Part shown: piece after piece, positions 1-64,000 of the stretch
Numbering within the stretch: the first letter of the stretch is position 1
How the letters are laid out: each line of letters starts with the position of its first letter
Assembly (NCBI GenBank): GCA_964507195.1
Contig: CAZDPA010000001.1
Coordinates: 19,648 to 83,647, forward strand
Reading direction: 5' to 3'
Source of the DNA: an uncultured Salinisphaerales bacterium
GTDB taxonomy: Bacteria > Pseudomonadota > Gammaproteobacteria > Nevskiales > Nevskiaceae
DNA: 64,000 bases
The notes under the pieces: generated by a model
Told to the model about the DNA's origin: nothing
Databases searched by the model: none
What the model saw: the letters and a program-made list of their open reading frames with translations, nothing else
Made by a program: the position numbers and the translations under genes

Positions 1-504
1 GTTCTTCAGCTGGCCGAGTGGTGCGCGCAGCGTCTCGGCGTCGGCCGGCGACAGGGTTTTGAGCAGCGCATCGGTCACGATGGGGACGGCGTCGAGGCCG
101 GCGATGAGGCGCTGGTTGACCAGAATGTTGCGCGCTTCGAAGTCGAAGGCCAGTTCGAACTTGCCTTCGATGGTGTCGAGAAAGTGGGACAGCGCAGTGT
201 CGATCTCGGGCGTGATGCCGCGCAGCGAGGCATCGCCCTGCTCCAATGCGTCAAGCGACTCGCCGAGCCTGGCCGTCGTTGCGGCGCGGACGTCGGCGAT
301 GTTGGCCATGGTACTGACGCCAACCTGCGTGACGGCGCGGTTGAGGCCGACGTCGAGTGCGTCAATGACGCGGATGTTCGACATGCGCTGCAGGTGCAAG
401 GCGTTGTCCACGGACTGCGTCTTGCTCACCAGAAATCCGAGCACGCCGATGGCTGCCATTGCCAGCAGTGCCGCCAGCACAGGCAGCAACTTACGCCATT
501 TCAT
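1..504 (-). CDS. Membrane-anchored sensor protein, N-terminal part (gene runs off the left edge)
   Basis: Absent from the ORF track because it is open at the window edge. The reverse-strand ATG at 504-502 gives MKWRKLLPVLAALLAMAAIGVLGFLV (signal anchor), then an unbroken frame of 168 codons to position 1. The helical periplasmic-type region resembles sensor N-termini of histidine kinases or GGDEF proteins; that family call is inference. Confidence 0.55.
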   Translation of the reverse strand, partial: MKWRKLLPVLAALLAMAAIGVLGFLVSKTQSVDNALHLQRMSNIRVIDALDVGLNRAVTQVGVSTMANIADVRAATTARLGESLDALEQGDASLRGITPEIDTALSHFLDTIEGKFELAFDFEARNILVNQRLIAGLDAVPIVTDALLKTLSPADAETLRAPLGQLKN

Positions 505-768
505 GAATAACCCCCGTTACTCGCGTCGCACCCGCATCAACAGCCCCAGTAACCCGGCGGATCGTGCGCCCGCCTTCTCGAGGGGTCTACGCTGCATCGC
601 ACCACGGCGCTGCGCACATAGTCTGTTACTGCTCAGTCCCGAACGGTAACTTCCGGCGCAAGCCCCAGCGTCATCTGTTTGCAGTAGACCCTCGCCCAAA
701 CGGGGGATTCGTGACCGGCCCGCCTGCGGTCAACTCTGTGCATTCCCACCGAATAGATGGTTTGAAAA

Positions 769-1263
769 ATGTCGACTGACCTGTCCGCCCGCCTGCAAGC
801 CCTCGAAGATATCGAAGCGATTCGCCAGCTCAAGGCACGATACCTGTTCAGCTGTGACCGCAAGGACGCTGCCATCATGCGTAGCTGTTTCGTCGATGGC
901 AAGCTTGAGATCGACTACGGCGTGGTGGGTCGGTTCGACACTGCCGATGCGCTGGTCAAGCTATTCGTTGAGGTTGGCTGTCATGACTACATGGTCGAAA
1001 TGCACCATGGAGTCAATCCGCAGATCGATCGCGTGTCCGCTGACTTGGCGCGCGGGACCTGGGGCCTGCATTACTTCCTGATCAACACGCGCGACCGCAC
1101 GCTGACCCAGCTCGGTGGCTACTACGAAGATGAGTACGCGCGAACGGCGAGCGGCTGGAAGATCAGCAAGACCAGATTTGTTGCGACCTCGACGCTGGTG
1201 CTCGATGTCAACTCTGACGCTGCCAAGGCCTTGTTTGCCGGGCGCGCACCGCCTGCCGGCTGA
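769..1263 (+). CDS. SnoaL-like / NTF2-fold protein
   Basis: 164-aa ORF. The opening LEDIEAIRQLKARYLFSCDRKD and the later GGYYEDEYARTASGWKISK pattern are typical of SnoaL_4/NTF2-like proteins. Confidence 0.75.
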   Translation: MSTDLSARLQALEDIEAIRQLKARYLFSCDRKDAAIMRSCFVDGKLEIDYGVVGRFDTADALVKLFVEVGCHDYMVEMHHGVNPQIDRVSADLARGTWGLHYFLINTRDRTLTQLGGYYEDEYARTASGWKISKTRFVATSTLVLDVNSDAAKALFAGRAPPAG

Positions 1264-1316
1264 CAGAAGTCAGACGGGCCCCACCGCGCACGGAGTTGTA
1301 AAGGCGGTTTGGTAAG

Positions 1317-1952
1317 ATGGCGCTATCCGTTGATCCCCACTCTTTTCGAGCATTCATGTCGCCATCTCCGCATAAGCCGCTCACGCCGGTGTCCACGCTG
1401 ATTTTTTCTTCACGCTGGCTGCAGTTGCCGCTGTACGTGGGCCTGATCTTCGCGCAAGTGGTCTATGTGATCCTCTTCGTCAAGGAGCTGTGGCATCTGG
1501 TTGCCGCCGCTTTCACGCTGTCCGAGCAGCAGATCATGCTGATCGTGCTCGCATTGATCGACGTCGTCATGATCTCCAACCTGCTGGTGATGGTCATCGT
1601 CGGAGGCTATGAGACCTTTGTGTCGCGGCTGGGATTGCAAGGTCACCCGGACCAGCCGGAATGGCTGTCGCACGTCAACGCCTCGGTGCTCAAGGTCAAG
1701 CTGGCGATGGCCATAATCGGCATCTCGTCAATCCACCTGCTCAAGACATTCATCGAAGCCGGATCGCTGGGGGCCTTGCCGGTCTGCGCGACCGTTGCCG
1801 CGGGGGTGCGTTGCACCACGACCACCGAAGCCGGTGTGATGTGGCAGACCATCATCCACATGGCGTTCATCGCCTCGGCAATCGGCATTGCCTGGACGGA
1901 TCGGATCATGCAGGCCGGCATGTTTCGCGGCAAGCCCGATCCGGGGCACTGA
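1317..1952 (+). CDS. YqhA-like (UPF0114) inner-membrane protein
   Basis: SSRWLQLPLYVGL...MISNLLVMVIVGGYETFVS...SSIHLLKTF matches the E. coli YqhA pattern, with several TM helices. An alternative ATG lies at 1356. Confidence 0.75.
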   Translation: MALSVDPHSFRAFMSPSPHKPLTPVSTLIFSSRWLQLPLYVGLIFAQVVYVILFVKELWHLVAAAFTLSEQQIMLIVLALIDVVMISNLLVMVIVGGYETFVSRLGLQGHPDQPEWLSHVNASVLKVKLAMAIIGISSIHLLKTFIEAGSLGALPVCATVAAGVRCTTTTEAGVMWQTIIHMAFIASAIGIAWTDRIMQAGMFRGKPDPGH

Positions 1953-2171
1953 TCTCAAGCCTGCGAAACGGTGCAGAAGGGGCGCGAACCAAACCATCGC
2001 GGAAGCTGTCCAACGACAGCTGTTCGAGTGGAAGGCGCGTAACCAATTGATTTATATGGTGACCGTTGGAGAGATCCATCGGGGCTTCATGCTGCGTGGA
2101 GCAAAATGAGCCGAACCCGACGCAGTTGGCGTATGCTAACGCGCCTTATTCCACACCCTAGGAGTCGAGTT

Positions 2172-2402
2172 ATGAAGCTGATTTCCACGACCGTTGCTGC
2201 CCTGCTGGCCTCTTCGCTGTTGCTGGTTGCCTGCAAGAAGGAAGAAGCTGCTGCACCGGCGGTTGAAGCCCCGGCTGTCGAGGCCCCGGCTGCTGTTGAA
2301 GCTGCTCCGGTTGAAGAAGCTGCCCCGACCGACGCTGCTCCGGTTGATGCCGCTGAACCGACTGCCGAGCCGACCGCTGACCCGGCTGCTTCGGCTCAGT
2401 AA
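2172..2402 (+). CDS. Small lipoprotein with Ala/Pro/Glu-rich low-complexity tail
   Basis: ATG at 2172 lies 7 nt after AGGAG (2160-2164). MKLISTTVAALLASSLLLVAC carries a lipobox (LVAC). The remainder is APAVEAPAVEAPAAVEAAPVEE-type low complexity. Confidence 0.7.
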   Translation: MKLISTTVAALLASSLLLVACKKEEAAAPAVEAPAVEAPAAVEAAPVEEAAPTDAAPVDAAEPTAEPTADPAASAQ

Positions 2403-2421
2403 GCTTCAAGCTTCAGAATCC

Positions 2422-2457
2422 GCCGCTGCAGGCTCAAGGCCTGCAGCGGCGTTTTTG
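2422..2457 (+). terminator. Rho-independent terminator
   Basis: Perfect 11-bp stem GCCGCTGCAGG (2422-2432) / CCTGCAGCGGC (2440-2450) with a 7-nt loop, followed by GTTTTTG. It sits between the convergent lipoprotein and ogt genes. Confidence 0.8.
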
Positions 2458-2478
2458 TTGGTGGGGTTTGCGGTTGTT

Positions 2479-3030
2479 TCAAAACTCCAGCGGTCTTTGC
2501 CGCTCCAACCCGGCCGCGAATCCTTCGTGCTGCAGCAGCCACCGCTTGCGCGCAACGCCGCCGCCATAACCGGTCAGCGATGCATTCGAGCCGATGACGC
2601 GATGGCAGGGCACCACGATGCTGATCGGATTTGCTCCATTGGCTTGCCCCACGGCGCGCGAGGCATCCGGCCGCCCCAGGGTTCGTGCAAGTTCGCCGTA
2701 GCTGACGGTCTGGCCCGCCGGGATCGTCCGCAGTGAACGCCACAGCTGTCGTTGAAAATCTGTGCCGCCTGTTTCGATCTGCAAGGAATCCAGTCGTGCA
2801 TGATCACCCGCGAAGTAGGCATCGATAGCGTCATGAACTGATCGGTCTATCGATCCGGGCCGAATCCGGGTTTCTACACCGGGATACTGGCGTCCGAGCA
2901 GCGCGCGCATGCGCGCTTCGTGATCCTGCCAATCCACCGCGCGCAGCCGGCCATGCTCGTCGCACAGCACGAGCATCTCGCCGAGCGGTGTCGGGCGCCG
3001 TGACAGAACGAAGGTCTGTTGGTAACGCAT
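2479..3030 (-). CDS. ogt: Methylated-DNA--protein-cysteine methyltransferase
   Basis: PCHRVIGSN active-site motif and LTGYGGG downstream. The ORF-track start (3099) probably over-extends; the internal ATG at 3030 (MRYQQTF...) gives a typical length of 183 aa. Confidence 0.85.
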   Translation of the reverse strand: MRYQQTFVLSRRPTPLGEMLVLCDEHGRLRAVDWQDHEARMRALLGRQYPGVETRIRPGSIDRSVHDAIDAYFAGDHARLDSLQIETGGTDFQRQLWRSLRTIPAGQTVSYGELARTLGRPDASRAVGQANGANPISIVVPCHRVIGSNASLTGYGGGVARKRWLLQHEGFAAGLERQRPLEF

Positions 3031-3115
3031 CTCTTCAATCGACGGACAGGCAGGGAAGCTAGCAGACTGGTTCGATGCGCGCAGGGCCGGAGCCCTCACG
3101 GCTCAGCCATAAAAT

Positions 3116-3127
3116 TGACAATTGTCA
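3116..3127. promoter_or_regulatory. Palindromic operator candidate TGACAATTGTCA overlapping a TTGACA -35-like hexamer
   Basis: Perfect 12-bp palindrome in the ogt/TBDR intergenic region. The 17-nt context AAATTGACAATTGTCAT recurs at 6504-6520 with one substitution. Confidence 0.5.
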
Positions 3128-3219
3128 TAAAAGCCGCCATTTTCTGCGCCGTCAGCCGGATGACAAGCGGCGCTTGAGCGCGCAGATGCCGCGAGCCGGG
3201 TGCGCAGCGAGGAGATTGG

Positions 3220-5730
3220 ATGAGAACGACCGTCATCGCCGCTCTTTTGGCCCTGGCCGCAGCGAGCTTTCCGTTCGCATTGCAGGCGCAGGATGATCTC
3301 GAATGGCTGTTTGCAGACGAAACGGCCGCGGCACCGTCCACTGCAGAGCCCGCAGCACCCATAGGCGCGACCGTCGCCACCCCGACGCCAGAACCACAGC
3401 CGACGACCCCGGGCGAGTTGCAGATCCAGGAGGAGCAAACCACCGGGGAGGCGCAAGCCCTTGCGGTGATTCCCGTTCCGCAAGCCAGTCCGACGCCTGA
3501 TTCACGCCCTGGCAGGGCGCCGCGCAGCCGTCTGGTCGAGGAGATCGTCGTCACCGCACAGAAGCGCGAGGAAAACCTGCAGGACGTGCCGGTGTCGGTG
3601 CAGGCGTTCAGCGGCGAGCTGCTCGACGCGCTCGGCGTCACCGACCAGACCGACCTGCAGCGCATCACGCCGGGCCTGAATATCACGACCCAGGTCAGCT
3701 ATGTGATGACCTTCCTGCGCGGCATCGGCACCGATGCGACGATTGCGGCCGATCCGAGCGTCGCGACCTACATTGACGGCATCTACTACCCGTTCGCATC
3801 GAATCTGGCGCAGAACTTCGGCGCGGTCGATCGCATTGAGGTGCTCAAGGGCCCGCAGGGCACGCTGTTCGGCCGCAATGCGACCGGTGGTGCGATCGCG
3901 ATCTACACCGAGGAGCCCGACACCGACAGCATCCATGGCGAGCTGCTGGCCAGCATCAGCGACTTCGATACGCAGATGTACCGTGCGCATGCCAACCTGC
4001 CGCTCGGCGAGCGCTTCGCGCTCAACGCCACGGTAATGACGAGCAGCACCGACGGCTACTACGAAGGCCGACAGGGCAATCCGGAAGAGCCAATGCCCGG
4101 CGACGAGATGACCGGATATCGGGTCAAGGCGCGCCTGCGCCCGACGGACAATCTCGACATCCGGCTCGCAACGTTCAAGTTCGAGATGGAGTCGTACAAC
4201 GGCAGCGCCGCGTTCACGTCGGAGCCGTCGCTGCTCGGCAGCCTGATCACACCGCAGCCCGGTTACGAGGGCTCGGTCGACTCGTATCCGAAGAACATCA
4301 CCGACGACAACACCGTCTACTACGGCAGCCTGACGTACAACGCTCCGTGGTTCGACGTGAAGCTGATCGGCAGCGACCAGCGCATGGACACGATCGGCGT
4401 GCGCGACTTCGACGGTTCGCGCCTGCCGATCTCGACGTTCGAGACGCCCAGCCAGTACATCGATGCGCAGTCCTTCGAACTGCAGCTGCTGTCGAATGAC
4501 GAGTCCGGCCCGGACTGGCTCAAGTGGATCCTAGGGGCCTACTACTTCCGCTCGGTCAACGGTTTCGGCGATCTGAACTTCGTCATCGGCGGTGTCGACC
4601 TGAGTACGGGCCGTATCGCCGGGTTCCCCCTGGCCACCGGACTCGTCGATGTGCTGCGCCAACTCGGCCCGACCGGGGCGCTGAACATGGTGGGCCTGAT
4701 CGGCACCGACTCGCGTGCTCTGTTCACGCAAGCGACGTTCGAACTGAGCGACTGGTTTGCGCTGACGCTGGGCGGTCGTTACCAGGTCGAGGAGCGCTAT
4801 ATCGTCGAATCGACGGTCGGCCTCGCGCGTGCCGACGGTACGCAGGCGCAATTGTTCGACAACACCGATCGTGCGGTCGACAACGACGGCAATCCATACC
4901 CGGCGCAGGACGAACAGAAGGACTTCTCGCCGAAGGTCACGTTCGAGTTCCGGCCATTCGACGACGACACGCTGCTGTTCTTCTCCTGGCAGCAGGCGGT
5001 CAAGGCGGCGACCTACAACACCATCGTGATCTACACGCGACCGAACTATGTCGAGCCCGAGGAGATCGAGGCTTTCGAAATCGGCCTGAAGACGACCGCA
5101 TTCGACGGACTCGTGCGCTTCAACGCCGCGGCCTTCCACTACAACGTCGAGAACCTGCAGACTTACTATCTGTCGCTGCTCGCCGGCGGCGTCATCAGTT
5201 TCCAGAACGCCGGCCAGGCCCGCATCATCGGTGCCGACTTCGATGGCTTCGTCCAGCTGTTCCCCTCACTGGTCGATGACCTAGTGCTCAGCGGCGGCGC
5301 GGCTTACCTCGACACTGAATACCTGGATTTCGACGGCGCCTCCGGCTTCAGCGACAACGGAACCTTCGTCTCCAACCAGGACTACAGCGGCAACGAGCTG
5401 ATCCGCACGCCGAAGTTCACGACGACGCTGTCGCTGAGCAAGACCTGGCAGGTGCCGGGCGGCCCCCTCGAGACGGTGGTTGATGGCTACTACACCGGCG
5501 ACTTCTACTACGAGGCGAGCAACCGCGACGCCTCGCTGCAGGAATCGTACTGGCTGCTCGGTGCGCGCGTGAGCTACCTGTACGAACGCTGGAACCTGCG
5601 CGCGACGGTTGGTGGACGCAACCTCACCGACGAGTTCTACACCGCCGGCTTCTTCGCGACCGACTTCGGCGTGCAACCGACGCTGGCGCCGCCGCGTTCG
5701 TACTTCCTGCAGCTGATCTGGAATTTCTAG
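3220..5730 (+). CDS. TonB-dependent receptor
   Basis: Signal peptide MRTTVIAALLALAAASFPFALQA. Plug-region motif EEIVVTAQKREENLQDVPVSVQAF and RIEVLKGPQGTLFGRNATGG. C-terminal aromatic residue (LIWNF). 836 aa. Confidence 0.92.
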   Translation: MRTTVIAALLALAAASFPFALQAQDDLEWLFADETAAAPSTAEPAAPIGATVATPTPEPQPTTPGELQIQEEQTTGEAQALAVIPVPQASPTPDSRPGRAPRSRLVEEIVVTAQKREENLQDVPVSVQAFSGELLDALGVTDQTDLQRITPGLNITTQVSYVMTFLRGIGTDATIAADPSVATYIDGIYYPFASNLAQNFGAVDRIEVLKGPQGTLFGRNATGGAIAIYTEEPDTDSIHGELLASISDFDTQMYRAHANLPLGERFALNATVMTSSTDGYYEGRQGNPEEPMPGDEMTGYRVKARLRPTDNLDIRLATFKFEMESYNGSAAFTSEPSLLGSLITPQPGYEGSVDSYPKNITDDNTVYYGSLTYNAPWFDVKLIGSDQRMDTIGVRDFDGSRLPISTFETPSQYIDAQSFELQLLSNDESGPDWLKWILGAYYFRSVNGFGDLNFVIGGVDLSTGRIAGFPLATGLVDVLRQLGPTGALNMVGLIGTDSRALFTQATFELSDWFALTLGGRYQVEERYIVESTVGLARADGTQAQLFDNTDRAVDNDGNPYPAQDEQKDFSPKVTFEFRPFDDDTLLFFSWQQAVKAATYNTIVIYTRPNYVEPEEIEAFEIGLKTTAFDGLVRFNAAAFHYNVENLQTYYLSLLAGGVISFQNAGQARIIGADFDGFVQLFPSLVDDLVLSGGAAYLDTEYLDFDGASGFSDNGTFVSNQDYSGNELIRTPKFTTTLSLSKTWQVPGGPLETVVDGYYTGDFYYEASNRDASLQESYWLLGARVSYLYERWNLRATVGGRNLTDEFYTAGFFATDFGVQPTLAPPRSYFLQLIWNF

Positions 5731-5804
5731 GGGAGTTCGGAAGCAGTCCGGATGGAATCCGCGGACTCCTCCGCTGCAAGCGCCGCCCCGGGTATCGCCC
5801 GCAG

Positions 5805-6476
5805 TTACGTTTTCCTGCTGGTCCTTGCAACGGGCTTGGGCGTGAGCTTCTTCACGCCGGGTTCGACATACGGCGCGAGAAAGCCGGTCATCGCCGCCGT
5901 GGCGGCATCGCGATAGGCCGGCGTGATCTCGCCGTGTTCGAAGAACGACCGGCGAAACACCGCAGTGCCGATGTCCGCGCACAGCGTCGTCACGTCAGGC
6001 GGTCCCTTGGGCAGTGCCTTGCCCGGCGACCACACCTTGCGGCCCAGTTCGCCCAGCCGCTTGTTTGTCAGCTCCTGCGCACGATAGCTGTCGTCCGTGA
6101 CCGCGCCGCCGAGAATCAGCAGCCGCGCGGCCGGATTGGCATTGTGGAAACGCACGGCCAGGTCGACGACGCGGGCGATACCCTCGCGCCATTCCAGCGT
6201 GCGCAGTTCGGCGGCCCGGGCGTAGAACAGCGCCTCGATATCGACGAGATAGCGCTTCACCAGTTCGTTGAGGATCGCGTACGGCGTCGGAAAATAGGCG
6301 TAAACGCTGCCACGAGTGTATCCCAGCCGTTCGGCGAGATCGGGAATCGAGAAGCCCGAAAGTCCTTTCTCGATCAGCAGGATCTCGGCTTCCTGCAGGA
6401 TGCGGTTAAAGCGATCCTTGGCGCGCTGCTGGGTGGGCTGGCGGGCTACTGCGAGAGGGTCTAGGGCGTCATCCAT
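5805..6476 (-). CDS. TetR/AcrR family transcriptional regulator
   Basis: N-terminal HTH: RAKDRFNRILQEAEILLIEKGLSGFSIPDLAERLGYTRGSVYAYFPT. The likely start is the ATG at 6476 (MDDALDPL...) rather than the ORF-track 6545. Confidence 0.85.
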   Translation of the reverse strand: MDDALDPLAVARQPTQQRAKDRFNRILQEAEILLIEKGLSGFSIPDLAERLGYTRGSVYAYFPTPYAILNELVKRYLVDIEALFYARAAELRTLEWREGIARVVDLAVRFHNANPAARLLILGGAVTDDSYRAQELTNKRLGELGRKVWSPGKALPKGPPDVTTLCADIGTAVFRRSFFEHGEITPAYRDAATAAMTGFLAPYVEPGVKKLTPKPVARTSRKT

Positions 6477-6507
6477 GTGGCCCAAGGGTATCGTGATTAC
6501 CTGAAAT

Positions 6508-6519
6508 TGACAAATGTCA
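6508..6519. promoter_or_regulatory. Operator candidate TGACAAATGTCA (second copy of the 3116 motif)
   Basis: Lies in the divergent TetR / cytochrome intergenic region. AAATTGACAAATGTCAT differs at one position from the site at 3112-3128. Confidence 0.5.
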
Positions 6520-6601
6520 TGAAACTGCAGATAGTGCGTTGACAAGAGCCATCATGGCCACGCGACAACCACACATGGTTTTGCGCAGCGAGGAGGTTTG
6601 C

Positions 6602-9016
6602 ATGTACGCCCAGGCCCGAAGTCTGCTGCGGTCGCTGTCGACGGTAACGATGACGGCAACATTGCTCAGCGCTTGCGCCGGTGAGTACAGCGGCACCGGC
6701 GGTGCCCCGCAACCGGGTGGTGGCGGTGGGGTCAACACGCCGCGCAGCATGCAGGTGCTGTTCACGGATCGGGTGCAGCCACGCCTCGCGTTCTGTCGCA
6801 CCTGTCATGTGCCGGGCGGTGTCGGCGATGTCGAAGATGGCCGCGACTTCATGCTCGGTGCCGAGGCGCAGGATCTCGACACTCTGCGCGCGAGTTGGGA
6901 GCGACTGGGCGGCAACGCGCCGACGTCGCGGATTCTGCTGATGGCTTCCGGGCAGGAGCAGCCCCATTCCGGCGGTGCACCTTGGCCGCAGGGCTCTGCG
7001 GCGTACGCCGACATGGACGTGCTGCTGAAATGTTTCGCGACACCGGAGCAGTGCGAGGCCTTGCTCGCAGGTTTGGGCGAGGGCCCAGCAGTCCAGGAAT
7101 ATCCGCTGCTCGGCAGCAAGCATGGCGGGCATGCCTGGTTCGACTACTGCAAGGACCGCAACGACGATGCTGTGCTGCCAGCCGATCCGCGTTCGCTGGT
7201 GAAGCCAGGCATCAGCGAAGGCAAAGCGGTGCACTTCAACGCCTACTGGACCGACTGCCATGCCGATCCCGAACTGGTTGGCGAAGCAGCCCAGCCGCGC
7301 ACTTGCGGCGAGTTGCGCGCGAGCTGGCAGATCGGCGAAGACCTGATGCGCGGCAACGGTGGCCCCAAGTCGGGGACCTTCTTCGGCGGCGACAGTCACG
7401 ATGAGCAGTTCCTGCAGCGCTCGCTGGATGCCTACAACCGCCTGTGGCGTCTCTGGGGGCTGAGCGAGCGGCCTGACAATTTCGACGAACTGGCGGCCGA
7501 GCGCTACGGCATGCCGATTGCGCTGGCACGCAATCCGTATCCGTTGCCGGGCGAGGATCCGAACCAGACCGATGGCGGCAGCGGCCAGCTCCCGGCTTTC
7601 GTCACTCAGCTGCGCGGACCGGACGGCGAATGGACCGGCCGCTTCGGCTTCACCTGCCACGCCTGTCACAGCAGCGCGGCGGGTCTGTCCAGCGAAGGCG
7701 GTGGCTTCAACTACGGGCAGGGCAACAACCTGCAGGACATCGCGCTGATGTCGCGCGAACTCGGTGAGAGCGGGCTGTCGGCTGGTGCGATCTTCGCACT
7801 GTTCGGCACCAGCCGCGGGACCAACAACGCCAGCGACGTGAATGTGTTCTTCCTGGCCAACCAGCAGAACGGCCTGCGCATCGACCAGTACACGTTGAGC
7901 ATGCTCCTGTCCGGTTCAACCGCGTCGAGCGACACGCCGCCGTGGTGGAACATGGGCTCGCGCCCGCTGAAATTCCAGGACGGCTACTTCGCCGCCGATT
8001 CGAGCCGCGTCGACCTGATCTTCTACACGCCGCTCGATGGCGTCGTCGGCGGCACCGCGGGCGAGGACTGGGTGCGCGCGCATGCCCAGCATGCGGACAA
8101 GTGGATTCTGTCGCTGAAGTCGCCGGCGTATCCGCTGCCGGTCGACACCGCGCTGGCGGAGCGAGGCGCGATCCTGTTCCACAGCAAGGATCTGTGGGGA
8201 GCCAATCTCGACAATCCGGCACCGCGCCCGGAAGGTGGCAACGGCTCCTGCGCGGGTTGTCACGGTGCCTACTCGCCGCGCTACGTCAACGATCCCGCCT
8301 ATCTCGCGGATCCGGTGCTCGAAGGTGTGGCGAGCAACATCGCCGCGCATGACGTCATCCGCACGGATCGCCGCCGTGCCGACACCAACAACGAAGCCGT
8401 CAACCAGTATGGCTCGACGAGTTTCCTCGGCTACCCGGAAACGATCGGCACCGAGAACGACTGCGGGCCGCAGAACCGCAGCGAGATTCGCGGCGAGCGT
8501 CCGCTCGGCTATCTCGCGCCGCCGCTTTATGGCGTGTGGGCGACGGCACCGTATCTTCACAATGGCGCGGTGCCCGATGTCGAAAGCCTGCTCAAGCCGG
8601 AGACGCGGCCGAAGATCTGGCGTCGTGTGTCGACACCGGCGCGTACCGACCAACAGGGCGATGTCGTCATGGGTTACGACATCAGTCTGGCGCGTGCCTA
8701 CGATCAGGACCGCATGGGCTGGAAGTACGACGCGCTGCCCTGCGGCACCGGGACGCTGCCGTTCCTCGACTGCACGCCGGGCAGCGATGCGACACCGCTG
8801 ACGCAGCTGATCCTGCATGAGCTGTACGGCAACGTGCTGCTTGCATGGAACCTCGGCCAGCTGCCGATCTTCCTGCAGGTCAGCCAACAGCAGGCGGAAG
8901 ACCGCAAGATCTACAACACGTATCTCTACAGCCAGGGCAACGGCGGGCACGACTTCACCACCGTGCTGACCGACGCCGAACGGCGTGCGCTGATCGAATA
9001 CCTCAAGACGTTATAG
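6602..9016 (+). CDS. Tri-haem c-type cytochrome lipoprotein, cytochrome-c-peroxidase/MauG-like
   Basis: AGGAGG at 6591-6596 precedes the ATG at 6602. Lipobox LLSAC. Three CxxCH motifs (CRTCH, CHACH, CAGCH). APYLHNGAVPDVESLL resembles the conserved CCP/MauG-family segment. Confidence 0.75.
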   Translation: MYAQARSLLRSLSTVTMTATLLSACAGEYSGTGGAPQPGGGGGVNTPRSMQVLFTDRVQPRLAFCRTCHVPGGVGDVEDGRDFMLGAEAQDLDTLRASWERLGGNAPTSRILLMASGQEQPHSGGAPWPQGSAAYADMDVLLKCFATPEQCEALLAGLGEGPAVQEYPLLGSKHGGHAWFDYCKDRNDDAVLPADPRSLVKPGISEGKAVHFNAYWTDCHADPELVGEAAQPRTCGELRASWQIGEDLMRGNGGPKSGTFFGGDSHDEQFLQRSLDAYNRLWRLWGLSERPDNFDELAAERYGMPIALARNPYPLPGEDPNQTDGGSGQLPAFVTQLRGPDGEWTGRFGFTCHACHSSAAGLSSEGGGFNYGQGNNLQDIALMSRELGESGLSAGAIFALFGTSRGTNNASDVNVFFLANQQNGLRIDQYTLSMLLSGSTASSDTPPWWNMGSRPLKFQDGYFAADSSRVDLIFYTPLDGVVGGTAGEDWVRAHAQHADKWILSLKSPAYPLPVDTALAERGAILFHSKDLWGANLDNPAPRPEGGNGSCAGCHGAYSPRYVNDPAYLADPVLEGVASNIAAHDVIRTDRRRADTNNEAVNQYGSTSFLGYPETIGTENDCGPQNRSEIRGERPLGYLAPPLYGVWATAPYLHNGAVPDVESLLKPETRPKIWRRVSTPARTDQQGDVVMGYDISLARAYDQDRMGWKYDALPCGTGTLPFLDCTPGSDATPLTQLILHELYGNVLLAWNLGQLPIFLQVSQQQAEDRKIYNTYLYSQGNGGHDFTTVLTDAERRALIEYLKTL

Positions 9017-9067
9017 GCGCACCGCGCCGCACGACATTCATCGGGAACCAACAGGGGACTCTGCTGC

Positions 9068-10207
9068 ATGCAACGCCAGCCACTGACGCCAGAGATGGAA
9101 ATGTTCCGCGACAGCGCGCGCAGGTTCTTCCTGACCGAAATACGTCCGCATGCCGAGCGCTGGCGCGAAGCCGGCATTGTCGATCGAGAAGCTTTCCTCA
9201 AAGCCGGTGCAGCCGGCTATCTGTGCATGTGGGCGGACGAGAAGTACGGCGGCCTCGGCATCAGGGATTTTCGCTACGAACAGATACTCATCGAAGAGAA
9301 CGCCGTGCATGGCGACGCCGGATTCTTCATGACCGTACACAGCCGCCTGATCGCGCCGTATCTGGGCACTTTCGGTACCGAAGAACAGAAGGAGCGCTAC
9401 TTTCCGAAGATCATCAGCGGCGAATGCATCCTCGCCGTCGCCATGACGGAGCCGGATGCAGGTTCGGATCTGGCCGGCATGAAGAGTCATGCAGAAGATC
9501 ACGGCGACCACTGGTTGCTCAATGGCGCCAAGACCTACATCTCCAATGGCATCCTCTGCGATCTGGTCATCGTTGCGGCGCGAACGATTCCCGACAATCC
9601 GCACGCAGTCACGCTGTTTCTCGTCGAGCGCGGCATGCCGGGATTCGAGCGTGGGCGCAACCTGAAGAAAATGGGCCTGAAGTCGCAGGACACCGCCGAG
9701 TTGTTCTTCAACGACGTGCGCGTTCCCAAGGCCAACGTGCTCGGCCAACCGAACCGCGGCTTCTATCACCTCATGCACGCCTTGGCAGAAGAGCGCCTGC
9801 TGTCTGCTGCAGGCAACGTCGTTGCCGCTCGCCTCGCCGTCGATACGACGCGTGATTTCGTACGTAATCGGAAGGTCTTCGGCAACCCCTTGTCGAAAAT
9901 GCAGAACACGCGCTTCAAGCTCGCTGCGCTGGATACCGAGATCGAGGTCGCGCAGGCCTTCGTCGATCGCTGTGTCGAGGTTCACAACGAAGGCAAGCTC
10001 AGCGCCGAGGACGCGGCACGCGCCAAGCTGTTCTGTAGCGAAGTCTACGGTCGAGCGGTTGACGAAGGTGTCCAGCTCCATGGCGGAGCGGGTTACATGG
10101 ACGAATACCCGATCTGCCGCATGTACCAGGACGAACGCATCAACCGCATCTTCGCCGGCACGTCGGAGATCATGAAAGAGATCATTGCGCGCTCGATCCT
10201 CGACTGA
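9068..10207 (+). CDS. Acyl-CoA dehydrogenase
   Basis: 379 aa; AVAMTEPDAGSDLAGMKS, YISNG and QLHGGAGYMDEYPICRMYQDERINRIFAGTSEIMKEIIAR are canonical ACAD motifs. Confidence 0.92.
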   Translation: MQRQPLTPEMEMFRDSARRFFLTEIRPHAERWREAGIVDREAFLKAGAAGYLCMWADEKYGGLGIRDFRYEQILIEENAVHGDAGFFMTVHSRLIAPYLGTFGTEEQKERYFPKIISGECILAVAMTEPDAGSDLAGMKSHAEDHGDHWLLNGAKTYISNGILCDLVIVAARTIPDNPHAVTLFLVERGMPGFERGRNLKKMGLKSQDTAELFFNDVRVPKANVLGQPNRGFYHLMHALAEERLLSAAGNVVAARLAVDTTRDFVRNRKVFGNPLSKMQNTRFKLAALDTEIEVAQAFVDRCVEVHNEGKLSAEDAARAKLFCSEVYGRAVDEGVQLHGGAGYMDEYPICRMYQDERINRIFAGTSEIMKEIIARSILD

Positions 10208-10228
10208 GCATTCGGGTCCGATCCATCA

Positions 10229-10897
10229 ATGGTCGCCTCAGCGCGAGATCTGCAAACCGACGAGAAGTATGAAGAAGCCCTTGCCGAGTATGAACGGGCG
10301 CTCGCGTTCGGAATGGAGGAGCCATTTCTGCGCGGACGCATGGCCATGTATCGCCGGTTGAATCGATTTTCGGAAGCACTGGCGGACGCGAAGCTGGTGA
10401 GCGAACTGTTTCCGTACAGCACGCTCAAGAACCCTGTTAAGAACATGCTCGAGGCCTATCGGAACTGGGCATACGATCGGCAACGCGAGGACAATTTAGA
10501 GCCGGCGATTGAAGCTTTCACGGAGCTCATCGAATACCTCCCGAATGATGTTGATCTGCACTACTGGCGTGCGGTCGCCCTGAGAAAAAGTGGCCAACCC
10601 GAAGCGGCCCTCGAAGGGTTCCAGGCAGCAATGGCCGTAGATCCGCATCGCATCGATTCATTTCGAGGGGCCGACTTCCTGTTGGCGCTTCAGAAGAGAT
10701 GGGGTGAAGTCATTTCAATATGGGACGCTTTTATCCTCGACAATCCCGATGTCGCGGAAGGCTACTTTGAGCGAGGTGGGGCCAACTTCAATCGCGGCGA
10801 CTTTGCGTCTGCCCTCAACGATGCACAGAAGGCATGCGACCTTGGTCGGAGTGAGGCGTGCGAATGGGTGTCACGTCTCAGCAAGCATAGGCAGTGA
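10229..10897 (+). CDS. TPR-repeat protein
   Basis: 222-aa ORF with repeated TPR-like helices (YEEALAEYERALAF; AEGYFERGGANFNRGDFASALNDAQKACDLG). It is the first gene of the less GC-rich segment. No signal peptide. Confidence 0.55.
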   Translation: MVASARDLQTDEKYEEALAEYERALAFGMEEPFLRGRMAMYRRLNRFSEALADAKLVSELFPYSTLKNPVKNMLEAYRNWAYDRQREDNLEPAIEAFTELIEYLPNDVDLHYWRAVALRKSGQPEAALEGFQAAMAVDPHRIDSFRGADFLLALQKRWGEVISIWDAFILDNPDVAEGYFERGGANFNRGDFASALNDAQKACDLGRSEACEWVSRLSKHRQ

Positions 10898-11015
10898 TCG
10901 ACCTTCACTGCAGGCAGGAGTGTTCAAGCAGCCATGTTTTATCTCGTTTGGACTCGATCCCGTGGCGGGCACTCTGGCTGAATTTCTCGAATCGGCTGTC
11001 TTACAGGTCGACGCC

Positions 11016-11466
11016 CTAAGGAACGATGTCATAACTACGGCTGCCGTCGATGATGCTGGCATGGTTGAGCTCATCAGAGATGATTGCGTCGGCTTCGCTC
11101 AGCAACGCCTCGAACAATCCGCCGTTGGCGTCGAAGCACGATGGATAGAGAATCGTGTCTTCCATGCCAATGAAGTCAGAAAGCTCATGCTCAAGTTGCT
11201 TGTGTACTCCCTGAGTGCCGCAGATGCAGCGTACAGAGGCCATTCCGTAGCCCCAACGATCCCAACCTTCGGCAGCGGCTTCGGAAACCGCCGGATGCTG
11301 CGCTAGGCTTAGATTGTTGTTGGCGCAGAGGCTGATGACGTTGCCTGAGGGGTACTCCGACATGGCTGCCTTGAGGCGTGGCGATGATGCGCTCGCTCTT
11401 GTGCATGCCGGCGGAACGGATGGATGCCAACTCGTTCTGGACGTGTCCCCTGAAGCCAGTTTTCAT
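11016..11466 (-). pseudogene. kbl: Frameshifted and 3'-truncated 2-amino-3-ketobutyrate CoA ligase (kbl-like) remnant
   Basis: Two ORF-track pieces lie in different frames. 11191..11550 contains [36 protein letters not shown]. 11016..11363 contains [12 protein letters not shown]...[68 protein letters not shown]. Together they align with the first ~150 residues of E. coli Kbl. The remaining ~250 residues, including the PLP-lysine region, are absent. Confidence 0.8.
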
Positions 11467-11663
11467 CAGTGCCTCACTCAAATTGACGACGCCCCTGCCG
11501 GCTGGTTGGTCAAGGGGAGGACACAAATTCCCGGCGGTGGCGGAAAACACCGTCCCACGTGGGCAGTGCCGCTCTCAGCATCATCCGCGCAACTCTGAGG
11601 TAAGCGCCCGAAACGGGTTTTCATACTAACTGCAGTTCCCGATCCCTCTCGCGGGTCGATTTC

Positions 11664-12248
11664 CTATTTCACGGATGCGTAGATTGATCGCTTCGGCTGT
11701 GCGAACACGCGGCGAAGCATCGGCTCGAAAAAGGACAGTGGTGGAGTCTCGACCTTGGGGTCGAATGCCGGGGCATCGTACTTCTCGCAGAATTCAGCGG
11801 TCCGCTCGAAGCTGGGGTGTCCCTGGAATTGGTCGCGCAGGTTGCGGTCCATGCCCAGGTGATGAAAGAAGTAGTAGCCCTGGAAGATGCCGTGCTTGTC
11901 GACCATCCAGTGATTCTCTTCGGACACGAACGGCTTGAGGATCACTGCAGCGACATCCGCGTGGTTGTACGTGCCCAATGTATCGCCGACGTCATGCAGA
12001 AGGGCACAGACGACGTATTCCTCGTCGCGCCCATCCTGATGTGCAAGCGCCGCGGTCTGCAGGCAGTGACTCAGGCGGTCAACAGGGAAGCCACCGAAAT
12101 CGCCGGATAGCAAGTTCAGGTGACTCATGATGCGATCCGGCAGCTGCTGCGCAAACGGCAGGAACTGCCCCGCGATAATTGCCCAGTCCTGTTGTGTGCT
12201 CTGGGCAATGTCTGTGAAGTGAGCGCGAGGTGTGGGCTGGTCGTTCAT
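11664..12248 (-). CDS. HD-domain metal-dependent hydrolase/oxygenase-like protein
   Basis: 194 aa; RLSHCLQTAALAHQDGRDEEYVVCALLHDVGD carries the H...HD signature. The resemblance to PhnZ-type HD proteins is inference only. Confidence 0.65.
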   Translation of the reverse strand: MNDQPTPRAHFTDIAQSTQQDWAIIAGQFLPFAQQLPDRIMSHLNLLSGDFGGFPVDRLSHCLQTAALAHQDGRDEEYVVCALLHDVGDTLGTYNHADVAAVILKPFVSEENHWMVDKHGIFQGYYFFHHLGMDRNLRDQFQGHPSFERTAEFCEKYDAPAFDPKVETPPLSFFEPMLRRVFAQPKRSIYASVK

Positions 12249-12343
12249 TCAAGAATCCTGTACGGGATTTGGCAATCAGTTGGCGCCCCAATTAAGAGCT
12301 GCGCAGCGATGGCTTTCAATACTGGAGCAAGGAAACTAAATTG

Positions 12344-12365
12344 ACAAGTAATATATATTAATTGT
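12344..12365. promoter_or_regulatory. Operator copy A (ACAAGTA-N8-TAATTGT) embedded in a promoter facing the TBDR gene
   Basis: TTGACAAGTAATATATATTAATTGTATGTT: a TTGACA -35 hexamer, an 18-nt spacer, then a TATGTT -10-like hexamer. Same 7-8-7 architecture as sites B-E. Confidence 0.55.
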
Positions 12366-12408
12366 ATGTTTCAAGGCACACCCACTGCTGACACCTTACG
12401 AGACGCAA

Positions 12409-14883
12409 ATGCGATTGAAGTACCGGACCCTAATTGCGCTCATCGGACTCTCGATGCCGTTGCTATGCGTAGACGTCGTGGCTCAGGAAGCTCACGAGCC
12501 GGATGTGGTCATCGGCGAATCCGTTGAGGCGACGTCAGAATCTCCACCTGAGGAGTTCTGGGCTGCAGGTGAGGAGCATGCATCGCCAAGTACGCCACCA
12601 AATGACTCCTCGGCGAACTCAGCAAATGCGACAGACCCTGTTTCTGAAGGAGAGATCGTTCCAACGATTCCGGTTCTGTCGGCCGCGAAAATCTCTGAGC
12701 CGGAGATGGCTGCGCCATCGCGCAGCACGGTTCTTGAAGAGATCGTAGTCACTGCAGATAAGCGCCAGCAGAGCGTGCGCGATATTGCCGGCTCGGTTAC
12801 CGGTATCAACGGAAAGCAAATGGAAGAAGCGGGGGCTTCGGGTCTAGGGGAATACTTGTCGCTTTCGCCAGGCGTCAACTTTTCCAGCAGCGTTCCCGGG
12901 CAATCGCTGATCACCATTCGCGGCATTTCGTCGGACACAGTTCCCGGGTTCACGCAGACAACGGTAGGTGTTTATTACGACGACATCCCGCTGACCGACC
13001 CCTCGGCACCTATTGTTGTGCCAGATATCGACGCCTTTGACGCGGATCGTGTGGAGGTCCTTCGAGGACCTCAAGGCGCCTTGTACGGCTCGGCGTCTAT
13101 GGGTGGCGCGATGAACTACGTGCCCAATCAGCCCAATTTCTCCGACTACGAGTTTTCGGTAATGGGCACCGGAAACATCATGGAGAACAGCTCTGTAGGT
13201 GGCTCTTTCAAAATGATGGTCAACACGCCTTTCTTCCAGGACTCAGAGATATTCGATGATGGTCTGGCCTTGCGTGTTGCCGGCCACATCACCCACCAGC
13301 CTGGCTATATCGACAACCTGGGCCTGGATCGGCCCCAGTCAAATGAGACTACAACCGGTGGTGGGCGCGCGATGGTGAGCTGGGCGCCTACCGGAAATTC
13401 GGTTTTGCGCTTGGGCGGTCTCTACCAGCGAACGTTTGTCCCTGATCAGGGGTACACACTTGATACGTTGGACGATCTACAGAAGTCATCCATCATGCCG
13501 GAAGAAACATTCAACCAGTTCTGGCTTTCCAGCCTTCACTATGAAATTAGCGAGGATTACGGAACCTGGTCGTTGATAGGCGGGTATCAGGAAAAGGACA
13601 GCCTGGTCAGCTTCGATGCTTCGTCAGGATTGGGCTTAGATCAGACTGGGCTGCAGATTCCCCTCGTCCAGGGCGGAAGTGTTCAGGGCTACAGCGCAGA
13701 ACTGCGATTCGTCTCGCCGCTGGACGACACATTCTATTGGCTTGCCGGCATCTCATATGTCGATCGCAAGGAACTCTTCTACGATAGCCTCACTCCGGAG
13801 CTCACCTCCACCACAGTGGCGATCGCGACGAACCTCCTCGGAGCGTTGGGCATTCCGGTGCCGGCTGATATTGAGGCTGTCGGAACGTTGTTCTCCCAAA
13901 CTGCGAATGTCAAAGCGCCGGAGAAGGCTGCATACCTAGAGGGAACGTTTGCCTTTCTTGATCGATTCAAGCTGACAGCAGGCGGCAGGTTCTACGACAA
14001 CATGGTTGAGAGCAGCACCGTTTCAAGCGGTGTACTAATGCTCCCAACTGGATCGCTCAGCGCTACTGCTTACGACAAGCAAGTCGGGCAAGGATTCAAC
14101 CCTAAGGTCTCGATCTCTATGGAAGTGACGGATGACGTTATGGTCTACGCGCTCTACTCCCGTGGTTATCGACTGGGTGGAGTCAACCTATCGCCGGTGA
14201 CGCCGCTGACCAATGCATCGCAGTTCTACTCTGCGGACGAAGTTCGCAATTTCGAACTAGGCGCAAAGACGCGCTGGTTCTCTGGCGCCATGACAGCAGA
14301 CGTTACCGCTTATCGAATTGATTGGAAGGACATTCCTCTGCTGATTCAAGATAGCGCCGGTTTGTTCAACTACCTAGAAAACGCAGGTAATGCGAAAGTT
14401 GATGGCGTAGAAGCAGCATTGGCAATTATGCCTTTCGACTTTCTTACCGCCCGATCATCAGTGACATACAACGATGCTCGGCTACTGAATGACTTCGATC
14501 CCGACAATGGGCAGCCGCCTGCCATGGCAGGAGATCAACTTCCTGGGGCGCCGAAGCTAACGGTGACCAATCTCCTGTCCGGCGTCTGGTACGTAGGGAA
14601 TAGCATTCCCAGCGTGACCTTGATTCACCGCTATGTCGGTGAGTCCCCCTCCAATTTGTCCTTCAAGGACATTCCCGTCGGCGGATACCATTTATTCGAT
14701 CTGCGTGCGGGCACAAAGCTGAATGGCTGGAGTATCACTGCGTTCGTGAAGAATATCGGCGACGAACGTGCAATCACTGCCTCCAAGAACCAACCGCGGC
14801 CTAACGGCGACATCGTCTCTGCCCGGTACATCATTCCGCCTCGGTCGATCGGACTTGAGTTTGGCTATACCTATGGCCAATAG
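12409..14883 (+). CDS. TonB-dependent receptor
   Basis: Signal peptide MRLKYRTLIALIGLSMPLLCVDVVAQE. Plug motifs LEEIVVTADKRQQSVRDIAGSV and RVEVLRGPQGALYGSASMGG. 824 aa, beta-barrel-type C-terminus. Confidence 0.9.
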   Translation: MRLKYRTLIALIGLSMPLLCVDVVAQEAHEPDVVIGESVEATSESPPEEFWAAGEEHASPSTPPNDSSANSANATDPVSEGEIVPTIPVLSAAKISEPEMAAPSRSTVLEEIVVTADKRQQSVRDIAGSVTGINGKQMEEAGASGLGEYLSLSPGVNFSSSVPGQSLITIRGISSDTVPGFTQTTVGVYYDDIPLTDPSAPIVVPDIDAFDADRVEVLRGPQGALYGSASMGGAMNYVPNQPNFSDYEFSVMGTGNIMENSSVGGSFKMMVNTPFFQDSEIFDDGLALRVAGHITHQPGYIDNLGLDRPQSNETTTGGGRAMVSWAPTGNSVLRLGGLYQRTFVPDQGYTLDTLDDLQKSSIMPEETFNQFWLSSLHYEISEDYGTWSLIGGYQEKDSLVSFDASSGLGLDQTGLQIPLVQGGSVQGYSAELRFVSPLDDTFYWLAGISYVDRKELFYDSLTPELTSTTVAIATNLLGALGIPVPADIEAVGTLFSQTANVKAPEKAAYLEGTFAFLDRFKLTAGGRFYDNMVESSTVSSGVLMLPTGSLSATAYDKQVGQGFNPKVSISMEVTDDVMVYALYSRGYRLGGVNLSPVTPLTNASQFYSADEVRNFELGAKTRWFSGAMTADVTAYRIDWKDIPLLIQDSAGLFNYLENAGNAKVDGVEAALAIMPFDFLTARSSVTYNDARLLNDFDPDNGQPPAMAGDQLPGAPKLTVTNLLSGVWYVGNSIPSVTLIHRYVGESPSNLSFKDIPVGGYHLFDLRAGTKLNGWSITAFVKNIGDERAITASKNQPRPNGDIVSARYIIPPRSIGLEFGYTYGQ

Positions 14884-14962
14884 AGCTACCGTCTGGTGGC
14901 GTAGCTAAGTACGGGATATCAACGATCGAAAGATTTAAAACAATAACAAACGTGGTGCAACC

Positions 14963-16306
14963 TTGAAGCCCGATATTGAAGCGAATGAAATTCACCCGCG
15001 GGCTTGGCGTAGCACATGGCTACTGATGTTCGCAATGATCCTGTGCACCTTGGATCGAACATTGCCGAGCGTTCTGGCTGATCCCATTCGAGTCAGTCTG
15101 GGAATGTCTGATACGCAGCTGTCGCTGATTGTCGGGTTGGCGTTCGCGTCATGCTATGCAATCTTTGCGCTGCCGATGGGGTGGATGGCGGATCGTGGTC
15201 ACCGGCCTCGGGTGATTGCAGCGGGTATCGTAGTGTGGAGCTTGGCGACGGCCGGCTGCGGCTACGCCACTGGCTTCAACAGCATGTTCTCTCTCCGGAT
15301 GGGTGTTGGTATAGGCGAGGCCGCGCTCGTACCCGCCGCTATCTCATTGCTTGCCGACCTGATACCCAGGGCAACGTTGCCTCGAGCTATGGGTTTGTTC
15401 AACTCGGGCGGACTGTTCGGCATTGGTATGGCATATGCGGCGGGTCCCGCCTTGTCGCAGGCCCTGGAAGGATTTGTCGATGAAGCCACGATATGGTTCC
15501 CCGCAGACGGGTGGCGACTGACTTTCATCGTCGTCGGCGCCGTCGGATTGCTTTTTGCGGCACTGATCTTGAGGCTTCCCGAACCGAGAAAGGACCTAGG
15601 GGTCGTCGCCACTTCTCAGCCCAAGGCTCGTGAACCGCTCATGCCATACCTGAAGCGGTCATCGTCTTTCACGATTCCCTTGCTCGTCAGCCTCGTGCTT
15701 TTGAATCTGTATGCGGTCGGCTATTTGACGTGGCAGACCCCGTATTTCACCAGGACACACGGATGGGAGTTGGCGGAGGTTGGGAAGTGGCTCGGCATAT
15801 CTGTGCTGGGCGCCGGCATTACGGGGTCGCTTCTTGGAGGGTGGATCACATCGGTAATCACACGGAAGACAGGTCGTGATTCTGCAATGCTCGTGTCTGG
15901 TATTGCGGTGGCGTTGCTCGCACCTCTGGCGGTACTGACCCCGCTCTCGCCCAATGGGGAGATCGCTATGTCTCTACTCGCCATGCAGCTCACTTTGGCT
16001 TTTTCGGCAAGCGCAACCTTGCCCACGGTATTGGTCAATACATCACCTCCGCACCTGAGAGCGCGCTTCTTCGCGACGAATCTCTTCTTCGGAAATCTCT
16101 TCGGAGCCGGTGTTGGGCCAACGATATTCGCGCTGATCACGGACTACGTGCTACGCGACGAAAGTAAGCTCTACCTGTCCCTGTCGATCGGTGCGGCGGT
16201 CATATTTGTTCCCGTGCTAATCCTGCTTTGGCGCACCGCTCATCAGTATCAGTCGGCCCTGATTCGGGCGGAACCGGCATCAGCCGCGCTTGGCGCACAA
16301 ATCTGA
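14963..16306 (+). CDS. MFS transporter
   Basis: 447 aa with about 12 predicted TM helices. MFS loop motif GWMADRGHRPRV. The track start is a TTG, so the exact start is uncertain. Confidence 0.8.
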   Translation: MKPDIEANEIHPRAWRSTWLLMFAMILCTLDRTLPSVLADPIRVSLGMSDTQLSLIVGLAFASCYAIFALPMGWMADRGHRPRVIAAGIVVWSLATAGCGYATGFNSMFSLRMGVGIGEAALVPAAISLLADLIPRATLPRAMGLFNSGGLFGIGMAYAAGPALSQALEGFVDEATIWFPADGWRLTFIVVGAVGLLFAALILRLPEPRKDLGVVATSQPKAREPLMPYLKRSSSFTIPLLVSLVLLNLYAVGYLTWQTPYFTRTHGWELAEVGKWLGISVLGAGITGSLLGGWITSVITRKTGRDSAMLVSGIAVALLAPLAVLTPLSPNGEIAMSLLAMQLTLAFSASATLPTVLVNTSPPHLRARFFATNLFFGNLFGAGVGPTIFALITDYVLRDESKLYLSLSIGAAVIFVPVLILLWRTAHQYQSALIRAEPASAALGAQI

Positions 16307-16451
16307 AATGCCCCAATCTGGAAGACCATCGGCAGCAGCTAAGCGTTAGCTCGAGTGCCGTTTCGGACAAGAAATATGTATTGTTTGTATTGTATGATGA
16401 GGAAATATCTGGGCGTCATGTGATCAATAACTCGGTAAAGGGGTAGGTGAG

Positions 16452-17153
16452 ATGGCTCGGTCCGCTGTGAGCGCAAAGAGCAAGAGTGTCCGCGGGGCGG
16501 CGACAAAAAAAGTGCCCGTGCGTCGCACGAATGCAGAGCGAAGCGAGTCAACTCGGGAGCGAGTGATCGCAGCAGCTGTCCATGTGCTCTATACCCGCGG
16601 CTATTCCGGTGCCACGACCTTGGCAATCCAGGAAGCTGCAGGGATAAGCCTTGGGGCAATGCAGCACCAGTTCCCCACAAAAGCGAAGTTAATGGCGGCC
16701 GTTGCGGAAAGGTTCGGAGAGCATCGTTATCGGTGCTATGAAGAAGCCGCGCAGACTGCCACCGATCCGCTTGATTGCGTCAAGCGAATGCTTGATGTGG
16801 CTGGCGCGATCATTCGAGATCCCGAGTTCGTCTCAGGATTGGAGATTCTCCTGGCTAAGAGAAACGATCCTGAGTTGGAGCAAGAGCTCCAGCCGCTCAT
16901 GAAGCGCTACGAAGATCAGATGAATCGCATCCTGGACAAGATCGTCAAGGAGGCCGGTATCGATGATGCTGTTTGGAATAGCAGGACCCGAGTGCTCAGC
17001 AATGCTGTGACGCGTGGGCTGGCAGTCGAGCTTCTCAACGGCGGAGACCGGGCGACGGTCATCGGCGCTTACGCGCTTTGGCGAGAAATGATCCTGGAAC
17101 TGTTTACCCGCGAGATGAACACTTCCCGCCGTGGGGCGCGCTCGAAGGGGTAA
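16452..17153 (+). CDS. TetR family transcriptional regulator (only regulator inside the 12-40 kb catabolic block)
   Basis: HTH region STRERVIAAAVHVLYTRGYSGATTLAIQEAAGISLGAMQHQFPTKAKLMAAV. Confidence 0.85.
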   Translation: MARSAVSAKSKSVRGAATKKVPVRRTNAERSESTRERVIAAAVHVLYTRGYSGATTLAIQEAAGISLGAMQHQFPTKAKLMAAVAERFGEHRYRCYEEAAQTATDPLDCVKRMLDVAGAIIRDPEFVSGLEILLAKRNDPELEQELQPLMKRYEDQMNRILDKIVKEAGIDDAVWNSRTRVLSNAVTRGLAVELLNGGDRATVIGAYALWREMILELFTREMNTSRRGARSKG

Positions 17154-17282
17154 GTGTCCGGGTTCGTCCCGGAGAGCGCAGGTTCAAATCTGACCAACCT
17201 CAAGTTCCACAACCTGGAATGCAGCGCGTTCTGGGCCACTGCAGCTTCCCAATTGAATGTTCAGATCGAACGTAAGCCGCGT

Positions 17283-18041
17283 TCACTCTCGTACATAGCG
17301 CAGATCCGCAAGTGCCGAGTCTTGGCGCAGGCCGCGCATACTGCCATCGGCAGTTAGCCAAATGATGAACTCTTCATTCTCTGCGCCTTCCGTTCGAACC
17401 TGCTTTGCTTCACAGGCTTGGCCCTCATAGGTAAGAGCTGTCGCGCCATCTCCTGCCGGCGCCATCTTCACGGTTACTTGGCCGCCTTTGGTGGCATCGA
17501 AGAAAATACCCTCACGCAAGACCGGCGGCCCCCAGAAGGTCATAGGTACAGCGGCCTCGGGAAGGGAATGACTTTCTCCGTTGAATACTGCTTCCAAGGT
17601 ACCGTCCGGGTTTCTGGAGACGTCGAGCTTCTTATGAGAGGTGCCCAGCGTCCCAGTCGATCTGAAGTCTGCGGATAGGCTTACGAATCGATCACCACTC
17701 CAGCGCTCCTCAATACGCCGGTCGACTGTCGCCTTCAGAAGAAGCCGTTTGATCGTGATCTGCGATGTTGTAACAACAGTACGCGACATGCCGTCTTCGA
17801 GCACTCGTACAACGAAAGTGCCGACCGGCTCATCTCCGTCGAGGACGCGGAACTGCTGATCAGCGGAACTCGACGGAGGCGACGGCGCATCCAATGTTGG
17901 TGCGGCGTAAGCGTTGATGCTCGGTAAAATGCAGCAAGCGATACCAAAGCGGGCATAGCAGAAAGCGAGTCGCGCTCGCCCCAGAGCCGGTAGTTTCGAA
18001 TGGCGGACTCGAATCGATTCGTTCACTGGCGATCGCTCCAT
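17283..18041 (-). CDS. Hypothetical exported protein (beta-rich)
   Basis: 252-aa ORF with a hydrophobic N-terminal region ending INAYAAP. No recognisable catalytic motif. Divergent from ilvE across operator B. Confidence 0.5.
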   Translation of the reverse strand: MERSPVNESIRVRHSKLPALGRARLAFCYARFGIACCILPSINAYAAPTLDAPSPPSSSADQQFRVLDGDEPVGTFVVRVLEDGMSRTVVTTSQITIKRLLLKATVDRRIEERWSGDRFVSLSADFRSTGTLGTSHKKLDVSRNPDGTLEAVFNGESHSLPEAAVPMTFWGPPVLREGIFFDATKGGQVTVKMAPAGDGATALTYEGQACEAKQVRTEGAENEEFIIWLTADGSMRGLRQDSALADLRYVRE

Positions 18042-18181
18042 TAATTACCAAATGTGCCCCTGGACAAGTGCTGGTTTGCGACTGCCAGGGTTTACACCTT
18101 CGCCGAATTGAATCTTGATCTGGAACTCGAAGCGAACCGCTCGAAAATCCAGGCGCAATTCCAGGCCATGCTTCTATGTTG

Positions 18182-18203
18182 ACAAGTAGAATATATTACT
18201 TGT
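18182..18203. promoter_or_regulatory. Operator copy B (ACAAGTA-N8-TACTTGT) embedded in a promoter facing ilvE
   Basis: TTGACAAGTAGAATATATTACTTGTATATAC: -35 TTGACA, 18-nt spacer, -10-like TATATA. The half-sites form a perfect inverted repeat. Confidence 0.6.
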
Positions 18204-18439
18204 ATATACTGCGCCACGAGCTGGTTTCCACTGCGCCCGCGCCCGCTGCGGGCCCAGTTCACACGCCGATAAATCTGCTCTGACGTGCAACAGATTCTAG
18301 GCTTTCGACGCGCATCTGCCCGAAGCGCGGGGTAGGCCCTGATGGATGGTTAACGTCCTTGGCCCAAGAAGCATTGGTCTTTGTGCAGCCGCATTTGAAC
18401 GAAGCAGTTCATCCTACAAACTGAGAGTTACATCACCTC

Positions 18440-19360
18440 ATGAGTTTCGCCAATCGCGACGGATACATCTGGTACGACGGGGAGCTGGTGCCTTGGCGTG
18501 AGGCGACGACTCACGTCCTAACTAGCACCCTGCACTATGGCGCCGGGGTATTTGAAGGGATCCGCGCATATGCCACGCCAAAGGGTACTGCTGCCTTCCG
18601 GCTCGAAGATCATACGAAGCGGTTGTTCAATTCTGCCAAGATCCTGGGTCTGGATATTCCGTATAGCCAGCAGCAGATCAATGCTGCTTGCCTCGATGTA
18701 TTGCGCCGGAACAATCTGACTGAAGCCTACATTCGGCCGATGGCATTCCTCGGTCCAGAAAGCGTCGGTTTGCGCGCGGCGGATCTAAAGGTGCATGTCA
18801 TGGTCGCTGCCTGGACCTGGGGCGCGTACTTGGGTGCAGAGAATGCCGAGCGCGGCATTCGCGTGAAGACCAGTTCCTTCTCGAGACATCACGTCAATGC
18901 GGCAATGTGCCGAGCCAAAGCGAACGCCAATTACTTGAACTCGATGCTGGCACTTAACGAAGCCTTGAAAGATGGTTACGAAGAGGCCGTCATGCTGGAC
19001 TCTCAGGGATATATAGCCGAGGGCTCTGCTGAGAACATCTTTCTAGTGCAGGACGGCGTTCTGCATACTCCAGACATCACGTCCGCGTTGGATGGCATCA
19101 CCCGCCGCTCTGTTATGCGGCTGGCGCATGATGCCGGTATCAAGGTAGTCGAGCGCCGACTGACCCGTGATGAGCTGTACATTTCCGACGAAGCCTTCTT
19201 CACCGGGACTGCAGCCGAAGTTGTCCCGATTCGTGAAGCTGACAATCGAGTCATAGGAGCCGGAAATCGTGGGCCTGTCACTGCATTGCTGCAGAAGGGG
19301 TACTCCGATTTGGTGAAGGGGCATAGCAGTGCATACAGCCACTGGCTAACAGTGCTTTAA
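18440..19360 (+). CDS. ilvE: Branched-chain amino acid aminotransferase (short, class IV type)
   Basis: 306 aa; YIWYDGELVPWREATTHVLTSTLHYGAGVFEGIRAY and the EGSAENIF motif are typical of the E. coli-type IlvE family. Confidence 0.9.
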   Translation: MSFANRDGYIWYDGELVPWREATTHVLTSTLHYGAGVFEGIRAYATPKGTAAFRLEDHTKRLFNSAKILGLDIPYSQQQINAACLDVLRRNNLTEAYIRPMAFLGPESVGLRAADLKVHVMVAAWTWGAYLGAENAERGIRVKTSSFSRHHVNAAMCRAKANANYLNSMLALNEALKDGYEEAVMLDSQGYIAEGSAENIFLVQDGVLHTPDITSALDGITRRSVMRLAHDAGIKVVERRLTRDELYISDEAFFTGTAAEVVPIREADNRVIGAGNRGPVTALLQKGYSDLVKGHSSAYSHWLTVL

Positions 19361-19382
19361 GTCTGTGGCAGAGCAGGCTTCT

Positions 19383-20006
19383 ATGAAACTCTGGCACTGT
19401 CAGGATTCACGCTCCATTCGCCCGCTTTGGACTCTGGAGGAACTGGATATTCCCTATGAGCTGGAGCTGATGCCGTTCCCGCCGCGGTCACTGCACAAGG
19501 GATTCTTGGACGTGAACATACTAGGAACGGTGCCGTACTTTACGGATGGCCAGGTCCGCATGACGGAGTCATCAGGGATCTGCCTCTATCTGGTCGAAAA
19601 GTACGGTCGGCGCGATCTGGGCCTAGACCCAAGTCATCCTGAGTATGGCGACTATCTGAACTGGCTTTTCCACAGCGACGCGACGCTTACATTCCCGCAG
19701 ACCATCTACCTTCGTTACACGCGCCTCGAGCCTGAGGAAAGGCGCTTGCCGCAAGCGGCGCAAGACTATCGAAAGTGGTACTTGGCCCGCCTGCGCCTTC
19801 TCAATGCACATATATCGGAGCGAGAGTACCTATGCGCCGATCGGTTCACGATTGCAGACATCGCCATTGGCTTTGCACTCTATCTCGGCGAACTCCTCAA
19901 GATCAGCGGGGACTATCCGACAGCTGTACAGACCTACCTTGCCCGCCTGAAGCAGCGACCGTCTTTCCAGCGGTGCATAGCTCTTGGCGGTGAGTCAGTG
20001 TTCTAA
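19383..20006 (+). CDS. Glutathione S-transferase family protein
   Basis: MKLWHCQDSRSIRPLWTLEELDIPYEL gives a thioredoxin-like N-domain, followed by a helical C-domain. The ATG at 19383 is preferred over the GTG at 19365. Confidence 0.8.
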   Translation: MKLWHCQDSRSIRPLWTLEELDIPYELELMPFPPRSLHKGFLDVNILGTVPYFTDGQVRMTESSGICLYLVEKYGRRDLGLDPSHPEYGDYLNWLFHSDATLTFPQTIYLRYTRLEPEERRLPQAAQDYRKWYLARLRLLNAHISEREYLCADRFTIADIAIGFALYLGELLKISGDYPTAVQTYLARLKQRPSFQRCIALGGESVF

Positions 20007-20082
20007 GGATGACGATCGTTCGGTTAGCAGGCGGCGGCGAGCCAGTAACGGCGCGTTTCTAGGGGCAGCGGACGATCAAGTG

Positions 20083-20856
20083 CTAGCCCTTTGTCACCCA
20101 AGGTGCCGGGGTGCGATTGCGAAACGCGCTGATACCTGCCGCAGCCTCCTCCGAGCGGAACAGGCTCATCGACAGTTTTGTCGTCCACCCGAAAGCCTCA
20201 TCGCGCGGAAGATGTGGTACTCGCACGACGAGCTGCTTGGTGGCTGCCAATGCTTTCGGCCCACCTAACATCAGCTTGCCAACGATCTCGGAAACCCTAT
20301 CGTCCAAATTGTTCCGCTCAACGGCGTAGTTCAATAAGCCGACATCCGCGGCACGCAGCGCGGAAATGCGCTCGCCGGACAGGAACAGCTCCATCGCATC
20401 GCCGTAGCGCATCTTCGGCAGGCAAACCACCGAGATTACCGCCGGCGCAACACCGAGTCGTACCTCGGTAAAGGCCAGATTCACGTCGTCTGTCGCCACC
20501 GACAAATCGCAGGCCGCGGCCAGTCCGACTCCGCCTCCCATGCAATGCCCAGCTATACGCGCTACCACAGGCTTCGGCGACTGCTGGATCAGATCAAGAA
20601 TGTCGACAAGCGCGAACCGAGGATCGCTCGTGCGATTCTCCTTCAGGTCTGCGCCTGCGCAGAAGGTGTTTCCAACATGCGTCAACACAATTACGCGCAC
20701 TGCGTCATCAGCGATGGCCATGCTCAGATGACCACCGAGTGAGTCAAGCAACTCGGCGCTCAGTGCATTCTTGTTGTCTGGGCGATTCAGCGTGATTGTG
20801 GCCGCACCTCGTACAGCGCAGTACAAGGTGGCAGCAGTTGATGCATCAATAGTCAT
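20083..20856 (-). CDS. Enoyl-CoA hydratase/isomerase (crotonase) family protein
   Basis: ITLNRPDNKNAL, FCAGADLKE and GHCMGGGVGLAAACDL crotonase motifs. The second ATG (20856) has a GGAAGA purine tract upstream. Last gene of the reverse-strand operon. Confidence 0.88.
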   Translation of the reverse strand: MTIDASTAATLYCAVRGAATITLNRPDNKNALSAELLDSLGGHLSMAIADDAVRVIVLTHVGNTFCAGADLKENRTSDPRFALVDILDLIQQSPKPVVARIAGHCMGGGVGLAAACDLSVATDDVNLAFTEVRLGVAPAVISVVCLPKMRYGDAMELFLSGERISALRAADVGLLNYAVERNNLDDRVSEIVGKLMLGGPKALAATKQLVVRVPHLPRDEAFGWTTKLSMSLFRSEEAAAGISAFRNRTPAPWVTKG

Positions 20857-20987
20857 TCGTCTGTCTTCCATTGAAGGTAATTCAGCAGTGGATTTCGAAT
20901 GTCACTGCCTTTTTATCGATTGGGAGCGGTCTTAACAGATAGCAATGTAGCGAGGACCCGTCGCCTGGATCGGCAAATTTATGTTTG

Positions 20988-23900
20988 TCAGATCCTGCTA
21001 CCGGACCGCGCCACGACGACCTGAGGATCATTAAAGAGGCTTTCCAGCTCCGAGAGCTTGGTCTTGAGCTTGGATCGGTACGCTTGAGTGGCAGCGGCCT
21101 TCACGTGTCCGTAGCCCCGGATATCCATTGGCAAGGAAGCGATTTCTATCGCCAGTGGCAGGGAGCGTTCGGACAATGTGTCGCTGAGTTGAACCAATAG
21201 AGATTCAAACTCACCAACTAGAGAACGCTCTTCCCGGCGCTCGGCCGAGAATCCGAAAACGTCAAAGGCGGATCCACGCAGAATCTTCAACCGCGCAAGG
21301 ATTGAAAAAACCCGCATCATCCAGGAGCCGAAGCGGCGCTTTCGAAGATGTCCAGTTAGCTTGTCCCGCTTAGAAAATATCGGTGGCGCCATATGAAATG
21401 AAAGCTGAACGTCACCTTCGAACTGGGCGGCGATTTCCCGTGCGAATGATCCGTCCGTGTAAAGGCGCGCCACTTCGTACTCGTCCTTGTACGCCATCAG
21501 CTTGAAAAGGCTTCTCACGGCCGATTCAGTCAATGATGTCGCATCAGAGATGCGCGACTCCGCCGTGCGAACTGACGCGATGGCGGCCCGATAGCGCTCT
21601 GCATACTGCTGATTCTGGTATTCAGCCAAAAACCCGGCACGTCGTTCCACGAGTGAATCGACACTGTCCTGAGGAGGTTCGACGAGGTTTGCAGCCAGGT
21701 AGACCGATTGCGGGTCCACCACGAGGCGACGGCCCCATTCAAAGGCTGCCTTGTTCTGAGCGACGGCCGCACCGTTGAGATCGATGGCTGCCATGAATGC
21801 CGGCAGATCCATCGGGAGCCAGCCTTTCTGAAAAGCAGCTCCTATCATCATCAGATTCGAGCCGATCGCATCTCCGAGCAGGCGCTCCGCGAGTCGAGTG
21901 AACGGCAGCGCCAATATGCGACCCTCACCGGCCCGCTGTGTCAGCCGACGCGTGAGCAGGCTTGAATCGGGGATGGCGTCTCGGTTTCGAATGAACTCAC
22001 CGGTGATGGATACGTCAGCGTTTGCGACAACCCCTGTACGGCCGGGCTCGATCGCGGCAATGACATCACGCCCATTTCCGACGATCTGGTCGCAGACCAG
22101 AACAAGATCGGCCTGTCCTACGGGGATACGCAGAGCATTGATAGCCACTTTCGCGATATGGATGTGGCTTGTTACAGCCCCCCCCTTTTGAGCCAGGCCG
22201 GTCTGGTCAAGAACGCCTGTCTTGAGCCCCCGCATATGGCCTGACATCGTAAGAAGGGCCCCGATGGTCACGACGCCGGTGCCGCCAACGCCGGCGACGA
22301 GGACGCGCTGGTGATCAGGTTGGACCGCAGCGGGTGGCTTTGGAACCGTTCCCAAGAGTCTGGGGTCACCTGCGCCCTTCGCTTTGCGAGGCTTTCCCCC
22401 TTCAACTGTGACGAAGCTGGGGCAGAAACCGTTGAGGCAGCTGTAGTCCTTGTTGCAGCTGGACTGGTTGATCTTGCGCTTCGCACCAAACTCGGTCTGT
22501 ATCGGTTCGACGGACAGGCAGTTCGATTTGGTCGAGCAGTCTCCGCAACCCTCGCAAACCAGTTCGTTGATGAATACCCTTCTTGCCGGATCAGGGAGCT
22601 TGTCTCGTTTGCGCAAGCGACGCCTTTCTGCTGCACACACCTGGTCGTAGACGATGACCGTCACGCCAGGTACGGCGCGCAGTTCAATCTGTAGCGCCTC
22701 TAGGTCATCGCGGTGTTCAACGCGATCCGCTTTAGCGCGAACTGGATCCCCAGGGCCGTATCGGGTGGGATCATCGGCGCACACAACAATGGTGCCGACC
22801 CCTTCGGCGCGCAGCTGCTCCACGACTCGGAGTACGGAGAGTTCTCCGTCGACGGATTGTCCACCGGTCATTGCAACCGCGTCGTTGTACAAAATCTTGT
22901 ACGTCACATTGAGCTTGGCAGCGAGTGCTTGCCGAACAGCGAGAAGGCCTGAGTGGAAGTAGGTGCCGTCCCCAAGATTCACAAAGCGGTGAGCCTCGTC
23001 TGTGAACGGAGAGAGCCCCATCCAGTGAATGCCTTCACCGCCCATTTGCGTAAACACCTCGGTGCGCGGACGCACGTACGCGGCGAGCCCGTGGCAACCA
23101 ATGCCTGCCGTCGCCACACTTCCTTCCGGAACCGCAGTTGATCGGTTGTGCGGGCACCCAGAGCAGAAATAGGCGGTGCGAGACGCAGGCGCCAATGCGT
23201 ATTCCTGCTGTTCCACCAGCATCTGGTTCGCGCGAGCCAATGCGCCGTCCAGGAAGGGGTCAGCCGTCACCGAAGCAAGAATGCGGCCTAGCTGGACAGC
23301 TATCAGCTCAGGTGTAAGGTCGGCGGTTGAGCGAAACAGAATGCTCCCATCGTCGGACGCCTTGCCCCAAACCCGAGGCGCGCCCTTGCGGCCGTACAGG
23401 ATGTTTTTAATCTGTGATTCGACGAGTGGGGTTTTTTCTTCGACGACGATGACGCTATCGAGGCCCATCGCGAACTCGATGAGGCCATCAGGCTCCAGTG
23501 GCCAGATCACAGCAGGCTTGTAGAGCGCAATGCCTAGGTTGGTGAGCTGCTCTTCGTGTCCGATACCCAAAAGGTGGAGAGCCTCACGGAGATCCAACCA
23601 GGATTTTCCGGAGGCGACGATGCCGATTCGGCTGCTCGTTGTCTTCCCTGACGACAGGTCGAGTCGATTAGCCCGGATATATGCCTGAATCGCGGGGAAG
23701 CGGTACAGCTGCTGGCGCACTTCTTGATCCAGTGGTGACTCTGGCCAGCGGATATTCAGACCCATCGCTGGCGTCGTTACTTCGGGGAGTACGATTTTTA
23801 CGCCGCATTCCTCAGCCGTCACCGAGCGAGTCGCATCAGCGACTTCGTTGATCATCTTCAACGCTGCCCACGACCCGGAGAGGCGCGACATGGCGAACGC

Positions 23901-24536
23901 ATGCAAGCCGTAGCGGATGATCTCGCTGGCGTCAGCCGGATAGAAGATGGGGATCTGCAGGCCGACAAGTGCTTCATCAGTGAAGCAGACGACGCTGGAT
24001 GACTTCGCGACGTGATCGTCTCCGACGGCGAGGACGACACCACCATGAGGTGATGCGCCTTGCACGTTGCCGTGACGAATTGCATCGGACGCCCGGTCCA
24101 AGCCGGGTCCCTTGCCGTACCAAAGCGAAAAGATCCCGTCGACCCGAGCGCCCGGTGATCGTGCGATTTGCTGAGTGCCTGCGACGGCTGTAGCGCCGAG
24201 CTCTTCGTTGACCGCCGGCTTTACTACGATGCCCAGATCGTCAGCGTACGACTTGGCACTGGCGAATGTTGAGTCGAGCGCACCCAGCGGTGACCCCCGG
24301 TAGCCACTGACGAAGCCACCGGTCTTGAGGCCAGCCGCTTTATCGCGCTCAGCCTGGATGAGCATGAGCCGCACCAACGCCTGTACGCCCGAGATCAGTA
24401 TCTGGCCCTGGCGTTTGGAGTATCGATCGGTAAGCGTGACGGCTGACCTGGCTGGACCGCCCACGTCGCTGCTTCCGGAAACGGGATTAGCGAGTGATAC
24501 CCCGCCTGCGCCGTCGATGCCTTGCTGCGTCTCCAT
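20988..24536 (-). CDS. Indolepyruvate ferredoxin oxidoreductase family protein (fused alpha/beta 2-oxoacid:ferredoxin oxidoreductase)
   Basis: 1182 aa. It has a thiamine-diphosphate-type segment (GDGTYFHSG), a ferredoxin-like cysteine cluster (CEGCGDCSTKSNC) and a C-terminal gamma-type domain. Length and layout match the proteobacterial Ior-family fusion. Confidence 0.88.
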   Translation of the reverse strand: METQQGIDGAGGVSLANPVSGSSDVGGPARSAVTLTDRYSKRQGQILISGVQALVRLMLIQAERDKAAGLKTGGFVSGYRGSPLGALDSTFASAKSYADDLGIVVKPAVNEELGATAVAGTQQIARSPGARVDGIFSLWYGKGPGLDRASDAIRHGNVQGASPHGGVVLAVGDDHVAKSSSVVCFTDEALVGLQIPIFYPADASEIIRYGLHAFAMSRLSGSWAALKMINEVADATRSVTAEECGVKIVLPEVTTPAMGLNIRWPESPLDQEVRQQLYRFPAIQAYIRANRLDLSSGKTTSSRIGIVASGKSWLDLREALHLLGIGHEEQLTNLGIALYKPAVIWPLEPDGLIEFAMGLDSVIVVEEKTPLVESQIKNILYGRKGAPRVWGKASDDGSILFRSTADLTPELIAVQLGRILASVTADPFLDGALARANQMLVEQQEYALAPASRTAYFCSGCPHNRSTAVPEGSVATAGIGCHGLAAYVRPRTEVFTQMGGEGIHWMGLSPFTDEAHRFVNLGDGTYFHSGLLAVRQALAAKLNVTYKILYNDAVAMTGGQSVDGELSVLRVVEQLRAEGVGTIVVCADDPTRYGPGDPVRAKADRVEHRDDLEALQIELRAVPGVTVIVYDQVCAAERRRLRKRDKLPDPARRVFINELVCEGCGDCSTKSNCLSVEPIQTEFGAKRKINQSSCNKDYSCLNGFCPSFVTVEGGKPRKAKGAGDPRLLGTVPKPPAAVQPDHQRVLVAGVGGTGVVTIGALLTMSGHMRGLKTGVLDQTGLAQKGGAVTSHIHIAKVAINALRIPVGQADLVLVCDQIVGNGRDVIAAIEPGRTGVVANADVSITGEFIRNRDAIPDSSLLTRRLTQRAGEGRILALPFTRLAERLLGDAIGSNLMMIGAAFQKGWLPMDLPAFMAAIDLNGAAVAQNKAAFEWGRRLVVDPQSVYLAANLVEPPQDSVDSLVERRAGFLAEYQNQQYAERYRAAIASVRTAESRISDATSLTESAVRSLFKLMAYKDEYEVARLYTDGSFAREIAAQFEGDVQLSFHMAPPIFSKRDKLTGHLRKRRFGSWMMRVFSILARLKILRGSAFDVFGFSAERREERSLVGEFESLLVQLSDTLSERSLPLAIEIASLPMDIRGYGHVKAAATQAYRSKLKTKLSELESLFNDPQVVVARSGSRI

Positions 24537-24548
24537 GATCGGTCGCGT

Positions 24549-25697
24549 CTAGAAGCCGTACTGGCGCGCGGCGAGGTCCAACATGATCTCAGCGGAGCCG
24601 CCGCCGATAGCCTGGACCTTGGTTTCCCTGTAGAGGCGCTCCACCGGGTTATCGCGCATGAAGCCATGTCCACCCAGGATCTGCATCGCTTCGTTGGCGC
24701 AGAACTCAAAGGTTTCGGATCCTTTCACCTTCATCAGCGCCGTTTCAGCAACCGGGTGGTACTCCCCCTTGGCGGCAACCGCAGATACGGTGTAGATCAT
24801 TGTCTCCAGACTGGTGATTTCCAACATCATGCGAGACAGCTTGTGTCGGATCACCTGATGGTCGGCGAGGCGCTTGCCGAACGTTGTTCGATGCTGGGCG
24901 TAGTTCCGTGCGTATTCGTAGCAAATCTTGCTGTATCCGAGGCAACTGGCCGCCAGGAGAGTTCGCTCCCCGTTGAAGTTGCGCATGATGTATGGAAAGC
25001 CCTTGTTCTCTGGGCCGATCCGGTTAGCCACCGGGACGCGGCAGTTCTCGAAGTAAAGCGTGGCCGTATCGGAGCACCACCAGCCCATCTTCTTCAGTGA
25101 CGTACGTGAGAACCCTTCGGTGTCGGTCGGGATGACCAGAAGCGAGATGCCGCCCATACCTTCGCCACCCGTGCGCACCGCAGTCGTGATGTAGTCGGCG
25201 CGCATGCCGCTGGTGATGAAGGTCTTGCTGCCGTTGACGATGTAGTGGTCGCCGTCCCGCACGGCTCGAGTCTTGAGCTGGGCAACATCGGATCCACCAC
25301 TTGGCTCTGTGATCGCCAAGGCAATGACCTTCTCCGCTTTCAGTACGGCAGGGGCGATCTGCGCCTTGATCTCTTCGTTGCCACCGGCCAACACGGGGTG
25401 CAACGCGATGCCGTGGGTGAGGATGCCGGCCGGAATTCCGCCGGCCCCGCATCGAGCAAGTTCCTCATTGAAGATGAGTCCGAAGAAGGGATCCGCGGGC
25501 TCAATGCCACCATATTGTTCCGGAAACCCGAGCTGAAACAGGCCAGCATCTACGAGCTTCTTGGGGAGCTCATGCGGGAACTCTGCCGCTTCCTCCCATT
25601 TAGCCACGTAGGGGGTGATCTCCTTTTCGACAAAGCTGCGCACTTGATCGCGAAACGTGTTGTGCTCGTGGGTCAGTCCTGGCCACTGAAAGTTCAT
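24549..25697 (-). CDS. Acyl-CoA dehydrogenase (isovaleryl-CoA dehydrogenase-like by context)
   Basis: The true start is the ATG at 25697 (MNFQWPGLTHEHNTFRDQVRSFV...). The ORF-track N-terminal extension overlaps the upstream gene. ALAITEPSGGSDVAQLKT and ILGGHGFMRDNPVERLYRETKVQAIGGGSAEIM are ACAD motifs. Confidence 0.9.
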   Translation of the reverse strand: MNFQWPGLTHEHNTFRDQVRSFVEKEITPYVAKWEEAAEFPHELPKKLVDAGLFQLGFPEQYGGIEPADPFFGLIFNEELARCGAGGIPAGILTHGIALHPVLAGGNEEIKAQIAPAVLKAEKVIALAITEPSGGSDVAQLKTRAVRDGDHYIVNGSKTFITSGMRADYITTAVRTGGEGMGGISLLVIPTDTEGFSRTSLKKMGWWCSDTATLYFENCRVPVANRIGPENKGFPYIMRNFNGERTLLAASCLGYSKICYEYARNYAQHRTTFGKRLADHQVIRHKLSRMMLEITSLETMIYTVSAVAAKGEYHPVAETALMKVKGSETFEFCANEAMQILGGHGFMRDNPVERLYRETKVQAIGGGSAEIMLDLAARQYGF

Positions 25698-25755
25698 TGA
25701 ATGCTCGCTCGATAAGGTCGGATGGGGTATGGCGGTCAAAATGGGCGCGTACGGA

Positions 25756-27564
25756 TTACACGCGCCACATTCGTTGCAGTGTTCCTGAGTCCAGCAGTTC
25801 GACCGGGAGGTCGACCTTGATCGCCCGGAGATACTCACCAAGGCTCTTCGCCTGAGCATCCATTCGGGTCGATGCGGCAACGCCCTCGCCGAGAAGGCCT
25901 TTGAGCACAAAGTTGATCGACCTGAGGTTGGGCAACAAGTGCCTCTGGACGTCGTACTCGCGAGCTTCCGGGATCAGCGAGCGGAGTTTCTCAACCGTCA
26001 GGTTGTGCTCGAGCCACGCATACGCTGCATCGGAGCGCGCCCAGATCCCAAGATTCGCATTGCCACCTTTATCTCCCGAGCGTGCTCCATAGACCCGGCC
26101 CAGTGCCTCCCTGCGCGTCTTTCCCGTGGGGCTGGGCGGCATTACTGGATGAACCGGTGCGATTGCCGCTGCGCCTGCATCTGCATCTGCATCTGCTGGT
26201 GTGTACGTGATCTCGGTGGATACCCCATTGAGGTGAACTTGCTGCGTCACCAATTCGACGGGAATCAAGGTTGGCCAGCAGACCCCATACGACTGTGTTG
26301 TGGTGGACAGGTTGTACAGACCGGGGTAACTGCATAGAGCAATTTCGGTGTTCTTCCTAAAGAACTCGCCGCCGGCTAAATTCGCATCGGCATCCTTGAC
26401 CACAATGCGCAAGGTGCTTGTGTGCTCTTCATTGTTAACCGGGTCGGTCGTATTGCCGCGTATCAATTCGGTTTTGACCTCGGAAAAGCTGTCTTTGCCT
26501 TTCGGGAACAGACGCCACAGACCCTTGAGGTACAGCTCCGCCTTCTCCTCGATGTCCAAGCCAGTGATTGCCATGCTGGTGACGGTGCGAGTGCCGCCGA
26601 CATAGTTCATTGAGACCTTCAGGGTCTTTGGTGGTGGCTCACCACGGATGCCCGAGAGTTGCACGCGATTTGGGGCAATCTGCTTGATCTTGATGGTGTC
26701 GAACCGAGCAACAGCGTCCGGATTCAGGTATGCCGGAGGGCCGATCTCATAGAGCAACTGGGCTGTGACCGTCCCGACGGACACCAGGCCGCCGTGGCCC
26801 TCGTGCTTAGTGATGACGCTGGAGCCATCTGATGCGATCTCGGCGAGCGGGTATCCGGGATATTCAAGACCCGGGACTTCCTGGAAGAAGCTGTAGTTGC
26901 CACCCGTAGCCTGAGCACCGCACTCGATGACGTGGCCAGCGACGATTGCGCCGGCAATCTGGTCATAATCCTCGCGGGCCCATCCATGCCACCACGCTGC
27001 CGGACCGGCGACGATTGCGGCGTCGGTTGTCCGTCCTGTGATCACGATGTCAGCGCCGCGGTTCAGGGCATCAACAATGCCCCAGCCGCCGATATACGCA
27101 TTGGCGGTGATCGCCTGGCGAGCCCCCAGTGCTTCGCCGGTATCAATGTTCCTGAAGTCATGGCCGGCCGCTCTCAACTCGTCCAGGCGTGGCATCAGGT
27201 TATCGCCGTCTATCCAGGCGATGTTGACCTTGATACCCAGCCTGTCTGCAACTTTCTGAACCGCTTCGGCACAACCCCGAGGATTGAGGCCCCCGGCGTT
27301 GGCAACGACCTTGATCCCTCTTTCCAAGCAGGTCTGCATGACCTGATCCATCTGCTTCACGAAGGTCTTCGCATAACCACCGTCAAGGTCCTTGTTTCTG
27401 TCCTTTGCCAGAATCAGCATCGTAAGTTCGGCGAGCCAGTCTCCCGTCAATACGTCGATTTGGCCGCCATCCACCATCTCTCGCGCCGCCACGAGGCGAT
27501 CGCCGTAGTAGCCGGAACAGTTGGCGATTCGAACGGGTCTTTTCATCTCAATTGGTTCTTTCAT
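25756..27564 (-). CDS. AtuA-like (acyclic terpene utilisation, DUF1446) family protein
   Basis: VRIANCSGYYGDRLVAAREMVDGGQIDVLTGDWLAELTM is the DUF1446 signature. The ATG at 27564 overlaps the upstream stop codon (ATGA at 27561-27564). Confidence 0.8.
   Translation of the reverse strand: MKEPIEMKRPVRIANCSGYYGDRLVAAREMVDGGQIDVLTGDWLAELTMLILAKDRNKDLDGGYAKTFVKQMDQVMQTCLERGIKVVANAGGLNPRGCAEAVQKVADRLGIKVNIAWIDGDNLMPRLDELRAAGHDFRNIDTGEALGARQAITANAYIGGWGIVDALNRGADIVITGRTTDAAIVAGPAAWWHGWAREDYDQIAGAIVAGHVIECGAQATGGNYSFFQEVPGLEYPGYPLAEIASDGSSVITKHEGHGGLVSVGTVTAQLLYEIGPPAYLNPDAVARFDTIKIKQIAPNRVQLSGIRGEPPPKTLKVSMNYVGGTRTVTSMAITGLDIEEKAELYLKGLWRLFPKGKDSFSEVKTELIRGNTTDPVNNEEHTSTLRIVVKDADANLAGGEFFRKNTEIALCSYPGLYNLSTTTQSYGVCWPTLIPVELVTQQVHLNGVSTEITYTPADADADAGAAAIAPVHPVMPPSPTGKTRREALGRVYGARSGDKGGNANLGIWARSDAAYAWLEHNLTVEKLRSLIPEAREYDVQRHLLPNLRSINFVLKGLLGEGVAASTRMDAQAKSLGEYLRAIKVDLPVELLDSGTLQRMWRV
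26176..26196. repeat. In-frame hexanucleotide tandem repeat (TGCATC)x3 plus TGC
   Basis: tgcatctgcatctgcatctgc is read directly from the sequence. It encodes the ADADADAG linker of the AtuA-like protein on the reverse strand. Confidence 0.9.
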
Positions 27565-29552
27565 GTTGCAGATTCTTCGATCACGATCAGTACGGCTCCG
27601 CTGCCAATCTGATCTCCCTTTTGGACGCGGACTTCACTGACCACCCCGGCGCCTGGAGCAACGATGCTGTGCTCCATCTTCATCGCCTCCATAATCGCGA
27701 GCAGTTGTCCGGCGACGACCTTCTGGCCAACCACAACTTCTACGGCAATGACCTTGCCGGGCATCGGCGCGCTGAGCCCGCCGGCCACATCCTCGATTTC
27801 GGTGCCGTCCTTGAAGCGCGGGATCAAGGTCAACGCGATATCTCCGCGCGGACCGTGCATCCACCACTGGCGACCATGGCAGTGCACGGTGGTGCGCTCT
27901 TGTCTGCCGTCAATCTCGAAGATGAGCGCATGACCATCGATGGACATCACGCGCGCGATCGATGTCCGATCGAGAACGTTGAACTCAAAGGTGCCGTCCC
28001 GTTGACTGCGGTACTCGGTAAGTACCTCTTGCTCTCCGTAGCTGAACTTCAAACGCTGCGGAGGCAGGCGCCCGATACGAAAACCACTCGGCAGAGATGT
28101 AAGAACTCGGGCCTCGGAACGATTGTTTTTCTGAGAGAACAGTGCGGCTGCGATAGCGGCTTGACGCAACGCCGCAGCATCCGCGGTGCGCCCACGAGGC
28201 GGATTAACGTCAGCGATGAAAGACGTTGTGGTGTCGCCGGCCAGAAAGCGTGGATGACGCAGCGTCGCCACCAGGAAATCACGGTTGGTGGTCACGCCTT
28301 GAATGCGCATTCGCTCTAGAACCAGAGCCAGACTGAGCGCGGCTTCACTGCGTGTTTGTCCATGCACGATGATCTTTGCCATCATCGGATCGAATTCGAC
28401 ACCGATTCTGCTGCCCCGCTCGACGCCACTGTCGTAGCGAGCTGGCGGGCTGGGCGGCAGCTCCCAGGCCAGCAATTCGCCGATAGCGGGCAGAAAGTCG
28501 TTCTGGGGGTCTTCAGCATAAATGCGCGCTTCAACGGCATGGCCCGTGATCGTCAGGCTCTCCTGCGTGAAGGACAGGGGCTCGCCTTGCGCGACTCGAA
28601 TCTGTTCGCGAACCAGATCGATGCCGGTGATTGCCTCTGTCACCGGGTGTTCAACCTGCAAGCGCGTGTTGATCTCAAGGAAGAAGAACTCGCCGTTCTT
28701 GTCGAGCAGAAACTCGACCGTCCCAGCGTTGTCGTAAGCGATCGCCCTGACCGCCTTGACCGCGGCCTCACCCATTTTCTTGCGCAGCGACGCATCAACC
28801 GCAGAAGACGGCGCTTCTTCGATGACTTTCTGATGGCGGCGCTGAATGGAGCACTCTCGCTCAAAGCAGTAGACCAGGCTGCCGTGCTTATCGCCGATCA
28901 CCTGGATTTCGACATGCCGCGCGCCTTCGACATACCGCTCGAGGAAAACGGTCGGATCCCCGAAAGCCGAGCCCGCCTCACGCCTGGCTCCAGCAACCGC
29001 CGCCGCCAGCTCGGACTTTTCGCGCACGATGCGCATGCCCTTGCCACCACCGCCGGCCGCCGCCTTGACGAGAGCGGGGAAGCCGACCTTGTCGGCCGCC
29101 GTATCGAGATCCGAGTGCTCATCGAGCTCAACCGAGTGAAGCACGGGGACCGAGATCGTCTGCATCAGGTTTTTGGCGGCAAGCTTGTCGCCCATGGCTG
29201 CAATCGCATCCGGTGGCGGGCCCACCCAAACCAAGCCGGCTTCAATCACTGCTTTGGCGAAATGCGCACGCTCGGAAAGAAAGCCGTAGCCAGGATGAAT
29301 CGCGTCCGCGCCTGCCGCCTTGGCAGCAGCGAGCACCTTCGCAACATCGAGATAGGTTTCGCCGGCCGTTCGACCGTTGAGCGACCATGCCTCGTCTGCA
29401 TCGCGCACGAACGGCTCGTTGGCATCGCCGTCGGCGTAAACAGCGACGGTCTGAATTCCCATCGTTGCGGCAGTGCGCATGACGCGACGTGCGATTTCGC
29501 CACGGTTGGCGATCAGTAGTCTTCGGATAGTGCGGGTTTCGATCGTGCTCAT
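27561..29552 (-). CDS. Acyl-CoA carboxylase alpha subunit (biotin carboxylase plus biotin carrier; methylcrotonyl/geranyl-CoA carboxylase type)
   Basis: 663 aa; ATP-grasp biotin carboxylase N-terminus (LLIANRGEIARRVMRTA) and a C-terminal biotinyl motif EAMKMEH. Confidence 0.92.
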   Translation of the reverse strand: MSTIETRTIRRLLIANRGEIARRVMRTAATMGIQTVAVYADGDANEPFVRDADEAWSLNGRTAGETYLDVAKVLAAAKAAGADAIHPGYGFLSERAHFAKAVIEAGLVWVGPPPDAIAAMGDKLAAKNLMQTISVPVLHSVELDEHSDLDTAADKVGFPALVKAAAGGGGKGMRIVREKSELAAAVAGARREAGSAFGDPTVFLERYVEGARHVEIQVIGDKHGSLVYCFERECSIQRRHQKVIEEAPSSAVDASLRKKMGEAAVKAVRAIAYDNAGTVEFLLDKNGEFFFLEINTRLQVEHPVTEAITGIDLVREQIRVAQGEPLSFTQESLTITGHAVEARIYAEDPQNDFLPAIGELLAWELPPSPPARYDSGVERGSRIGVEFDPMMAKIIVHGQTRSEAALSLALVLERMRIQGVTTNRDFLVATLRHPRFLAGDTTTSFIADVNPPRGRTADAAALRQAAIAAALFSQKNNRSEARVLTSLPSGFRIGRLPPQRLKFSYGEQEVLTEYRSQRDGTFEFNVLDRTSIARVMSIDGHALIFEIDGRQERTTVHCHGRQWWMHGPRGDIALTLIPRFKDGTEIEDVAGGLSAPMPGKVIAVEVVVGQKVVAGQLLAIMEAMKMEHSIVAPGAGVVSEVRVQKGDQIGSGAVLIVIEESAT

Positions 29553-29556
29553 GGTC

Positions 29557-31191
29557 TTAGAACCGGAATACGCCGTAGTTGTCAGTGCCTTTCACCGGAG
29601 CTGAGTGGCAAGCTGACAGCGCCATACCCAACGCATCGCGCGTGTCGCGCGGATCGATGATGCCGTCGTCTTTCATGCGTCCAGTCGCATACTTGGCGAG
29701 CGAGGTGTACTCCTGGAATGCCTCGGTATCCGCCACGATCTTGGCCTCTGCGGTCTCGTCTATGGGTGTCCCGGCCCGCTGCGCCTGACCACGACGAACG
29801 ATCGACATCACACCGGCAATCTGCTTCGGTCCCATCACGGCGATCTTCGCGGTCGGCCAGAGGAACAGGAACCGGGTGTCGAAGCTGCGACCGCTCATGC
29901 CGTAATTGCCGGCCCCGTAGCTGGCGCCAATGACTACTGAGATGTGCGGTACCGTGGAGTTCGATACCGCATTGATCATCTGGCTGCCCTTCTTGACGAT
30001 CCCGGCTTCCTCGTACTGCTTGCCGACCATGTAGCCCGTGATGTTGTGCAGGTACAGCAGCGGGATATTCCGGGCGTTGCATAGCGAGATGAACTGCGTG
30101 GACTTCTCCGCCGTTTCCGGGAAGATCGGGCCGTTGTTGCCGAGGATGCCCACCCCGAATCCGTGAATGTGCGCCCACCCGCAGACCATCGTCGGGCTGT
30201 AGACCGGCTTGAACTCTTCGAACTCACTTCCGTCGACAATGCGCGCAATCACCTCGCGGATATCGATCGCGGCCTTCAAGTCCTTCGGCACGATCCCCAG
30301 CAGTTCGTCGTTGTCGTATATCGGCGCCTTGACCGGCTGAGTCGGCCCATAGCCCGCCTTGTTCCAGTTAAGGTGCTTGATGACGTCGCGTGCCATGCCG
30401 AGACCTTCTGTCTCGTTTTCTGCGAGGTAATCGCAGAGGCCACTCTTGGTGGCGTGCATGGTGGCCCCGCCGAGTTCCTCGGCGTTGGCGACCTCTCCGG
30501 TTGCAACCTTCAACAGCGGCGGGCCCGCTAGAAACACCTGAGCGGCGCCCTTGATGAAGATGTTGTACTCGGAGAGACCCGGCATATAGGCGCCGCCGGC
30601 CGTCGAGCTGCCGCAGACCACCGAAACCGTCGGGATGCCGAGCTTCGACAGTTCGGTGATGGCGTAGAAGATATTCCCGGATTCTCCGAAATGACTGAGC
30701 TCAGCCTTGAGGAGGTAGTCCGGGTCGATGCCTTCAGCTCCGCGTCGCAGATCTCCGCCAGAGGACTCAATGATTTGTACGTACGGCAGCCGGTTCTGGC
30801 GCGCGACCTTGAGGCTGTGCAGGATCTTTGCCATGGACATTGGAGTCATGGCGCCGCCCATATCCGTTGGGTCGTTGGCAAAGATCACGCATTCGGTACC
30901 TGCGATGACGCCGATACCCAGGAGTGAACCCGCGCCGTCCTTGTAGTGCGTGAGATGCCCGGCCAACGGGCTGATTTCCATGAACGGGCTGTCTGCGTCC
31001 AGCAGCAGCGCGACGCGCTCGCGCATCGTCAGCTTCCCCGCGGCGGTATGCCGTGCGATGGCCTTCTCACCGCCTCCAAGTGCGGCCTTGTCGGTTAGCG
31101 CATTGACATCAGCAAGCATGTCGAGCATGTCAGCGCGATTCTGTCGGTAAGACGCAGAACGAACGTCCAGACGTGATGCCAGTATCGGCAT
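29557..31191 (-). CDS. Acyl-CoA carboxylase carboxyltransferase (beta) subunit
   Basis: 544 aa. The carboxyl-transferase family pattern runs throughout (GGGEKAIARHTAAGKLTMRERV; GSSTAGGAYMPGLS; GASYGAGNYGM). Confidence 0.92.
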   Translation of the reverse strand: MPILASRLDVRSASYRQNRADMLDMLADVNALTDKAALGGGEKAIARHTAAGKLTMRERVALLLDADSPFMEISPLAGHLTHYKDGAGSLLGIGVIAGTECVIFANDPTDMGGAMTPMSMAKILHSLKVARQNRLPYVQIIESSGGDLRRGAEGIDPDYLLKAELSHFGESGNIFYAITELSKLGIPTVSVVCGSSTAGGAYMPGLSEYNIFIKGAAQVFLAGPPLLKVATGEVANAEELGGATMHATKSGLCDYLAENETEGLGMARDVIKHLNWNKAGYGPTQPVKAPIYDNDELLGIVPKDLKAAIDIREVIARIVDGSEFEEFKPVYSPTMVCGWAHIHGFGVGILGNNGPIFPETAEKSTQFISLCNARNIPLLYLHNITGYMVGKQYEEAGIVKKGSQMINAVSNSTVPHISVVIGASYGAGNYGMSGRSFDTRFLFLWPTAKIAVMGPKQIAGVMSIVRRGQAQRAGTPIDETAEAKIVADTEAFQEYTSLAKYATGRMKDDGIIDPRDTRDALGMALSACHSAPVKGTDNYGVFRF

Positions 31192-31255
31192 GGTGCTTTA
31201 CCTTTCGAAGGATGGAAGAGGGTGAGGACAGCGCCCGAAGGGGTATGGCCGCGGA

Positions 31256-32389
31256 TCAGTTCAAAGCCTCAGGCATCGAGTGAATCCCAGGGCGGCGTCT
31301 GAAAAGCCTGTAGAGCCCGACCGTGACCAGCGGGACAATGAAAGTGGCGAAGACAGCGATTGCCAGTAGCCGGTACCCGCTGGCGATCAGTGCGACGAGA
31401 CCGAAGCGGGTTGCGAGGAACATGCAAAGCGCCAATACGGCAAGAGAAATTGCTACGCGCCATTGCAGCGTCAGTTCGCCTGACACGACGGACGCCACTC
31501 TCTGATTGAGCGAGTGGATGATGCCTGTGCTGCTTTCCAGCAGTGCCGAAAGGATCATCACCTGGAACAAGGTGTGGAAGACGGGATGCCCGAGCTTCGA
31601 AAGGAGATTGTCTGAGGGCAGTTCGCTGTCTTGGAGCTCCGGGAAACTCGCCATGCAAATGAAGAACAGGATTGCAGGTGCCATGGCCAATGGGCCCGCT
31701 AACAAGCCGGCAACAACCGCGTCCCTGTCGCTGCGCATATGCCTGATGACGGGCAAGATGAGTACGGCGCCCATCAGGTTGTAGCTCGCATATGAAAGCC
31801 CGCCCATAGCCCAGCCAGAAACAATATCTGACTGTGAAAATCGCTCGGCGATGCGATCTCCAAAGCTGGTGAATGCCAGAACAAAAAAGAGGAGGTAGAC
31901 GCCGTACAGCAGGAACGAAACGTATTTGAAAAGGGCCTCGACTGATGCGTCGCCGAACGCGACAAATGCCGTGACTGACACCAGCAGTCCAATCGTTCCG
32001 ACGATATGTGGCCAGCCAAACACGGTGTTGGCGATTGCCCCCGAAGCGGCGCCGAAGGCCGCCAGAGCAATGATTGCGCAAAGTAGAAAGGCACCTTCGA
32101 ACGCAAACCAGAAAGGGCCGAGAAGTTGCTTGAAGAAGTCTCGGTAGTTGAAGCTCTGAGTAACACGTCCGAAGAGGAAAGTCAGAGCACAAATCAGGCT
32201 CCACACGGACGCGGCGAGAAGCATTGCGAAGAGCCCACCCCATGCGCCACCCGGCATGAAGAACTCTGCAAGCTCCCGCCCAGTGGCGTACCCGCCGCCA
32301 ATCACCATCGCCTTGAATGCCAAGCCTGGCAGCAGCAACCTGCGGAACCAGTCGCTTCCTGCGGGAGTAGATAACGCGGTTGTCGACAC
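31256..32389 (-). CDS. Polytopic membrane transporter-like protein (YkvI-like)
   Basis: 377 aa with about 11 TM helices. The N-terminal GGGYATGRELAEFF motif resembles the YkvI-type membrane protein family. First gene of the operon. Confidence 0.55.
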   Translation of the reverse strand: MSTTALSTPAGSDWFRRLLLPGLAFKAMVIGGGYATGRELAEFFMPGGAWGGLFAMLLAASVWSLICALTFLFGRVTQSFNYRDFFKQLLGPFWFAFEGAFLLCAIIALAAFGAASGAIANTVFGWPHIVGTIGLLVSVTAFVAFGDASVEALFKYVSFLLYGVYLLFFVLAFTSFGDRIAERFSQSDIVSGWAMGGLSYASYNLMGAVLILPVIRHMRSDRDAVVAGLLAGPLAMAPAILFFICMASFPELQDSELPSDNLLSKLGHPVFHTLFQVMILSALLESSTGIIHSLNQRVASVVSGELTLQWRVAISLAVLALCMFLATRFGLVALIASGYRLLAIAVFATFIVPLVTVGLYRLFRRRPGIHSMPEALN

Positions 32390-32575
32390 TGCGCTTACCG
32401 ACCCATGCAGCGCAGTCGATGAATATCTGACCCATTGATGTCTGCAGACTCTGACTCGACAGGGCGAGTTGTTCGCCAGTTGGCTTTGTACATACAGGTC
32501 TCCTTCGTTGTCCCCGCGCCTCTTGTGAGGTCATTTGGGCTGCGTGAAAACGCTTCCCGAGGGTGCGAGCAGAAT

Positions 32576-32597
32576 ACAAGTAGTATTGATTACTTGT
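32576..32597. promoter_or_regulatory. Operator copy C (ACAAGTA-N8-TACTTGT), promoter facing the reverse-strand operon
   Basis: The reverse complement reads TTTACAAGTAATCAATACTACTTGTATTCT: a -35-like TTTACA, an 18-nt spacer and a -10-like TATTCT. Perfect inverted half-sites. Confidence 0.6.
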
Positions 32598-32667
32598 AAA
32601 GTTTGGAGCACACGTTGAAAATGTGTATCGCGCAAATGTCTGCCAGCGGTTGCGCCACATTCCATGT

Positions 32668-32689
32668 ACAAATAAGGTAACCTACTTGT
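32668..32689. promoter_or_regulatory. Operator copy D (ACAAATA-N8-TACTTGT), promoter facing the amidase gene
   Basis: TGTACAAATAAGGTAACCTACTTGTATATG; same architecture, with one substitution in the left half-site. Confidence 0.55.
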
Positions 32690-32868
32690 ATATGAAAACG
32701 GCCTATTGCCGGTGTAGTTGCGCGGAAGATTTGGGGGAAGGCGCTCGCAAACCTTGCACCAAGCGCCATCAGCTGGGCGCTTTTCATTCTTTAATGCATT
32801 AAAGATGCTTTAGCGTTGCCGGGCCGGGCTCAGGGCGCTGCAGATATTTTCGGGAGGGACAAAGGTAA

Positions 32869-34287
32869 ATGAGGCTAGACGAATACGCACACTACGACGC
32901 CATCGGATTGATGGAACTCGTACGCAGGGGAAGCGTTACTGCCGCAGAACTCCAAAGGTGCGCGTTGGACGCGATTGAGCGTCTTAACCCGGCTCTCAAT
33001 TTCATGGCAGGAGCGGCCACAACGAATCCGACGTGGACCGCTGACAGGCCGTTTTCTGGGCTTCCGTTCCTGCTGAAGGAAGGGCATGGGTTGGCGGGGG
33101 GCTCGCTCTCGATGGGATCACGGCTCACTGCCGGACTGAAATCACCTCAGGACAGTGAACTGACGACTCGCTTCAAGAACGCCGGCGTCGCCATTCTCGG
33201 AGAAACAACTGCATCCGAGTTCGGGATTGCTCCCGTTACGACCTCCAGCCTGTACGGCATCACGCGCAATCCCTGGAACCTCGAGCATTCCCCTGGTGGA
33301 TCAAGCGGCGGTTCTTCGGTCGCCGTGGCAGCGGGTGTTGTACCCGTGGCACAAACGGCCGATGGTGGGGGCTCAATTCGCATCCCGGCTCATTGCACGG
33401 GAATTTACGGGCTCAAACCAAGTCGCGGCCGTACGCCTGATCTGAAGCCAGGCGTTTTCCCGTTGAGCCACTTTCATGTGTCGTCGAGAACTGTGAGGGA
33501 CTCTGCGGCATTCCTGGACGCAACGATGGGTGAATGGCCGGGAGCAGCCAGCCGCATTCAAAAGCCAGATCGGCCCTATCTTGAGGAAATTACCCGCCCT
33601 CCTAGCAGCTTGAAGATCGCAGTTTCGAGAAATGCTCCTGGCGGCGCAGTGGTCGCGCCTGAGTGCCTCGAAGCACTGGACCGTGCGGCGCGACTGGCTG
33701 AGTCGCTCGGCCATCGTGTAGAAGAAGCGGAGCCGAAGCTCGATTGGAATTCGCTGTTCCAGTCATTCATCACTGCCTGGTTCCACGCATTCCCGGTCGG
33801 TGTAAAGCAGATCAGCGCGATGACGGGGCGCAAACCGGGTCCAGATACCCTCGACGCTGGAACCCTGAGTGGGATCGAGCGCGGCAAGGCCCTGACCGTT
33901 GACGACATTGTGATTGCCAATGTCCACTTTCGAGCCGCGCACCAACTTTTGGATCAGTTCTTCATGAAGTACGACGTGTGGATGACACCAGCGGCGGTTT
34001 GTCAGGCGCCCTCCGTCAAGCAGTTCGATCCACGGATTCCAGAAGAGCAATCTGCTTCGGGCATCCCGAAACCGCTCCTTGAGTTCGCAGCATTCTCGCC
34101 TTTGCTCAACATTACCGGTCATCCGGCGGCGTCAGTGCCTCTGCATCAAGGTGCCAATGGCTTGCCTGCTGGCGTGCAGATCGTCGGCAAAACCGGTGAT
34201 GACGCGACCGTACTACGTCTTTCCGCTCAGTTCGAAACTGCCGATCCGTGGATCCAAAGGCGCCCCCCGCATTCTGTATTTTTTTGA
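32869..34287 (+). CDS. Amidase (amidase-signature family)
   Basis: GGSSGGSSVAVAAGVVPVAQTADGGGSIRIPA is the canonical AS-family Gly/Ser-rich signature. 472 aa. Confidence 0.92.
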   Translation: MRLDEYAHYDAIGLMELVRRGSVTAAELQRCALDAIERLNPALNFMAGAATTNPTWTADRPFSGLPFLLKEGHGLAGGSLSMGSRLTAGLKSPQDSELTTRFKNAGVAILGETTASEFGIAPVTTSSLYGITRNPWNLEHSPGGSSGGSSVAVAAGVVPVAQTADGGGSIRIPAHCTGIYGLKPSRGRTPDLKPGVFPLSHFHVSSRTVRDSAAFLDATMGEWPGAASRIQKPDRPYLEEITRPPSSLKIAVSRNAPGGAVVAPECLEALDRAARLAESLGHRVEEAEPKLDWNSLFQSFITAWFHAFPVGVKQISAMTGRKPGPDTLDAGTLSGIERGKALTVDDIVIANVHFRAAHQLLDQFFMKYDVWMTPAAVCQAPSVKQFDPRIPEEQSASGIPKPLLEFAAFSPLLNITGHPAASVPLHQGANGLPAGVQIVGKTGDDATVLRLSAQFETADPWIQRRPPHSVFF

Positions 34288-34365
34288 ATCGGGGGCTTTG
34301 TCGAACGGGAAGACGGCACCATTCGGTGACGTTACTGATCACCCATCAAGCGCCTCTATCTGGAA

Positions 34366-35271
34366 CTACAGCGACGTAGCTTGTAGGCCGGAGATGTATT
34401 CGATTAAGGCGATTGTGGTCGCGGATGCCCCGCGGCGCGTCATCACAAGGCCGCCATGGGTATGCGGCAAAGAGATCCACTGACTGCCCTTTCCGCCCCG
34501 ACCGGCGGTGACCTTATGCTGAGCCTGCATGAGACTGAGAACAGCTTGCGGGCGCCCTGAAGGCAGAATCAACTTAACAAGCCCGGTCAGCTCCTCCGAC
34601 TTATCCGCGCTAATGACCAGGCGAGGTGTTGGCGACGACCGCGCACACACGTCACGGATGCTCGGTAGCAACTCCATTTCGACAATTGCCGCACGTAACG
34701 ATGCTGCATTTGAGAGGGCGTTACGCGCCAATTGTCGTGCATCCGCTGGTGGAAGCTCAGGCGCCCTGCCTGCAATGGCCGCAACTGGGAATCCCAGGGT
34801 CGCCAGCACGACCATCAGTCGAGCGACGATGCGGAATGCGCCTCCTGTCCCATCAAGCAATGGATCGGGTCTTTCAGCTGTCGGATCAATCTGAACAACG
34901 GCGCGTATGCGCTGCGGTATCGACGCCGCATGCACTCCGCATATGAGTCCGCCATATGACTGGCCTGCGATCACGACAGGCTCGGCTATACCGAGATTAT
35001 CCAGCAGTGCTGCGAGATGCCGGCTCATGCCCTCTGCGCTTTGCGGCTCGTGCGCCTTACTGCCGCCGATGCCTGCACGATTGTAAAGAAGAACCCGCGT
35101 GTGCGGTGCGAGTTCATTTTGCAGCAACGCAAAATAGTCGTAGGACCCGCTCCATCCATTCTCCAAAACGACAAGCGGCAGACGACTTGGTGTGCCGGTC
35201 AGTCGATAACGTAGAGAAGCGCCAGGAATCTCTGCAACACCTTCGCGAAACTCACTCGATGGGGTAGTCAC
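34366..35271 (-). CDS. Alpha/beta hydrolase
   Basis: Nucleophile elbow GQSYGG. The proposed start is the GTG at 35271-35269, which overlaps the pepA stop (GTGA). The ORF-track ATG at 35400 would overlap pepA by about 130 nt. Confidence 0.75.
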   Translation of the reverse strand: MTTPSSEFREGVAEIPGASLRYRLTGTPSRLPLVVLENGWSGSYDYFALLQNELAPHTRVLLYNRAGIGGSKAHEPQSAEGMSRHLAALLDNLGIAEPVVIAGQSYGGLICGVHAASIPQRIRAVVQIDPTAERPDPLLDGTGGAFRIVARLMVVLATLGFPVAAIAGRAPELPPADARQLARNALSNAASLRAAIVEMELLPSIRDVCARSSPTPRLVISADKSEELTGLVKLILPSGRPQAVLSLMQAQHKVTAGRGGKGSQWISLPHTHGGLVMTRRGASATTIALIEYISGLQATSL

Positions 35272-36746
35272 TGCGGAGTTTTGGAAAGTCTGTTTACAAA
35301 AGCATCGATAAGACGAACGCCGAATCCAGTTGGGCCTTTCTGCACGCCGGACAGCGGGCGGGTCGCCCATGCAACACCGGCAATGTCCAGATGGGCCCAC
35401 GGTGTATCACCCGAGAATCTCTGGAGAAACTTAGCGCCAGATACCGCAGAGCCGGATCCGACGCCAAGGAATCCAGGAGCTCCGACGTTACGGACGTCCG
35501 CGATTTCTGACTCCACCAAGTAGTCTTGTCTCTTATCAAGCGGGAGACGCCACAGGAACTCCCCGCTCTCAGATCCCGCGGACTCCAGTTCGCGAGCAAG
35601 TCGATCGTCCGTACTAAATAGCCCGGCAAACTCTTCATGGAGTGTCGCCATCATTGCGCCCGTCAGTGTCGCGACATCGATGAGGCGCTGAGGCTTGTAC
35701 GTCTTCAACAGGTACGCCATCGCGTCGGCCAAGACAATTCTGCCCTCGGCGTCAGTGTTGTCCACTTCAATCGTGAGTCCTGCCAGTGATCTGATCACGT
35801 CGCCAGGGCGATACGATGTGCCGTCCACAACATTTTCGCATAGAGGAATGGCAGCGACGACATTCACGGGTGCACGCCGCTGAGCCATTGCGCGCATGGC
35901 ACCCACGACTGCGGCACCGCCCGCCATGTCGAACTTCATCTTGCTGATCGCCGGGGGTACCTTGAGGTTGAGGCCGCCCGCGTCAAATGTCAGCCCTTTC
36001 CCTACCAATCCGAGGTCGAATGACTTGGCCACACGTCCTTTCCACTGGCAGATCAACATGCAGGGTGGATGCTCGCTGCTGCGGCCTATGGCAAGCAAGC
36101 CGCCGGCGCCGATCTTTTCGAGCGCCTTCTGATCGAGAACCTTAATATCTAGCCCAACACTCACAAGCTCCTTCGCCGCACTAACGAATGCCTGCGGTGT
36201 CATCACATTCGCTGGCGCCTCTACCAGAGCACGTGACCAATTTACTGCTTCGGCCAGCTGTCGGGCGTGAGCGGTTCCCTTCCAAAAGGAGGCCGGGATC
36301 TCCAGCGCTTTTATGCTGAAATGGGACGCTGGCTGCTTTGAGCGAAAGGCCGTACACCGGTATGACGCCAAGGTGGCACCGATCGCAAAATGATTCATGG
36401 CCAACTGCGTGCCGATCGCCTGCGGTGCAGGCGGAGCAATCAATGCGGCCGATTCGACCCGCAGAGTGCGCATCGAGTCCATAACCGCAGCCCCGGCGGA
36501 TTCCCAGAATCGCTCCTCTCTTTCGAAGTCTGCCGGCCGCCCGCAACCGACAAGAATGATCCGTCGGCTATCGACGATGCAATCAACACGGTCTCCGACA
36601 GCACCTCTGAAGCTGGCCGGATGAGAGGGAATGGCGCAGTCGACCATCAAAGGTTGAAGATCCGCGCCGATCAAAAGCACCTCGGCAGCCGGCTTCTTTT
36701 TTGAGCGAGAGAATAGGGGGGATACGGTAGCGTCTTGCAAATGCAT
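35268..36746 (-). CDS. pepA: Leucyl aminopeptidase (M17 family)
   Basis: NTDAEGRIVLADA and GKGLTFDAGGLNLK motifs of M17 aminopeptidases. 492 aa. Confidence 0.92.
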   Translation of the reverse strand: MHLQDATVSPLFSRSKKKPAAEVLLIGADLQPLMVDCAIPSHPASFRGAVGDRVDCIVDSRRIILVGCGRPADFEREERFWESAGAAVMDSMRTLRVESAALIAPPAPQAIGTQLAMNHFAIGATLASYRCTAFRSKQPASHFSIKALEIPASFWKGTAHARQLAEAVNWSRALVEAPANVMTPQAFVSAAKELVSVGLDIKVLDQKALEKIGAGGLLAIGRSSEHPPCMLICQWKGRVAKSFDLGLVGKGLTFDAGGLNLKVPPAISKMKFDMAGGAAVVGAMRAMAQRRAPVNVVAAIPLCENVVDGTSYRPGDVIRSLAGLTIEVDNTDAEGRIVLADAMAYLLKTYKPQRLIDVATLTGAMMATLHEEFAGLFSTDDRLARELESAGSESGEFLWRLPLDKRQDYLVESEIADVRNVGAPGFLGVGSGSAVSGAKFLQRFSGDTPWAHLDIAGVAWATRPLSGVQKGPTGFGVRLIDAFVNRLSKTPQ

Positions 36747-36871
36747 ATTCTGATGTCCCCGAATGGTTCCGATTAGAGTTCAGATCTCGGGCAATCCGGA
36801 AACGCCCGATAGTCGTTGGTGCGGCACTATCGGAGCATCGGGACGTGGCGCCGTTCGATTGTGTTAGATAT

Positions 36872-36893
36872 ACAAGTAAGTTACTCTACTTGT
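36872..36893. promoter_or_regulatory. Operator copy E (ACAAGTA-N8-TACTTGT), promoter facing pepA
   Basis: The reverse complement reads TTGACAAGTAGAGTAACTTACTTGTATATC. It closely matches site B outside the 8-nt centre, apart from the last base shown. Confidence 0.6.
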
Positions 36894-36965
36894 CAATGAA
36901 ATCATAATGCCCTCCGGTACGGGCATGTCCGCGGTAAATCATTGCTTGGATAGGGACACCCACCT

Positions 36966-38066
36966 GTGATCGAGACGTCAGACAAGATTGTCTTTTCAAC
37001 TAATTTGAACGCCGATGTAACGGGCGCGGCAGAACGAGAGTCGTTGCTTGCCACGTCGAGTTTCGGCACTTCGTTCACCGATCACATGGTGACGATCCAG
37101 TTCTCAAGGGAGCTGGGTTGGCACGATGCACAGCTCGGTCCCCGTCGTCCGCTGGAGCTTCACCCAGCAGCCAATGCCTTGCACTATGGGCAGGCCATTT
37201 TTGAGGGGCTGAAGGCATACCGGCGACAGGATGGGTCTGTTGCGCTGTTTCGACCAGACAAAAATGCCGAGCGCTTTGTGGCGTCAGCTAACAGAATGGT
37301 GATGCCGCCATTGCCTGCCAAAATCTTCATAGAGGCGCTGAAAGTGTTGACCAGCGCAGATCAGGAATGGGTGCCTTCGGCCGACAAAGGCAGCCTCTAT
37401 CTGCGACCGCTCATGATCGGAACGACCGCCGGGCTTTCGGTGCGACCATCGGATCGATACTTGTTCGTGGTGATGGCTTCGGCTGTGGGGTCCTACTTTT
37501 CTGGCCCACCGCGCCCGTTGTCCATATGGATTAGCCAGGACACGTCCCGAGCGGTCGTAGGTGGAACCGGCGCAGCCAAAGTTGCCGGAAACTACGCGGG
37601 GTCCCTGCAGGGGCAGGCCGAGGCCACCGAGAACGGATGCGATCAGACGCTCTACGTAGATGCGATAGAGCGTCGTTGGATCGAAGAACTCGGGCTGATG
37701 AACATATTCTTCTCGTTCAATGATGGGTCGCTCATCACGCCGCCTTTGTCTGGAACCATTCTTCCCGGAGTCACGCGGGACACAATCCTGTCCCTCGCAC
37801 GCGGCAGAGGTCTGGATGTCCGCGAGGACGTGTACAGCATTGAGCAGCTCAAGAGCGACGCGGAGGAGGGGACGCTAGCGGAGTGCTTTGTCTGCGGTAC
37901 TGGTGCGGGCATAGTTCCTGTCGATCAGTTCAAGTCGAAAGCCGGCGCTTTCGGTGTCGGAAGCGGTCGCAACGAACACCCTCTTGCCATGTCACTTCTT
38001 CAGGAAATGCGAGCAATCCAGCAAGGAACGGCGCCGGATACGCATGGCTGGCTTCATTCGATCTGA
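36966..38066 (+). CDS. ilvE: Branched-chain amino acid aminotransferase (long ~360-aa type)
   Basis: GTG start. FGTSFTDHMVTIQF...LHYGQAIFEGLKAYR and NYAGSL motifs are typical of the long BCAT subgroup. Confidence 0.88.
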   Translation: MIETSDKIVFSTNLNADVTGAAERESLLATSSFGTSFTDHMVTIQFSRELGWHDAQLGPRRPLELHPAANALHYGQAIFEGLKAYRRQDGSVALFRPDKNAERFVASANRMVMPPLPAKIFIEALKVLTSADQEWVPSADKGSLYLRPLMIGTTAGLSVRPSDRYLFVVMASAVGSYFSGPPRPLSIWISQDTSRAVVGGTGAAKVAGNYAGSLQGQAEATENGCDQTLYVDAIERRWIEELGLMNIFFSFNDGSLITPPLSGTILPGVTRDTILSLARGRGLDVREDVYSIEQLKSDAEEGTLAECFVCGTGAGIVPVDQFKSKAGAFGVGSGRNEHPLAMSLLQEMRAIQQGTAPDTHGWLHSI

Positions 38067-38116
38067 TGGAGCAAATCAATGATCTGCACCATCGGACTCG
38101 GAGGTGAGGAGAAGGC

Positions 38117-39097
38117 ATGCAAACGACAGATGCCATCGTGCTAAGTGAAGTCGGTGGGCCCGATCAGCTGAAGGTCCAGTCGATCGAACTGCCGCTGCTC
38201 GGGGCGAACGACTTACTCGTGAGGCACACCGCAATAGCGGTCAACTTCCACGACTGCTACGTCCGCTCGGGCTTGTACAGAACCCTGACCCTTCCCGGCG
38301 TGCCGGGTTTAGAAGCGGTCGGAATCATTGAGGAGGTTGGAAGAGATGTCGCCGGTCTGGCCGTGGGCGACCGCATTGGTTGGGTCAGCCCACTTTATGG
38401 GGGCTATGCCGCGCGGCGTGTTCTCAATGCCGACTTGGCAATCAAGATACCAACGTTCCTATCTGACAATCAGGCTGCGGCATCCCTGGTAAAGGGCTTT
38501 ACAGTCTCGTACCTCGTTGGCAGCGCTCACCGTGTCGGACCGGCTCAAACCGTTTTGATTCATGCCGCGGCGGGGGGCGTAGGACAGATGCTTACCCAGG
38601 CGTGCCACCGTTTAGGGGCGCATGTGATCGCTACAGTTGGCAGTAGTAGCAAAGCTGCTATCGCGCGCGGAGCCGGAGCAGATGAGGTGATTTTGTACAG
38701 AGAAGAGGACTTTCTCGAACGTGTGCTGTCCTCAACACAAGGGCGAGGGGTAGACGTTGTATTTGACTCCGTAGGGGCCGACACATTTGTGAAGTCGATG
38801 CGCTGCCTCGACTACGGAGGATCTCTGGTCAACTATGGTCAGTCGTCAGGCCCTGTTCTGCCATTTACGCCGACTGACCTGGCGCAGAAGTCTCTGTCTG
38901 TCAGTCGACCCATCATCTTCCATTTCATGAGAAAGCGAGATGACCTTGTACGCCTGGCAACTGAGACGTTTGACGCATTTGACCGGGGGCTGTTCAAGCC
39001 AGTTGAGGCTGTCGCATATCCACTCTCTGAAGCGGCTGATGCGCACCGACTTCTGGAAGCTCGACAGAGTCCAGGTGGAGTCGTTCTGATTCCGTGA
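38117..39097 (+). CDS. NADPH:quinone oxidoreductase / zinc-type alcohol dehydrogenase superfamily (MDR)
   Basis: 326 aa; a GroES-like N-domain and the Rossmann motif IHAAAGGVGQ. Confidence 0.88.
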   Translation: MQTTDAIVLSEVGGPDQLKVQSIELPLLGANDLLVRHTAIAVNFHDCYVRSGLYRTLTLPGVPGLEAVGIIEEVGRDVAGLAVGDRIGWVSPLYGGYAARRVLNADLAIKIPTFLSDNQAAASLVKGFTVSYLVGSAHRVGPAQTVLIHAAAGGVGQMLTQACHRLGAHVIATVGSSSKAAIARGAGADEVILYREEDFLERVLSSTQGRGVDVVFDSVGADTFVKSMRCLDYGGSLVNYGQSSGPVLPFTPTDLAQKSLSVSRPIIFHFMRKRDDLVRLATETFDAFDRGLFKPVEAVAYPLSEAADAHRLLEARQSPGGVVLIP

Positions 39098-39176
39098 CGG
39101 TGCTGCTCTTCGAACCACGAGCGGCTCGGGTGAGTCAATTTGAAGCGGTGGCGGGGCTATGCCTGCAGGAGAAACA

Positions 39177-39974
39177 ATGCGAATAAGCTTGGCCCAATAT
39201 GCATTGGGCGCGGATATGGGCGCCAATCTCGCCAAAGCGTTGGCCATGATGAAGCGGGCTTCACAGTGTGAAGCTCAACTAGTTGTCTTTCCGGAATTGT
39301 GCCTCAGTCCCTTTTTTCCGCAGTACTCAGGGCAGGACGCCTCAAAGTATCTGGTATCAATCGATGACGAGCCCATCCGGAGATTTCGAGCGACGTGCAG
39401 AGATCTGAGAATTTCAGCATCCCCGAACGTGTACCTGAGAGAAGGTGACAATTCGTTTGACGCATCATTGATGATCGATGCGGAAGGGATTAGTCACGGC
39501 GCATCAAAGATGGTGCACATCGCTCAAGTGCCCTGCTTTTATGAGCAAGACTATTACACGCCGTCTGATACGGGTTTCAAGGTATACGACACATCACTTG
39601 GCCGGATCGGTATCGTAGTTTGTTTTGATCGCCACTATCCGGAGAGTATTCGCACCTGCGTCGTGCGCGGTGCCTCGCTGATTCTCATCCCCACAGCCAA
39701 CACGCGCGATGAGCCACGCGACTTGTTCGAATGCGAATTGCGAGCGGCCGCTATGCAGAATGGCGTATTCATCGCCATGTGCAACAGGACCGGCCGAGAA
39801 GGCGAGGTCACATTCTGCGGCGAATCAATCATTGTCGATCCGTTTGGCAATGTCGTGAAGAAAGCGTCGACAGGCGAGGAACTGCTGCTGGCCGACATCG
39901 ATCTTTCGCAGGTGGAAGTGGCGCGGCGCAAGCGCCCATATCTTCCGCTACGGCGACCCGAGTTGTATGAATGA
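39177..39974 (+). CDS. Carbon-nitrogen hydrolase (nitrilase superfamily) protein
   Basis: GGAG lies 5 nt upstream of the ATG at 39177. VVFPELCLSPFF (Glu) and IGIVVCFDRHYPE (Cys) are catalytic-triad contexts. Confidence 0.88.
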   Translation: MRISLAQYALGADMGANLAKALAMMKRASQCEAQLVVFPELCLSPFFPQYSGQDASKYLVSIDDEPIRRFRATCRDLRISASPNVYLREGDNSFDASLMIDAEGISHGASKMVHIAQVPCFYEQDYYTPSDTGFKVYDTSLGRIGIVVCFDRHYPESIRTCVVRGASLILIPTANTRDEPRDLFECELRAAAMQNGVFIAMCNRTGREGEVTFCGESIIVDPFGNVVKKASTGEELLLADIDLSQVEVARRKRPYLPLRRPELYE

Positions 39975-40460
39975 CTGTACGGATGGCAGTACCGCATAAG
40001 CTAAACCTGACGCTATGAAATGCGATAAAAGCTGAGTGTCCCTGAAGCGGACAGTCCTGAAGGTCTCCGTTTGGCACCTTTGCGACAGTCACACGTCAGC
40101 CCTTTGCGGCTACCACGGGTAAATCAATCATGGCTCCAGAGCAGCCATTCAGGTCTGCACATATTGCGCGCCCCTCAACACCGCTGGACATTGCTTAGTC
40201 TCAGGGGCACTAGCCGCCGTTTATCGACGTAAAGTCCAAGATCGCAGCCGCGCAGGCTTTCGGACCGGCTGGTTCTTCGCTTGGAAGAGGGCAGCGCGAG
40301 GTAGCGATAGATGCTGATCTTTCGGCGCCGCGGCCTTCGGACGAGCGTTGATCGGCTCTCGGGAGTGCTCGATCACGACAAGGTCGTCAACGCGCCAGCC
40401 TACCTCTACAGGTATTCGTACCTCGCTCATTCACTTCACACCAATGCAGCTTCAACTAGG

Positions 40461-40721
40461 ATGGCACCTATGAAAATCAGGATCGTACTCTTGGTACTTA
40501 TTGCTTCAAGTGAGTATGCACACAGACCTGTCGACGGTAGCAATTACTTTGTCGCACCAAGTCACTCTTCTGTGGAGACGGTCACGAGTGGGCACAAGAA
40601 CTGGGGGCAATCCGGTATGAGAGAGCGACAGGGAGATCGTGTTTTCGTTGAGATGGCAGAAGATCAGAAGCCGCCTCTTGGAATCTATGAAGTGAGGCTG
40701 GCACGAACTTCAAAAGACTAG
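40461..40721 (+). CDS. Small hypothetical exported protein
   Basis: MAPMKIRIVLLVLIASSEYAH is a signal-like N-terminus (ATGs at 40461 and 40470). No homology recognised. At the left edge of the AT-richer island. Confidence 0.3.
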   Translation: MAPMKIRIVLLVLIASSEYAHRPVDGSNYFVAPSHSSVETVTSGHKNWGQSGMRERQGDRVFVEMAEDQKPPLGIYEVRLARTSKD

Positions 40722-40945
40722 GCTCCGTGCGGTTAGAGACCAGTGTGGGCGCGGCGGTGGGTCCCCATCTTGGAATCTAAAGCTGCAGCAGGAGCGATGC
40801 GCTAGGCCAGGGCGCGCGGGATGAGAGCGGACACGCGGATCTCGAGCTTCCGGACTGCATTGAGAGCGATAACGGACGCGTGGATTTCCGCGTCAAACGA
40901 CGGGTGTTTGTATCTACTGTCTTCTGAAAGCAGAGCCCCGGGGAA

Positions 40946-41449
40946 TCAATCTTGTTTGCCACTCTTAAAAAGAAGTCCAAGCAATCCCTTAATTGGCGTG
41001 CTGAAGGTGTCATAGGTTGTTTCTTCCTGTAGCTCGAAAGTTCCATCCGGCATCAATTTGATGGTCTTCTTTATTGTCTTGGGCTTCTCTGGGCCCAGCA
41101 TGTAGATGGCATACAGGGCGACCAGTGCAATGGTGCCGACTTCTAGAAGCGGCATATCCCGGTCCGCACCCGATATTGCTCCTTCAACAATATGCCGGGA
41201 CTCCTCTTGGTTCGACGAGTGCATGATCCACATAAGGGCAATGTCCCGAACTAGGTCTGGCTTTGATTCAAGTTCGCGCAAAGCTTGAACAATCACCTCT
41301 TGATTCTTCGATGCGCCCTCTAGTGCGCTTCTCATTTCTGCAGGAGACATGTCCCCGGATGCCTCAAATACTGAAGACTTTAGAATCTGAAGAATGGTTT
41401 CAGGAGTCGCTTTGATAGCATTCAGTCTGCTCACTACGTTCATATCCAT
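40946..41449 (-). CDS. Hypothetical single-pass membrane protein, translationally linked to the CHAT protease gene
   Basis: 167 aa. Helical N-domain, one TM (LLEVGTIALVALYAIYMLG) and a short Lys-rich tail. Its start overlaps the last 10 nt of the upstream CHAT gene (41440-41449). Confidence 0.6.
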   Translation of the reverse strand: MDMNVVSRLNAIKATPETILQILKSSVFEASGDMSPAEMRSALEGASKNQEVIVQALRELESKPDLVRDIALMWIMHSSNQEESRHIVEGAISGADRDMPLLEVGTIALVALYAIYMLGPEKPKTIKKTIKLMPDGTFELQEETTYDTFSTPIKGLLGLLFKSGKQD

Positions 41450-44400
41450 GCTCCTTCAATTACGAATGCGTGGGCCTGCCAAGCTGGAACCCCACGACCG
41501 ATGGCCGCTTCTACGGCATAAGCTAGCGCCTTCACGAGGGGGGCCCCATTGACGAAAATGGATATCGCATCATCGAGGATTGGCAACGCCAACTCAGCGT
41601 CGATCTTCCATCGTGGCGCGACCACAGCGTTCGTCCCTACGCTTGCCAGCATTGATGCAAAACTTGTGCGCTCGTCCAGACCGGAAATCGACACAGCGCC
41701 GCCTGAGCACGCGCCCAGGAAGATTGTCCTCGGTGCGATCTTTTGGTGCTCCAGCTCGTCCCATCCGAAACAATGCGCTCTGTTGGCGTCGAGCGTAGCG
41801 CCAAAGCTATAGCCTGGCGGCGCCATCCCCATATGGTCAATGATAAGGACTATTCCACGTTCGTCCTTCGAAATCTGCCCGTGGCATAGAACCTTCAGCA
41901 GATCAGTCCCCTCGAGCAGCCTGCGAAATGCTTCAGAGTCCGCAACTCCCGGTGGCGCGAGATCGAGCGCTAGGCCATTCGCATTCGCAACTTCCTTTAC
42001 TCTGTCTGCTGACGCCTGAAGGGCAGCGCGCACGGCGCTCGTTTCGTTCGATCGCGGCGAATGCAGGAGCCCCAGTCTAGGTCGAGGTGGTGCCGAGCCA
42101 TTTGCGGCGACGGCAATCTTTATCGCATGCCAGTCTGCCGCGTAGGACGTGGTCCACTTTGGAGCAAGTGCAATATGGTAGGGGAGGCCAGACATATTCA
42201 CGTGGTCGATGAACACAACGTGCCCGCCAGCGGGCAAAACCTTCTCCAAAAGACTTTTCAATGAGTCTTCGATGAGCTTCCAATGAGGTATCTCATGGGG
42301 TTGCCCCAGCCGGCCTTGGTGCCAGTTGTCGAGTCGAGCAACAATTTTGTCAGCTGCCTTGACCCAGTCGGTTTCGGCGTTGTTCTCAATAAACTCTGTT
42401 CGCACGTTCCCCGGAGAGACAAGGGTTGAGATCCCGAATACCTTTCCAGGAACATCGCACCATTCAATGACGACGAAAGGTTCGTGAACATTCCGAATCA
42501 TTTCGGCTGTTACGACACCGTCAAACGCATCAATGGCACTGTGGCTCTGCGTACGCATTGCTTTTCGATGGGCGTTACGCCGAAGCTCGGCGAGCAGCTG
42601 GATCTCACTTGCCGACCGACCTTGGGCAAGTGCAACGAGCGTCAATCGCCCAAGGGGATCATCCAGTGGAGAAAGCAACGCCATTGTGGCAATGCTCAGT
42701 GATACGCCGCCCGCCGACTCAGCGATCGCTTGAGGGATCGCTAGCACCATGTCACTAAAGCAATCTGGATTGTCTTGAACACCCGTTATCGCAACCTCGA
42801 TCACCGTTCGAGGCTCGAGAGTCAGATCAGCCTCGAGACAGATAAGCGCGTCGCGTCTCCAAAGCGCTTCTGCTTCTGAGCATTCAAACTCCTGAGCAAG
42901 CATGGCTGCAGAAAAGCAGGCGTTATGTGCTTCCCTGACATTCCTGCATTCCATCTGCTGATCCACTCTGTTGGAGAGGCGTGTCAGAACGGAGGCGACT
43001 ATCTGGAGGTGCTCCTCCGACCTCCGGACTTCAGTTGACGGTTGTCGAATGATTGCTGAGTAGGGCACTAAGGCCGCGTCAGGGATCTCTTCTAGATCCG
43101 GACACTCCTTGCGCAGTGCCGCCACGCGCTCCTGTTGTCCAAGCTGCGATCTTATTGCAATCTCACAGACGAGTAGACCAATGCGTGTGTCCCGCAGCTC
43201 AAACCCCCCGGCCATTCGCCGCGCATCGGCGAGAGCTTCGACAGCCTCAGCGGATCGGCCCATCTGAATGAGGGTAGTCCCGAGTGACTGCAGCGGCATG
43301 TATGATCGCCCATCGGTCAACTCGACTGCACGAGAGATACAGGGCATCGCTTCTGAAAAGCGACCCAACTCTCTCAGAAGAATTCCGCGATTGAGCCATG
43401 CAGTTGCCCTGTTGCCGTCAGTCGCATCGGGATCTCTTAGAGTGACGCTCAATGTAGTTTCCGCAACATCAAGAGCGGTTATCCGCTTTCCCAAAAGGCG
43501 AAGCGCATTGCTGCGTTCAGTCCAAAGGCAGCGTTGACTCGAAAGGCTGAGCGCATTCTCCCAGGGGGCTTGTTCTTCTCCTATCTTTGCAAGGGCGAGA
43601 ACCGGCTGCCCCAGAAGTTTCATCCGCTCGCCAAACCAGGCCAGTAGGGATGCCCTCTCCTCGATGTCACCTTCCGTTGAAGGCTCAAGAAACTCGAAGA
43701 GCGTCGTAACCGCATGAGCATCCTCGAACCAAGGTAGTCTCCATGCTGCAAGCAAGGTAGATATTGAGAGCTGACTGTTGCGACCCCGTATAGAGAGGAT
43801 TAGCTCGGCGAACTGCTTCGGAGTATGTTCTTCCGAACTCTTCGCTTCCACGGACTCCGCATTGCTCGGCGATGTTTTGATGTACAGGCCGCCTTTGAGC
43901 ACATCGTTCAGAATGTCGCCATGGCCGAGGTCCTCTGTCGCAGCGTCAAGCCGTTCGAACAGCGCTCGTCGGTCCTGAGAGTCCGGCGAAGATAGAATTC
44001 CGTTGACCACTGACGACACTGCGTTCCATGCGCCCTCATAGGTGATAGTTCGAGAAATCCTCTGCGCAGATAGTTGGAAACGGTCACCGTCCTCTTCCGA
44101 TTCCGCAGATCGTGCTTGCAATCTCATAAGCAGATAGGCGTAGGCCCAATCTACAGATCGTGGAGACTCGCGGCCGAGCATGGAATGAAGAGACGTATCG
44201 ACTGCAAGAAAATGAAAGCGTATCCGGGGGTCGATATCCTTTTCTGTAATCAAATTCCAAGTGACGTTAAGCATCTCCGTCACTCGATCGGCGACGAAGA
44301 TGACAGCTCCACAGCTGTCAACCAAGCGGGCCAAGACTTCTTCTAAAGTCTTTGTCGTTGTTAATGCCGCAATTCCAATAGACCAGCTTTGAATCGTGTG

Positions 44401-44970
44401 GACGATGAGCTCGTAAATTACTTCCAACGTACGCGCACGGTCGTCAACAAGACCATCCGTACTACCGGAGTGCACGCCAAATTTCGGCACGATTCCGTGC
44501 GCGCCAACTAGCATAGCGCTCAAAATCTCGCCTTGAAGGCCTTGCCAGCAACGAACGGCTTCCTGTGGGTTTACGGGATTGAGGTGAGGGAGGGGATATT
44601 GTCGAGCGGTCGATTTCACCTTTTCGGCGAATACGGATTTGAACTCCTCTAGGTTAGCGACCCGCTGTAGAGTGGGGCTTTCACCAAGCGATTTGGTGAG
44701 TGGCGACAGAACGTCACGCGCGTTGTCTTCTGGATTGAATCCCTGGTCCAGGAGGACAAGCTTGTTCTCAACTAGAAAGTATCCGACTAGGCTCTGGGAA
44801 ATCGATTCTATTCCGCCGCAATGTGGGCAATCGGCAAGGCCAACCCGCTCCGTGTACAGATCGAAGACATCCGTTGTTCGCAGAGCCATCAATAAACGCC
44901 ATCTTTGGTCTGCTGGAGCCTCCTTTCCGCAGTCACTCGATCTACAGACAATCATGATCGCCCCCGTCAC
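41440..44970 (-). CDS. Zn-ribbon / helical / TPR / CHAT-domain (caspase-like) protease
   Basis: 1176 aa. N-terminal Cys pairs CRSSDC and CPHCG (CpXC-like ribbon). Central TPR-like helices (ATAWLNRGILLRELGRFSEAMPCISRAVEL). C-terminal CHAT dyad contexts LKVLCHGQ (His) and TIFLGACSGG (Cys). No signal peptide. Confidence 0.85.
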   Translation of the reverse strand: MTGAIMIVCRSSDCGKEAPADQRWRLLMALRTTDVFDLYTERVGLADCPHCGGIESISQSLVGYFLVENKLVLLDQGFNPEDNARDVLSPLTKSLGESPTLQRVANLEEFKSVFAEKVKSTARQYPLPHLNPVNPQEAVRCWQGLQGEILSAMLVGAHGIVPKFGVHSGSTDGLVDDRARTLEVIYELIVHTIQSWSIGIAALTTTKTLEEVLARLVDSCGAVIFVADRVTEMLNVTWNLITEKDIDPRIRFHFLAVDTSLHSMLGRESPRSVDWAYAYLLMRLQARSAESEEDGDRFQLSAQRISRTITYEGAWNAVSSVVNGILSSPDSQDRRALFERLDAATEDLGHGDILNDVLKGGLYIKTSPSNAESVEAKSSEEHTPKQFAELILSIRGRNSQLSISTLLAAWRLPWFEDAHAVTTLFEFLEPSTEGDIEERASLLAWFGERMKLLGQPVLALAKIGEEQAPWENALSLSSQRCLWTERSNALRLLGKRITALDVAETTLSVTLRDPDATDGNRATAWLNRGILLRELGRFSEAMPCISRAVELTDGRSYMPLQSLGTTLIQMGRSAEAVEALADARRMAGGFELRDTRIGLLVCEIAIRSQLGQQERVAALRKECPDLEEIPDAALVPYSAIIRQPSTEVRRSEEHLQIVASVLTRLSNRVDQQMECRNVREAHNACFSAAMLAQEFECSEAEALWRRDALICLEADLTLEPRTVIEVAITGVQDNPDCFSDMVLAIPQAIAESAGGVSLSIATMALLSPLDDPLGRLTLVALAQGRSASEIQLLAELRRNAHRKAMRTQSHSAIDAFDGVVTAEMIRNVHEPFVVIEWCDVPGKVFGISTLVSPGNVRTEFIENNAETDWVKAADKIVARLDNWHQGRLGQPHEIPHWKLIEDSLKSLLEKVLPAGGHVVFIDHVNMSGLPYHIALAPKWTTSYAADWHAIKIAVAANGSAPPRPRLGLLHSPRSNETSAVRAALQASADRVKEVANANGLALDLAPPGVADSEAFRRLLEGTDLLKVLCHGQISKDERGIVLIIDHMGMAPPGYSFGATLDANRAHCFGWDELEHQKIAPRTIFLGACSGGAVSISGLDERTSFASMLASVGTNAVVAPRWKIDAELALPILDDAISIFVNGAPLVKALAYAVEAAIGRGVPAWQAHAFVIEGAWI

Positions 44971-45167
44971 CCAAACAAGCGCCTCTACTGCATCTACGAC
45001 TCTGTGAAGGCGCTTCCCTTCACATTACAAGCATGCCCGATGCGGGTGACCTTAGAGGAGTCCGTGCTAAGGGCGATCTGACTCAATGCGACGGAGTCGA
45101 GGTCGAGGCTCTGAGGTCGCGCGTGCCTGAGCGCGGATCGACGCCCGCCAGTCGAACTTCATTTCAC

Positions 45168-45821
45168 TCATGGCTTCCTAATCGACACGACCTGGTGAGC
45201 CCGCGAACGTCTAAGCGAAAGCACATCTAGTTGAAGCTTCTCCGTTTCCAATCGAAGCCTCTCGATCTCTAGATGATGTGTACTAACACCCCTCTCTAGG
45301 ACCTCAATTTCCAGCTCCAGCTTTCGGTTTTGGAGCAGGCGAATGGCGGCCTCGTCGGCATCGTCCTTATGCCAACTCACCATTCCCCAGAAACACATGA
45401 TCATTCCAAATCCAAGTAGCGGAATGATGGACCACCAATACAGCTCGAGCGCCTTACTCCAGGGCGAAAGGTCCCTCAATTGATCCTTCAGCTTCTTTGT
45501 GGCTTCCTCAGCGTCCTTGAGTTCTTTTTCCGCAAATCGAAGGGCATTCTTTCGCTCTGGAATTGGGTATGGAACAAAGCTCGGTTGGCGTGGTGAGGTA
45601 ACGCCATCTTTCAGATCTTCAACCCAGAAGCTCAGCGACTGCGTATTCTCCCACGAGCGAAAGTGCGCCGCGGCGAGTTCGCTCTGTTGCCAACTTTGAA
45701 AACTCAGATAGGCGGCGAAAACCAGTATCAAGCCGCCTAGCAAGATCAGGCGCAAGCCCGAGATCGCAAAGAAGCGATTCAAGCTGGAAGTAGGCAGAAT
45801 AGGGAATCCGCTGAAGTTCAT
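45168..45821 (-). CDS. Hypothetical two-TM coiled-coil membrane protein
   Basis: 217 aa. TM1 is LRLILLGGLILVFAAYLSF and TM2 is WWSIIPLLGFGMIMCFWGMVSW. Heptad-like segments EKELKDAEEATKKLKDQL and LELEIEVLERG...LEIERLRLETEKLQLDVLSL. Confidence 0.6.
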   Translation of the reverse strand: MNFSGFPILPTSSLNRFFAISGLRLILLGGLILVFAAYLSFQSWQQSELAAAHFRSWENTQSLSFWVEDLKDGVTSPRQPSFVPYPIPERKNALRFAEKELKDAEEATKKLKDQLRDLSPWSKALELYWWSIIPLLGFGMIMCFWGMVSWHKDDADEAAIRLLQNRKLELEIEVLERGVSTHHLEIERLRLETEKLQLDVLSLRRSRAHQVVSIRKP

Positions 45822-45919
45822 TTGCGGCCATCCAAGTTCTCACGAAAAACCGTAATCGCGCCCGATCTCTGAAGCGACGCTGCGCCCGATTCCGGCAGCC
45901 GCTACGGCGGGTTCAACGC

Positions 45920-47899
45920 TCAGTGCGCGAGGGCGGTAGAAGTCGAATCTCTCCACATCGCGGGAATGATTTCGGCTACCTCAGCCGGATCAATTAGAGT
46001 CGTAGGTTCCTCGCGAGGAACGAAAGTGAACTCAGACAAGCTGCCGCCTGGAACTTCGCGCACTCTTTCGCCGGCTTTCGCGACCAACGCGGTTGCGGGA
46101 CGGGTTCCACTAGAGGTCACGCCTCCTGTAATTCTGATTGAGTAGATTGTTGAGGCAGGGAGCACGCTCCCTGCCGCGGTAGTGAAAGTGCCACTTTGTA
46201 CTCGCCCGTCGATGGTAGTCCCACTCTTTAATCGAACGACATCGTCGTAAACGGAGATCGCGGTCTCAATGTCGAGCACTCGGCCATCCGCTACAAATCC
46301 TACAAGCGTTGGATTGCGGCGGGCAGTTGCGATTATCCGGTTATAGAGCTTCAGGGGATCTGCGTTCTGGTTCAGGGTCTTAATGATTGTCGTTGCAAGC
46401 GTCACTAGCGGGGCCGAGATGGAAGTGCCTTGTTCATAGACGACCTGTTGCCCCCCACGAAAAACGGGGACATGACAGCCGGGCGCGGCGATAGTGACTG
46501 AGGTTCCTCGGCCAGAGAACGAAGCCAGCTTGTTGCCGGGGACCAATGCCGCAACTGATATGAGCACGGCCCCGTTTGTATTCGAGAAGTTGGCCGGGAA
46601 TACATTCTCAGCTTCCACGTCACGCTTCGAATTCCCGGCTGCTGCAACGATTAGTTCCCGGCCATTCGAGACAACATTTGCGACAGTTTCGTCTTTGCTG
46701 CCGCTTTCCCAGCTCCAGTTAACGATGATTGGCGTTCTATCCGCCAAGCTCCTCGTATAGATAAGAGATTCGGCTAACCCTGCGGCAGGGATGTCAAAAT
46801 GGGCCCCCTGTGTAGCTGTGCTGAAGGTTCTCGATACGATCGAGAGCTGCTTCAATTCCACGAAGCGTTTAAGCAACATTCGATCCGAAAACAAACTGGT
46901 GCCCCCGGCGACGCTCGACACGGCTAGGCCGTGATAGCCCATATCGTAGTCCGAGAAAGCATTGGGAAAGCCCCCCTTTGCCGGGAGATTTGTTCCGACG
47001 GTGTCATTCGGGTATCCGTTGCCGTCTAAATCTGCAACGGGAGGTGATGGGCGCTCGCCCCGTTTAGTCGCCAGATTGAGGAGGCTCGAGTCATTCTCGG
47101 AGATTCCGGTATCGACGATCACCGCGATAGCAGGATCTCGTGATATCGGCCGTTCGGGATGAGTACTCACCTCATTCAGGTAGCGCCGAAGAGTCTCAGA
47201 TATGCGTGCCGAATCGATCGGCCACTTGGAGTCGGCCCCCGAGCAAAGTGCAACTTCTGCAGGGCTCAATACTGGCTTTAGCGCGGGTACAAGCTTGACC
47301 TGCGACCCTAGCTCTGCCCCGACTACGCCGGGCGAATCGGATAGCGCGGCAAGAAAGTCAGTTGAGCTGGCAAGCACGCCCGGCATCAATGGAAAGCTAA
47401 CTGCTTTGCCGATAAACGGGAATGTGAGCTTCTGACCAGGGATCAACTTGTTGAGATCCACACCCGGGTTCAATTCTTTCAGCCGCGCCTGAGTCTGAGG
47501 TCCATCTGATCCTATGAAACGAGCTGCCAACCCAAGCGTCGAATTGCCGGCGGGTACCGTAACAATCGTTTCTGCAGATCGATACGCGCAGGGGTATACC
47601 TTCAAGGTTCTTCTTTCCGTGGATTCGAGAACTGTAGCGTCATTGAGATCTCGCGCTTGCAATCTCAATGCTTCATCCGCATACCCGCATTGGCGTTTGA
47701 GAAATTGATCCAGAGTCTCGTTCTCAAATGCGTCGATGAGTGTTGGCTGCGCGATCTCAGCGATGCGCGAATTGACGGTTTGGACATCATCCAATCGCCA
47801 AGGTGAAACACTCACAGTTACCCAGTCATCGGAATATGCGCTCTGGCACGCGCAGATTCCCAAGATCAGTACGAACCCATGTCGCTTGTGGCCGTTCAA
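45920..47899 (-). CDS. Secreted subtilisin-like serine protease (S8) with N-terminal LysM-like domain
   Basis: Signal peptide MNGHKRHGFVLILGICACQSAYS. LysM-like TVPAGNSTLGLAARF...LKELNPGVDLNKLIPGQKLTFP. S8 triad contexts VIVDTGI (Asp), GYHGLAVSSVAGG (His), AAAGNS (oxyanion Asn) and GTSISAPLV (Ser). Confidence 0.88.
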   Translation of the reverse strand: MNGHKRHGFVLILGICACQSAYSDDWVTVSVSPWRLDDVQTVNSRIAEIAQPTLIDAFENETLDQFLKRQCGYADEALRLQARDLNDATVLESTERRTLKVYPCAYRSAETIVTVPAGNSTLGLAARFIGSDGPQTQARLKELNPGVDLNKLIPGQKLTFPFIGKAVSFPLMPGVLASSTDFLAALSDSPGVVGAELGSQVKLVPALKPVLSPAEVALCSGADSKWPIDSARISETLRRYLNEVSTHPERPISRDPAIAVIVDTGISENDSSLLNLATKRGERPSPPVADLDGNGYPNDTVGTNLPAKGGFPNAFSDYDMGYHGLAVSSVAGGTSLFSDRMLLKRFVELKQLSIVSRTFSTATQGAHFDIPAAGLAESLIYTRSLADRTPIIVNWSWESGSKDETVANVVSNGRELIVAAAGNSKRDVEAENVFPANFSNTNGAVLISVAALVPGNKLASFSGRGTSVTIAAPGCHVPVFRGGQQVVYEQGTSISAPLVTLATTIIKTLNQNADPLKLYNRIIATARRNPTLVGFVADGRVLDIETAISVYDDVVRLKSGTTIDGRVQSGTFTTAAGSVLPASTIYSIRITGGVTSSGTRPATALVAKAGERVREVPGGSLSEFTFVPREEPTTLIDPAEVAEIIPAMWRDSTSTALAH

Positions 47900-48693
47900 T
47901 GTCTACAGCCTGTTGCTTTGCCTGACAAGCCGCACAGGTCAATCTTGTTTTGCTCAGACCAGACTTTCAGGAACGTATTGGCCGATGAGCTCGAAAGATT
48001 TGCCAATCGCGAAGTATCTGATGCCTTCCCGGCACTCGTTAGTTCGACCTGAGAGTTAGCCGCGATCAAATACCGAGGGCTGTTGGCTGTGTCACCCGTC
48101 GCGAACGCTGCAGAACCACTATCGCCCCGGCAAAGAGCGGCGCCTCTATTTACTCGCACATATGTAGCTGCGCTCTCTGGAGGGCTGACTACATAGGCCT
48201 CTCCTTCTCTGAACTTGCCGTCCCGACCCGAGAAGTTGGATTTCGTGCATCCAAAGCCCGTTAGAAGCACTTCGGCATCCTTACCCATGCCCTTTCCCTG
48301 GGTGTCGATTACTTCATAAGGGGCAACGATCTCCTTGCTCAGTAAACATAGTGCTAGGTCGGGCGCGTCGTTGAAAAAATCTGACGCCGGAGTGCAAGTG
48401 GCCTGAACGTCGTTTGGTAAATTGACCGCCACTCCGGCCGGGACACAATGAGCTGCGGTTAGCAGTGCCTTGCTTGCGACTAACGTGGCCCCACAGTATT
48501 TATTTCCAATCACTGAAAACATCGACGCTGGATAGTCGCTCGTGCGCGCTATCCGTGCATTGATCAGTGCTGTCCCAGTGCCGTCTTGCTTGAGGTCGGA
48601 TACTGGAATGAACGAAATGCAATCCGCAGATTTGGCAGAAGGCATTGATACAAACAATGCTGAGGCCACGGCCACTATCAGCAATCGATTCAC
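47896..48693 (-). CDS. Secreted trypsin-like serine protease (S1)
   Basis: Signal peptide MNRLLIVAVASALFVSMPSAKSA. LLTAAHCV (His), PDLALCLL (Asp) and CRGDSGSAAF (Ser). Its stop overlaps the S8 start by 4 nt (47896-47899). Confidence 0.88.
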   Translation of the reverse strand: MNRLLIVAVASALFVSMPSAKSADCISFIPVSDLKQDGTGTALINARIARTSDYPASMFSVIGNKYCGATLVASKALLTAAHCVPAGVAVNLPNDVQATCTPASDFFNDAPDLALCLLSKEIVAPYEVIDTQGKGMGKDAEVLLTGFGCTKSNFSGRDGKFREGEAYVVSPPESAATYVRVNRGAALCRGDSGSAAFATGDTANSPRYLIAANSQVELTSAGKASDTSRLANLSSSSANTFLKVWSEQNKIDLCGLSGKATGCRH

Positions 48694-48698
48694 GATCG

Positions 48699-50033
48699 CT
48701 ACTCCGCCGCTGCCCCGCCTGCTGCTGCAGTGCCACCGCCACCTGCCGGAGCAATAAGTCCCTTCAGCCTCCCTTCGACGCCATCTCCCAGGAAGGCCCA
48801 GGAAACGGAGAAGAAGAAGGCGGCTTCATTTCTTGAGTCCATTGGATCGATGGATTCGCCGACCGGGATGACATCGCCGTCTTTGAGACCCCGTGGAAGA
48901 ACATCGACCTTCCCAATATTCCCGCCTAGTGTTACGAACAACTGGTTTTGCCAAATCAGCGATACGCCAATGAGGTAGTTCAGGTCGCTAGAGTTGTTGT
49001 TGTAGGCGAGTCCAAATGTTCCGCCGAACGCCGGAGACAGCGTACTGCTCCGATTGAAGTTCCATGCTGGATCGGTCACATGGAGCATTGCGCCCAATCC
49101 CAGCGCCCAGTCGTCGTCGGCGCCCGAATTGCGACGGACAAATTGTTCCGCGACAGCGCTACCGTCTGGAGCGGGTGTAGGGGACGTCCGCGTGCCCAAC
49201 GTGTACTTATCGCTGACCAGCTTGGAAACTACGAATGCGCCGGCTGGGATGATGGACAATTCGGATGGAATCGGGGTGAATACGACAGTTGTATATGAAC
49301 TTAATTCTGTCGCCTTGTCGTCCTTGAGGACTATCTTGATTGGTTCTTCGCGCTCGTAACGAGCAAGGGCGGCTTCAAGGGCATCTCGCGCCCTTGTGTA
49401 CTTGATGATCGAAGCGGTGCTGATCGTCGTATCGGCATTCGAATCTGCGGCCTCCATCGACGCCTTCTCGTCCAGGTACGGGCCGTATTCCTCTAGATTT
49501 TCAGGACTTGCGCCGAACGCAGCGATTGCGTCCACAAGGGCTTGCGGTTCGGCAACGTTCCGCTCGATCTGAACAGCGTATCCGGCAATCCCTTCGGAAT
49601 GCACAATAATCTCCGACTCCAACTTGTCTCCACCGGCGGTTGGATCGCATTCGATGCCGCTCTCGATCAACGCGACCAACGCCGTCGTCTTCGTATTTAG
49701 GTCCGCGACTACTGCGTTGACCAATTCGTCAATGGATGCCGCTTCTGTGCTCGTGTCCTGTGTCGCTTGGTCAGTTCGTTTTGGGCGAACAGGTTTTGCT
49801 CCAATGACACTGAGCTTGAAATGACTAGCGCAAGTATTGATGACCTGAATCTTGAACTTGTCGTTCTTCTTCAGATCTAGCTGATTGCTTAGCGGGCTGC
49901 GATTGGAATGATCAATTTGAGCAATTTGAATCACTGGCGCAGGAGTGTTGCTTGGTGAATCTTCCGCATGAACAACAAGCGGCACGAGAAAGCCCACAGC
50001 TAAGACCGCCTGCGAAACGCTAATGTGATTCAT
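48699..50033 (-). CDS. Hypothetical secreted protein with beta-barrel-like C-terminal half
   Basis: The likely start is the ATG at 50033 (MNHISVSQAVLAVGFLVPLVVHAEDS signal peptide). The C-terminal ~170 aa shows alternating-hydrophobic strands (LGLGAMLHV, FGGTFGLAY, YLIGVSLIW, AAFFFSVSWAF), then a Gly/Ala tail. No family recognised. Ends 6 nt before the S1 start. Confidence 0.65.
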   Translation of the reverse strand: MNHISVSQAVLAVGFLVPLVVHAEDSPSNTPAPVIQIAQIDHSNRSPLSNQLDLKKNDKFKIQVINTCASHFKLSVIGAKPVRPKRTDQATQDTSTEAASIDELVNAVVADLNTKTTALVALIESGIECDPTAGGDKLESEIIVHSEGIAGYAVQIERNVAEPQALVDAIAAFGASPENLEEYGPYLDEKASMEAADSNADTTISTASIIKYTRARDALEAALARYEREEPIKIVLKDDKATELSSYTTVVFTPIPSELSIIPAGAFVVSKLVSDKYTLGTRTSPTPAPDGSAVAEQFVRRNSGADDDWALGLGAMLHVTDPAWNFNRSSTLSPAFGGTFGLAYNNNSSDLNYLIGVSLIWQNQLFVTLGGNIGKVDVLPRGLKDGDVIPVGESIDPMDSRNEAAFFFSVSWAFLGDGVEGRLKGLIAPAGGGGTAAAGGAAAE

Positions 50034-50278
50034 GTGAATGCGCCCCCCAGCGCTAAAACAAGTACCGACTCCCCGAACAGCGTGCGCACCTTGCCCCAAC
50101 AAATTTATCGTCGTCCCATTAGATGCAACTGTCAACTTACACAGGCGAGCGTGATACTCAAGCGCACTGCCAAACTAGAGCATTCGTCCAATATTGTAAG
50201 AAATCTCCCAACCCTAAATAGGGGATGTAAAGCGCATAGCAGCCGTGACGTCACTCCGGAGTTGGATAGCACAGCGAT

Positions 50279-50608
50279 TTAGACTCCGATCCGATTGGCA
50301 AGGAGTCCCGACTGCGCTAGCGCTTCTTGCAATGCAAAGCCTGACTTCATGGGAACGTAGTTCTTCCTAAACTGCGCATCTATTCCCCTATATAGGGGGT
50401 GCAGGCCCAGGGAGGTCAGATGCGCAAGGAACCCAGCGATCAGCCTGCCTGCGCGAGATTTACACTCGGCGTGCGATAACGTTATTGCATGAATCCTTAA
50501 GAGCAAAGGAAGATCGATGCTGCTAACGCGTCTATGAGTGGCGGCATACTTCTGCCGCGGCGGTACAGCGTGGAGATAGCCTGTGGACTGGGTTGTAACT
50601 GATGACAT
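50279..50608 (-). CDS. Hypothetical protein (doubtful)
   Basis: The ORF-track 139-aa frame is trimmed to the internal ATG (MSSVTTQST...). No motif recognised. Its 5' end collides with the divergent YaaC-like gene start. Confidence 0.25.
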   Translation of the reverse strand: MSSVTTQSTGYLHAVPPRQKYAATHRRVSSIDLPLLLRIHAITLSHAECKSRAGRLIAGFLAHLTSLGLHPLYRGIDAQFRKNYVPMKSGFALQEALAQSGLLANRIGV

Positions 50609-51749
50609 TTTGAAGGAAACCTGGAGCAGGCTTCTGGAGTTCGCGAATATTGATGTTGCAGTCAATGCAATTGCCAGTAGGCATGGACCAGCCAGCACTT
50701 CAGCTCTGCGACAAAACTACCAAAAGCAGGCCCAGCAGATTAGATCCTGTCTCTTGCAATCGCGGGAGTACTTTGAGGCAGCCTCGATCAGTTCGTTAAT
50801 TACGAGCCCAAACCACGCCTACTATGGCTTGGTGGCTCTAGCATCGAGCATCATGCTCATGAGAGGCGATGGAGGTAAATCGCTCGACATTGTTCGGCAG
50901 GACAGATCGAACAGAAACCACGGGATGTCGTTCTCAACCAGTATTCGAAGAACATCGGCAATTTCTGATCTGAAAATATTGAAGGACAGCTTTATCGAAG
51001 TACGTCCTTCTGGAAATCTGTCTATCTGGTATGAAGTGTTGCCAGAGAAAATTCTGAACTGCGGAAAGACGATGCGTGTCGGTGAAAAATCAACACACAC
51101 CACGTTCGGCGTGGTAGGAGTTACCCCTTCGTTACCATTCGCGAAACTCGTGGGGACGAAGAAAAGTGTGCTCGATCTAATGAAGTACTGCCCAGATTTG
51201 AACGGCGAACTCCGGCGATACGGAGTTAGTCCGACTTGTTCGCGATTCAATCACGAAAAGTCTATATTCGTCAGAGACGGTAAGGTATTGGACAGCTGGT
51301 CTATCCACGGCGCAGGTTCGCCAAGTGCGCTCGAAGAACTGCTGAAGGCATTTAAGGTTTCTGCACGAAACATTGGCTCGATGTCTGTCAACATGGAAGA
51401 TGGAGACAATGGCGGAATTATCAGCTACGAATTCAAAAGAGAGGATTTCCCGATAGCGCTTAACTTTCCGAGCTCTAGAGTATCTCTAAGCTTAGAGAAC
51501 ATCTGCTATGCGGATGAAATAGACACGCACGAGTTCGTGGACATGTATATGACCGCATTCGGACTAAGCATGCTAGCTCGGTATTTTCCTGATTTATGGG
51601 TATCGTGCCTTGAGTCCAACTGTTTGTCTGCGAAGTTAATTGAGAAATTGTCCGCAGTCTTAGTGAAGAAGGCGCCTATGCTCGGCTTGTCTCTTCTTTC
51701 GGGGCGAGAATGCTTTATTAGCACTCACAGACAGCCATGGGCTCCATAG
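50583..51749 (+). CDS. YaaC-like family protein
   Basis: 388 aa. N-terminal QQIRSCLLQSREYFEAASISSLITSPNHAYYGLVALASSIMLMR and C-terminal FVDMYMTAFGLSMLARYFPDLW resemble the conserved N- and C-terminal blocks of YaaC-like proteins, recalled from memory rather than searched. Start is the GTG at 50583 or the TTG at 50610. Confidence 0.55.
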   Translation: MDWVVTDDILKETWSRLLEFANIDVAVNAIASRHGPASTSALRQNYQKQAQQIRSCLLQSREYFEAASISSLITSPNHAYYGLVALASSIMLMRGDGGKSLDIVRQDRSNRNHGMSFSTSIRRTSAISDLKILKDSFIEVRPSGNLSIWYEVLPEKILNCGKTMRVGEKSTHTTFGVVGVTPSLPFAKLVGTKKSVLDLMKYCPDLNGELRRYGVSPTCSRFNHEKSIFVRDGKVLDSWSIHGAGSPSALEELLKAFKVSARNIGSMSVNMEDGDNGGIISYEFKREDFPIALNFPSSRVSLSLENICYADEIDTHEFVDMYMTAFGLSMLARYFPDLWVSCLESNCLSAKLIEKLSAVLVKKAPMLGLSLLSGRECFISTHRQPWAP

Positions 51750-51976
51750 AGTGCGATGTTCCACCACAGCGTGTGGAGGTTTTTGTCTGAGGACTGTGGG
51801 AGATCGGGCTTGCCCCTGTTGTCCCGGCGAACAACGCAGGCGCGCTGCCGGCAAGTTGTAGTGTCAGGCGACACGGGGATTTCGACTGCGATCCCGCGCG
51901 ATGCTGGCGGCGCATTGCGTGCCGGCCAACGACTCATGGGCCATCCGAAGGTGCCCGCGAGATCGATTTCGATTGA

Positions 51977-52079
51977 GGGATTTTTTAAAGCGATCCCGGA
52001 TTTTCAGACGCAGCGCAAGCCGCAGAAGTCATGAGGCATCTGTGACAATTCGTCAGGGATCTTTAAAGCAATTCCTCGG
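51977..52079. repeat. Pair of imperfect ~23-nt direct repeats
   Basis: GGGATTTTTTAAAGCGATCCCGG (51977-51999) and GGGATCTTTAAAGCAATTCCTCGG (52056-52079), with shared core GGGATyTTTAAAGCrATyCC. They lie in non-coding DNA between the YaaC-like gene and the IS remnant. Confidence 0.5.
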
Positions 52080-52295
52080 CTCAGTCACAGTTGACGAGAT
52101 ACTTCCGAGGATGCTTAACTTCCTGACATGAAAGAATATTTTCAAGTTCAGGAAATGGTGGCCGGGGACGCCACCGAAATAGCCACCCAAGTAGCTGATA
52201 AAACGCGTCAATCAGCTGACGTTTTAGAGCATATACCGGCAGATCTACCGTTATGGGGCAAACTAGATTCAGCCTGCGCGAAATAGGCGTGGTCA

Positions 52296-52548
52296 AGTAC
52301 AACCGAAGCCCCGTGCGCCGGTCCTTGGCCGGACGTCTTGCATCAGCCTCCAGCGCCTGGAGCAGCCAGTCTGCATGGGCATCGAGTTTGCGCGGCCCGG
52401 CGGGCCGCTCGTACTTCATCTCACTGCGTGCTGGCTCGTTGAGCCACTTCTTGACCGTGTTTCTCGTCAGACTGGTTCGCCGGGCAATCTCGCTGATCGA
52501 CAGGCCATCCCGGAACCGCATTCGCCGCACTTTTGCGTACATCGCCAT
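52296..52548 (-). pseudogene. istA: IS21-family transposase (IstA) N-terminal remnant
   Basis: MAMYAKVRRMRFRDGLSISEIARRTSLTRNTVKKWLNEPARSEMKYERPAGPRKLDAHADWLLQALEADARRPAKDRRT matches the HTH N-terminus of IS21-family IstA. Similarity ends after about 85 residues, and the catalytic DDE region and istB are missing. Confidence 0.8.
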
Positions 52549-52787
52549 GGTGTGCACCTCGTCTTCCTGCTGGGGCTGAAACCCGCAGGCTAGTGAAGAA
52601 CATCCTGGTCAATTTTCAACGCGCGGCAGGCCAGGGCGCCCGAGATGACGGTCAGGTCTGCAATGCGGCGCCTTCTCAGTTCTCTCGCTCCACGACAATG
52701 CAACAAAGCGCCCAACATATTTGTCACTCTCGGCGCAAACATCTGGAGCCATTCTTTTCTGGTTGTGCGGGCTTTCCGCTCCTGACA
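52296..52787 (-). mobile_element. Truncated IS21-family element (left end plus 5' part of istA)
   Basis: The outer boundary is inferred from the reverse-strand TGTCAGGAGCGG starting at 52787 (IS21-type ends begin TGT...). The inner boundary is the point where IstA similarity stops. The end assignment is tentative. Confidence 0.45.
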
Positions 52788-52811
52788 CGCGTTGTTGAAG
52801 TGTACTTGCGT

Positions 52812-52833
52812 AATCTTATGCACGTGCATAAGA
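52812..52833. promoter_or_regulatory. Perfect 22-bp palindrome ATCTTATGCACGTGCATAAGAT (operator candidate)
   Basis: Read directly; it is self-complementary over all 22 positions. It lies 60 nt upstream of the esterase ATG and about 25 nt from the presumed IS end. Confidence 0.55.
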
Positions 52834-52893
52834 TATGCAAATCAGCAGCCTGAAAAAGGCGCTACTGCATCAAAAGCAGGAGGAGATCAGTGC

Positions 52894-54507
52894 ATGAAGC
52901 AGCGGGCTGTTCATCTGATTTATGGACGTCACGGCGGATGCCTAAGGGCGGTCTTGCTCCTTTCTGCATTCGCCGCTATGGCCTGCACGCCGAAAATCGA
53001 ACCAGAGCCAGAGCCCGCCGCGACGGCAAGTTTGCGCACCACAGCCGGGGTGCTGCGGGGCGGTGTCTCGACAGAAAACATTGCCTCATTCCGCAACATT
53101 CCTTACGCGGCTCCGCCGATTGGCCCACTCCGCTGGAGAGCGCCGCAGCCCGCGTTGCAATGGAGCACTGAACGTGAAGCGAGACGCTTTGGCAACGATT
53201 GCCTTCAGAACCGCGAGGCTTGGGATCGCGCCAGCTCAGCCCAGCCGCTGAGTGAAGACTGCCTCTATTTAAATGTCTGGACGGCATGGCCACTGGCGCC
53301 GTCGGCACCGCGTCCGGTCATGGTCTGGATTCACGGCGGCGGTCTGGCCAGTGGCACTGGGAATTCGCCGCTGTCTTACGGACAACAACTGGCCGAGCGT
53401 GGGGTGGTGTTGGTGACCTTCAACTATCGCCTCGGCCGGTTTGGATTCTTTGCGCATCCAGCCTTACGTGACACATCGTTAGCGGAGCCAATCGGCAACT
53501 ACGGCTTGATGGATCAACTCGCTGTGTTGAAGTGGGTTAAGGCGAACATCAGTGCGTTTGGCGGGGATCCGGGCAACGTAACCGTATTCGGTGAGTCAGC
53601 GGGCGGGCTGTCGGTACTGCAGCTGATGCTCACGCCTTCGGCGCGCGGTCTGTTCCACAAGGCGATCGTCCAATCGGGAGGCGGGCGTCTGCCTATGGCA
53701 AGACTACGCGAGGACTTGCCCAGTAACCCCTCTGCTGAAACTCGTGGCCGCAAGTTCGCCGAATCGGTCGGTTTGAGAGACGCGACCGCGACGGCTCTGC
53801 GCGCGCTGCCGGCCGAAACGGTACTCGGCAAGATCAGTTTGATCGAGTGGGACAAGGCGCAATGGACAGGGCTTGCCGTCAACGGCATTGACGTTCAAAG
53901 CGAGGCGGTCGCAGGCTTCGTTGCTGGGCGGCAGATGAGAATTCCGCTGCTGATCGGAGCCAATGGGGCAGAGTTCAGCGGCCTACCGGGCTTCATCCTC
54001 AGCCGCATCAATCGCGATCTCGAACCGTTGCTGGGCGCGGGTGTTGAATCGGTGAGGCGCGCCTACAGCGATGAAGACGCCTTTGAGCGCAACTTGTCCA
54101 GCGATTTTGGCTTTGTCGAGCCTGCACGGACGATCGCAGCCGCAGCCTCCGCAGTCCAGCCAACCTACCTGTACCGCTTCAACTATGTAGCCGAATCTCG
54201 CCGCAAGGACTCGCGCGGTGCGGGACATGCGTCCGACGTCGCCTACATCTTCGGTCGTTTGCAAGCAACTGGTCACGAAATCGTCGAGGCGGACCGCGCG
54301 TTCTCGCGTCTTCTGAGCGACTACTGGACGACATTCGCGAAGACCGGGGTTCCAGCCGTTCCCGGGCGTTCCGCTTGGCAGCCCTACAGCAAGAGCAACG
54401 ATCAGCTATACGAGTTCGGGCTTCACGGCGAGACGACGATGAAGCCGGCCGCCGCGCCTTGGATTGATGCAATTACGCGCGTGATGGCGTCTGGCGATTC
54501 GCACTGA
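52894..54507 (+). CDS. Carboxylesterase type B family lipoprotein
   Basis: AGGAGGAG precedes the ATG at 52894. Lipobox-like AAMAC. VMVWIHGGGLASG oxyanion region and FGESAGG nucleophile motif. Confidence 0.9.
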   Translation: MKQRAVHLIYGRHGGCLRAVLLLSAFAAMACTPKIEPEPEPAATASLRTTAGVLRGGVSTENIASFRNIPYAAPPIGPLRWRAPQPALQWSTEREARRFGNDCLQNREAWDRASSAQPLSEDCLYLNVWTAWPLAPSAPRPVMVWIHGGGLASGTGNSPLSYGQQLAERGVVLVTFNYRLGRFGFFAHPALRDTSLAEPIGNYGLMDQLAVLKWVKANISAFGGDPGNVTVFGESAGGLSVLQLMLTPSARGLFHKAIVQSGGGRLPMARLREDLPSNPSAETRGRKFAESVGLRDATATALRALPAETVLGKISLIEWDKAQWTGLAVNGIDVQSEAVAGFVAGRQMRIPLLIGANGAEFSGLPGFILSRINRDLEPLLGAGVESVRRAYSDEDAFERNLSSDFGFVEPARTIAAAASAVQPTYLYRFNYVAESRRKDSRGAGHASDVAYIFGRLQATGHEIVEADRAFSRLLSDYWTTFAKTGVPAVPGRSAWQPYSKSNDQLYEFGLHGETTMKPAAAPWIDAITRVMASGDSH

Positions 54508-54514
54508 GTTCGCG

Positions 54515-56008
54515 ATGACACTCGATCCCGCGGTATTCCGGACTTTGTCCGAGCTGGTTGCGACGCAGGCTGCCACGGCGCCCGAGCGTATCGCGGTGTC
54601 CGATACGGACCAGCGCCTGAACCATGCGGAAGTTCTGCGGCTTGCCGACGGGTTGGCGGCGCACTTGCAGTTGCGCGGTCTGCGTCAAGGGCAGGCAGTA
54701 GCATTGCTCGCCGATTGCTCAGTCGACGCGGTGATCGCCTTGCTAGCCATCACTCGCGCCGGGGGCGTCGTTGTTCCTTTGCCATTGCTGGCCCAAGCGG
54801 ACGCGCGCGCCGCCATGGTTGCTGACAGTGGCGCCGTCATCGTCTTGGCGGATACCGCATGGTTGGGCGAGATTCGGCATCCGACGCTCATCGACATCTC
54901 ACGCGCCTACGACGGTGCGCCACGTAAAGTCGACGTCGAGCCGGATGCGCCATTCGCGATCATTTACTCATCCGGCACGACAGGAACGCCGAAAGGCATC
55001 GTCCACACCCATGCGATGCGCTGGGGCGGCATCGTGGCCGGCCAGCACTTCGGTATAGGCGCGGGCGCAGCAATCCTCATTGCTACACCGCTCTACTCCA
55101 ACACCACTTGGATTACGCTGCTGCCAGCGTTGGCGCTGGGCGCCCATGTGGTTTTGCAGCGGCGCTTCAATACGCCTGAGTTTCTGGCGGTCAGCGCGAC
55201 GAATCACATTACGCACTGCGTCCTCGTGCCGACTCAGTACGAACGTCTGCTCGCTGACCCGGCCTTCGACAGTGCCAGCCTTCAGAGTTACCGGCTGAAG
55301 CTCTGTACTGGCTCGCATTGCCCGGCTGAGCTGAAGAAAAAAGTGATGGACCGCTGGCCCGGTGAGTTCGTTGAGATATACGGGTTGACCGAAGGAGGCG
55401 GTGTCAGCCTGCTGTCGGCGCACGACCATCCCGATAAGTTACATACGGTTGGCAGGCCGCTGGCCGGGCACGAATTTCGGATCATTGACGAAGATGGCGT
55501 TGAGCTGCCGGTGGGTGCACGCGGCGAGCTGGTGAGCCGATCCCCCAGCGCAGCTGCCGATTACAACCGAGCGCCCGAGGCGACCAGGGAGTCCCGCTGG
55601 TCCGACACCAGTGGCCGGAGCTACCTGCGGACGGGTGATATAGGGCATTTCGACAACGATGGCTTCCTGAGCATCGTCGGTCGGCGCAAAGACATGATCA
55701 TCTCGGGTGGTTTCAACATCTATCCGCAGGACATCGAGCAGATTCTTTTGAGCCACCCCAAGGTGCTCGATGTAGCGGTCGTCGCAGCGCCGTCTTTACT
55801 GTGGGGTGAAACGCCGTATGCATTCGTCACGCTGAGCGACTTGTCAGCCGCGGCTCCGAGTCGTGAAAGCTTGCTCGCCTGGGCCAACGCGCAACTCGGC
55901 AGGAACCAGCGAATTACCGCGTTGGAGATTCTGGCAGACATGCCGCGCAACGCCATGGGAAAAATCCTGCAAAGCGAGCTGCGCGAGTTGGCCAAGGCGC
56001 CTCTCTGA
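54515..56008 (+). CDS. AMP-dependent synthetase/ligase (acyl-CoA synthetase family)
   Basis: IIYSSGTTGTPKGIVHTH AMP-binding motif, plus YGLTEGG and GDIGHFDNDGFLSIVGRRKDMIISGGFNIYP. Confidence 0.92.
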   Translation: MTLDPAVFRTLSELVATQAATAPERIAVSDTDQRLNHAEVLRLADGLAAHLQLRGLRQGQAVALLADCSVDAVIALLAITRAGGVVVPLPLLAQADARAAMVADSGAVIVLADTAWLGEIRHPTLIDISRAYDGAPRKVDVEPDAPFAIIYSSGTTGTPKGIVHTHAMRWGGIVAGQHFGIGAGAAILIATPLYSNTTWITLLPALALGAHVVLQRRFNTPEFLAVSATNHITHCVLVPTQYERLLADPAFDSASLQSYRLKLCTGSHCPAELKKKVMDRWPGEFVEIYGLTEGGGVSLLSAHDHPDKLHTVGRPLAGHEFRIIDEDGVELPVGARGELVSRSPSAAADYNRAPEATRESRWSDTSGRSYLRTGDIGHFDNDGFLSIVGRRKDMIISGGFNIYPQDIEQILLSHPKVLDVAVVAAPSLLWGETPYAFVTLSDLSAAAPSRESLLAWANAQLGRNQRITALEILADMPRNAMGKILQSELRELAKAPL

Positions 56009-56049
56009 TGCATCACCAATCTTGTTCCCTGAAGAGGAAGTTGAGTTCC

Positions 56050-58557
56050 ATGAAACCGACTTGTTTGTCGACGGCGATTGCACTAGTCCTGCTCACGGCG
56101 AACACACCATCCCATGCGCAGACCGCTGATTCACCGGCTGACACGGACATGCTGACCGCGGACGGTGCAGCTTCCGGCGCCGGCGAAGATAGCGAGATTG
56201 CCGTGATCCCGGTCGAGCCGCTGGACGTGGCTGCCGAGCCGGTGCCGGCGCCGCCGACCGACGGCGTTGTGCGGCTGGAAGAGATTGTTGTCACTGCTCA
56301 GAAGCGCAAGCAATCGCTGCAGGACGTGCCAGTCTCAGTCTCAGTTATCAACCAGGATCAGCTGGAAAGCCAGAACATCACCGATGTTTCTGATCTGGCC
56401 CGTGCCATCCCTTCGGTTGAGATCAATGGTCCGTCTGGCAATTACAACAGCAAGATGAGCATCCGTGGGCTATCGACGGAATCCTACAGCCGCACGGCGG
56501 AGCAGGCTGTGTCGTTCGTTCTTGATGGCGTCGTCCTCGGCAAGGCGCCGACGACAACATTGTTCGACATTGATCACGTTGAGGTCCTTCGTGGACCGCA
56601 AGGCACGTTGTTCGGAAAGAATGCATCCGCAGGCGTCGTCAGCATTGTCACTAACGCGCCGAATCCCGGCGGCTTCGATGCTGCGGCCCGAATTGATCTG
56701 GGATCCGAGTACGGGTATCGCCTCCTGCAGGGGGCCGTCAATATCCCGATCAGCTATACATCGGCGTTGCGCATAAATGTCGGCCAGACCTACTACACCG
56801 GGTTTATCCACAACAATGCGCGAGACGCGGACAATGAACAGGATACACAGGGCGTGCGTGCGCGCTTTCTATGGGACATCACCGACGATCTGACGCTGAA
56901 TCTGATCGCCGACTTCGAGAAGCAGTTTGTCAGCGAGCAGACCTATCTCCTATTCCGCGAGTACGTGGATCGCGATACGCAGGAACCGCAGCCGCTGCCG
57001 GACTGCGGCGGCGCGTACGCCACGCCGGACAATCTCATCTCCTGTAATGGCGATCCAAACTTCGCCGACCGCAAGGCCTATGGGTACTCAGCGCAGCTAG
57101 ATTGGTCAATTGGGGACTACACCATTACTTCCATCAGTGCGCTGCGTCATTACGAGGAGCACAGCGAAGCGGATGTCGATGGCCTGCCCGGCGACTACTT
57201 CCGCAACGGCAACATCTACGACAACCGCGTCCTGTCTCACGAGATCCGTCTAGCCTCGCCGGCGGAGGATCAACTCAGCTATGTTTTTGGCCTCTACTAC
57301 TTCGACACCGAGATTCCAAACCTTCTGAATCAGACCATCGGCACAGATGGCGTCGTAGCCGTTGCGGCCGGTGCATTGGGCATCGCTCTGTGTGCAGATT
57401 ACGGAATATGCCTGGGGGAGGCGGTGGCGGTAGAGCAGCCGAATGAGTTCGTCGCCAAGATTCGCAGCGAGGCGGCTTTCGGCGAACTGACCTATCGTCT
57501 CAGCGACGATCTGCGGGTCATCGCAGGCGGGCGCTACACACGCGATGATGTCGATCTCGTCGGTGCGGCGTACGCTGGCTTCGGCTCCCAATTCGGTCTG
57601 CTGGATATCGTGCTTTCGCAGATTCCGATAATTACGGTCACAGAACTAGCAGCTCGCGAAAAGGTCAGCAACTTTTCGTGGAAGCTTGGTGTCCAGTTCG
57701 ACTTCAGTCCCGACATCATGACTTACTTCACGGCATCTGAAGGCTATAAGGGGCCGCAGATCGTATTCGTCCCGCCGGTGCTTGCACCGGCAGTCAACAA
57801 TGGGGCGGTGACCCGTCCGCACGAGGCTTACACCAGCATTGTGCGGCCAGAGTATCCGCGAGCCTACGAGCTTGGTATCAAGACGCGCCTGTTCGATGGC
57901 GCGTTGATTGCCAATGCCAGCTTGTTCCATACGACTGTCAAGGACTATCAGTCTTCGCAGTTCAACGACAACGCTGAATTTGTGCCGATCAATATCTCCG
58001 AAGTCGTCTCCCAGGGCTTCGAACTCGATGTCATGGGCTTCCTCGCAGAGGGCTGGAGGATTGGTACAGGATTGCTGCTAAACAAGGCGACCTACCCGGA
58101 TGGCTACAGATGGCCTTGCACGCAGATGATCAGGGGTTGCGAGGGTACGAGTGCCAACGATCTGCAGGATATCGGTGGCGAGCAACTGGCTGTGGCACCG
58201 AAGGTCAAGGTGACCTTCTCCTCCGAATATGAACGGCAACTGTTCAGCTTCGCCAAGGGGTTCGTCAGCACCGACGTGGTCTTTCGCAGCTCCACCCGCT
58301 TCATGCCAAACTTCGATACGCGCACCCAGGTCGGCGACCGCACGGTGGTCGGTGCGCGGCTCGGTCTACGAAGCTTGGAAGCAAAATGGGAGCTGTCGCT
58401 GTTTGGTCGCAACCTCACAAACGAGCACAATCCGACGTACGTCATCGCGCCATACCTTGTCGATGAACTCAGCGCACCTGACAAGGATACCGTCGGCCAT
58501 GTGCTGAGTACCGAATCGTTTCGCTTTTTTGGCATATCTGCGGCCGTTCGCTTCTGA
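56050..58557 (+). CDS. TonB-dependent receptor
   Basis: The ATG at 56050 (MKPTCLSTAIALVLLTANTPSHAQT signal peptide) is preferred over the track start at 56008. LEEIVVTAQKRKQSLQDVPVSVSVI and HVEVLRGPQGTLFGKNASAG motifs. Terminal Phe (AAVRF). Confidence 0.92.
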   Translation: MKPTCLSTAIALVLLTANTPSHAQTADSPADTDMLTADGAASGAGEDSEIAVIPVEPLDVAAEPVPAPPTDGVVRLEEIVVTAQKRKQSLQDVPVSVSVINQDQLESQNITDVSDLARAIPSVEINGPSGNYNSKMSIRGLSTESYSRTAEQAVSFVLDGVVLGKAPTTTLFDIDHVEVLRGPQGTLFGKNASAGVVSIVTNAPNPGGFDAAARIDLGSEYGYRLLQGAVNIPISYTSALRINVGQTYYTGFIHNNARDADNEQDTQGVRARFLWDITDDLTLNLIADFEKQFVSEQTYLLFREYVDRDTQEPQPLPDCGGAYATPDNLISCNGDPNFADRKAYGYSAQLDWSIGDYTITSISALRHYEEHSEADVDGLPGDYFRNGNIYDNRVLSHEIRLASPAEDQLSYVFGLYYFDTEIPNLLNQTIGTDGVVAVAAGALGIALCADYGICLGEAVAVEQPNEFVAKIRSEAAFGELTYRLSDDLRVIAGGRYTRDDVDLVGAAYAGFGSQFGLLDIVLSQIPIITVTELAAREKVSNFSWKLGVQFDFSPDIMTYFTASEGYKGPQIVFVPPVLAPAVNNGAVTRPHEAYTSIVRPEYPRAYELGIKTRLFDGALIANASLFHTTVKDYQSSQFNDNAEFVPINISEVVSQGFELDVMGFLAEGWRIGTGLLLNKATYPDGYRWPCTQMIRGCEGTSANDLQDIGGEQLAVAPKVKVTFSSEYERQLFSFAKGFVSTDVVFRSSTRFMPNFDTRTQVGDRTVVGARLGLRSLEAKWELSLFGRNLTNEHNPTYVIAPYLVDELSAPDKDTVGHVLSTESFRFFGISAAVRF

Positions 58558-58579
58558 GACTCTGCGATACTTGTGCTCT

Positions 58580-59254
58580 ATGCTCAGTCCAAGAAAAAAG
58601 CCCTTGACGCCGCGCAAGCGTCCGATCAAGGCCAAGGCGACCCTCAAGGACGTCCAACGCGAGGCCACACAAGCGGCGATCCTGCAGGCCGCGCTGGCTA
58701 GCTTTTCGGAACATGGATTCGCAGGAAGCTCGACACGCGATATCGCCGCGATGGCCAAGGTCCACCATGCGTTGATCAAGTACCACTTCAAGACCAAAGA
58801 AGCGCTCTGGCAGGCGGCGGTCGAGTTTCTTTTCGTCCGCCAGGATCAGGAGCTTCGCGCCGAGGCACAGGCGAGCCCGATGCGCACGGCGCGTGATCGT
58901 CGCGAGGCGGTGCGCGCGGCGCTGCGCCACTACATCTTGTATTGCGCGCGCCACCCGGAGCATGCGCGAATCATGATGCAGGAGAGCATGCGCGAAACCC
59001 CGCGCCTACGCTGGGTGGTGGACAAGTACATCCGCGGTGCCGCGGAATCGTCACGTCACTTCATTCGGGCTCTCAAGCGCGAGACACCATTTGCCGATGT
59101 GTCCGATCTCGCGCTCAACTATATGATCGCTGGCGCCGCGCAGTCGCTGTACACCCTGGCACCGGAGGTCAAACGGATATGGGGCGCTGACCCAACGGAT
59201 CCCAAGATCGTCAATGATCACATCGATGCGATGCTGAAAGTCTTTGTCCCTTAA
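58580..59254 (+). CDS. TetR family transcriptional regulator
   Basis: HTH region REATQAAILQAALASFSEHGFAGSSTRDIAAMAKVHHALIKYHFKTKEALW. The ATG at 58580 avoids overlap with the TBDR gene. Confidence 0.85.
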   Translation: MLSPRKKPLTPRKRPIKAKATLKDVQREATQAAILQAALASFSEHGFAGSSTRDIAAMAKVHHALIKYHFKTKEALWQAAVEFLFVRQDQELRAEAQASPMRTARDRREAVRAALRHYILYCARHPEHARIMMQESMRETPRLRWVVDKYIRGAAESSRHFIRALKRETPFADVSDLALNYMIAGAAQSLYTLAPEVKRIWGADPTDPKIVNDHIDAMLKVFVP

Positions 59255-59325
59255 GGCGCACGCCGTGCTGCGCATCGAGTTGCAGATCCCTCCAGTCCAT
59301 TCGTATCAGCTGATAGCAGGCGAGC

Positions 59326-61281
59326 ATGTCCAATTCCTCCGCGGCGCAGTGGGTCAAAACCCGCGGCCGCCATTTTGTTGATGATCACGGCCGCCAGCTG
59401 ATCCTGCGCGGCATCAATCTTGGCGGCGACGCGAAAGTTCCTTACCCGTACGGAGGAACCGAGAATCCCAGCGATTTTTCGGATCACCACAGTGTGTCTT
59501 TCGTCGGGCGACCATTTCCGGAAGACGAGGCCGACATCCATCTGGCGCGATTACGCCTTTGGGGTTTCAAAATTCTGCGCCTGGTCATCACCTGGGAGGC
59601 GGTCGAGCATGCCGGTCCTGGGCAATATGACCTGGCTTACATTGAGTATCTGAGGCGCCTCTGCGAATGCGCGGCGCAGCACGATCAAGCAGTCTTCATT
59701 GACTTTCACCAGGATGTCTGGAGCCGCATGAGCGGCGGCAGCGGTGCGCCTGGCTGGATCTTCGACGCACTGGGCATGGATCTGACTCGCTTCGATGCGG
59801 CAGATGCTGCGCTTACCATGCAGCAGCGCTACGACTACAGCAGCAGCACGGCGGTGCAGAACGAGCACTATGCGCCAATGAGTTGGCCCTGCAACTACGA
59901 CATGGCTGTCAATGGCATTGTCTGGAGCGCTTTCTGGCTGGGTCAGCGCTTGACACCGGCATGGCACGTTAACGGCGAGAATGTGCAGCGTTATCTGCAG
60001 AGGCACTTTCTCGGCGCCATGAGTGCCGTCGCCGAGCGCCTCGTCGATCTGCCAAATGTCATCGGCTTCGACAGTCTTAACGAGCCTGGTACCGGTTGGA
60101 TAGGTCAGCGCATGACGGAGAGTCCCGGCGAGCCCTCGCCGCTGCGGGCCGGCTTGCGCTGGACTGCGTTCGACGCCCTGAAAGCGGCCTCCGGCCTGTC
60201 GACGACGTTGCAATGCACCGTGGCCAACGCCGCAAGGACGCAGATTGAAAAGACCGTCGAGGTGCTGATCAATCCACATGCTATATCGATCTGGAAGCCT
60301 GGTGTTCAATGTCCCTATGCGATGTCTGGCGCCTGGTCTATGCAGGGTGAAGCCTCAGTGATCGATGCAGATTTCTTTCGCATCCAAAACGACGAGGTGC
60401 TCGATGTCGAACGCCACGGTATGCAGCCGTTTTTTCGCGACGTTGCTACGACGATTCGCCAGCTAAGGCCAGAGTGGCTGCTGTTTGCCGAAATCAATCC
60501 GGGAGCAACTGCAACCGGCCGCAGCTTTCCGGAGTACATGCCGGACAACTGGGTCAATGCCAGCCACTGGTATGACGTGAAGCTGTTATGGAGCAAGCAG
60601 TTCAAGTTCGATCTGAGCGACACGGATCGGGAATCACTGTTCCAGCGCTATTGCGGGCAGCTCGGCTATCTGCAGAATCTTGGGGAGCACTCCGGTCACG
60701 AGGTGCCCGCGCTGATCGGCGAGTTCGGTACACCGTACGATCTCGACGGCGGAGAAGCGTTTTGCCGTTGGGCAGAAGGAGAACGCGGCGACCGCTTGTG
60801 GGCGTCGCACACTCTAGCGCTGAGCCTGATGTACGACGCCATGGATGCGCTGCATCTGTCATCGACGCAATGGAACTACACGGCCAGCAACCGGAACGAC
60901 TTGCGTATCGGTGACCGCTGGAACCAAGAGGATCTTTCAATCTATTCCGAGGATCAGCGAACCAGTGACGATGATCCGTACTCCGGAGCGCGCGCGGCAA
61001 AGGGTTTTTGCCGGCCGTATGCTCAAGCCATCCAGGGTACGCTGCGCGAAATCCGAGTATGGACGGAGCCAGCTCAGCTGAAGCTGCAGTACGATGCGGA
61101 CGCGCTCGTCGCGCGTCCTACAGTGATCTACGTCCCGCCGCACTACGGGGATGCGGTGCTTCCCGAAGTGACCGGCGTTCAATGCGAAATTCTTTTCGAC
61201 GCAGCGAAGCGTGAGCTGAGCTTGTTGGCTTCGTCTTCAGGCCGAGTTGACCTGTGGCTGTGCGCGGAGGCCCGCGCCTAG
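59326..61281 (+). CDS. Glycoside hydrolase family 5 (cellulase-superfamily) protein
   Basis: GINLGG..., WGFKILRLVITWEAVEH, acid/base context FDSLNEPG and nucleophile context LIGEFGTP are typical of GH5. 651 aa. No obvious signal peptide. Confidence 0.75.
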   Translation: MSNSSAAQWVKTRGRHFVDDHGRQLILRGINLGGDAKVPYPYGGTENPSDFSDHHSVSFVGRPFPEDEADIHLARLRLWGFKILRLVITWEAVEHAGPGQYDLAYIEYLRRLCECAAQHDQAVFIDFHQDVWSRMSGGSGAPGWIFDALGMDLTRFDAADAALTMQQRYDYSSSTAVQNEHYAPMSWPCNYDMAVNGIVWSAFWLGQRLTPAWHVNGENVQRYLQRHFLGAMSAVAERLVDLPNVIGFDSLNEPGTGWIGQRMTESPGEPSPLRAGLRWTAFDALKAASGLSTTLQCTVANAARTQIEKTVEVLINPHAISIWKPGVQCPYAMSGAWSMQGEASVIDADFFRIQNDEVLDVERHGMQPFFRDVATTIRQLRPEWLLFAEINPGATATGRSFPEYMPDNWVNASHWYDVKLLWSKQFKFDLSDTDRESLFQRYCGQLGYLQNLGEHSGHEVPALIGEFGTPYDLDGGEAFCRWAEGERGDRLWASHTLALSLMYDAMDALHLSSTQWNYTASNRNDLRIGDRWNQEDLSIYSEDQRTSDDDPYSGARAAKGFCRPYAQAIQGTLREIRVWTEPAQLKLQYDADALVARPTVIYVPPHYGDAVLPEVTGVQCEILFDAAKRELSLLASSSGRVDLWLCAEARA

Positions 61282-62063
61282 TCGCTTTCCAGCAGAAAGT
61301 TGCGTAACACGGCGTTGAATGCTTCGGGGCGTTCCACTGGCAGTGCGTGGCGCGAGTCCGCGACTATGACATGGCGCGCGTTTGTCAGTCTTGCGACATA
61401 CGCTTCTTTGCGGGAGATTGGCCAGTAGTCCTGATCCGCGCTGACGACCAGAACGGGGCAGTGAATATCGCTAAGGCGTGCTGTCAGGTCAGTACCCATC
61501 ACAGCGTTCAGGGCTGCCAGATACGGCGCGACACTGTTGTTGGCGAAACGTCGCTCAAAATCTGCGCGCAGTTCGACGTGGGACGCGTCAGGCAACAGGC
61601 GTTTGGCGAGGATGCGGCCGAATGGCTTCAGGCCAACAGTGCGAATGAGTAGGCGGCGCTGCCAAAGTTGAAGTCGCTCTATGAACCGCTGCGGCCTGAG
61701 GTCCGGTCCGCTGTTGACGACAACCAGTCGCCTGACCAGCGTTGGATAGTCGGCGGCCAACTGCAGGCTGACCATGCCGCCCAGAGATAGACCGACCAAG
61801 TCCACCGGTCCGGTCTTCAAGGTTTGCAGCAGATCGGCGACGTCCTTGGCGAGCATCTGAGTCGAATAGGGGCCGGCCGGTCGCTGCGAACGTCCGTGAC
61901 CACGCAGATCCATCGTGATCACCTGACGATTGCTCGTAAAGGCTGGAACCTGCGCAGCCCAGTCATGTGCAGATGAGCCGAGCCCGTGCACAAAGACCAG
62001 AGGAGCGCCGGACCCCAGCACCTCGTAGTACAACTGAATTCCGTTGATTTCAGCGTCGCTCAT
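61278..62063 (-). CDS. Alpha/beta hydrolase
   Basis: VFVHGLGSSAHDW and nucleophile elbow GLSLGG. 261 aa. Confidence 0.88.
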   Translation of the reverse strand: MSDAEINGIQLYYEVLGSGAPLVFVHGLGSSAHDWAAQVPAFTSNRQVITMDLRGHGRSQRPAGPYSTQMLAKDVADLLQTLKTGPVDLVGLSLGGMVSLQLAADYPTLVRRLVVVNSGPDLRPQRFIERLQLWQRRLLIRTVGLKPFGRILAKRLLPDASHVELRADFERRFANNSVAPYLAALNAVMGTDLTARLSDIHCPVLVVSADQDYWPISRKEAYVARLTNARHVIVADSRHALPVERPEAFNAVLRNFLLESD

Positions 62064-62091
62064 CGTTGGCCCTGCAGAGTTCGGTTCCTCG

Positions 62092-62117
62092 ATAACATGT
62101 TATACAATTGCATAACA
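62092..62117. promoter_or_regulatory. Nested palindromes built from ATAACA half-sites (operator candidate)
   Basis: ATAACATGTTAT (62092-62103) is a perfect 12-bp palindrome. It overlaps TGTTATACAATTGCATAACA (62098-62117), a 20-bp palindrome with one mismatched pair. Located between the divergent hydrolase and symporter genes. Confidence 0.5.
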
Positions 62118-62165
62118 TATACAAGCAACCGCGGTGCACGCGATGCGCGGGGCCGCTTGAAGTAG

Positions 62166-63560
62166 TTGATGAACTACGATGGAGCGGAGATGCGATCTAC
62201 AACAATGAGTCTGGGTCGACGAATAGCACTGGGCGCGGGTGACTTCGGCTTCAATCTCTACTGGCAGCTTGCCGGGATGTACCTTCTGTATTTCTATACA
62301 GATGGGGGGGGATGGCGGCCCGCCGTAGCCGGGACGATCTATATGGCCGCGCTGATCTGGGACGCCATTTTGGATCCCCTTATTGGTAGCATGGTCGACC
62401 GAACACGAAGCCGACACGGGCGTTATAGACCCTATCTAATGTTTGGCGGATTTCCTTTGGCCGCTGTTTTCGTAGTGATGCTGTTTCAGCCCGAAGGAAC
62501 TCACGCGGGAGCAACGTGGTTCGCCGCGTTTCTTCACGGCAGTTTCCGAACCCTGTATGCGTTAGTCGCCATCCCATACGCGTCGATGTTTGCTCGGGTC
62601 ACGCGCGATGCGCGCCTACGAGCGGATCTCGCAGGATTTCGGATGATGTTCGCAACGGCAGCCGCAATCTCAGTAGCAAGTGGCACGCTGCCACTTGTGC
62701 ACGGCCTGGCTACTCCAGAAGATCCCCGTCGCGGTTGGATCATTCTGGCGGCGCTTTTCGGAGGAATCGCCCTGCTGTTGTTCCAGCTAGTTGCCTGGGC
62801 GACAAAAGGTTACGACCTTTCAGAGGTAGAAACTGAGCCGCGGCCGCTACTGCGAGCATCTATTCAATCGCTGACTCAGAACCGAGCTCTCATACTAATT
62901 CTATGTGCCGTGATGATCTCGGCACTCTGCAACACTCTGTTCGGAAAAAATCTGTTGTACTACTTCAAGTACGTTGTTGGACGCGAAGACCTGGGGGGTC
63001 TCGCGCTATCGGTCGCGGCTGCGTCTACCGCTTTGTTTGTTCCGGTGTTCACTGTCTTGGCGCGTACCATTGGCAAGCGCGCCGCGTGGCTCTGCGGCGG
63101 CGTTCCTGGGCTTTTTGGACTTGTCGTTTGGCATATGTCAGACGGCATGGGGACTACCTATCTATTCGCTGCCTTGGCTCTCTGCGGCGTGGGGTCTGCA
63201 TCGGCGGCGGTATGCTTTTGGTCAATGCTGCCGGATACGGTGGAGTACGGTGAATGGAAAAGTGGCCTTCGCACCGAATCCCTGGTATTTGGGGTAGCTA
63301 TCCTCGGGCAAAAGTTAGCGCTCGGACTTGGTGCAGGCCTTCTTGGCATGCTTCTCGGCCAAATCGGGTACGTTGCAAATTCCGCGCAGACGCCAGCCAC
63401 CATTGCGGCCATCAAGTCGATGATGTTCTGGATCCCTTTCCTCGGCGGGGCTGCCTCTATGCTTCTCATCTCCTTGTATCCAATAACATTGGATTTCCAT
63501 CGTCGAATCGTTAGTGAAATTGCAGCGAAGCAAGTCGCCCGGAAGCCAGAATACAGCTGA
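62166..63560 (+). CDS. Glycoside-pentoside-hexuronide (GPH)/MFS family sugar:cation symporter
   Basis: GAGDFGFNLYWQLAGMYLLYFYTD and DPLIGSMVDRTRSRHGRYRPYL are GPH-family signatures. About 12 TM helices. Start uncertain; in-frame ATGs also lie at 62190 and 62205. Confidence 0.85.
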   Translation: MMNYDGAEMRSTTMSLGRRIALGAGDFGFNLYWQLAGMYLLYFYTDGGGWRPAVAGTIYMAALIWDAILDPLIGSMVDRTRSRHGRYRPYLMFGGFPLAAVFVVMLFQPEGTHAGATWFAAFLHGSFRTLYALVAIPYASMFARVTRDARLRADLAGFRMMFATAAAISVASGTLPLVHGLATPEDPRRGWIILAALFGGIALLLFQLVAWATKGYDLSEVETEPRPLLRASIQSLTQNRALILILCAVMISALCNTLFGKNLLYYFKYVVGREDLGGLALSVAAASTALFVPVFTVLARTIGKRAAWLCGGVPGLFGLVVWHMSDGMGTTYLFAALALCGVGSASAAVCFWSMLPDTVEYGEWKSGLRTESLVFGVAILGQKLALGLGAGLLGMLLGQIGYVANSAQTPATIAAIKSMMFWIPFLGGAASMLLISLYPITLDFHRRIVSEIAAKQVARKPEYS

Positions 63561-63612
63561 CGAGTGGAAGCACCGCATCCTGTCGGCCGTTGTTTTTGGA
63601 AGAATAGAGAGT

Positions 63613-63831
63613 TCAGCCACAGCTCCCCATTGGGAATTCGCGGTACGCCTCCGGATCGTCGTCTTTGTCTTCGTCGAACAATTCGTCGCCGAAGATCAAG
63701 GGCATGCTCGAGCCATTCGATCCATAGGCTTTTGATGAGCAACCGGTGCGGTTCGAAAATCCGAAACCGCGACAGACACGGTTGCTCACGAAAATGGTCT
63801 GAATATTCCGGAATCGGCTATTTTTGTTCAT
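63613..63831 (-). CDS. Small hypothetical protein with acidic C-terminal segment
   Basis: 72-aa ORF whose ATG (63831-63829) overlaps the stop of the upstream peptidase gene (ATGA). Contains DELFDEDKDDDPEAY. No homology recognised. Confidence 0.3.
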   Translation of the reverse strand: MNKNSRFRNIQTIFVSNRVCRGFGFSNRTGCSSKAYGSNGSSMPLIFGDELFDEDKDDDPEAYREFPMGSCG

Positions 63832-64000
63832 TTGTCAGGCAACCGCTCGACGACGGCGACGAGCTCTTCTCCGGCTTCGATACGCACGCTGCTGTCGACG
63901 AGTGCCGTCCCCCGGAGCTCGCAACGACCGCCGAGATAGCGAGCCAGAAAGACCTCGGCAATAGCCATGAAGGAGAGGCGATTCTGAGACCTGCCAAAGC
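63828..64000 (-). CDS. Prolyl-oligopeptidase-type (S9) alpha/beta hydrolase, C-terminal end (gene enters from the right edge)
   Basis: Not in the ORF track because it is open at the edge. The reverse-strand frame reads FGRSQNRLSFMAIAEVFLARYLGGRCE...VERLPDK-stop, which resembles the C-terminal helix of S9 peptidases. Confidence 0.5.
   Translation of the reverse strand, partial: FGRSQNRLSFMAIAEVFLARYLGGRCELRGTALVDSSVRIEAGEELVAVVERLPDK

Follow-up and report, generated by a model that had tools for sequence, protein, structure and literature searches.

What is known of regulators and loci that resemble the one described here? LiuQ, a TetR-family protein catalogued in RegPrecise, is the predicted regulator of leucine/isovalerate degradation in betaproteobacteria, the only group from which it has been reported; its gene accompanies the liu genes, and its targets are confined to liuABCDE, aacS and liuQ (PMC5343134). 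In gamma- and other proteobacteria branched-chain amino acid degradation is regulated by LiuR, a member of the MerR family (PMC5343134). BkaR (Rv2506) is an autoregulated TetR protein from mycobacteria that represses the leucine/keto-acid operon accD1-accA1-bkd (PMC3920632), and AtuR, likewise of the TetR family, represses the Pseudomonas cluster for acyclic terpene utilisation (bioRxiv 10.1101/2025.09.24.678253). The M. tuberculosis TetR repressor Rv0078 (EthR2) is cytokinin-responsive and has a single target gene; two of its dimers bind opposite faces of a 21-bp operator that overlaps divergent promoters (PMC6016246). Finally, CUT loci combine an outer-membrane TonB receptor, an inner-membrane transporter, degradative enzymes and a regulator (PMC1790865). 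Each of these systems shares features with the locus that we analysed in a 64-kb stretch of DNA (the window). We propose that a palindrome repeated within this locus is very probably the operator of a small subfamily of TetR-type repressors, whose member in the window is encoded at 16452-17153 and would control the promoters of the surrounding block. The subfamily is previously undescribed and appears distinct from LiuQ as the latter is described.

The original prediction placed five copies of ACAAGTA-N8-TACTTGT at 12344, 18182, 32576, 32668 and 36872, and all five are found exactly there. With up to two mismatches allowed, the palindrome matches five times in the window versus 0.05 times expected, and none of 100 dinucleotide shuffles of the window reaches five matches. 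Three of these strong sites are perfect and two carry one mismatch. Operator A (12344-12365, plus strand; ACAAGTAATATATATTAATTGT) lies in the promoter of a TonB receptor-MFS unit, operator B (18182-18203, plus strand; perfect) in the ilvE-GST promoter, operator C (32576-32597, minus strand; perfect) in the promoter of a 12-kb minus-strand operon, operator D (32668-32689, plus strand; one mismatch) in an amidase promoter, and operator E (36872-36893, minus strand; perfect) in the promoter of a pepA-hydrolase pair, where it is common to the divergent ilvE2-qor-CN-hydrolase unit. When three mismatches are allowed one extra palindrome appears, the weak operator R (16367-16388, plus strand; ACAAGAAATATGTATTGTTTGT; three mismatches), which precedes the tetR start codon by 64 nt, giving six in the window versus 0.56 expected. 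Operator R had been noted earlier as a degenerate look-alike upstream of the TetR gene; the site is real, but it spans 16367-16388 and not 16367-16393. A symmetrised weight matrix applied to the whole window found, besides these palindromes, nothing that scores 10 bits or more. Every palindrome lies between divergently oriented genes, as had been claimed, and the 22-bp consensus is ACAAG(T/C)A-N8-T(A/G)CTTGT. A long ORF (31269-32660) that covers operators C and D was judged spurious because third-position GC favours another frame, that of the YkvI-family protein at 31256-32389.

Each operator appears to be built into a sigma-70-type promoter. The described arrangement, in which the palindrome runs from within the −35 to the −10 hexamer, is identical at the five strong sites: the −35 hexamer ends on palindrome bases 1-3, the spacer is 18 nt, and a −10-like hexamer begins on the palindrome's last T. 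The −35 hexamer is TTGACA in three instances, at operators A (12341-12346, plus strand), B (18179-18184, plus strand) and E (36896-36891, minus strand); it is TTTACA at operator C (32600-32595, minus strand) and the −35-like TGTACA at operator D (32665-32670, plus strand). The −10 hexamers, on the same strands, are TATGTT at operator A (12365-12370) and TATTCT at operator C (32576-32571), with the −10-like TATATA at operator B (18203-18208), TATATG at operator D (32689-32694) and TATATC at operator E (36872-36867). A simple promoter consensus scan accepted only operators A and C of the five, because the −10 hexamers of B, D and E lack the final T. At operator R the local −35 is degenerate. Related loci in other bacteria show the same palindrome-promoter geometry, and an inverted repeat likewise overlaps both hexamers of the promoters that AtuR controls; the AtuR operator, however, is TACAAACCAAGCGCTTGCTTGGTA (24 bp). 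Since the operator overlaps both hexamers, a bound repressor would fill the whole 18-nt spacer and exclude RNA polymerase, and a conventional on/off switch is a well-supported reading of this arrangement.

The coincidence of the palindrome ends with the −35 and −10 hexamers, across an AT-rich spacer, would also suit a shared strong promoter (TTGACA, AT-rich spacer, TATnnT) whose symmetry is incidental and which answers to no dedicated repressor. This is highly improbable: the best-conserved operator positions include the mirror-symmetric inner half-site bases AAG.A / T.CTT, which fall in neither hexamer, and Gluconobacter retains the palindrome without having the TTG of the −35. Moreover, the palindrome co-occurs with one TetR subfamily, and the promoters of orthologous genes lack it in genomes without a 16452-type TetR.

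Which protein would read the palindrome? The proposed repressor (16452-17153, plus strand; 233 aa) contains a TetR_N domain, and its AlphaFold2 model (nine helices, mean pLDDT 86) has the canonical nine-helix TetR fold, with TetR proteins as its best fold matches. Members of the subfamily hardly differ in their helix-turn-helix region, GYSGAT...SLGAxQHQFPTKA. Gene annotation of the regulon block bears out the claim that this is the only regulator inside it, and shows no MerR-type gene there; LiuR, which has the equivalent physiological role in many gammaproteobacteria, differs in protein family, mode of action and motif. Relatives of the 16452 TetR (36-78% identity) with the same palindrome occur in Burkholderia, Gluconobacter and uncultured gammaproteobacteria, so that the motif accompanies the subfamily in beta-, gamma- and alphaproteobacteria. 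There it adjoins the relative's own TetR gene or operon, in gene contexts that are otherwise unrelated. The first three homolog loci each have one copy at the TetR operon: L001, with the order TonB receptor-hydrolase-amidase-MFS-...-TetR; L002, in which an amidase is divergent from esterase-TetR-TonB receptor; and a Burkholderia locus, where TetR is followed by GH5/GH1/sulfatases. In a survey of 59 genome loci found via the TetR protein, with the palindrome counted at no more than two mismatches, it lies 76-172 bp from the TetR gene in four of seven Burkholderia loci and in 11 of 12 Gluconobacter loci, and in the latter genus it precedes M24 peptidase-MFS-TonB receptor genes. Likewise, when 1.27 Mb of related loci were scanned with a weight matrix derived from the window's five sites alone, 27 matches scored 18 bits or more, and all 27 are at regulon-type promoters, that is, those of TetR, its operon or orthologs of the window's targets. 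Counting against our explanation, some 20 sphingomonad members share the recognition helix exactly, yet no 22-bp palindrome was seen with them; a different conserved element stands upstream of their TonB receptor-TetR operon. Also on this side, an exact-pattern metagenome scan gave mostly unrelated matches, with a 16452-type TetR present at four of the 80 listed.

These data also bear on whether another factor reads the palindrome, one encoded elsewhere or by the window's other TetR genes (5805-6545 and 58529-59254), with the 16452 TetR merely one of its targets. Of the six palindromes the one preceding tetR is the weakest, the view is limited to the 64-kb window, and binding by the 16452 TetR is a prediction from sequence. 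Across Burkholderia, Gluconobacter, L001, L002, L064 and L187, however, only a 16452-type TetR is always beside the motif, whereas the neighbouring genes differ completely. The other two TetRs of the window are 21-25% identical to it and differ in their recognition helices, and the weight-matrix scan of the window placed no palindrome near either gene; the TetR at 5805, put forward earlier for binding tests, is unrelated. Finally, L183, L188 and L189 encode orthologs of YkvI, the oxidoreductase, the acyl-CoA dehydrogenase or the amidase alongside a different TetR, and the motif is absent from them. We give a second factor a decidedly small probability. Co-occurrence and orthologous conservation both support the 16452 TetR as the reader, with binding and repression predicted from sequence.

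The motif is kept at the orthologous promoters of tetR, MFS, ilvE, amidase and pepA/ilvE2. L064, whose TetR is 78% identical to that of the window, has sites upstream of tetR and ilvE, and in L065/L187 (72% identical) the motif precedes MFS, tetR and amidase and also stands in the ilvE2-pepA interval; all of these sites are conserved islands amid diverged spacers. For operator A the counterpart is a site at the orthologous MFS promoter in L065 and L187. At operator B a 33-nt footprint is conserved with L064 while the flanks have diverged, and at operator E a footprint of roughly 40 nt is conserved with L187. The counterpart of operator D, upstream of the L187 amidase, scores 30 bits, its footprint appearing in alignment A4. 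Operator R has a strong counterpart in L064, with one mismatch and a TTGACA −35, and alignment A3 shows conservation of the block. Because this weak site matches a strong one in a relative, autoregulation is likely, the repressor probably damping its own gene through operator R; tetR may also be read through from unit A. No directly orthologous promoter for operator C was present among the related sequences compared. In L190/L191 a site heads a hydrolase-amidase-MFS-leucine dehydrogenase-...-YkvI operon, its YkvI being the ortholog of the first gene of the operon behind operator C. Several near-identical short intergenic palindromes could in principle be remnants of REP- or MITE-like mobile or repetitive elements with no regulatory role. 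Their similarity, however, stops at about 30 bp, they are AT-rich with no GC-rich stem, their register to the promoter hexamers is constant, their sequence is kept at orthologous promoters in other species, and an Rfam search gave no match; the probability of such an origin is close to nil.

If the palindromes are operators of the 16452 TetR, the six would serve some 19 genes, arranged in five or six transcription units between 12.4 and 40.0 kb, which together suggest a route from the cell exterior to central metabolism. Uptake would involve the TonB-dependent receptor (12409-14883) and MFS transporter (14963-16306) of unit A (12409-16306, plus strand), together with the YkvI permease. A small peptide or amide would be hydrolysed by the amidase-signature amidase of unit D (32869-34287, plus strand) and by the leucyl aminopeptidase PepA (35268-36746) and alpha/beta hydrolase (34366 to about 35260, its ORF running on to 35400) of unit E (34366-36746, minus strand). 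Transamination would be carried out by two branched-chain aminotransferases, the first being the type I enzyme of unit B (18440-20006, plus strand), which is encoded at 18440-19360, matches NF005146 at 443 bits versus a cut-off of 279, and is followed by a glutathione S-transferase (19365-20006). The second is the type II enzyme (36966-38066) of unit F (36966-39974, plus strand), where a quinone oxidoreductase-like gene (38117-39097) and a CN-hydrolase gene (39159-39974) follow. Unit F is transcribed away from pepA and would use the same operator E; no clear promoter of its own was found. It probably belongs to the regulon, an option that the original prediction had raised. In L187 the regulon genes, those of unit F included, form one 12-kb cluster in which 3 nt separate the operator from the ilvE2 start codon, and the pepA-hydrolase pair, then a TonB receptor, stand behind the ortholog of operator E. 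Keto-acid oxidation would proceed by a leucine/isovalerate-type acyl-CoA pathway encoded by the seven tightly packed genes of unit C (20083-32389, minus strand): YkvI membrane protein (31256-32389; first gene of the operon), methylcrotonyl-CoA-carboxylase-like beta (29557-31191) and alpha (27561-29552) subunits, AtuA (25756-27564), acyl-CoA dehydrogenase (24549-25697), a fused indolepyruvate/2-oxoacid:ferredoxin oxidoreductase family protein of 1182 aa (20988-24536) and enoyl-CoA hydratase (20083-20871). The repressor would presumably be released by a small molecule, for which the imported substrate or a product of hydrolysis is the likeliest candidate.

Does unit C make the 16452 TetR an ortholog of LiuQ, and the motif a LiuQ box? 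Both regulators belong to the TetR family and both are defined by comparative genomics, and unit C encodes the core of the LiuQ regulon (methylcrotonyl-CoA-carboxylase-like subunits, acyl-CoA dehydrogenase, hydratase). We nonetheless consider orthology unlikely. Compared by description, LiuQ is encoded with the liu genes and restricted to them, whereas the tetR of the window is 15 kb away from the liu-like operon, and the conserved partners of its subfamily, in three proteobacterial classes, are TonB receptor, MFS and amidase/peptidase genes. Even the betaproteobacterial members and their motif sit at a GH5/GH1/sulfatase locus. TonB receptor and MFS genes are linked to TetR in L001, L002, L020, L052 and L187, and amidase genes are beside it in L001, L002, L020 and L187. 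From these gene contexts, the TonB receptor, MFS and amidase/peptidase genes are the predicted conserved core of the regulon, which in the window is apparently expanded to transaminases and the acyl-CoA operon. This core, with its local repressor, recalls the CUT loci; the latter are defined for carbohydrates, whereas the window has amidases/peptidases with amino-acid catabolism downstream, and its regulator family and operator are specific to its own system.

The suggested kinship with TetR regulators of leucine catabolism is thus unsupported for LiuQ, and a link to BkaR or AtuR is not supported either. BkaR similarly controls several promoters through palindromic operators in front of leucine-catabolic carboxylase/dehydrogenase genes, but its operator is GTTA-N-T-N4-A-N-TAAC (16-bp core, one dimer bound), its regulon is without uptake or hydrolase genes, and its fold match to the 16452 model is weak (TM about 0.5, 16% identity). 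The AtuR cluster also encodes AtuA, a biotin carboxylase pair, an acyl-CoA dehydrogenase and a hydratase. However, AtuR responds to fatty or terpenoid acids and its gene is divergent beside atuA, whereas the regulator of the window is beside transport genes, and the carboxylase beta subunit of unit C is nearer methylcrotonyl-CoA carboxylase (P. aeruginosa MCC beta best, 519 bits) than geranyl-CoA carboxylase (beta, 459 bits).

Finally, the closest solved structure is Rv0078 (PDB 5wm9, 6c31; Foldseek TM 0.64-0.75), which is about 25% identical to the 16452 TetR and unrelated in operator sequence and biology. Its two-dimer occupancy is nevertheless a plausible model for the 22-bp site of the window: the half-site centres are 15 bp apart, a poor fit to a single canonical TetR dimer, and two dimers per operator is therefore the more likely binding mode.

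What reads the palindrome ACAAGTA-N8-TACTTGT, and which genes does it control? A pattern search of the 64-kb window recovered all five copies of the original prediction at their coordinates (operators A at 12344, B at 18182, C at 32576, D at 32668 and E at 36872), three of them perfect and two with one mismatch; the repeated palindrome is confirmed. At up to two mismatches, five sites stand against 0.05 expected by chance in 64 kb, and dinucleotide shuffles never reach five. At up to three mismatches there are six sites against 0.56 expected, the added one at 16367-16388, 64 nt 5' of the start codon of the tetR gene (16452-17153, plus strand). With a symmetrised weight matrix, no further site scoring 10 bits or more turned up in the 64 kb, and a broader ten-site matrix gave no match of 20 bits or more in the mononucleotide-shuffled window. 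Every site lies, as had been claimed, between divergent genes; the divergent partner of operator A is an HD-domain gene (11664-12248, minus strand) and that of operator B a DUF6134 gene (17283-18041, minus strand). An open reading frame covering sites C and D (31269-32660) is spurious, as third-position GC favours another frame, which encodes a YkvI-family membrane protein with thousands of homologs. The logo pooled from 22 distinct sites reads ACAAG(T/C)A-R-N6-Y-T(A/G)CTTGT and holds about 28 bits.

The five strong sites share one promoter layout when read toward the nearest co-oriented gene. The -35 hexamer (TTGACA in three cases, TTTACA and TGTACA in the others) ends on palindrome bases 1-3, and after an 18-nt spacer a TAT-type -10 hexamer begins at the last T of the palindrome. 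Since these flanks are themselves non-symmetric, they define a direction. A simple consensus promoter scan accepts only A and C among the five, because the -10 hexamers of B, D and E (TATATA, TATATG and TATATC) lack the final T. The predicted embedding of the palindrome between -35 and -10 elements nonetheless has the same geometry at all five sites, and a protein bound there would occupy the entire promoter spacer. The TTG-ACAAGCA-N8-TACTTGT-ATGTT layout is preserved in Burkholderia and in the related loci L001 and L002; as expected of a TetR-family system, the palindromic operator overlaps target promoters and lies near the regulator gene or operon in relatives.

Gene assignments from Pfam, NCBIfam and PDB sequence searches outline the units that these operators would control. 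Unit A encodes a TonB-dependent receptor and an MFS transporter, with the TetR gene behind them; unit B, a branched-chain aminotransferase I and a GST; unit D, an amidase, whose best named matches are from Solimonas, Sinimarinibacterium and Nevskiales and tentatively place the source organism near Nevskiales; and unit E, a leucyl aminopeptidase and an alpha/beta hydrolase. A probable unit F, divergent from E, encodes a branched-chain aminotransferase II, a quinone-oxidoreductase-like protein and a CN-hydrolase. Unit C consists of seven packed genes on the minus strand (20083-32389), for YkvI, a carboxyltransferase, a biotin carboxylase, AtuA, an acyl-CoA dehydrogenase, a fused 1182-aa indolepyruvate-type 2-oxoacid:ferredoxin oxidoreductase and an enoyl-CoA hydratase. 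Its carboxylase beta subunit scores 519 bits against P. aeruginosa methylcrotonyl-CoA carboxylase and 459 against geranyl-CoA carboxylase. In PDB searches the acyl-CoA dehydrogenase has closer matches than isovaleryl-CoA dehydrogenase, and the window contains no branched-chain keto-acid dehydrogenase or HMG-CoA lyase. From its gene content, unit C may represent a non-canonical leucine/isovalerate route. The AtuA of this unit has a ferredoxin-like domain.

Domain searches confirm that the TetR protein encoded at 16452 is the sole regulator in the block. Pfam TetR_N matches residues 39-84 (E = 1.6e-9), an N-terminal helix-turn-helix of the TetR type that is almost invariant across the subfamily. 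An AlphaFold2 model (mean pLDDT 86, pTM 0.77) shows nine helices in the all-helical fold of two domains, the C-terminal one for ligand binding and dimerisation. Searched against the PDB with Foldseek, it returns TetR-family proteins for each of the best 50 matches, nearest among them Rv0078/EthR2; no solved structure closer than about 25% identity was found. Close relatives are few, with homologs at 36-52% identity in Burkholderia, Gluconobacter, sphingomonads, Hyphomonas and Solimonas, and only 16 clusters at 50% identity reach E <= 1e-30 among 1.84 billion representatives. Literature searches returned nothing relevant on the motif or on a TetR/TonB/amidase system and no paper describing the subfamily; a bile-salt lead was examined and dropped.

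The other two window TetRs were considered as binders and rejected, being unrelated (21-25% identity) and without a site. One, encoded at 5805-6545 on the minus strand and put forward in the original prediction for binding tests, has no palindrome nearby. It adjoins a TonB receptor (3220-5730) and is divergent from a gene (6539-9016) whose 825-aa product carries a cytochrome c domain of the RoxA-like (rubber-oxygenase) type; the stretch 3220-9016 resembles an independent utilisation locus that has a regulator of its own. The other (58529-59254) comes after a TonB receptor (56008-58557) and before a gene (59326-61281) whose product is a GH5 cellulase bearing a GH5 C-terminal domain. This pairing with GH5 resembles the Burkholderia loci, yet the TetR lies outside the 16452 subfamily, and the palindrome is absent from the 72-bp gap between the two genes.

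Does the motif travel with the regulator? The first three homolog loci examined each have exactly one palindrome at the TetR operon, and their gene neighbourhoods differ widely: in L001 it heads a TonB receptor-hydrolase-amidase-MFS-serine dehydratase-TetR operon, in L002 it separates an amidase from an esterase-TetR-TonB receptor unit, and in Burkholderia it separates TetR from GH5, GH1 and sulfatase genes. A protein-guided scan, restricted to one genome per species, gave 59 loci. Of these, 4 of the 7 from Burkholderia and 11 of the 12 from Gluconobacter have the palindrome, with two mismatches or fewer, at a distance of 76-172 bp from the TetR gene; the Gluconobacter copies stand 5' of M24 peptidase-MFS-TonB receptor genes. 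The original prediction had named a weight-matrix scan of orthologous loci as a check. With a matrix rebuilt from the window's five sites alone, to avoid circularity, such a scan of related loci (1.27 Mb) produced 27 matches that score 18 bits or more, every one at the promoter of TetR, of the TetR operon, or of a gene orthologous to one of the window targets. An exact scan of all metagenome contigs for TTGACAAGYA-N8-TRCTTGTA returned 115 stretches. Among the 80 matches listed, the TetR subfamily is present at four (three Burkholderia-like contigs and L064), and the spacers of the other listed matches are GC-rich or arbitrary, none of these having a TetR at a cut-off as loose as E <= 10; the exact pattern is therefore too short to serve as an independent probe. 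A candidate operator at L134 5941-5966, TTGACAAGCAGCCATGGTTACTTGTA, proved unrelated, as it spans the ATG of a conserved gene with no TetR nearby; the same sequence recurs in soil contigs, at L134 and at least ten other loci (among them L073, L081, L087, L095, L096, L113, L123, L132 and L140).

Orthologous promoters sharpen the assignment. For example, locus L064, whose TetR is 78% identical, keeps the TetR-DUF6134-ilvE synteny and carries a one-mismatch copy 5' of tetR and a perfect copy 5' of ilvE, with operator and hexamers standing out as an island of identity amid diverged spacers. The strong L064 site indicates that 16367-16388 in the window is a decayed copy of a likely autoregulatory site; the earlier description of it as degenerate stands insofar as the copy is weak, and fails insofar as it implied a mere look-alike. 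Similarly, L065 and L187 (TetR 72% identical) have sites 5' of MFS and tetR. On the 12-kb contig L187, genes for MFS, TetR, amidase, CN-hydrolase, QOR, ilvE2, PepA, hydrolase and TonB receptor adjoin one another. L187 also has strong sites, both conserved footprints, 5' of the amidase gene and in the ilvE2-pepA intergenic region, the second one separated by 3 nt from the start codon of ilvE2. This clustering and the operator at ilvE2 support unit F, which had been listed as a possible extra unit. Among the related sequences available there is no directly orthologous unit C promoter; in L190/L191 a motif copy leads a hydrolase-amidase-MFS-leucine dehydrogenase-...-YkvI operon. Conversely, L183 encodes a 70% identical YkvI with the oxidoreductase and an acyl-CoA dehydrogenase, and L188 and L189 (Solimonas) encode amidase orthologs with a TonB receptor and MFS; all three have another TetR and lack the motif, which argues that the motif tracks the regulator and not the target genes.

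Sphingomonads depart from this pattern. About 20 of their loci were fitted to the 22-bp motif without success and are not counted as support. Instead, 22 loci of sphingomonads and relatives (L015-L049) share ATAAACAAGTTGACTTTATTGTAAA, as at L020 6543-6570 and L015 6679-6703, with GATGA about 17 nt past TTGACT. The sequence stands 5' of an operon for a TonB receptor and TetR; MFS-amidase(-acyl-CoA ligase) genes run in the divergent direction. The dyad symmetry of the sequence is weak, the best dyad being 18 bp (ACAA-N10-TTGT) and not 22 bp, and the TetR recognition helix is identical to that of the 22-bp-motif members.

We propose that a classical TetR switch is the best reading of these sequences. 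The repressor would sit on the 22-bp operator, filling the promoter spacer, and presumably be released by a small-molecule inducer; tetR itself would be weakly autoregulated, and transcription from unit A may also extend into it. The 15 bp between half-site centres is more than one canonical TetR dimer can span, and Rv0078/EthR2 places two dimers, on opposite faces, across an operator of 21 bp (PMC6016246). Taken with the likeness to Rv0078, this spacing suggests that two dimers probably bind each 22-bp operator. The core of the regulon in all lineages is a TonB receptor, an MFS transporter and an amidase or peptidase; in the window lineage the same promoter-operator unit also stands 5' of transaminase genes and the leucine/isovalerate-type acyl-CoA operon. 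Because the conserved partners are uptake and hydrolysis genes and not CoA enzymes, we lean slightly toward an imported compound or its hydrolysis product as the effector over an acyl-CoA.

How does this switch relate to known regulators? Motif co-occurrence and orthologous promoters argue for the predicted reading of the regulon by the local TetR, whereas the accompanying hint at described leucine-catabolism regulators, of which LiuQ is the one at issue, is not supported. LiuQ is reported in betaproteobacteria only, with a regulon of liuABCDE, aacS and liuQ (PMC5343134). Its gene lies in or next to the liu operon, whereas in the window the liu-like operon is 15 kb away from tetR, which comes after the TonB receptor and MFS genes, and the window regulon adds transporters, an amidase, a peptidase and transaminases. 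Furthermore, the nearest betaproteobacterial homologs of the window protein occur at a glycosidase locus and not at liu loci. By reported range, locus and regulon, orthology to LiuQ is unlikely. Mycobacterial BkaR, a TetR repressor of leucine-catabolic carboxylase genes, is a true functional analogue; its operator core GTTA-N-T-N4-A-N-TAAC (PMC3920632) differs from ACAAGYA-N8-TRCTTGT, and its structure (Rv2506, 6yj2) matches our model with a Foldseek TM of 0.50-0.61 at 16% identity, below many other TetRs. Likewise, AtuR binds a 24-bp operator, TACAAACCAAGCGCTTGCTTGGTA (bioRxiv 10.1101/2025.09.24.678253), in the atuR-atuA divergent region; the window operator differs, and the window atuA is the fourth gene of operon C, distant from tetR. 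The AtuR and BkaR operators were both rejected as counterparts of the motif. The arrangement of TonB receptor, inner-membrane transporter, degradative enzymes and regulator is that of TonB-receptor carbohydrate utilisation (CUT) loci (PMC1790865) and occurs in the window, L001, L002, L020, L052 and L187. CUT loci serve carbohydrates, whereas the loci described here encode amidase, M17/M24 peptidase and alpha/beta hydrolase enzymes and would serve a peptide or amide; glycosidases are found in the Burkholderia variant only.

The subfamily and its 30-bp unit TTG-ACAAGYA-N8-TRCTTGT-AT may mark uncharacterised proteobacterial outer-membrane-receptor loci for small peptides or amides. The regulated promoter would then have been copied 5' of four further units in the window lineage, wiring in a leucine pathway in which a fused ferredoxin-dependent 2-oxoacid oxidoreductase replaces the branched-chain keto-acid dehydrogenase, together with AtuA; the same TetR family may read both 18-bp and 22-bp sites, with one or two dimers. 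We offer this combination of locus class, copied promoter, non-canonical pathway and dual site reading tentatively and consider it rather unlikely to hold as a whole. A TetR repressor-operator regulon is of a known type and leaves the general understanding of TetR regulation unchanged. The analysis supplies a concrete, testable operator-repressor pair, as a prediction, for a TetR subfamily without a characterised member, groups some 19 genes from an uncultured bacterium into a single predicted regulatory unit, and would tie TonB-dependent peptide/amide uptake directly to leucine-type acyl-CoA catabolism, linking in the poorly understood AtuA, fused IOR-family oxidoreductase and YkvI. Cultivable carriers (the Burkholderia cepacia complex and Gluconobacter) make the prediction easily testable, and the 30-bp regulated promoter, with its standard -35 and -10, could become a portable switch once the inducer is identified.

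Sister loci contain dipeptide epimerase and D-aminopeptidase-like genes, and the substrates could therefore contain D-amino acids. Related uptake loci with YkvI or amidase orthologs and no 16452-type TetR (L185 6549-13144 and L188 2869-12430) encode a TonB receptor with DUF1611, MR_MLE-type (dipeptide-epimerase-like) and beta-lactamase-fold proteins and M20/S15 peptidases, which hints that loci of this type handle D-amino-acid peptides.

Finally, we note several features of the leaders. Rfam gave no RNA family matches in the window, and the long leaders thus carry no known riboswitch. The amidase leader has an insertion of about 76 nt (32741-32816) relative to L187, with a terminator-like hairpin (32761-32782) followed by a T-run, and the ilvE leader (18210-18440) spans about 235 nt with a GC-rich hairpin in the window and only about 60 nt in L064; neither the amidase hairpin nor the long ilvE leader is conserved in relatives, and both were dropped as parts of the mechanism. 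A leader of about 185 nt separates operator C from the YkvI start, and within it lies a 33-codon uORF (32398-32496, minus strand), not leucine-rich in sequence, with a GGAGA ribosome-binding site.

Follow-up and report, generated by a model that had tools for sequence, protein, structure and literature searches.

Some recently described defence modules pair a protease gene with that of a neighbouring latent effector (EACC1, Pepco, bGSDM, MBL, CalpT or Csx30; Evans et al. 2025 bioRxiv 10.1101/2025.11.14.688446). CHAT domains are found in other arrangements as well: Borvo consists of a single gene (bovA), whose CHAT protease product is anti-phage and cell-killing (10.1101/2024.10.26.620412), and in DdvA, an anti-sigma factor with a transmembrane (TM) helix, a TPR-CHAT domain ties this fold to the membrane and to the control of phage defence (PMC11506125). 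The 64,000-nt stretch of DNA analysed here (the window) contains a cluster of six genes (A–F), in which a CHAT protein is encoded together with two proteases of other folds. The cluster and two nearby ORFs are as follows:

A: 48699-50033, reverse strand; 444 aa from ATG, orphan protein with a signal-like N-terminus (hydropathy)
B: 47896-48693, reverse strand; 265 aa, S1 chymotrypsin-fold protease (Pfam Trypsin) with a signal-like N-terminus
C: 45920-47899, reverse strand; 659 aa from a TTG start, subtilisin-like S8 protease (Pfam Peptidase_S8)
D: 45168-45821, reverse strand; 217 aa, orphan protein with two TM segments (hydropathy)
E: 41440-44970, reverse strand; 1176 aa from GTG, Zn-ribbon / helical-repeat / CHAT protein (Pfam TPR_12 and CHAT)
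F: 40946-41449, reverse strand; 167 aa, membrane protein with one TM segment (hydropathy)
YaaC-like protein (PF14175): 50583-51749, forward strand; divergent to the cluster, in the lowest-GC bin
ORF with HTH-type matches only: 52081-52557, reverse strand; at the outer edge of the low-GC stretch

Composition of the cluster and search for named systems

A first-pass annotation of this DNA had described six reverse-strand genes at 40946-50033, and all of these ORFs were found where it had placed them. The junctions also agreed with its description: B and C overlap by 4 nt (47896-47899), E and F by 10 nt with the starts as listed (41440-41449), and A and B are separated by a gap of 5 nt, while 197 nt lie between D and E. 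Its three protease folds (CHAT, trypsin-like S1 and subtilisin-like S8) were recovered by Pfam as TPR+CHAT, Trypsin and Peptidase_S8, and the catalytic residues of B, C and E were all present when verified codon by codon. Hydropathy analysis reproduced the signal-like N-termini of A and B, the two TM segments of D, the single one of F and their absence from E; the signal of C is weaker.

The cluster had further been placed in the most AT-rich part of the window. Analysis in 2-kb bins revealed that its GC content is indeed low (0.53-0.556 vs. 0.57-0.64 in most other bins, with a few further bins of ~0.55 at 12-20 kb and 62-64 kb), but that the lowest bin (50-52 kb) is located just outside the cluster. 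Both GC and GC3 are lower in the island genes than in the flanking genes, and the region of ~40.0-52.7 kb is best read as an accessory island, low in GC, that has been inserted amid housekeeping genes.

A PADLOC search of the cluster gave no hit, in agreement with the initial view that the locus matches no named system, and the reported lack of an NTPase, CRISPR, gasdermin, nuclease or TIR partner was confirmed. Three candidate assignments were rejected at this level: (i) a gasdermin-protease system, as A, D and F have no gasdermin match in Pfam or PADLOC and the model of F (helical with one hairpin) has no gasdermin match either, (ii) IetAS (Gao_Iet), whose IetS model reached only an E-value of 0.069 and 9.4 bits with C, and for which no ATPase gene is present in the cluster, and (iii) a type VII secretion mycosin, since TIGR03921 scored 52.1 bits with C (cut-off 278.75) and covered only part of the catalytic core.

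Conservation and genomic context of the E–F gene pair

Homologues of E and F were compared in ~20 loci that differ in sequence and come from Alpha- and Gammaproteobacteria and Streptomyces (L001-L004, L006-L012, L014 of Streptomyces, L015 of Photobacterium, L020 of Marinobacter, L022-L024 and L025-L031). Wherever the sequence suffices, E (1171-1176 aa) lies directly upstream of F (165-167 aa) on the same strand, and the two genes overlap by 4 nt in most loci and by 10 nt in that of Marinobacter. Decayed copies were found as well (L004 and L025), and in L025 E survives only as a remnant. The two proteins diverge in parallel: identity (E/F) is ~50%/55% for the near clade and falls to 22-31%/24-32% for the more distant loci. 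This comparison also bears on the starts of both genes in the window. For E, the ATG at 44955 (1171 aa) is the more likely start, because the homologues align from there and the ENA call is of the same length (1171 aa). The more likely start of F is the ATG at 41443 (165 aa), with which the overlap would be 4 nt, as in most homologous loci.

The pair occurs in varied surroundings. Gabija genes (GajA+GajB) adjoin it in L003 and L004, and a Shedu SduA fragment is located near it in the Streptomyces locus. Signs of mobility, which place the pair on integrative or conjugative elements and plasmids, are (i) an integrase, a protein-primed PolB (pipolin-like) and an HNH gene in the Marinobacter locus, (ii) a T4SS coupling protein/TraF in L007, (iii) integrases in L008/L009 and L015, and (iv) location on plasmids in L014 and L015. 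Overall, defence-gene neighbours are present in 3-4 of ~15 independent contexts, and plain metabolic neighbours in several (L003 upstream, L006, L026). No E–F copy was found in IMG/VR, and no conserved third gene (sigma factor, transcription factor or other) accompanies the pair in the loci read. Homologues of A, B, C and D were absent from the E–F loci (tblastn, E-value ≤1e-2/1e-3), and there were no Trypsin or Peptidase_S8 Pfam calls among the neighbours. E–F forms a two-gene unit that is complete in itself and moves horizontally, with F as the dedicated partner of E. In all loci read, from three bacterial classes, the protease gene is tightly linked to a single small partner gene.

Architecture and possible function of E and F

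Pfam identified TPR_12 (6.5e-8) and CHAT (3.8e-7) domains in E; the latter (PF12770) scored 30.3 bits and exceeded the Pfam threshold of 24. The catalytic dyad is composed of H1030 (codon 41881-41883) and C1088 (codon 41707-41709), and the cysteine codons of the Zn-ribbon lie within 44818-44946. In an alignment of 11 sequences of the E family (22-50% identity), C48, C51, H1030 and C1088 are invariant. With its CHAT domain and the conserved His-Gly/Ala-Cys dyad, E is predicted to be a CHAT / caspase-like protease of clan CD. Foldseek comparison of its AF2 model with the PDB pointed to separase (9hm7, 2e-10), DdvA (8rw5, 4e-9) and Craspase Csx29 (8d9h_E, 3.4e-6; 7zoq, 5e-6), with a probability of 1.00 but TM-scores of only 0.15-0.30 and a model of moderate confidence (pLDDT 65.9). 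These matches suggest an overall architecture of the separase/DdvA/Craspase type, namely a helical repeat plus CHAT.

E resembles separase and DdvA in that an extended superstructure of helical repeats precedes a caspase-like domain at the C-terminus. However, DdvA has its own TM helix, an anti-sigma domain, a periplasmic CHAT domain and an incomplete active site, whereas E has no TM segment, an intact dyad, a separate membrane protein (F) and no adjacent ECF sigma gene. With Craspase, the common features are the combination of TPR and CHAT with a His/Cys dyad, the structural match and a dedicated small gene nearby (encoding the substrate Csx30 in Craspase), but E is ~500 aa longer than Csx29 and carries an N-terminal Zn-ribbon. 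An assignment of E to Csx29 was rejected (NCBIfam NF041237, 13.3 bits vs. a cut-off of 300, residues 1077-1129 only), as was type III-E Craspase, since neither gRAMP/Cas7-11, a CRISPR array, Csx30, Csx31 nor RpoE was found in the window region or in the ~20 loci. Borvo was the sole PADLOC model touched by E, but it has only one gene and lacks a counterpart of F, and E was not accepted as BovA either (E-value 0.0027, 14.7 bits, 57 residues around the catalytic Cys, corresponding to profile positions 583-638 of 711).

The N-domain of F, ~100 aa long, is acidic and helical. A hydrophobic helix follows at residues 101-119 (41093-41149), and the basic C-tail (~45 aa) is predicted to contain a beta-hairpin (AF2 model, pLDDT 75.6). 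It has 17 homologues at 46-63% identity, and a profile search (E-value ≤1e-3) extended the family to 195 representatives, all of them stand-alone proteins of 90-250 aa. F itself had no Pfam or PADLOC match, and F together with 59 relatives revealed no credible Pfam family. Of the unknown proteins for which AlphaFold and Foldseek analysis had been proposed, F was modelled, and its structure matched nothing in the PDB or BFVD.

The initial idea of a conflict or cell-death system is retained for the E–F pair, on the basis of its genomic context, and abandoned for the other four genes. E–F is a candidate protease plus membrane-partner conflict module. The ~800 aa of helical/TPR repeats in E could plausibly serve as a sensor or a substrate-binding platform, and in the most likely mechanism E would be kept inactive until a trigger appears, e.g. 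phage infection or another invading element. Triggered E would then cleave or engage F, whose hydrophobic helix and basic beta-hairpin tail might disturb the membrane and cause growth arrest or death. We infer cleavage of F by E, the role of F as a membrane-active effector and a phage as the trigger by analogy, because the "protease plus latent effector" arrangement has precedents in EACC1, Pepco, gasdermin and Csx30 (10.1101/2025.11.14.688446). The likeness to these modules includes a caspase-like or serine protease beside a small, non-enzymatic, membrane-associated dedicated partner, fusion of the protease to a large repeat/sensor region, mobility and defence neighbourhoods. The differences are that F belongs to none of the EACC1, Pepco, gasdermin, MBL, alpha/beta-hydrolase, CalpT or Csx30 families, that it has a classical hydrophobic helix and not a beta-barrel or amphipathic-pore architecture, and that E has no fused STAND/Avs, DGR or CRISPR sensor.

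F may also be a tether, an inhibitor or a sensor instead of a substrate of E. Its charges (K/R 4.6 after the helix vs. 2.3 before it; net -9.8 for the N-domain) leave the topology ambiguous, and the positive-inside rule would place the N-domain outside, so that just the 45-aa tail would share the cytoplasm with E. Such an orientation, with a sensor-like external helical domain of 100 aa, would suit a regulatory or signalling module in which F is a sensor, a tether or an anti-sigma-/securin-like inhibitor and E has its substrates elsewhere (similarly to regulated proteolysis of the DdvA type, developmental proteases of the HetF type or separase-securin). Among the closest folds of E, DdvA (a TM anti-sigma factor with TPR-CHAT) and separase (held by securin) are in line with this explanation, as is the weak HEAT/alphaRep-like repeat similarity of the F N-domain, typical of binding modules. 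Nevertheless, we consider it unlikely: the loci read contain no sigma factor, transcription factor or conserved third gene beside E–F, and a patchy, cross-phylum, partly decayed distribution on mobile genetic elements (MGEs) agrees better with accessory or conflict cargo than with core regulation.

Still less probable is a role of E–F in addiction or exclusion, in which the pair would serve its carrier element (plasmid/ICE maintenance or entry exclusion) and not host phage defence. The plasmids, the T4SS coupling protein/TraF, the integrases (L008/9, L015, L020) and the pipolin-like PolB listed above would all be expected of it, while the chromosomal contexts without MGE appearance (L003, L006 and L026) speak against it. 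Defence systems themselves ride MGEs, and therefore the MGE context cannot separate addiction or exclusion from defence.

The secreted protease pair, the orphan genes and the island as a whole

B (Pfam Trypsin, 2.9e-9) has the catalytic residues H82 (48448-48450), D112 (48358-48360) and S192 (48118-48120), and C (Pfam Peptidase_S8, 3.8e-15) has D263 (47111-47113), H323 (46931-46933), N423 and S493 (46421-46423). In C, the catalytic domain is preceded by an N-terminal region of ~230 aa and followed by a C-terminal extension of ~100 aa, and the N-terminus is only weakly signal-like. Residues 124-161 possibly form a divergent LysM, which scored 13.2 bits against a Pfam cut-off of 20.9 (E-value 0.091); the homologous S8 protein of locus L016 has a weak LysM match at the equivalent position (19.1 bits, E-value 0.0013).

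The sole plasmid match of B is a trypsin-like gene of R. rhizogenes pColt5.8a (33% identity), directly upstream of an S8 gene, and the nearest relatives of C are S8 genes of Rhizobiaceae plasmids, each preceded by a trypsin-like gene. In total, three S1–S8 loci were found (25-33% identity), i.e. overlapping gene pairs on pColt5.8a, a Shinella plasmid and S. medicae pSymA. The six proteins encoded by these pairs all start with hydrophobic, signal-like sequences, and neither a CHAT gene nor F was found near them. S1–S8 appears from this gene order to be a separately conserved, translationally coupled pair of secreted proteases, of which we found no characterization in the literature. The closest solved relatives of B and C are extracellular proteases; for C, the top PDB matches are to subtilases that are secreted (deseasin MCP-01, 5e-12). 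B and C share their complete triads and signal-like N-termini with degradative S1/S8 enzymes (deseasin MCP-01, subtilisins, elastase-like S1), but B–C differs from them in being a conserved overlapping gene pair and in the long N- and C-terminal extensions of the S8 protein. The most likely site of action of B and C would be the envelope or the extracellular space, with a role in degradation or pro-protein maturation.

The two remaining genes are orphans. A had no homologue besides itself among 5.8e9 clusters, and no match in Pfam, NCBIfam, PADLOC, the PDB or plasmids. It is probably co-transcribed with B–C; in the S1–S8 locus L013, its position is occupied by an unrelated 167-aa lipoprotein. 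The TM segments of D span residues 17-35 and 131-149, and its C-terminal region is charged and helical. The protein forms a singleton cluster; neither the metagenome scan nor the plasmids yielded a relative, and its only Pfam match, DUF3301, is sub-threshold. A, D and F all lack a family above threshold. D was absent from all E–F and S1–S8 loci examined and seems to belong to neither module.

The first-pass annotation had united all six genes in one trans-envelope proteolytic system, in which the cytoplasmic CHAT sensor-protease would signal through D and F to the envelope proteases B and C and to a secreted or outer-membrane A. The genes are indeed closely spaced on one strand inside one low-GC island, their products would occupy complementary compartments (E cytoplasmic; D and F in the membrane; A, B and C with signal-like N-termini), and the lineage offers no near relative of the island in which the modules are separate, which makes a lineage-specific functional link between E–F and B–C conceivable. 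However, the co-occurrence that the annotation had proposed to look for around homologues of the 1176-aa protein was seen for F only: none of the ~20 E–F loci carries S1, S8, A or the 2-TM gene D, and none of the three S1–S8 loci carries CHAT or F. The claim of a single system fails because the homologues are not syntenic elsewhere. Moreover, the gap of 197 nt separates D from E, whereas the real modules are joined by overlaps, and A and D have no homologues, therefore no conserved "system" exists. We regard the six-gene machine as highly improbable, and it is more probable that the island stacks independent modules (E+F and B+C) together with the orphans A and D.

The YaaC-like gene is part of the same low-GC island as the cluster, and it showed no linkage to E–F or S1–S8 in the other loci examined. 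The ORF at 52081-52557 is possibly a remnant of a transposase or a regulator.

Six genes in a low-GC island

The first-pass annotation had read six minus-strand genes as a single candidate conflict or cell-death system, and all six ORFs were found at exactly the positions that it gave. They are listed here as A to F, together with three neighbouring ORFs of the low-GC stretch (approx. 40.0-52.7 kb).

Genes of the cluster and adjacent ORFs (coordinates, strand, description)
40311-40721, plus: 136-aa ORF between a CN-hydrolase gene and F, also a gene call in the JGI copy of the contig
40946-41449, minus: F, small membrane protein
41440-44970, minus: E, Zn-ribbon/TPR/CHAT protease
45168-45821, minus: D, 2-TM orphan
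45920-47899, minus: C, S8 protease
47896-48693, minus: B, S1 protease
48699-50033, minus: A, secreted-type orphan
50583-51749, plus: YaaC-like protein (PF14175, 1.5e-20), divergent from the cluster
52081-52557, minus: ORF with HTH-type matches only, at the edge of the low-GC stretch

The three protease folds named earlier were recovered with Pfam (Trypsin in B, 2.9e-9; Peptidase_S8 in C, 3.8e-15; CHAT in E, 3.8e-7, exceeding the gathering score), and E also matched TPR_12, TPR_1 and TPR_2, while A, D and F had no Pfam match. Read at the codon level, the catalytic sets are intact, as had been claimed: H82/D112/S192 in B, D263/H323/N423/S493 in C and H1030/C1088 in E. Hydropathy analysis revealed signal-like N-termini in A and B and a weaker one in C, as well as two hydrophobic segments in D, one in F and none in E. 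The LysM match of C was below the threshold, and a homologous S8 protein has a weak LysM match at the same position. With the called starts, the junctions also agree with the earlier description (a 5-nt gap between A and B, a 4-nt overlap of B and C and a 10-nt overlap of E and F), and D and E are 197 nt apart. The alignment of homologues and other gene calls indicate that E probably starts at ATG 44955 (1171 aa) and F at ATG 41443 (165 aa), and the overlap would then be 4 nt long, as in most other loci. Promoter and terminator scans gave no usable signal: the cluster has fewer promoter-like sites than shuffled sequence.

The claim that the cluster is the most AT-rich part of the window was correct as to its low GC content (0.53-0.556 vs 0.57-0.64 in most other 2-kb bins), but the minimum (0.508) falls at 50-52 kb, just outside the cluster, in the bin of the YaaC-like gene. 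The GC3 of the cluster is below that of the flanking housekeeping genes. The YaaC-like gene had no PADLOC match and is unlinked to E-F or to S1-S8 pairs at other loci, the ORF at 52081-52557 is possibly a transposase or regulator remnant, and the 136-aa ORF had no family match. Close to either end of the island there is a copy of a weak, imperfect direct repeat (40799-40824 and 52623-52648, 85% over 26 nt); as att sites these are unconvincing, being only weak 26-31-nt imperfect matches, and no tRNA is present in the 64-kb window. The flanks (35268-39097 and 54515-56008) encode four proteins of housekeeping type (aminopeptidase, aminotransferase, oxidoreductase and acyl-CoA ligase-like). Among 15 billion sequences clustered at 90% identity each of them is an unnamed singleton, and the source lineage therefore appears poorly sampled.

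Division of the cluster by comparative synteny

The E-F loci that were read came from Bradyrhizobium sp. Arg816 and a dozen metagenomic contigs, a Streptomyces plasmid and a Photobacterium plasmid (with E only 28-31% identical), Marinobacter segnicrescens and contigs with distant F-family members, and seven more metagenome loci from a scan with a 17-sequence F alignment. Wherever a locus was long enough to judge, an E-like gene encoding approx. 1150-1200 aa is placed directly upstream of, and overlaps, an F-like gene encoding approx. 165-172 aa. Two loci carry a decayed E, which in one is split into ORFs of 786 and 402 aa (L004, 2716-6226) and in the other is reduced to approximately its last 108 codons upstream of an intact F (L025, 5416-5760). 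As read from gene order, E and F are strictly genetically coupled, and by the same comparison the TPR-CHAT plus F pair spans three bacterial classes.

No relatives of A, B, C or D were detected by tblastn at any E-F locus read, also with the Rhizobiaceae S1 and S8 proteins as added queries, and neither Trypsin nor Peptidase_S8 was called in the neighbour tables of these loci. The S1-S8 pair (the B-C type) recurs elsewhere. In PLSDB, C is best matched by S8 genes carried on R. rhizogenes pColt5.8a, on a Shinella plasmid and on S. medicae pSymA, and on all three of these Rhizobiaceae plasmids a trypsin-like gene directly precedes the S8 gene, overlapping it on two; no CHAT or F-like gene is located near these pairs. 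The only plasmid match of B was the R. rhizogenes trypsin gene, and C had no close relative in GTDB genomes. Both the S1 and the S8 proteins of the Rhizobiaceae have hydrophobic signal-like N-termini. The B-C pair most plausibly acts outside the cytoplasm; the closest solved relatives of B and C are extracellular subtilases and elastase-like enzymes.

The remaining two genes are orphans. Among 5.8 billion clusters the sole match of A was A itself, with no match in plasmids or PDB, and D had no relative in the metagenome scan or in plasmids. On pColt5.8a the place upstream of the S1 gene is taken by a lipoprotein unrelated to A. Because E-F and B-C each recur alone, and no relative was detected for A or D, the cluster resolves on these sequence comparisons into three parts: E-F, the B-C pair, with which A is probably co-transcribed, and D, assigned to neither. 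The reading of the six genes as one system failed the test of cross-genome synteny that its proponent had named: the observation of six genes stands, and the interpretation is supported only in part. Judged by synteny, the six genes do not form the real unit that was proposed, and the feature of three protease folds in one cascade dissolves: it is an artefact of genes lying side by side in an accessory island. Where same-strand genes are densely packed in a low-GC island, comparative synteny should be used to divide them before a system is claimed.

The secreted S1-S8 pair on Rhizobiaceae plasmids constitutes a second, smaller lead. Two of the three plasmid pairs adjoin tyrosinase genes (L013, pColt5.8a, 3577-5241; L017, 1713-4640), and on pSymA an S8-tyrosinase fusion protein is encoded next to the pair; the tyrosinase neighbours in two of the three loci give a weak hint of a role in pro-protein maturation.

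The CHAT protease E and its partner F

Relatives of E are few (seven at 44-50% identity). In an alignment of 11 E-family proteins (22-50% identity), length and layout are kept: an N-terminal four-Cys ribbon with invariant C48 and C51, a long helical middle region including the TPRs, and, at the C-terminus, a CHAT domain in which the LCHG and ACS motifs are invariant. From its sequence, E is assigned to the cytoplasm with an intact protease dyad. No copy was found in IMG/VR viral contigs. The AF2 model of E (mean pLDDT 65.9, with the TPR core above 85) had as its best PDB matches human and yeast separase, the M. xanthus anti-sigma factor DdvA and Craspase Csx29, with low TM-scores (0.15-0.30), as expected of a long flexible repeat protein, and the likeness is therefore taken at the level of architecture only.

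F has 17 relatives at 46-63% identity, and its profile retrieved 195 proteins at E<=1e-3 from 1.84 billion representatives, all of them stand-alone and of similar length; no credible family was found in the 59 of these that were scanned with Pfam. The AF2 model (pLDDT 75.6) comprises a six-helix N-domain, a hydrophobic helix (104-118), a beta-hairpin and a terminal helix. This fold had no match in PDB or BFVD, and against PDB sequences the profile gave only weak alphaRep/HEAT-like matches. Near-invariant positions are L9, M39, E103, Y113 and G136, and conservation is also high in the LP-V/L-x-E stretch that leads into the hydrophobic helix and in a DG(S/T) turn. K/R residues are more numerous behind the helix than in front of it (4.6 vs 2.3), and the charge of the N-domain is strongly negative (net -9.8); the positive-inside rule would favour a C-in topology.

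The six proteins and two neighbours matched no named system in PADLOC, NCBIfam or Pfam. Membership of BovA, IetS, RT-Protease_XI, Csx29 or mycosin was rejected, as the matches were only marginal and to the catalytic core (for C, this concerns IetS and mycosin, in PADLOC and NCBIfam), and E as a Craspase component was likewise dismissed, the Csx29 model scoring 13 bits vs a cut-off of 300. The known systems also differ in composition: the gRAMP/CRISPR of Craspase is absent at E, Borvo is a single gene to which the match of E is marginal and confined to the catalytic core, and E, unlike DdvA, is without a TM segment, an anti-sigma domain and an ECF sigma partner. F belongs to none of the protease-associated effector families described so far. 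E-F is an uncharacterised pair of a protease and a dedicated small partner, absent from PADLOC v2, with F absent from Pfam: a clean, conserved, unnamed TPR-CHAT plus membrane-partner module.

Neighbourhoods and possible role of the E-F pair

At two loci unrelated to each other, a complete Gabija system (GajA and GajB, lowest E-value 1e-256) is encoded within 1-5 kb of E-F, and in Streptomyces an SduA fragment of Shedu follows the pair. In Marinobacter segnicrescens (L020, 4096-14302) E-F is located between a tyrosine integrase, a protein-primed PolB and an HNH protein; the family-B polymerase matched DNA_pol_B_2 below the threshold (24.2 bits vs a cut-off of 25.8). This layout resembles a pipolin-type self-replicating element with accessory cargo. 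Elsewhere, E-F is found amid T4SS coupling-protein and TraF genes (L007) or near an integrase (L008/9), and the remaining contexts are ordinary metabolic genes. Rarity, a patchy spread across phyla, carriage by mobile genetic elements, a place at times within defence islands and the occasional decayed copy together make a pattern that conflict or accessory cargo typically shows, and it is not proof of a defence role; a role in the addiction of mobile elements is also possible.

The nearest worked precedent for E-F is the protease-effector paradigm, in which a sensor-fused caspase-like, trypsin-like or subtilisin-like protease cuts an adjacent small latent effector, the known protease-gated effectors being EACC1, Pepco, gasdermin, MBL, CalpT and Csx30 (10.1101/2025.11.14.688446). 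We infer that E-F is a protease-plus-partner module, in which, by analogy, the repeat region of E would sense a trigger, E would cleave or release F, and the membrane segment of F would then act; this specific sequence of events is considered less likely than not. Its chief competitor is a regulatory interpretation: F would serve as a sensor, tether or inhibitor, in the manner of DdvA or securin, and this would agree with the topology suggested by the charges of F. Taken as an immune system, E-F could tentatively be an undescribed two-gene immune or abortive-infection system, in which E would sense the invader directly, without NTPase, CRISPR or cyclic-nucleotide input, and act on F, a new single-pass membrane family, as a membrane-disrupting or signalling effector, with an AAA+ ATPase recruited third in some lineages. 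Should E-F prove to act in defence, protease-gated immunity would gain a new effector family, and the pair would represent a minimal bacterial relative of separase/Craspase-type proteases, activated without an RNA guide or NTPase.

Classical AAA+ ATPases abut E-F in two distant lineages. On the plasmid of Streptomyces sp. NBC_00467 (L014, 4306-10293) the ATPase is upstream, in a tight five-gene operon including two small unknown genes, and at L022 (749-1618) it is downstream, overlapping F. The two share generic AAA similarity only (26-28%), and the ATPase was therefore not counted as a conserved third component.

In Bradyrhizobium sp. Arg816 (L001, 14853-18796) and a related contig (L002, 6265-10361), a second overlapping pair of a large and a small gene (1129-1180 aa and 185 aa) is situated approx. 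0.8-1.2 kb downstream of E-F. This pair was rejected as an E-F paralogue, showing no sequence similarity to E or F, and matched nothing in Pfam or PADLOC; it may be another uncharacterised two-gene module.

Follow-up and report, generated by a model that had tools for sequence, protein, structure and literature searches.

A CHAT protease and a small membrane protein encoded by overlapping genes: a probable, uncharacterised defence module

Introduction

Why would a bacterium carry a gene for a large CHAT-domain protease that overlaps one for a small protein with a single membrane helix? Such a pair lies on the reverse strand of the window, the whole 64,000-nucleotide stretch of DNA analysed here, from an uncultured Salinisphaerales bacterium. 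A sequence-only reading of the locus had proposed, by analogy with Craspase and its substrate Csx30 and with protease-gasdermin pairs, that a sensor-protease cleaves a membrane-targeting partner. Comparison of the two genes with their homologues, in which the pairing recurs over three bacterial lineages, suggests that together they are probably an uncharacterised defence module, in which the role of cleaved, membrane-targeting effector is a candidate one for the small protein.

The CHAT protease

41440..44970, minus strand: gene of the CHAT protease; 1176-aa ORF beginning with the GTG at 44970
ATG at 44955 (M6), minus strand: likely true start of the CHAT gene, 1171 aa
44791..44955, minus strand: four-Cys, zinc-ribbon-like N-terminal region (C9, C14, C48, C51)
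43681..44652, minus strand: helical scaffold, aa ~107-430; all-helical in the AF2 model, Pfam match absent
42502..43680, minus strand: TPR/helical-repeat core, aa ~431-823; Pfam TPR, kept in all homologues
41443..42483, minus strand: CHAT domain (caspase-like, clan CD), aa ~830-1176; from Pfam, motifs and Foldseek

Judging from its homologues, the CHAT gene probably starts at the ATG at 44955: full-length homologues, 44-50% identical, begin at the position equivalent to M6, the ENA copy of the protein has the same 1171 aa, and a GGGGG run lies 6-7 nt ahead of this codon. The NCBI copy begins at M28, with loss of the first Cys pair.

The architecture read from the letters alone (four cysteines at the N-terminus, then an extended helical/TPR stretch and, at the C-terminus, a CHAT domain) is borne out by Pfam, by motifs and by the AF2 model, in which residues ~107-823 are all helical and 832-1172 are alpha/beta (pLDDT 66). 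At the N-terminus, the motifs CRSSDC (aa 9-14) and CPHCG (aa 48-52) supply Cys pairs that are kept in 4/4 close homologues with an intact N-terminus, and distant homologues also have paired Cys there (CxxC...CxxC in Streptomyces, CxxC...CxC in Photobacterium). The four cysteines of the earlier description stand, but its CpXC-like label is unsupported: Pfam searches at E <= 10 with the N-terminal 120 aa and with residues 6-480 recovered no family, CpXC (PF14353) included, the sole N-terminal match being a chance-level one to Zn_ribbon_tTFIIB (E 0.061, N-terminal 120 aa). With AF2 pLDDT below 50 across this region, a zinc-ribbon-like fold is putative.

The helical scaffold is specific to its own subfamily and differs between subfamilies. 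Alignment to the family profile begins only at position ~430 in a high-GC subfamily (L015-L018, L020), and at ~167 and ~248 in the Photobacterium and Streptomyces homologues. The TPR core is the best-modelled part (pLDDT about 80-94), and its profile matches to distant partners have E-values between 1e-66 and 1e-106; Pfam TPR_12, TPR_2 and TPR_1 all match within 481-552, TPR_12 at residues 481-551 with 33.1 bits against a cutoff of 30.1.

The CHAT domain itself (PF12770) matches residues 978-1153 with 30.3 bits, above the gathering cutoff of 24. Its catalytic dyad, described earlier as intact, is present as His1030 within LCHGQ (aa 1028-1032, positions 41875-41889) and Cys1088 within GACSGG (aa 1086-1091, positions 41698-41715). 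These motifs and the N-terminal Cys motifs are kept in every homologue that spans them; in distant homologues the dyad motifs appear as xCHGL and SAACSSG, and they are kept down to 25% identity. From the Pfam score, the kept His and Cys motifs and a modelled fold like those of separase, DdvA and Craspase, the protein is predicted to be a competent protease. It has neither a TM-grade segment (KD19 max 1.55) nor a signal peptide and is, by its sequence, cytosolic.

The junction of the two genes

41440..41457, minus strand: coupling junction; GAAGGAG, then ATG overlapping TGA
40946..41443, minus strand: gene for the small partner; the conserved ATG gives 165 aa, the ATG at 41449 gives 167 aa

The small gene has two candidate start codons. 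From the first ATG (41449) it would encode 167 aa and overlap the CHAT gene by 10 nt, as had been noted earlier; that overlap is correct for this codon but not for the conserved start, which is the second ATG (41441-41443). This one overlaps the TGA stop of the CHAT gene (41440-41442) to form ATGA, a 4-nt overlap, and is taken as the start of the small gene since the ATGA junction is kept in all close homologues, some of which lack the upstream ATG. Seven nt upstream of it is GAAGGAG (41451-41457), which doubles as E-G-A codons of the CHAT protein.

Among the close-subfamily junctions inspected, which comprise 10 distinct sequences and the window, all have a start/stop overlap, as ATGA or, in L012, GTGA. 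GAAGGAG is retained at most of these, with GAGGGAG in L011 and GAACGAG in the degraded L004. The two genes also overlap by 4 nt in L021, L022 and L023, and as called by 17 nt in L015; at the high-GC subfamily junction (L016, L017, L018, L020) the order is TGA, 10 nt, start, with no overlap. On the layout of this junction, the small gene is translationally coupled to the CHAT gene.

The small membrane protein

41162..41443, minus strand: six-helix domain at the N-terminus, aa 1-94; AF2 pLDDT about 74-88
41093..41167, minus strand: pre-TM motif A-D-R-D-M-P and hydrophobic helix LLEVGTIALVALYAIYMLG, aa 93-117
40949..41092, minus strand: C-terminal module, aa 118-165; basic juxtamembrane stretch, Asp-Gly beta-hairpin, terminal helix

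The small protein has 17 close homologues and belongs to a family of about 196 clusters. Its gene is under purifying selection, with dN/dS of 0.08-0.23 and third-position bias. In the AF2 model (pLDDT 73), six helices span residues 5-94 and are followed by a hydrophobic one at 104-118, then by a beta-hairpin and a last helix at the C-terminus; the sequence has a single TM-grade segment (KD19 = 1.9), in agreement with the helical domain and one TM helix first described. The N-terminal domain keeps the motif LNxxxATPETILQILK within the close family; the PDB, searched by fold and by sequence, holds no match to this domain.

Across 156 representatives, the most conserved part of the family is the pre-TM motif with the helix: A93 is kept in 137, P98 in 139, E101 in 142 (with Asp in 10 more), Y111 in 150 and Y114 in 117. 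Because the family's most conserved residues sit there, including the polar E101, Y111 and Y114, the helix is probably more than a mere anchor. The “short basic tail” of the earlier description is basic (K/R 155 against D/E 51 in the C-terminal flank of the hydrophobic helix over 34 members), but is not just a tail: it is a conserved module of ~45 aa, with D133 in 131/156 and G134 in 148/156 representatives, modelled at low confidence as strands 125-132 and 138-145 and a helix at 151-164. By the positive-inside rule the basic C-tail would be cytoplasmic and the 100-aa N-domain outside, which is awkward in a protein lacking a signal peptide; since the topology obtained in this way is uncertain, so are the parts of the protein that a protease could reach. 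No conserved cleavage motif was identified.

Pairing, distribution and genomic context

Nineteen loci from about 18 lineages (Bradyrhizobium, Photobacterium, Streptomyces, metagenomes) were compared. A CHAT homologue or its remnant is directly upstream of the small gene in 19/19, a pairing far beyond chance, and it persists even at ~20% identity while the flanking genes differ at every locus. Viewed reciprocally, the small gene is downstream of 6/6 CHAT homologues, and no third gene is conserved with the pair across loci. Failure to conserve the small ORF beside CHAT homologues had been named at the outset as grounds for abandoning the idea of a functional pair; from both sides, the association is strict. 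The two proteins also co-diverge (Mantel r 0.98, 0 of 5000 permutations).

Defence genes and mobile elements occur in the surroundings, a context that fits a role in a conflict system. Known defence systems verified with PADLOC adjoin the pair in only 4/19 loci: Gabija in two independent ones (GajA 5e-221 and 1e-256), DISARM DrmA/DrmB with BilC at one and Shedu SduA at another. Many other loci are on mobile elements, with ICE/T4SS, integrase, RepA/PIN, plasmid or transposon genes. The copy in the window sits in a lower-GC stretch, with known defence genes absent among its neighbours. A search of 50,697 phage genomes gave no homologue, and the defence reading therefore gains no support from prophage hotspots.

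The favoured reading is of a self-contained, horizontally mobile and probably anti-phage cassette made up of a sensor-protease and a membrane partner. Taken jointly, as a conflict cassette whose latent complex acts through cleavage and membrane collapse, this explanation is put forward tentatively, at somewhat short of an even chance.

Another possibility is that the pair is not immune at all. It could serve mobile elements as an addiction or stabilisation module, in which the protease curbs its cognate membrane toxin, or else have a niche housekeeping role, as a protease with a membrane adaptor. The frequent location on plasmids, ICEs and transposon-rich regions would suit this, as would the very patchy distribution, the close subfamily being present in 1 of ~185,000 species-representative genomes. 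Defence genes too, however, are typically patchy and decaying, as some copies of this cassette are (e.g. the degraded L004); a multi-domain TPR protease of 1170 aa would be atypical as an antitoxin, and both the recurrence of Gabija, DISARM, Bil or Shedu next to the pair and a variable N-terminal region are hallmarks of immune sensors. A non-immune function is accordingly considered improbable.

Structural relatives and possible roles of the partner

Foldseek places the CHAT protein nearest to separase (9hm7, E 2e-10), then to DdvA (8rw5, E 4e-9) and to Craspase Csx29 (8d9h_E, E 3e-6; 7zoq_A, E 5e-6). With the Pfam TPR matches this points to a TPR-CHAT architecture of the separase/Craspase type, at TM-scores of only 0.15-0.30 from a query model of pLDDT 66; a profile search against PDB sequences returned generic TPR proteins only, with no relationship to separase at the level of sequence.

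The Craspase comparison (type III-E gRAMP/Cas7-11 with the TPR-CHAT protease Csx29) offers the same structural class, a protease latent until triggered and a substrate, Csx30, encoded in the same locus. The CHAT protein here differs in its additional N-terminal zinc-ribbon/helical region of ~430 aa. Membership in type III-E was rejected: at the loci with gene tables, no Cas7-11, CRISPR or other Cas genes were found near the pair among Pfam-annotated called genes, RNA-guided activation by way of gRAMP is excluded, and the small-protein profile has no significant match among PDB sequences, the best being a designed repeat protein (E 0.0096).

Gasdermin-protease pairs (bGSDM; fungal HET-Q1/HET-Q2-like, Q2L-6/Q1-6) are alike in that a multi-domain protease, often TPR with CHAT, adjoins a gene for a small membrane-acting protein, in a setting of immunity or cell death. 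Gasdermins are beta-sheet pore formers, whereas the small protein is modelled as a 165-aa, all-alpha protein with a pre-formed TM-like helix. Its identity as a gasdermin was rejected, with no Pfam match in 23 diverse members and no gasdermin among the Foldseek matches in the PDB (best E 0.68). The original analogy with Craspase and gasdermin systems is consequently one of logic and not of family, the small protein being unrelated to Csx30 or gasdermin by sequence profile or modelled fold.

DdvA, a transmembrane anti-sigma factor of Myxococcus xanthus from a phage-defence setting, carries an N-terminal, cytoplasmic domain with bound Zn, a single TM helix and a scaffold-TPR-CHAT region; the proposal is that its juxtamembrane linker is cut in trans by DdvA itself (PMC11506125). 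Could the present pair be a split version, in which CHAT cleavage frees a cytoplasmic domain of the small protein and changes gene expression rather than killing the cell? DdvA is the second-best structural match, and the helical domain, TM helix and short tail of the small protein recall single-pass anti-sigma factors. Against this, DdvA is one polypeptide partnered by an ECF sigma factor and its TPR-CHAT part is periplasmic, whereas here a separate protein bears the TM helix and the CHAT protein is cytosolic; the gene tables show variable flanks with no sigma or transcription factor gene conserved beside the pair, and no anti-sigma or DNA-binding family match was found for the small protein. 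Membership in the DdvA-like TPR-CHAT anti-sigma factors was rejected on the lack of a TM segment in the CHAT protein and of a conserved sigma gene nearby, and signalling of this kind seems very improbable.

The separase match raises a different possibility, that the small protein is a regulator and neither substrate nor effector. As a securin-like, co-translational chaperone and pseudo-substrate inhibitor, a membrane tether/sensor, or both, it would keep the protease inactive at the inner membrane until a trigger, for instance a phage protein or a disturbance of the membrane by phage, set the protease free to cut other host or phage proteins, with death or arrest of the cell as the outcome. 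Separase, in which a caspase-like domain comes after a long helical/TPR stretch, is likewise controlled by a small, tightly bound partner, securin, although it is a eukaryotic cell-cycle enzyme and the partner here bears a hydrophobic membrane helix. Translational coupling and near-perfect co-divergence would suit an obligate stoichiometric binder at least as well as a substrate, and the L016 operon has a second protease gene, a hint that proteolysis reaches further than the small protein. Killing by the protease itself has been proposed for single-gene CHAT systems and for caspase-like Thoeris effectors. Borvo (BovA), a stand-alone CHAT defence gene in PADLOC, indicates that the protease can be the effector, as does a published TIR-activated caspase-like protease system (10.1101/2024.10.24.620036). 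The pair here is not itself Borvo, which is a single gene and not an obligate pair: the BovA match is local and marginal (E 0.0027, 14.7 bits, 56 residues around the catalytic Cys). An inhibitor or tether fits the same data about as well as an effector does. A simple one would not, however, be expected to keep polar residues in the membrane helix above those of the soluble domain, and the searches with the small protein brought up neither a securin-like fold nor that of another known inhibitor; a regulatory role is considered less likely than not, a little below the favoured reading in probability.

The EACC1/EACC2 systems (Kaur et al. 2020; Kaur et al. 2021, PMC8195603) also join a caspase-superfamily protease to a constant component and variable sensors, and are predicted to act in counter-invader conflict (PMC8195603). 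There the constant component is fused to the caspase and partners are joined through shared EAD adaptors; here no Pfam match was found, EACC1 included, and the small and CHAT families have no domain in common, their comparison by hhalign giving a probability of 0.2%. EACC1-type membership was rejected.

A model for the cassette

For the favoured cassette of sensor-protease and membrane partner, the following are predictions: formation of a physical complex, its trigger, the cleavage step, damage to the membrane and a defence phenotype. The variable N-terminal region of the CHAT protein (zinc-ribbon-like element and helical scaffold) would be the likely sensor of the trigger, the TPR superhelix a likely docking platform and the CHAT domain, with its intact His-Cys dyad, the protease part; the functional end of the small protein would be the hydrophobic helix, with its invariant Glu, Tyr and Tyr, and the juxtamembrane module. 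Produced together, the two proteins may assemble into a latent complex, with autoinhibition of the CHAT domain lifted by a phage-derived cue. The activated protease would then cut its small partner, most plausibly in the cytoplasm-exposed stretch beside the helix, and the released helix-bearing fragment could oligomerise in the inner membrane, whose integrity would be lost, resulting in abortive infection. There are precedents for the cleavage step: the fungal TPR-CHAT protein Q2L-6 cleaves the product of the neighbouring gasdermin gene (PMC8851545), and Craspase cleaves Csx30 (PMC10028731), at sites given in PMC11506125.

What the locus adds is a family of small membrane proteins that is new to Pfam, NCBIfam, PADLOC, PHROGs and the PDB, having no entry in any of them, and whose members, together with their CHAT protease partners, probably belong to bacterial defence.

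A candidate two-gene defence cassette

The best-supported reading of the pair is as a mobile two-gene defence cassette, in which a latent cytosolic sensor-protease (the CHAT protein) would be accompanied by a co-translated membrane partner (the small protein). For its mechanism we lean, tentatively and by analogy, towards the idea already put forward in the sequence-only reading: the protease would cleave the small protein, unleashing its conserved helix against the membrane. Cleavage is experimentally established in two comparison systems: the fungal TPR-CHAT protease Q2L-6 cleaves a gasdermin encoded next to it (PMC8851545), and Craspase cleaves Csx30 (PMC10028731; cleavage sites quoted in PMC11506125).

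Gene structure

Both ORFs exist as originally described, and the four motifs named for the CHAT protein (CRSSDC, CPHCG, LCHGQ and GACSGG) are all present and are kept in every homologue whose sequence covers them.

ORFs of the pair in the window
41440-44970, (-): CHAT gene, 1176 aa from a GTG start
40946-41449, (-): small gene, 167 aa from the first ATG

The start sites need some adjustment. The 10-nt overlap first reported between the genes gives way to one of 4 nt: the small gene's conserved start is the second ATG (41443), which overlaps the CHAT stop codon as ATGA, is preceded by GAAGGAG 7 nt upstream, and yields a protein of 165 aa. This junction is kept across the close subfamily, including loci without the upstream ATG. 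The CHAT gene most likely begins at ATG 44955 (1171 aa), a start backed by homologues and by an ENA call of 1171 aa; the NCBI-derived copy (1149 aa, beginning at Met28) loses the first Cys pair of the conserved four-Cys cluster (window 44890-44970). Promoter and terminator scans gave matches no more numerous than in shuffled sequence.

Co-occurrence and co-inheritance

The original proposal had made itself depend on the small ORF being kept beside CHAT homologues, and it is: the pair is present in 19 of 19 loci from about 18 lineages, spanning Alphaproteobacteria, Gammaproteobacteria and Actinomycetota. Co-occurrence was checked from both sides, from the small protein and then from the CHAT protein: a CHAT homologue lies immediately upstream in all loci obtained by exact look-up or pattern scan, and the small gene lies downstream in all six of the CHAT homologues examined. 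Members about 20% identical to the window small protein were also examined, again with a large homologue upstream. In the metagenomic loci L015-L020 the homology of this large protein covers the TPR-CHAT core, starting at profile position ~430 and running to the end (E 1e-66 to 1e-78), the gene in L015 being split into three ORFs (profile matches E 3.4e-12 and 1.7e-45); in an annotated Streptomyces plasmid (L021; E 6e-89) the profile match begins at ~248, and in a Photobacterium replicon (L022; E 8.5e-106) at ~167. His and Cys motifs of their own are present in the distant large proteins of L015-L022, which also have a common "...EGxW" C-terminus.

The flanks of the pair differ in every locus, and comparison of upstream genes across loci revealed no third gene conserved with it. 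The divergences of the two proteins are almost perfectly correlated (Mantel r 0.98, with 0 of 5000 permutations as high), and the pair is therefore taken to be inherited as a unit, with no partner swapping.

One apparent exception and one apparent variant were considered and rejected. In L004 (750-5760), which might be taken for a CHAT-less counter-example, most of the CHAT gene has given way to a TniA/TniB-type transposon, and what is left is a 114-aa CHAT remnant and an intact small gene. L016, a metagenomic locus, might be read as having a trypsin-like protease instead of CHAT; its 949-aa protein, for which no Pfam match is recorded, is a clear CHAT homologue (E 1.7e-77), and the trypsin-like gene is an addition to the pair. 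Other decayed copies occur in L011 (2716-6226) and L006 (28-3266), where the CHAT gene is split by frame breaks. Such copies are consistent with a costly, frequently lost gene; some of the breaks could be assembly errors.

The CHAT protein

The large protein belongs to the CHAT family and has separase/Craspase-type TPR-CHAT architecture. Its TPR repeats (residues 481-552) and CHAT domain (978-1153) both exceed curated Pfam cutoffs; the first ~430 residues lack any Pfam match and are for the most part particular to the subfamily, a character typical of a sensor region. Pfam likewise gives no support for the earlier description of the N-terminus as "CpXC-like"; its paired Cys motifs recur in distant CHAT homologues. 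The AlphaFold model (pLDDT 66, moderate confidence) is all-helical over ~107-823 and alpha/beta over 832-1172, and because the protein has no TM-grade hydrophobic segment it is predicted to be cytosolic. Sequence-level matches in the PDB are to generic TPR proteins only; structural matches of the model are to separase (E 2e-10), DdvA (4e-9) and Craspase TPR-CHAT (3e-6).

The similarity to separase fits well with a second possible mechanism, as does the tight co-divergence of the two proteins: the small protein may have a securin-like role, as an obligate inhibitor, chaperone or membrane tether of a protease that acts on other targets. Taken by itself this is somewhat doubtful, and it is nearly as good a reading as cleavage of the small protein. 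DdvA, a transmembrane anti-sigma factor, brings to mind another arrangement, a split DdvA-like signalling device; no transcription factor is linked to the pair, and we regard this as very improbable, less likely than either the cleavage or the securin-like reading.

The small protein

By its sequence conservation the small ORF is a real gene: it has 17 close homologues at 46-63% identity, a dN/dS of 0.08-0.23 where synonymous sites are unsaturated (0.15 for the two closest pairs), and variation highest at third codon positions. An exhaustive profile search gave a family of 196 clusters at 50% identity with E <= 1e-3 (131 with E <= 1e-10), nearly all members being 160-200 aa long. In the structure model (pLDDT 73, again of moderate confidence) six helices at the N-terminus are followed by a single hydrophobic helix, a beta-hairpin and a terminal helix; what had been seen as a "short basic tail" is in fact a conserved module of ~45 aa at the C-terminus. 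The protein has no match in Pfam, NCBIfam, PADLOC, PHROGs or the PDB (by sequence profile, or by fold with Foldseek), so that assignment to a family by any of these routes was rejected, as was an adaptor domain common to both proteins, no shared domain being found.

Conservation over 156 representatives is highest in and around the hydrophobic helix (A93, an [L/M]-P motif, Glu101, Tyr111, Tyr114 and an Asp-Gly turn). Conserved polar residues lie inside the helix, and they argue that it does more than anchor the protein, with a function in oligomerisation, pore lining or specific recognition. The C-terminal flank is strongly basic (K/R 155 vs D/E 51 over 34 members), and is therefore predicted from charge distribution to be cytoplasmic; this could place the 100-aa N-domain outside, or mean that the helix is not constitutively inserted.

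Neighborhood in the window

The pair is inside a lower-GC stretch of ~12 kb (window ~40000-52600; GC 0.51-0.56 vs 0.57-0.63 in the flanks), bounded by metabolic genes and with a resolvase-type HTH fragment at one end. This stretch is probably a horizontally acquired island; no tRNA genes were found anywhere in the window.

Lower-GC stretch and its borders (signal-peptide, beta-barrel and coiled-coil features as read from sequence)
39159-39974: CN-hydrolase gene, bordering the stretch
45168-50135, (-): four genes on one strand, immediately upstream of the CHAT gene, namely
478-aa protein, (-): apparent signal peptide, beta-barrel-like C-terminus
265-aa trypsin-like protease, (-): apparent signal peptide
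659-aa S8 subtilase, (-): start overlaps the end of the trypsin gene by 4 nt
217-aa protein, (-): TM and coiled-coil appearance
50583-51749, (+): YaaC-like gene
52081-52557, (-): resolvase-type HTH fragment
52792-54507: carboxylesterase gene, bordering the stretch

The four upstream genes, which have no PADLOC match, look like a separate secreted-protease cluster. They were rejected as parts of the system, since no other locus keeps any of them beside the pair; the trypsin-like protein has no specific relation to the operon-embedded one of L016.

Defense and mobile-element context

Elsewhere the pair is found next to known defense systems.

Defense systems adjacent to the pair (PADLOC matches)
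L010: Gabija (GajA 5e-221, GajB 2e-176)
L011: Gabija (GajA 1e-256, GajB 3e-219)
L016: DISARM and Bil (DrmA 8e-102, DrmB 3e-34, BilC 6e-11)
L021: Shedu (SduA 5e-18)

The defense association consists of these 4 of 19 loci (PADLOC, 2023 release) together with mobile-element context, and carries no genome-wide statistic. For other copies the mobile settings include an ICE with T4SS genes, integrase-bearing elements, RepA/PIN plasmid-like DNA and a transposase-adjacent region; a tblastn search of 50,697 phage genomes found no copy of the pair. A non-immune role, in addiction or housekeeping, fits poorly both with the repeated defense-system neighbors and with the variable sensor region, and seems improbable, again behind the cleavage and securin-like readings.

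Several loci have additional genes near the pair.

Additional genes in other loci
L016, 9564-10493: cytosolic trypsin-like protease (Pfam Trypsin_2; PADLOC candidate PDC-S45, E 8e-11), overlapping the small-gene end by 4 nt
L021 (Streptomyces sp. NBC_00467 plasmid NZ_CP107895.1), 2866-4766: IetA-like AAA+ ATPase (PADLOC IetA, E 2e-37)
L001 (Bradyrhizobium sp. Arg816), 17137-20472, (-): 1111-aa protein with SAM, AAA and nucleotide-cyclase domains, ~7 kb from the pair
L001, 11317-15260, and L002 (a related metagenome contig), 6265-10361: second conserved overlapping gene pair, ~0.7-0.8 kb downstream of the CHAT pair

In L016, between Bil and DISARM genes, the additional gene makes the pair into a variant of three genes, two of them for proteases. 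In L021 the end of the IetA-like gene, itself preceded by two small hypothetical genes, coincides exactly with the CHAT gene start, which suggests an expanded variant of ATPase, CHAT and small protein, reminiscent of IetAS (ATPase plus protease). The cyclase domain of the 1111-aa protein matches Pycsar PycC models (E 2e-17), and this may be a defense-related signaling protein, adding to the island character of L001. The second pair of L001 and L002 encodes a large protein (~1130-1195 aa; TM segments and the P-loop GPSGRGKT), which has no PADLOC match, and a 185-aa protein with, by eye, an apparent signal peptide. In L001 it was rejected as a paralogue of the CHAT pair (a TM P-loop NTPase plus a secreted protein), and may be another uncharacterized conflict module.

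Relation to known systems and significance

A central theme that connects bacterial with eukaryotic immunity is cell death set off by a protease, as from caspase to gasdermin, from Craspase to Csx30 and in SAVED-CHAT cascades. The pair appears to resemble the systems compared here in logic only, and membership was rejected for each: there are no Cas genes among those called around the pair and no Csx30-like partner as in Craspase; the partner is not a gasdermin; the match to Borvo, a single-gene system, is marginal and local; there is no EACC1 domain or shared adaptor domain; and, in contrast to DdvA-type anti-sigma factors, the pair has a CHAT protein predicted to be cytosolic and no linked sigma factor. 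No description of a CHAT plus small-TM-protein system was found in the literature searched, the scope of which excluded subscription-only papers, and GenBank annotates the pair only as "CHAT domain-containing protein" and "hypothetical protein." We would place it in a known kind of system, the protease plus membrane-partner immune modules.

The pair is a compact case of two genes in which the partner protein has no relation to any effector or regulator now known. The partner belongs to a family of about 196 sequence clusters, in at least three major lineages, and this family can serve as a clean marker when genomes are searched for the system. Should the small protein be a securin-like inhibitor, the pair would be a bacterial parallel to separase control; if it is an executioner, it would be a new minimal membrane effector and a new class of CHAT substrate. 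Either could be tested directly, using two genes and a single point mutant. A bolder form of the cleavage reading, which we think rather unlikely, is that the small protein is the founding member of a new family of minimal membrane executioners licensed by a protease: ~165-aa, single-helix, non-gasdermin proteins, kept latent by a separase-like CHAT protease or bound to it, which caspase-type cleavage would set free to kill the infected cell. If so, bacteria would have arrived independently at the logic of a caspase that activates a membrane killer, and mobile elements would have carried it across Proteobacteria and Actinomycetota.
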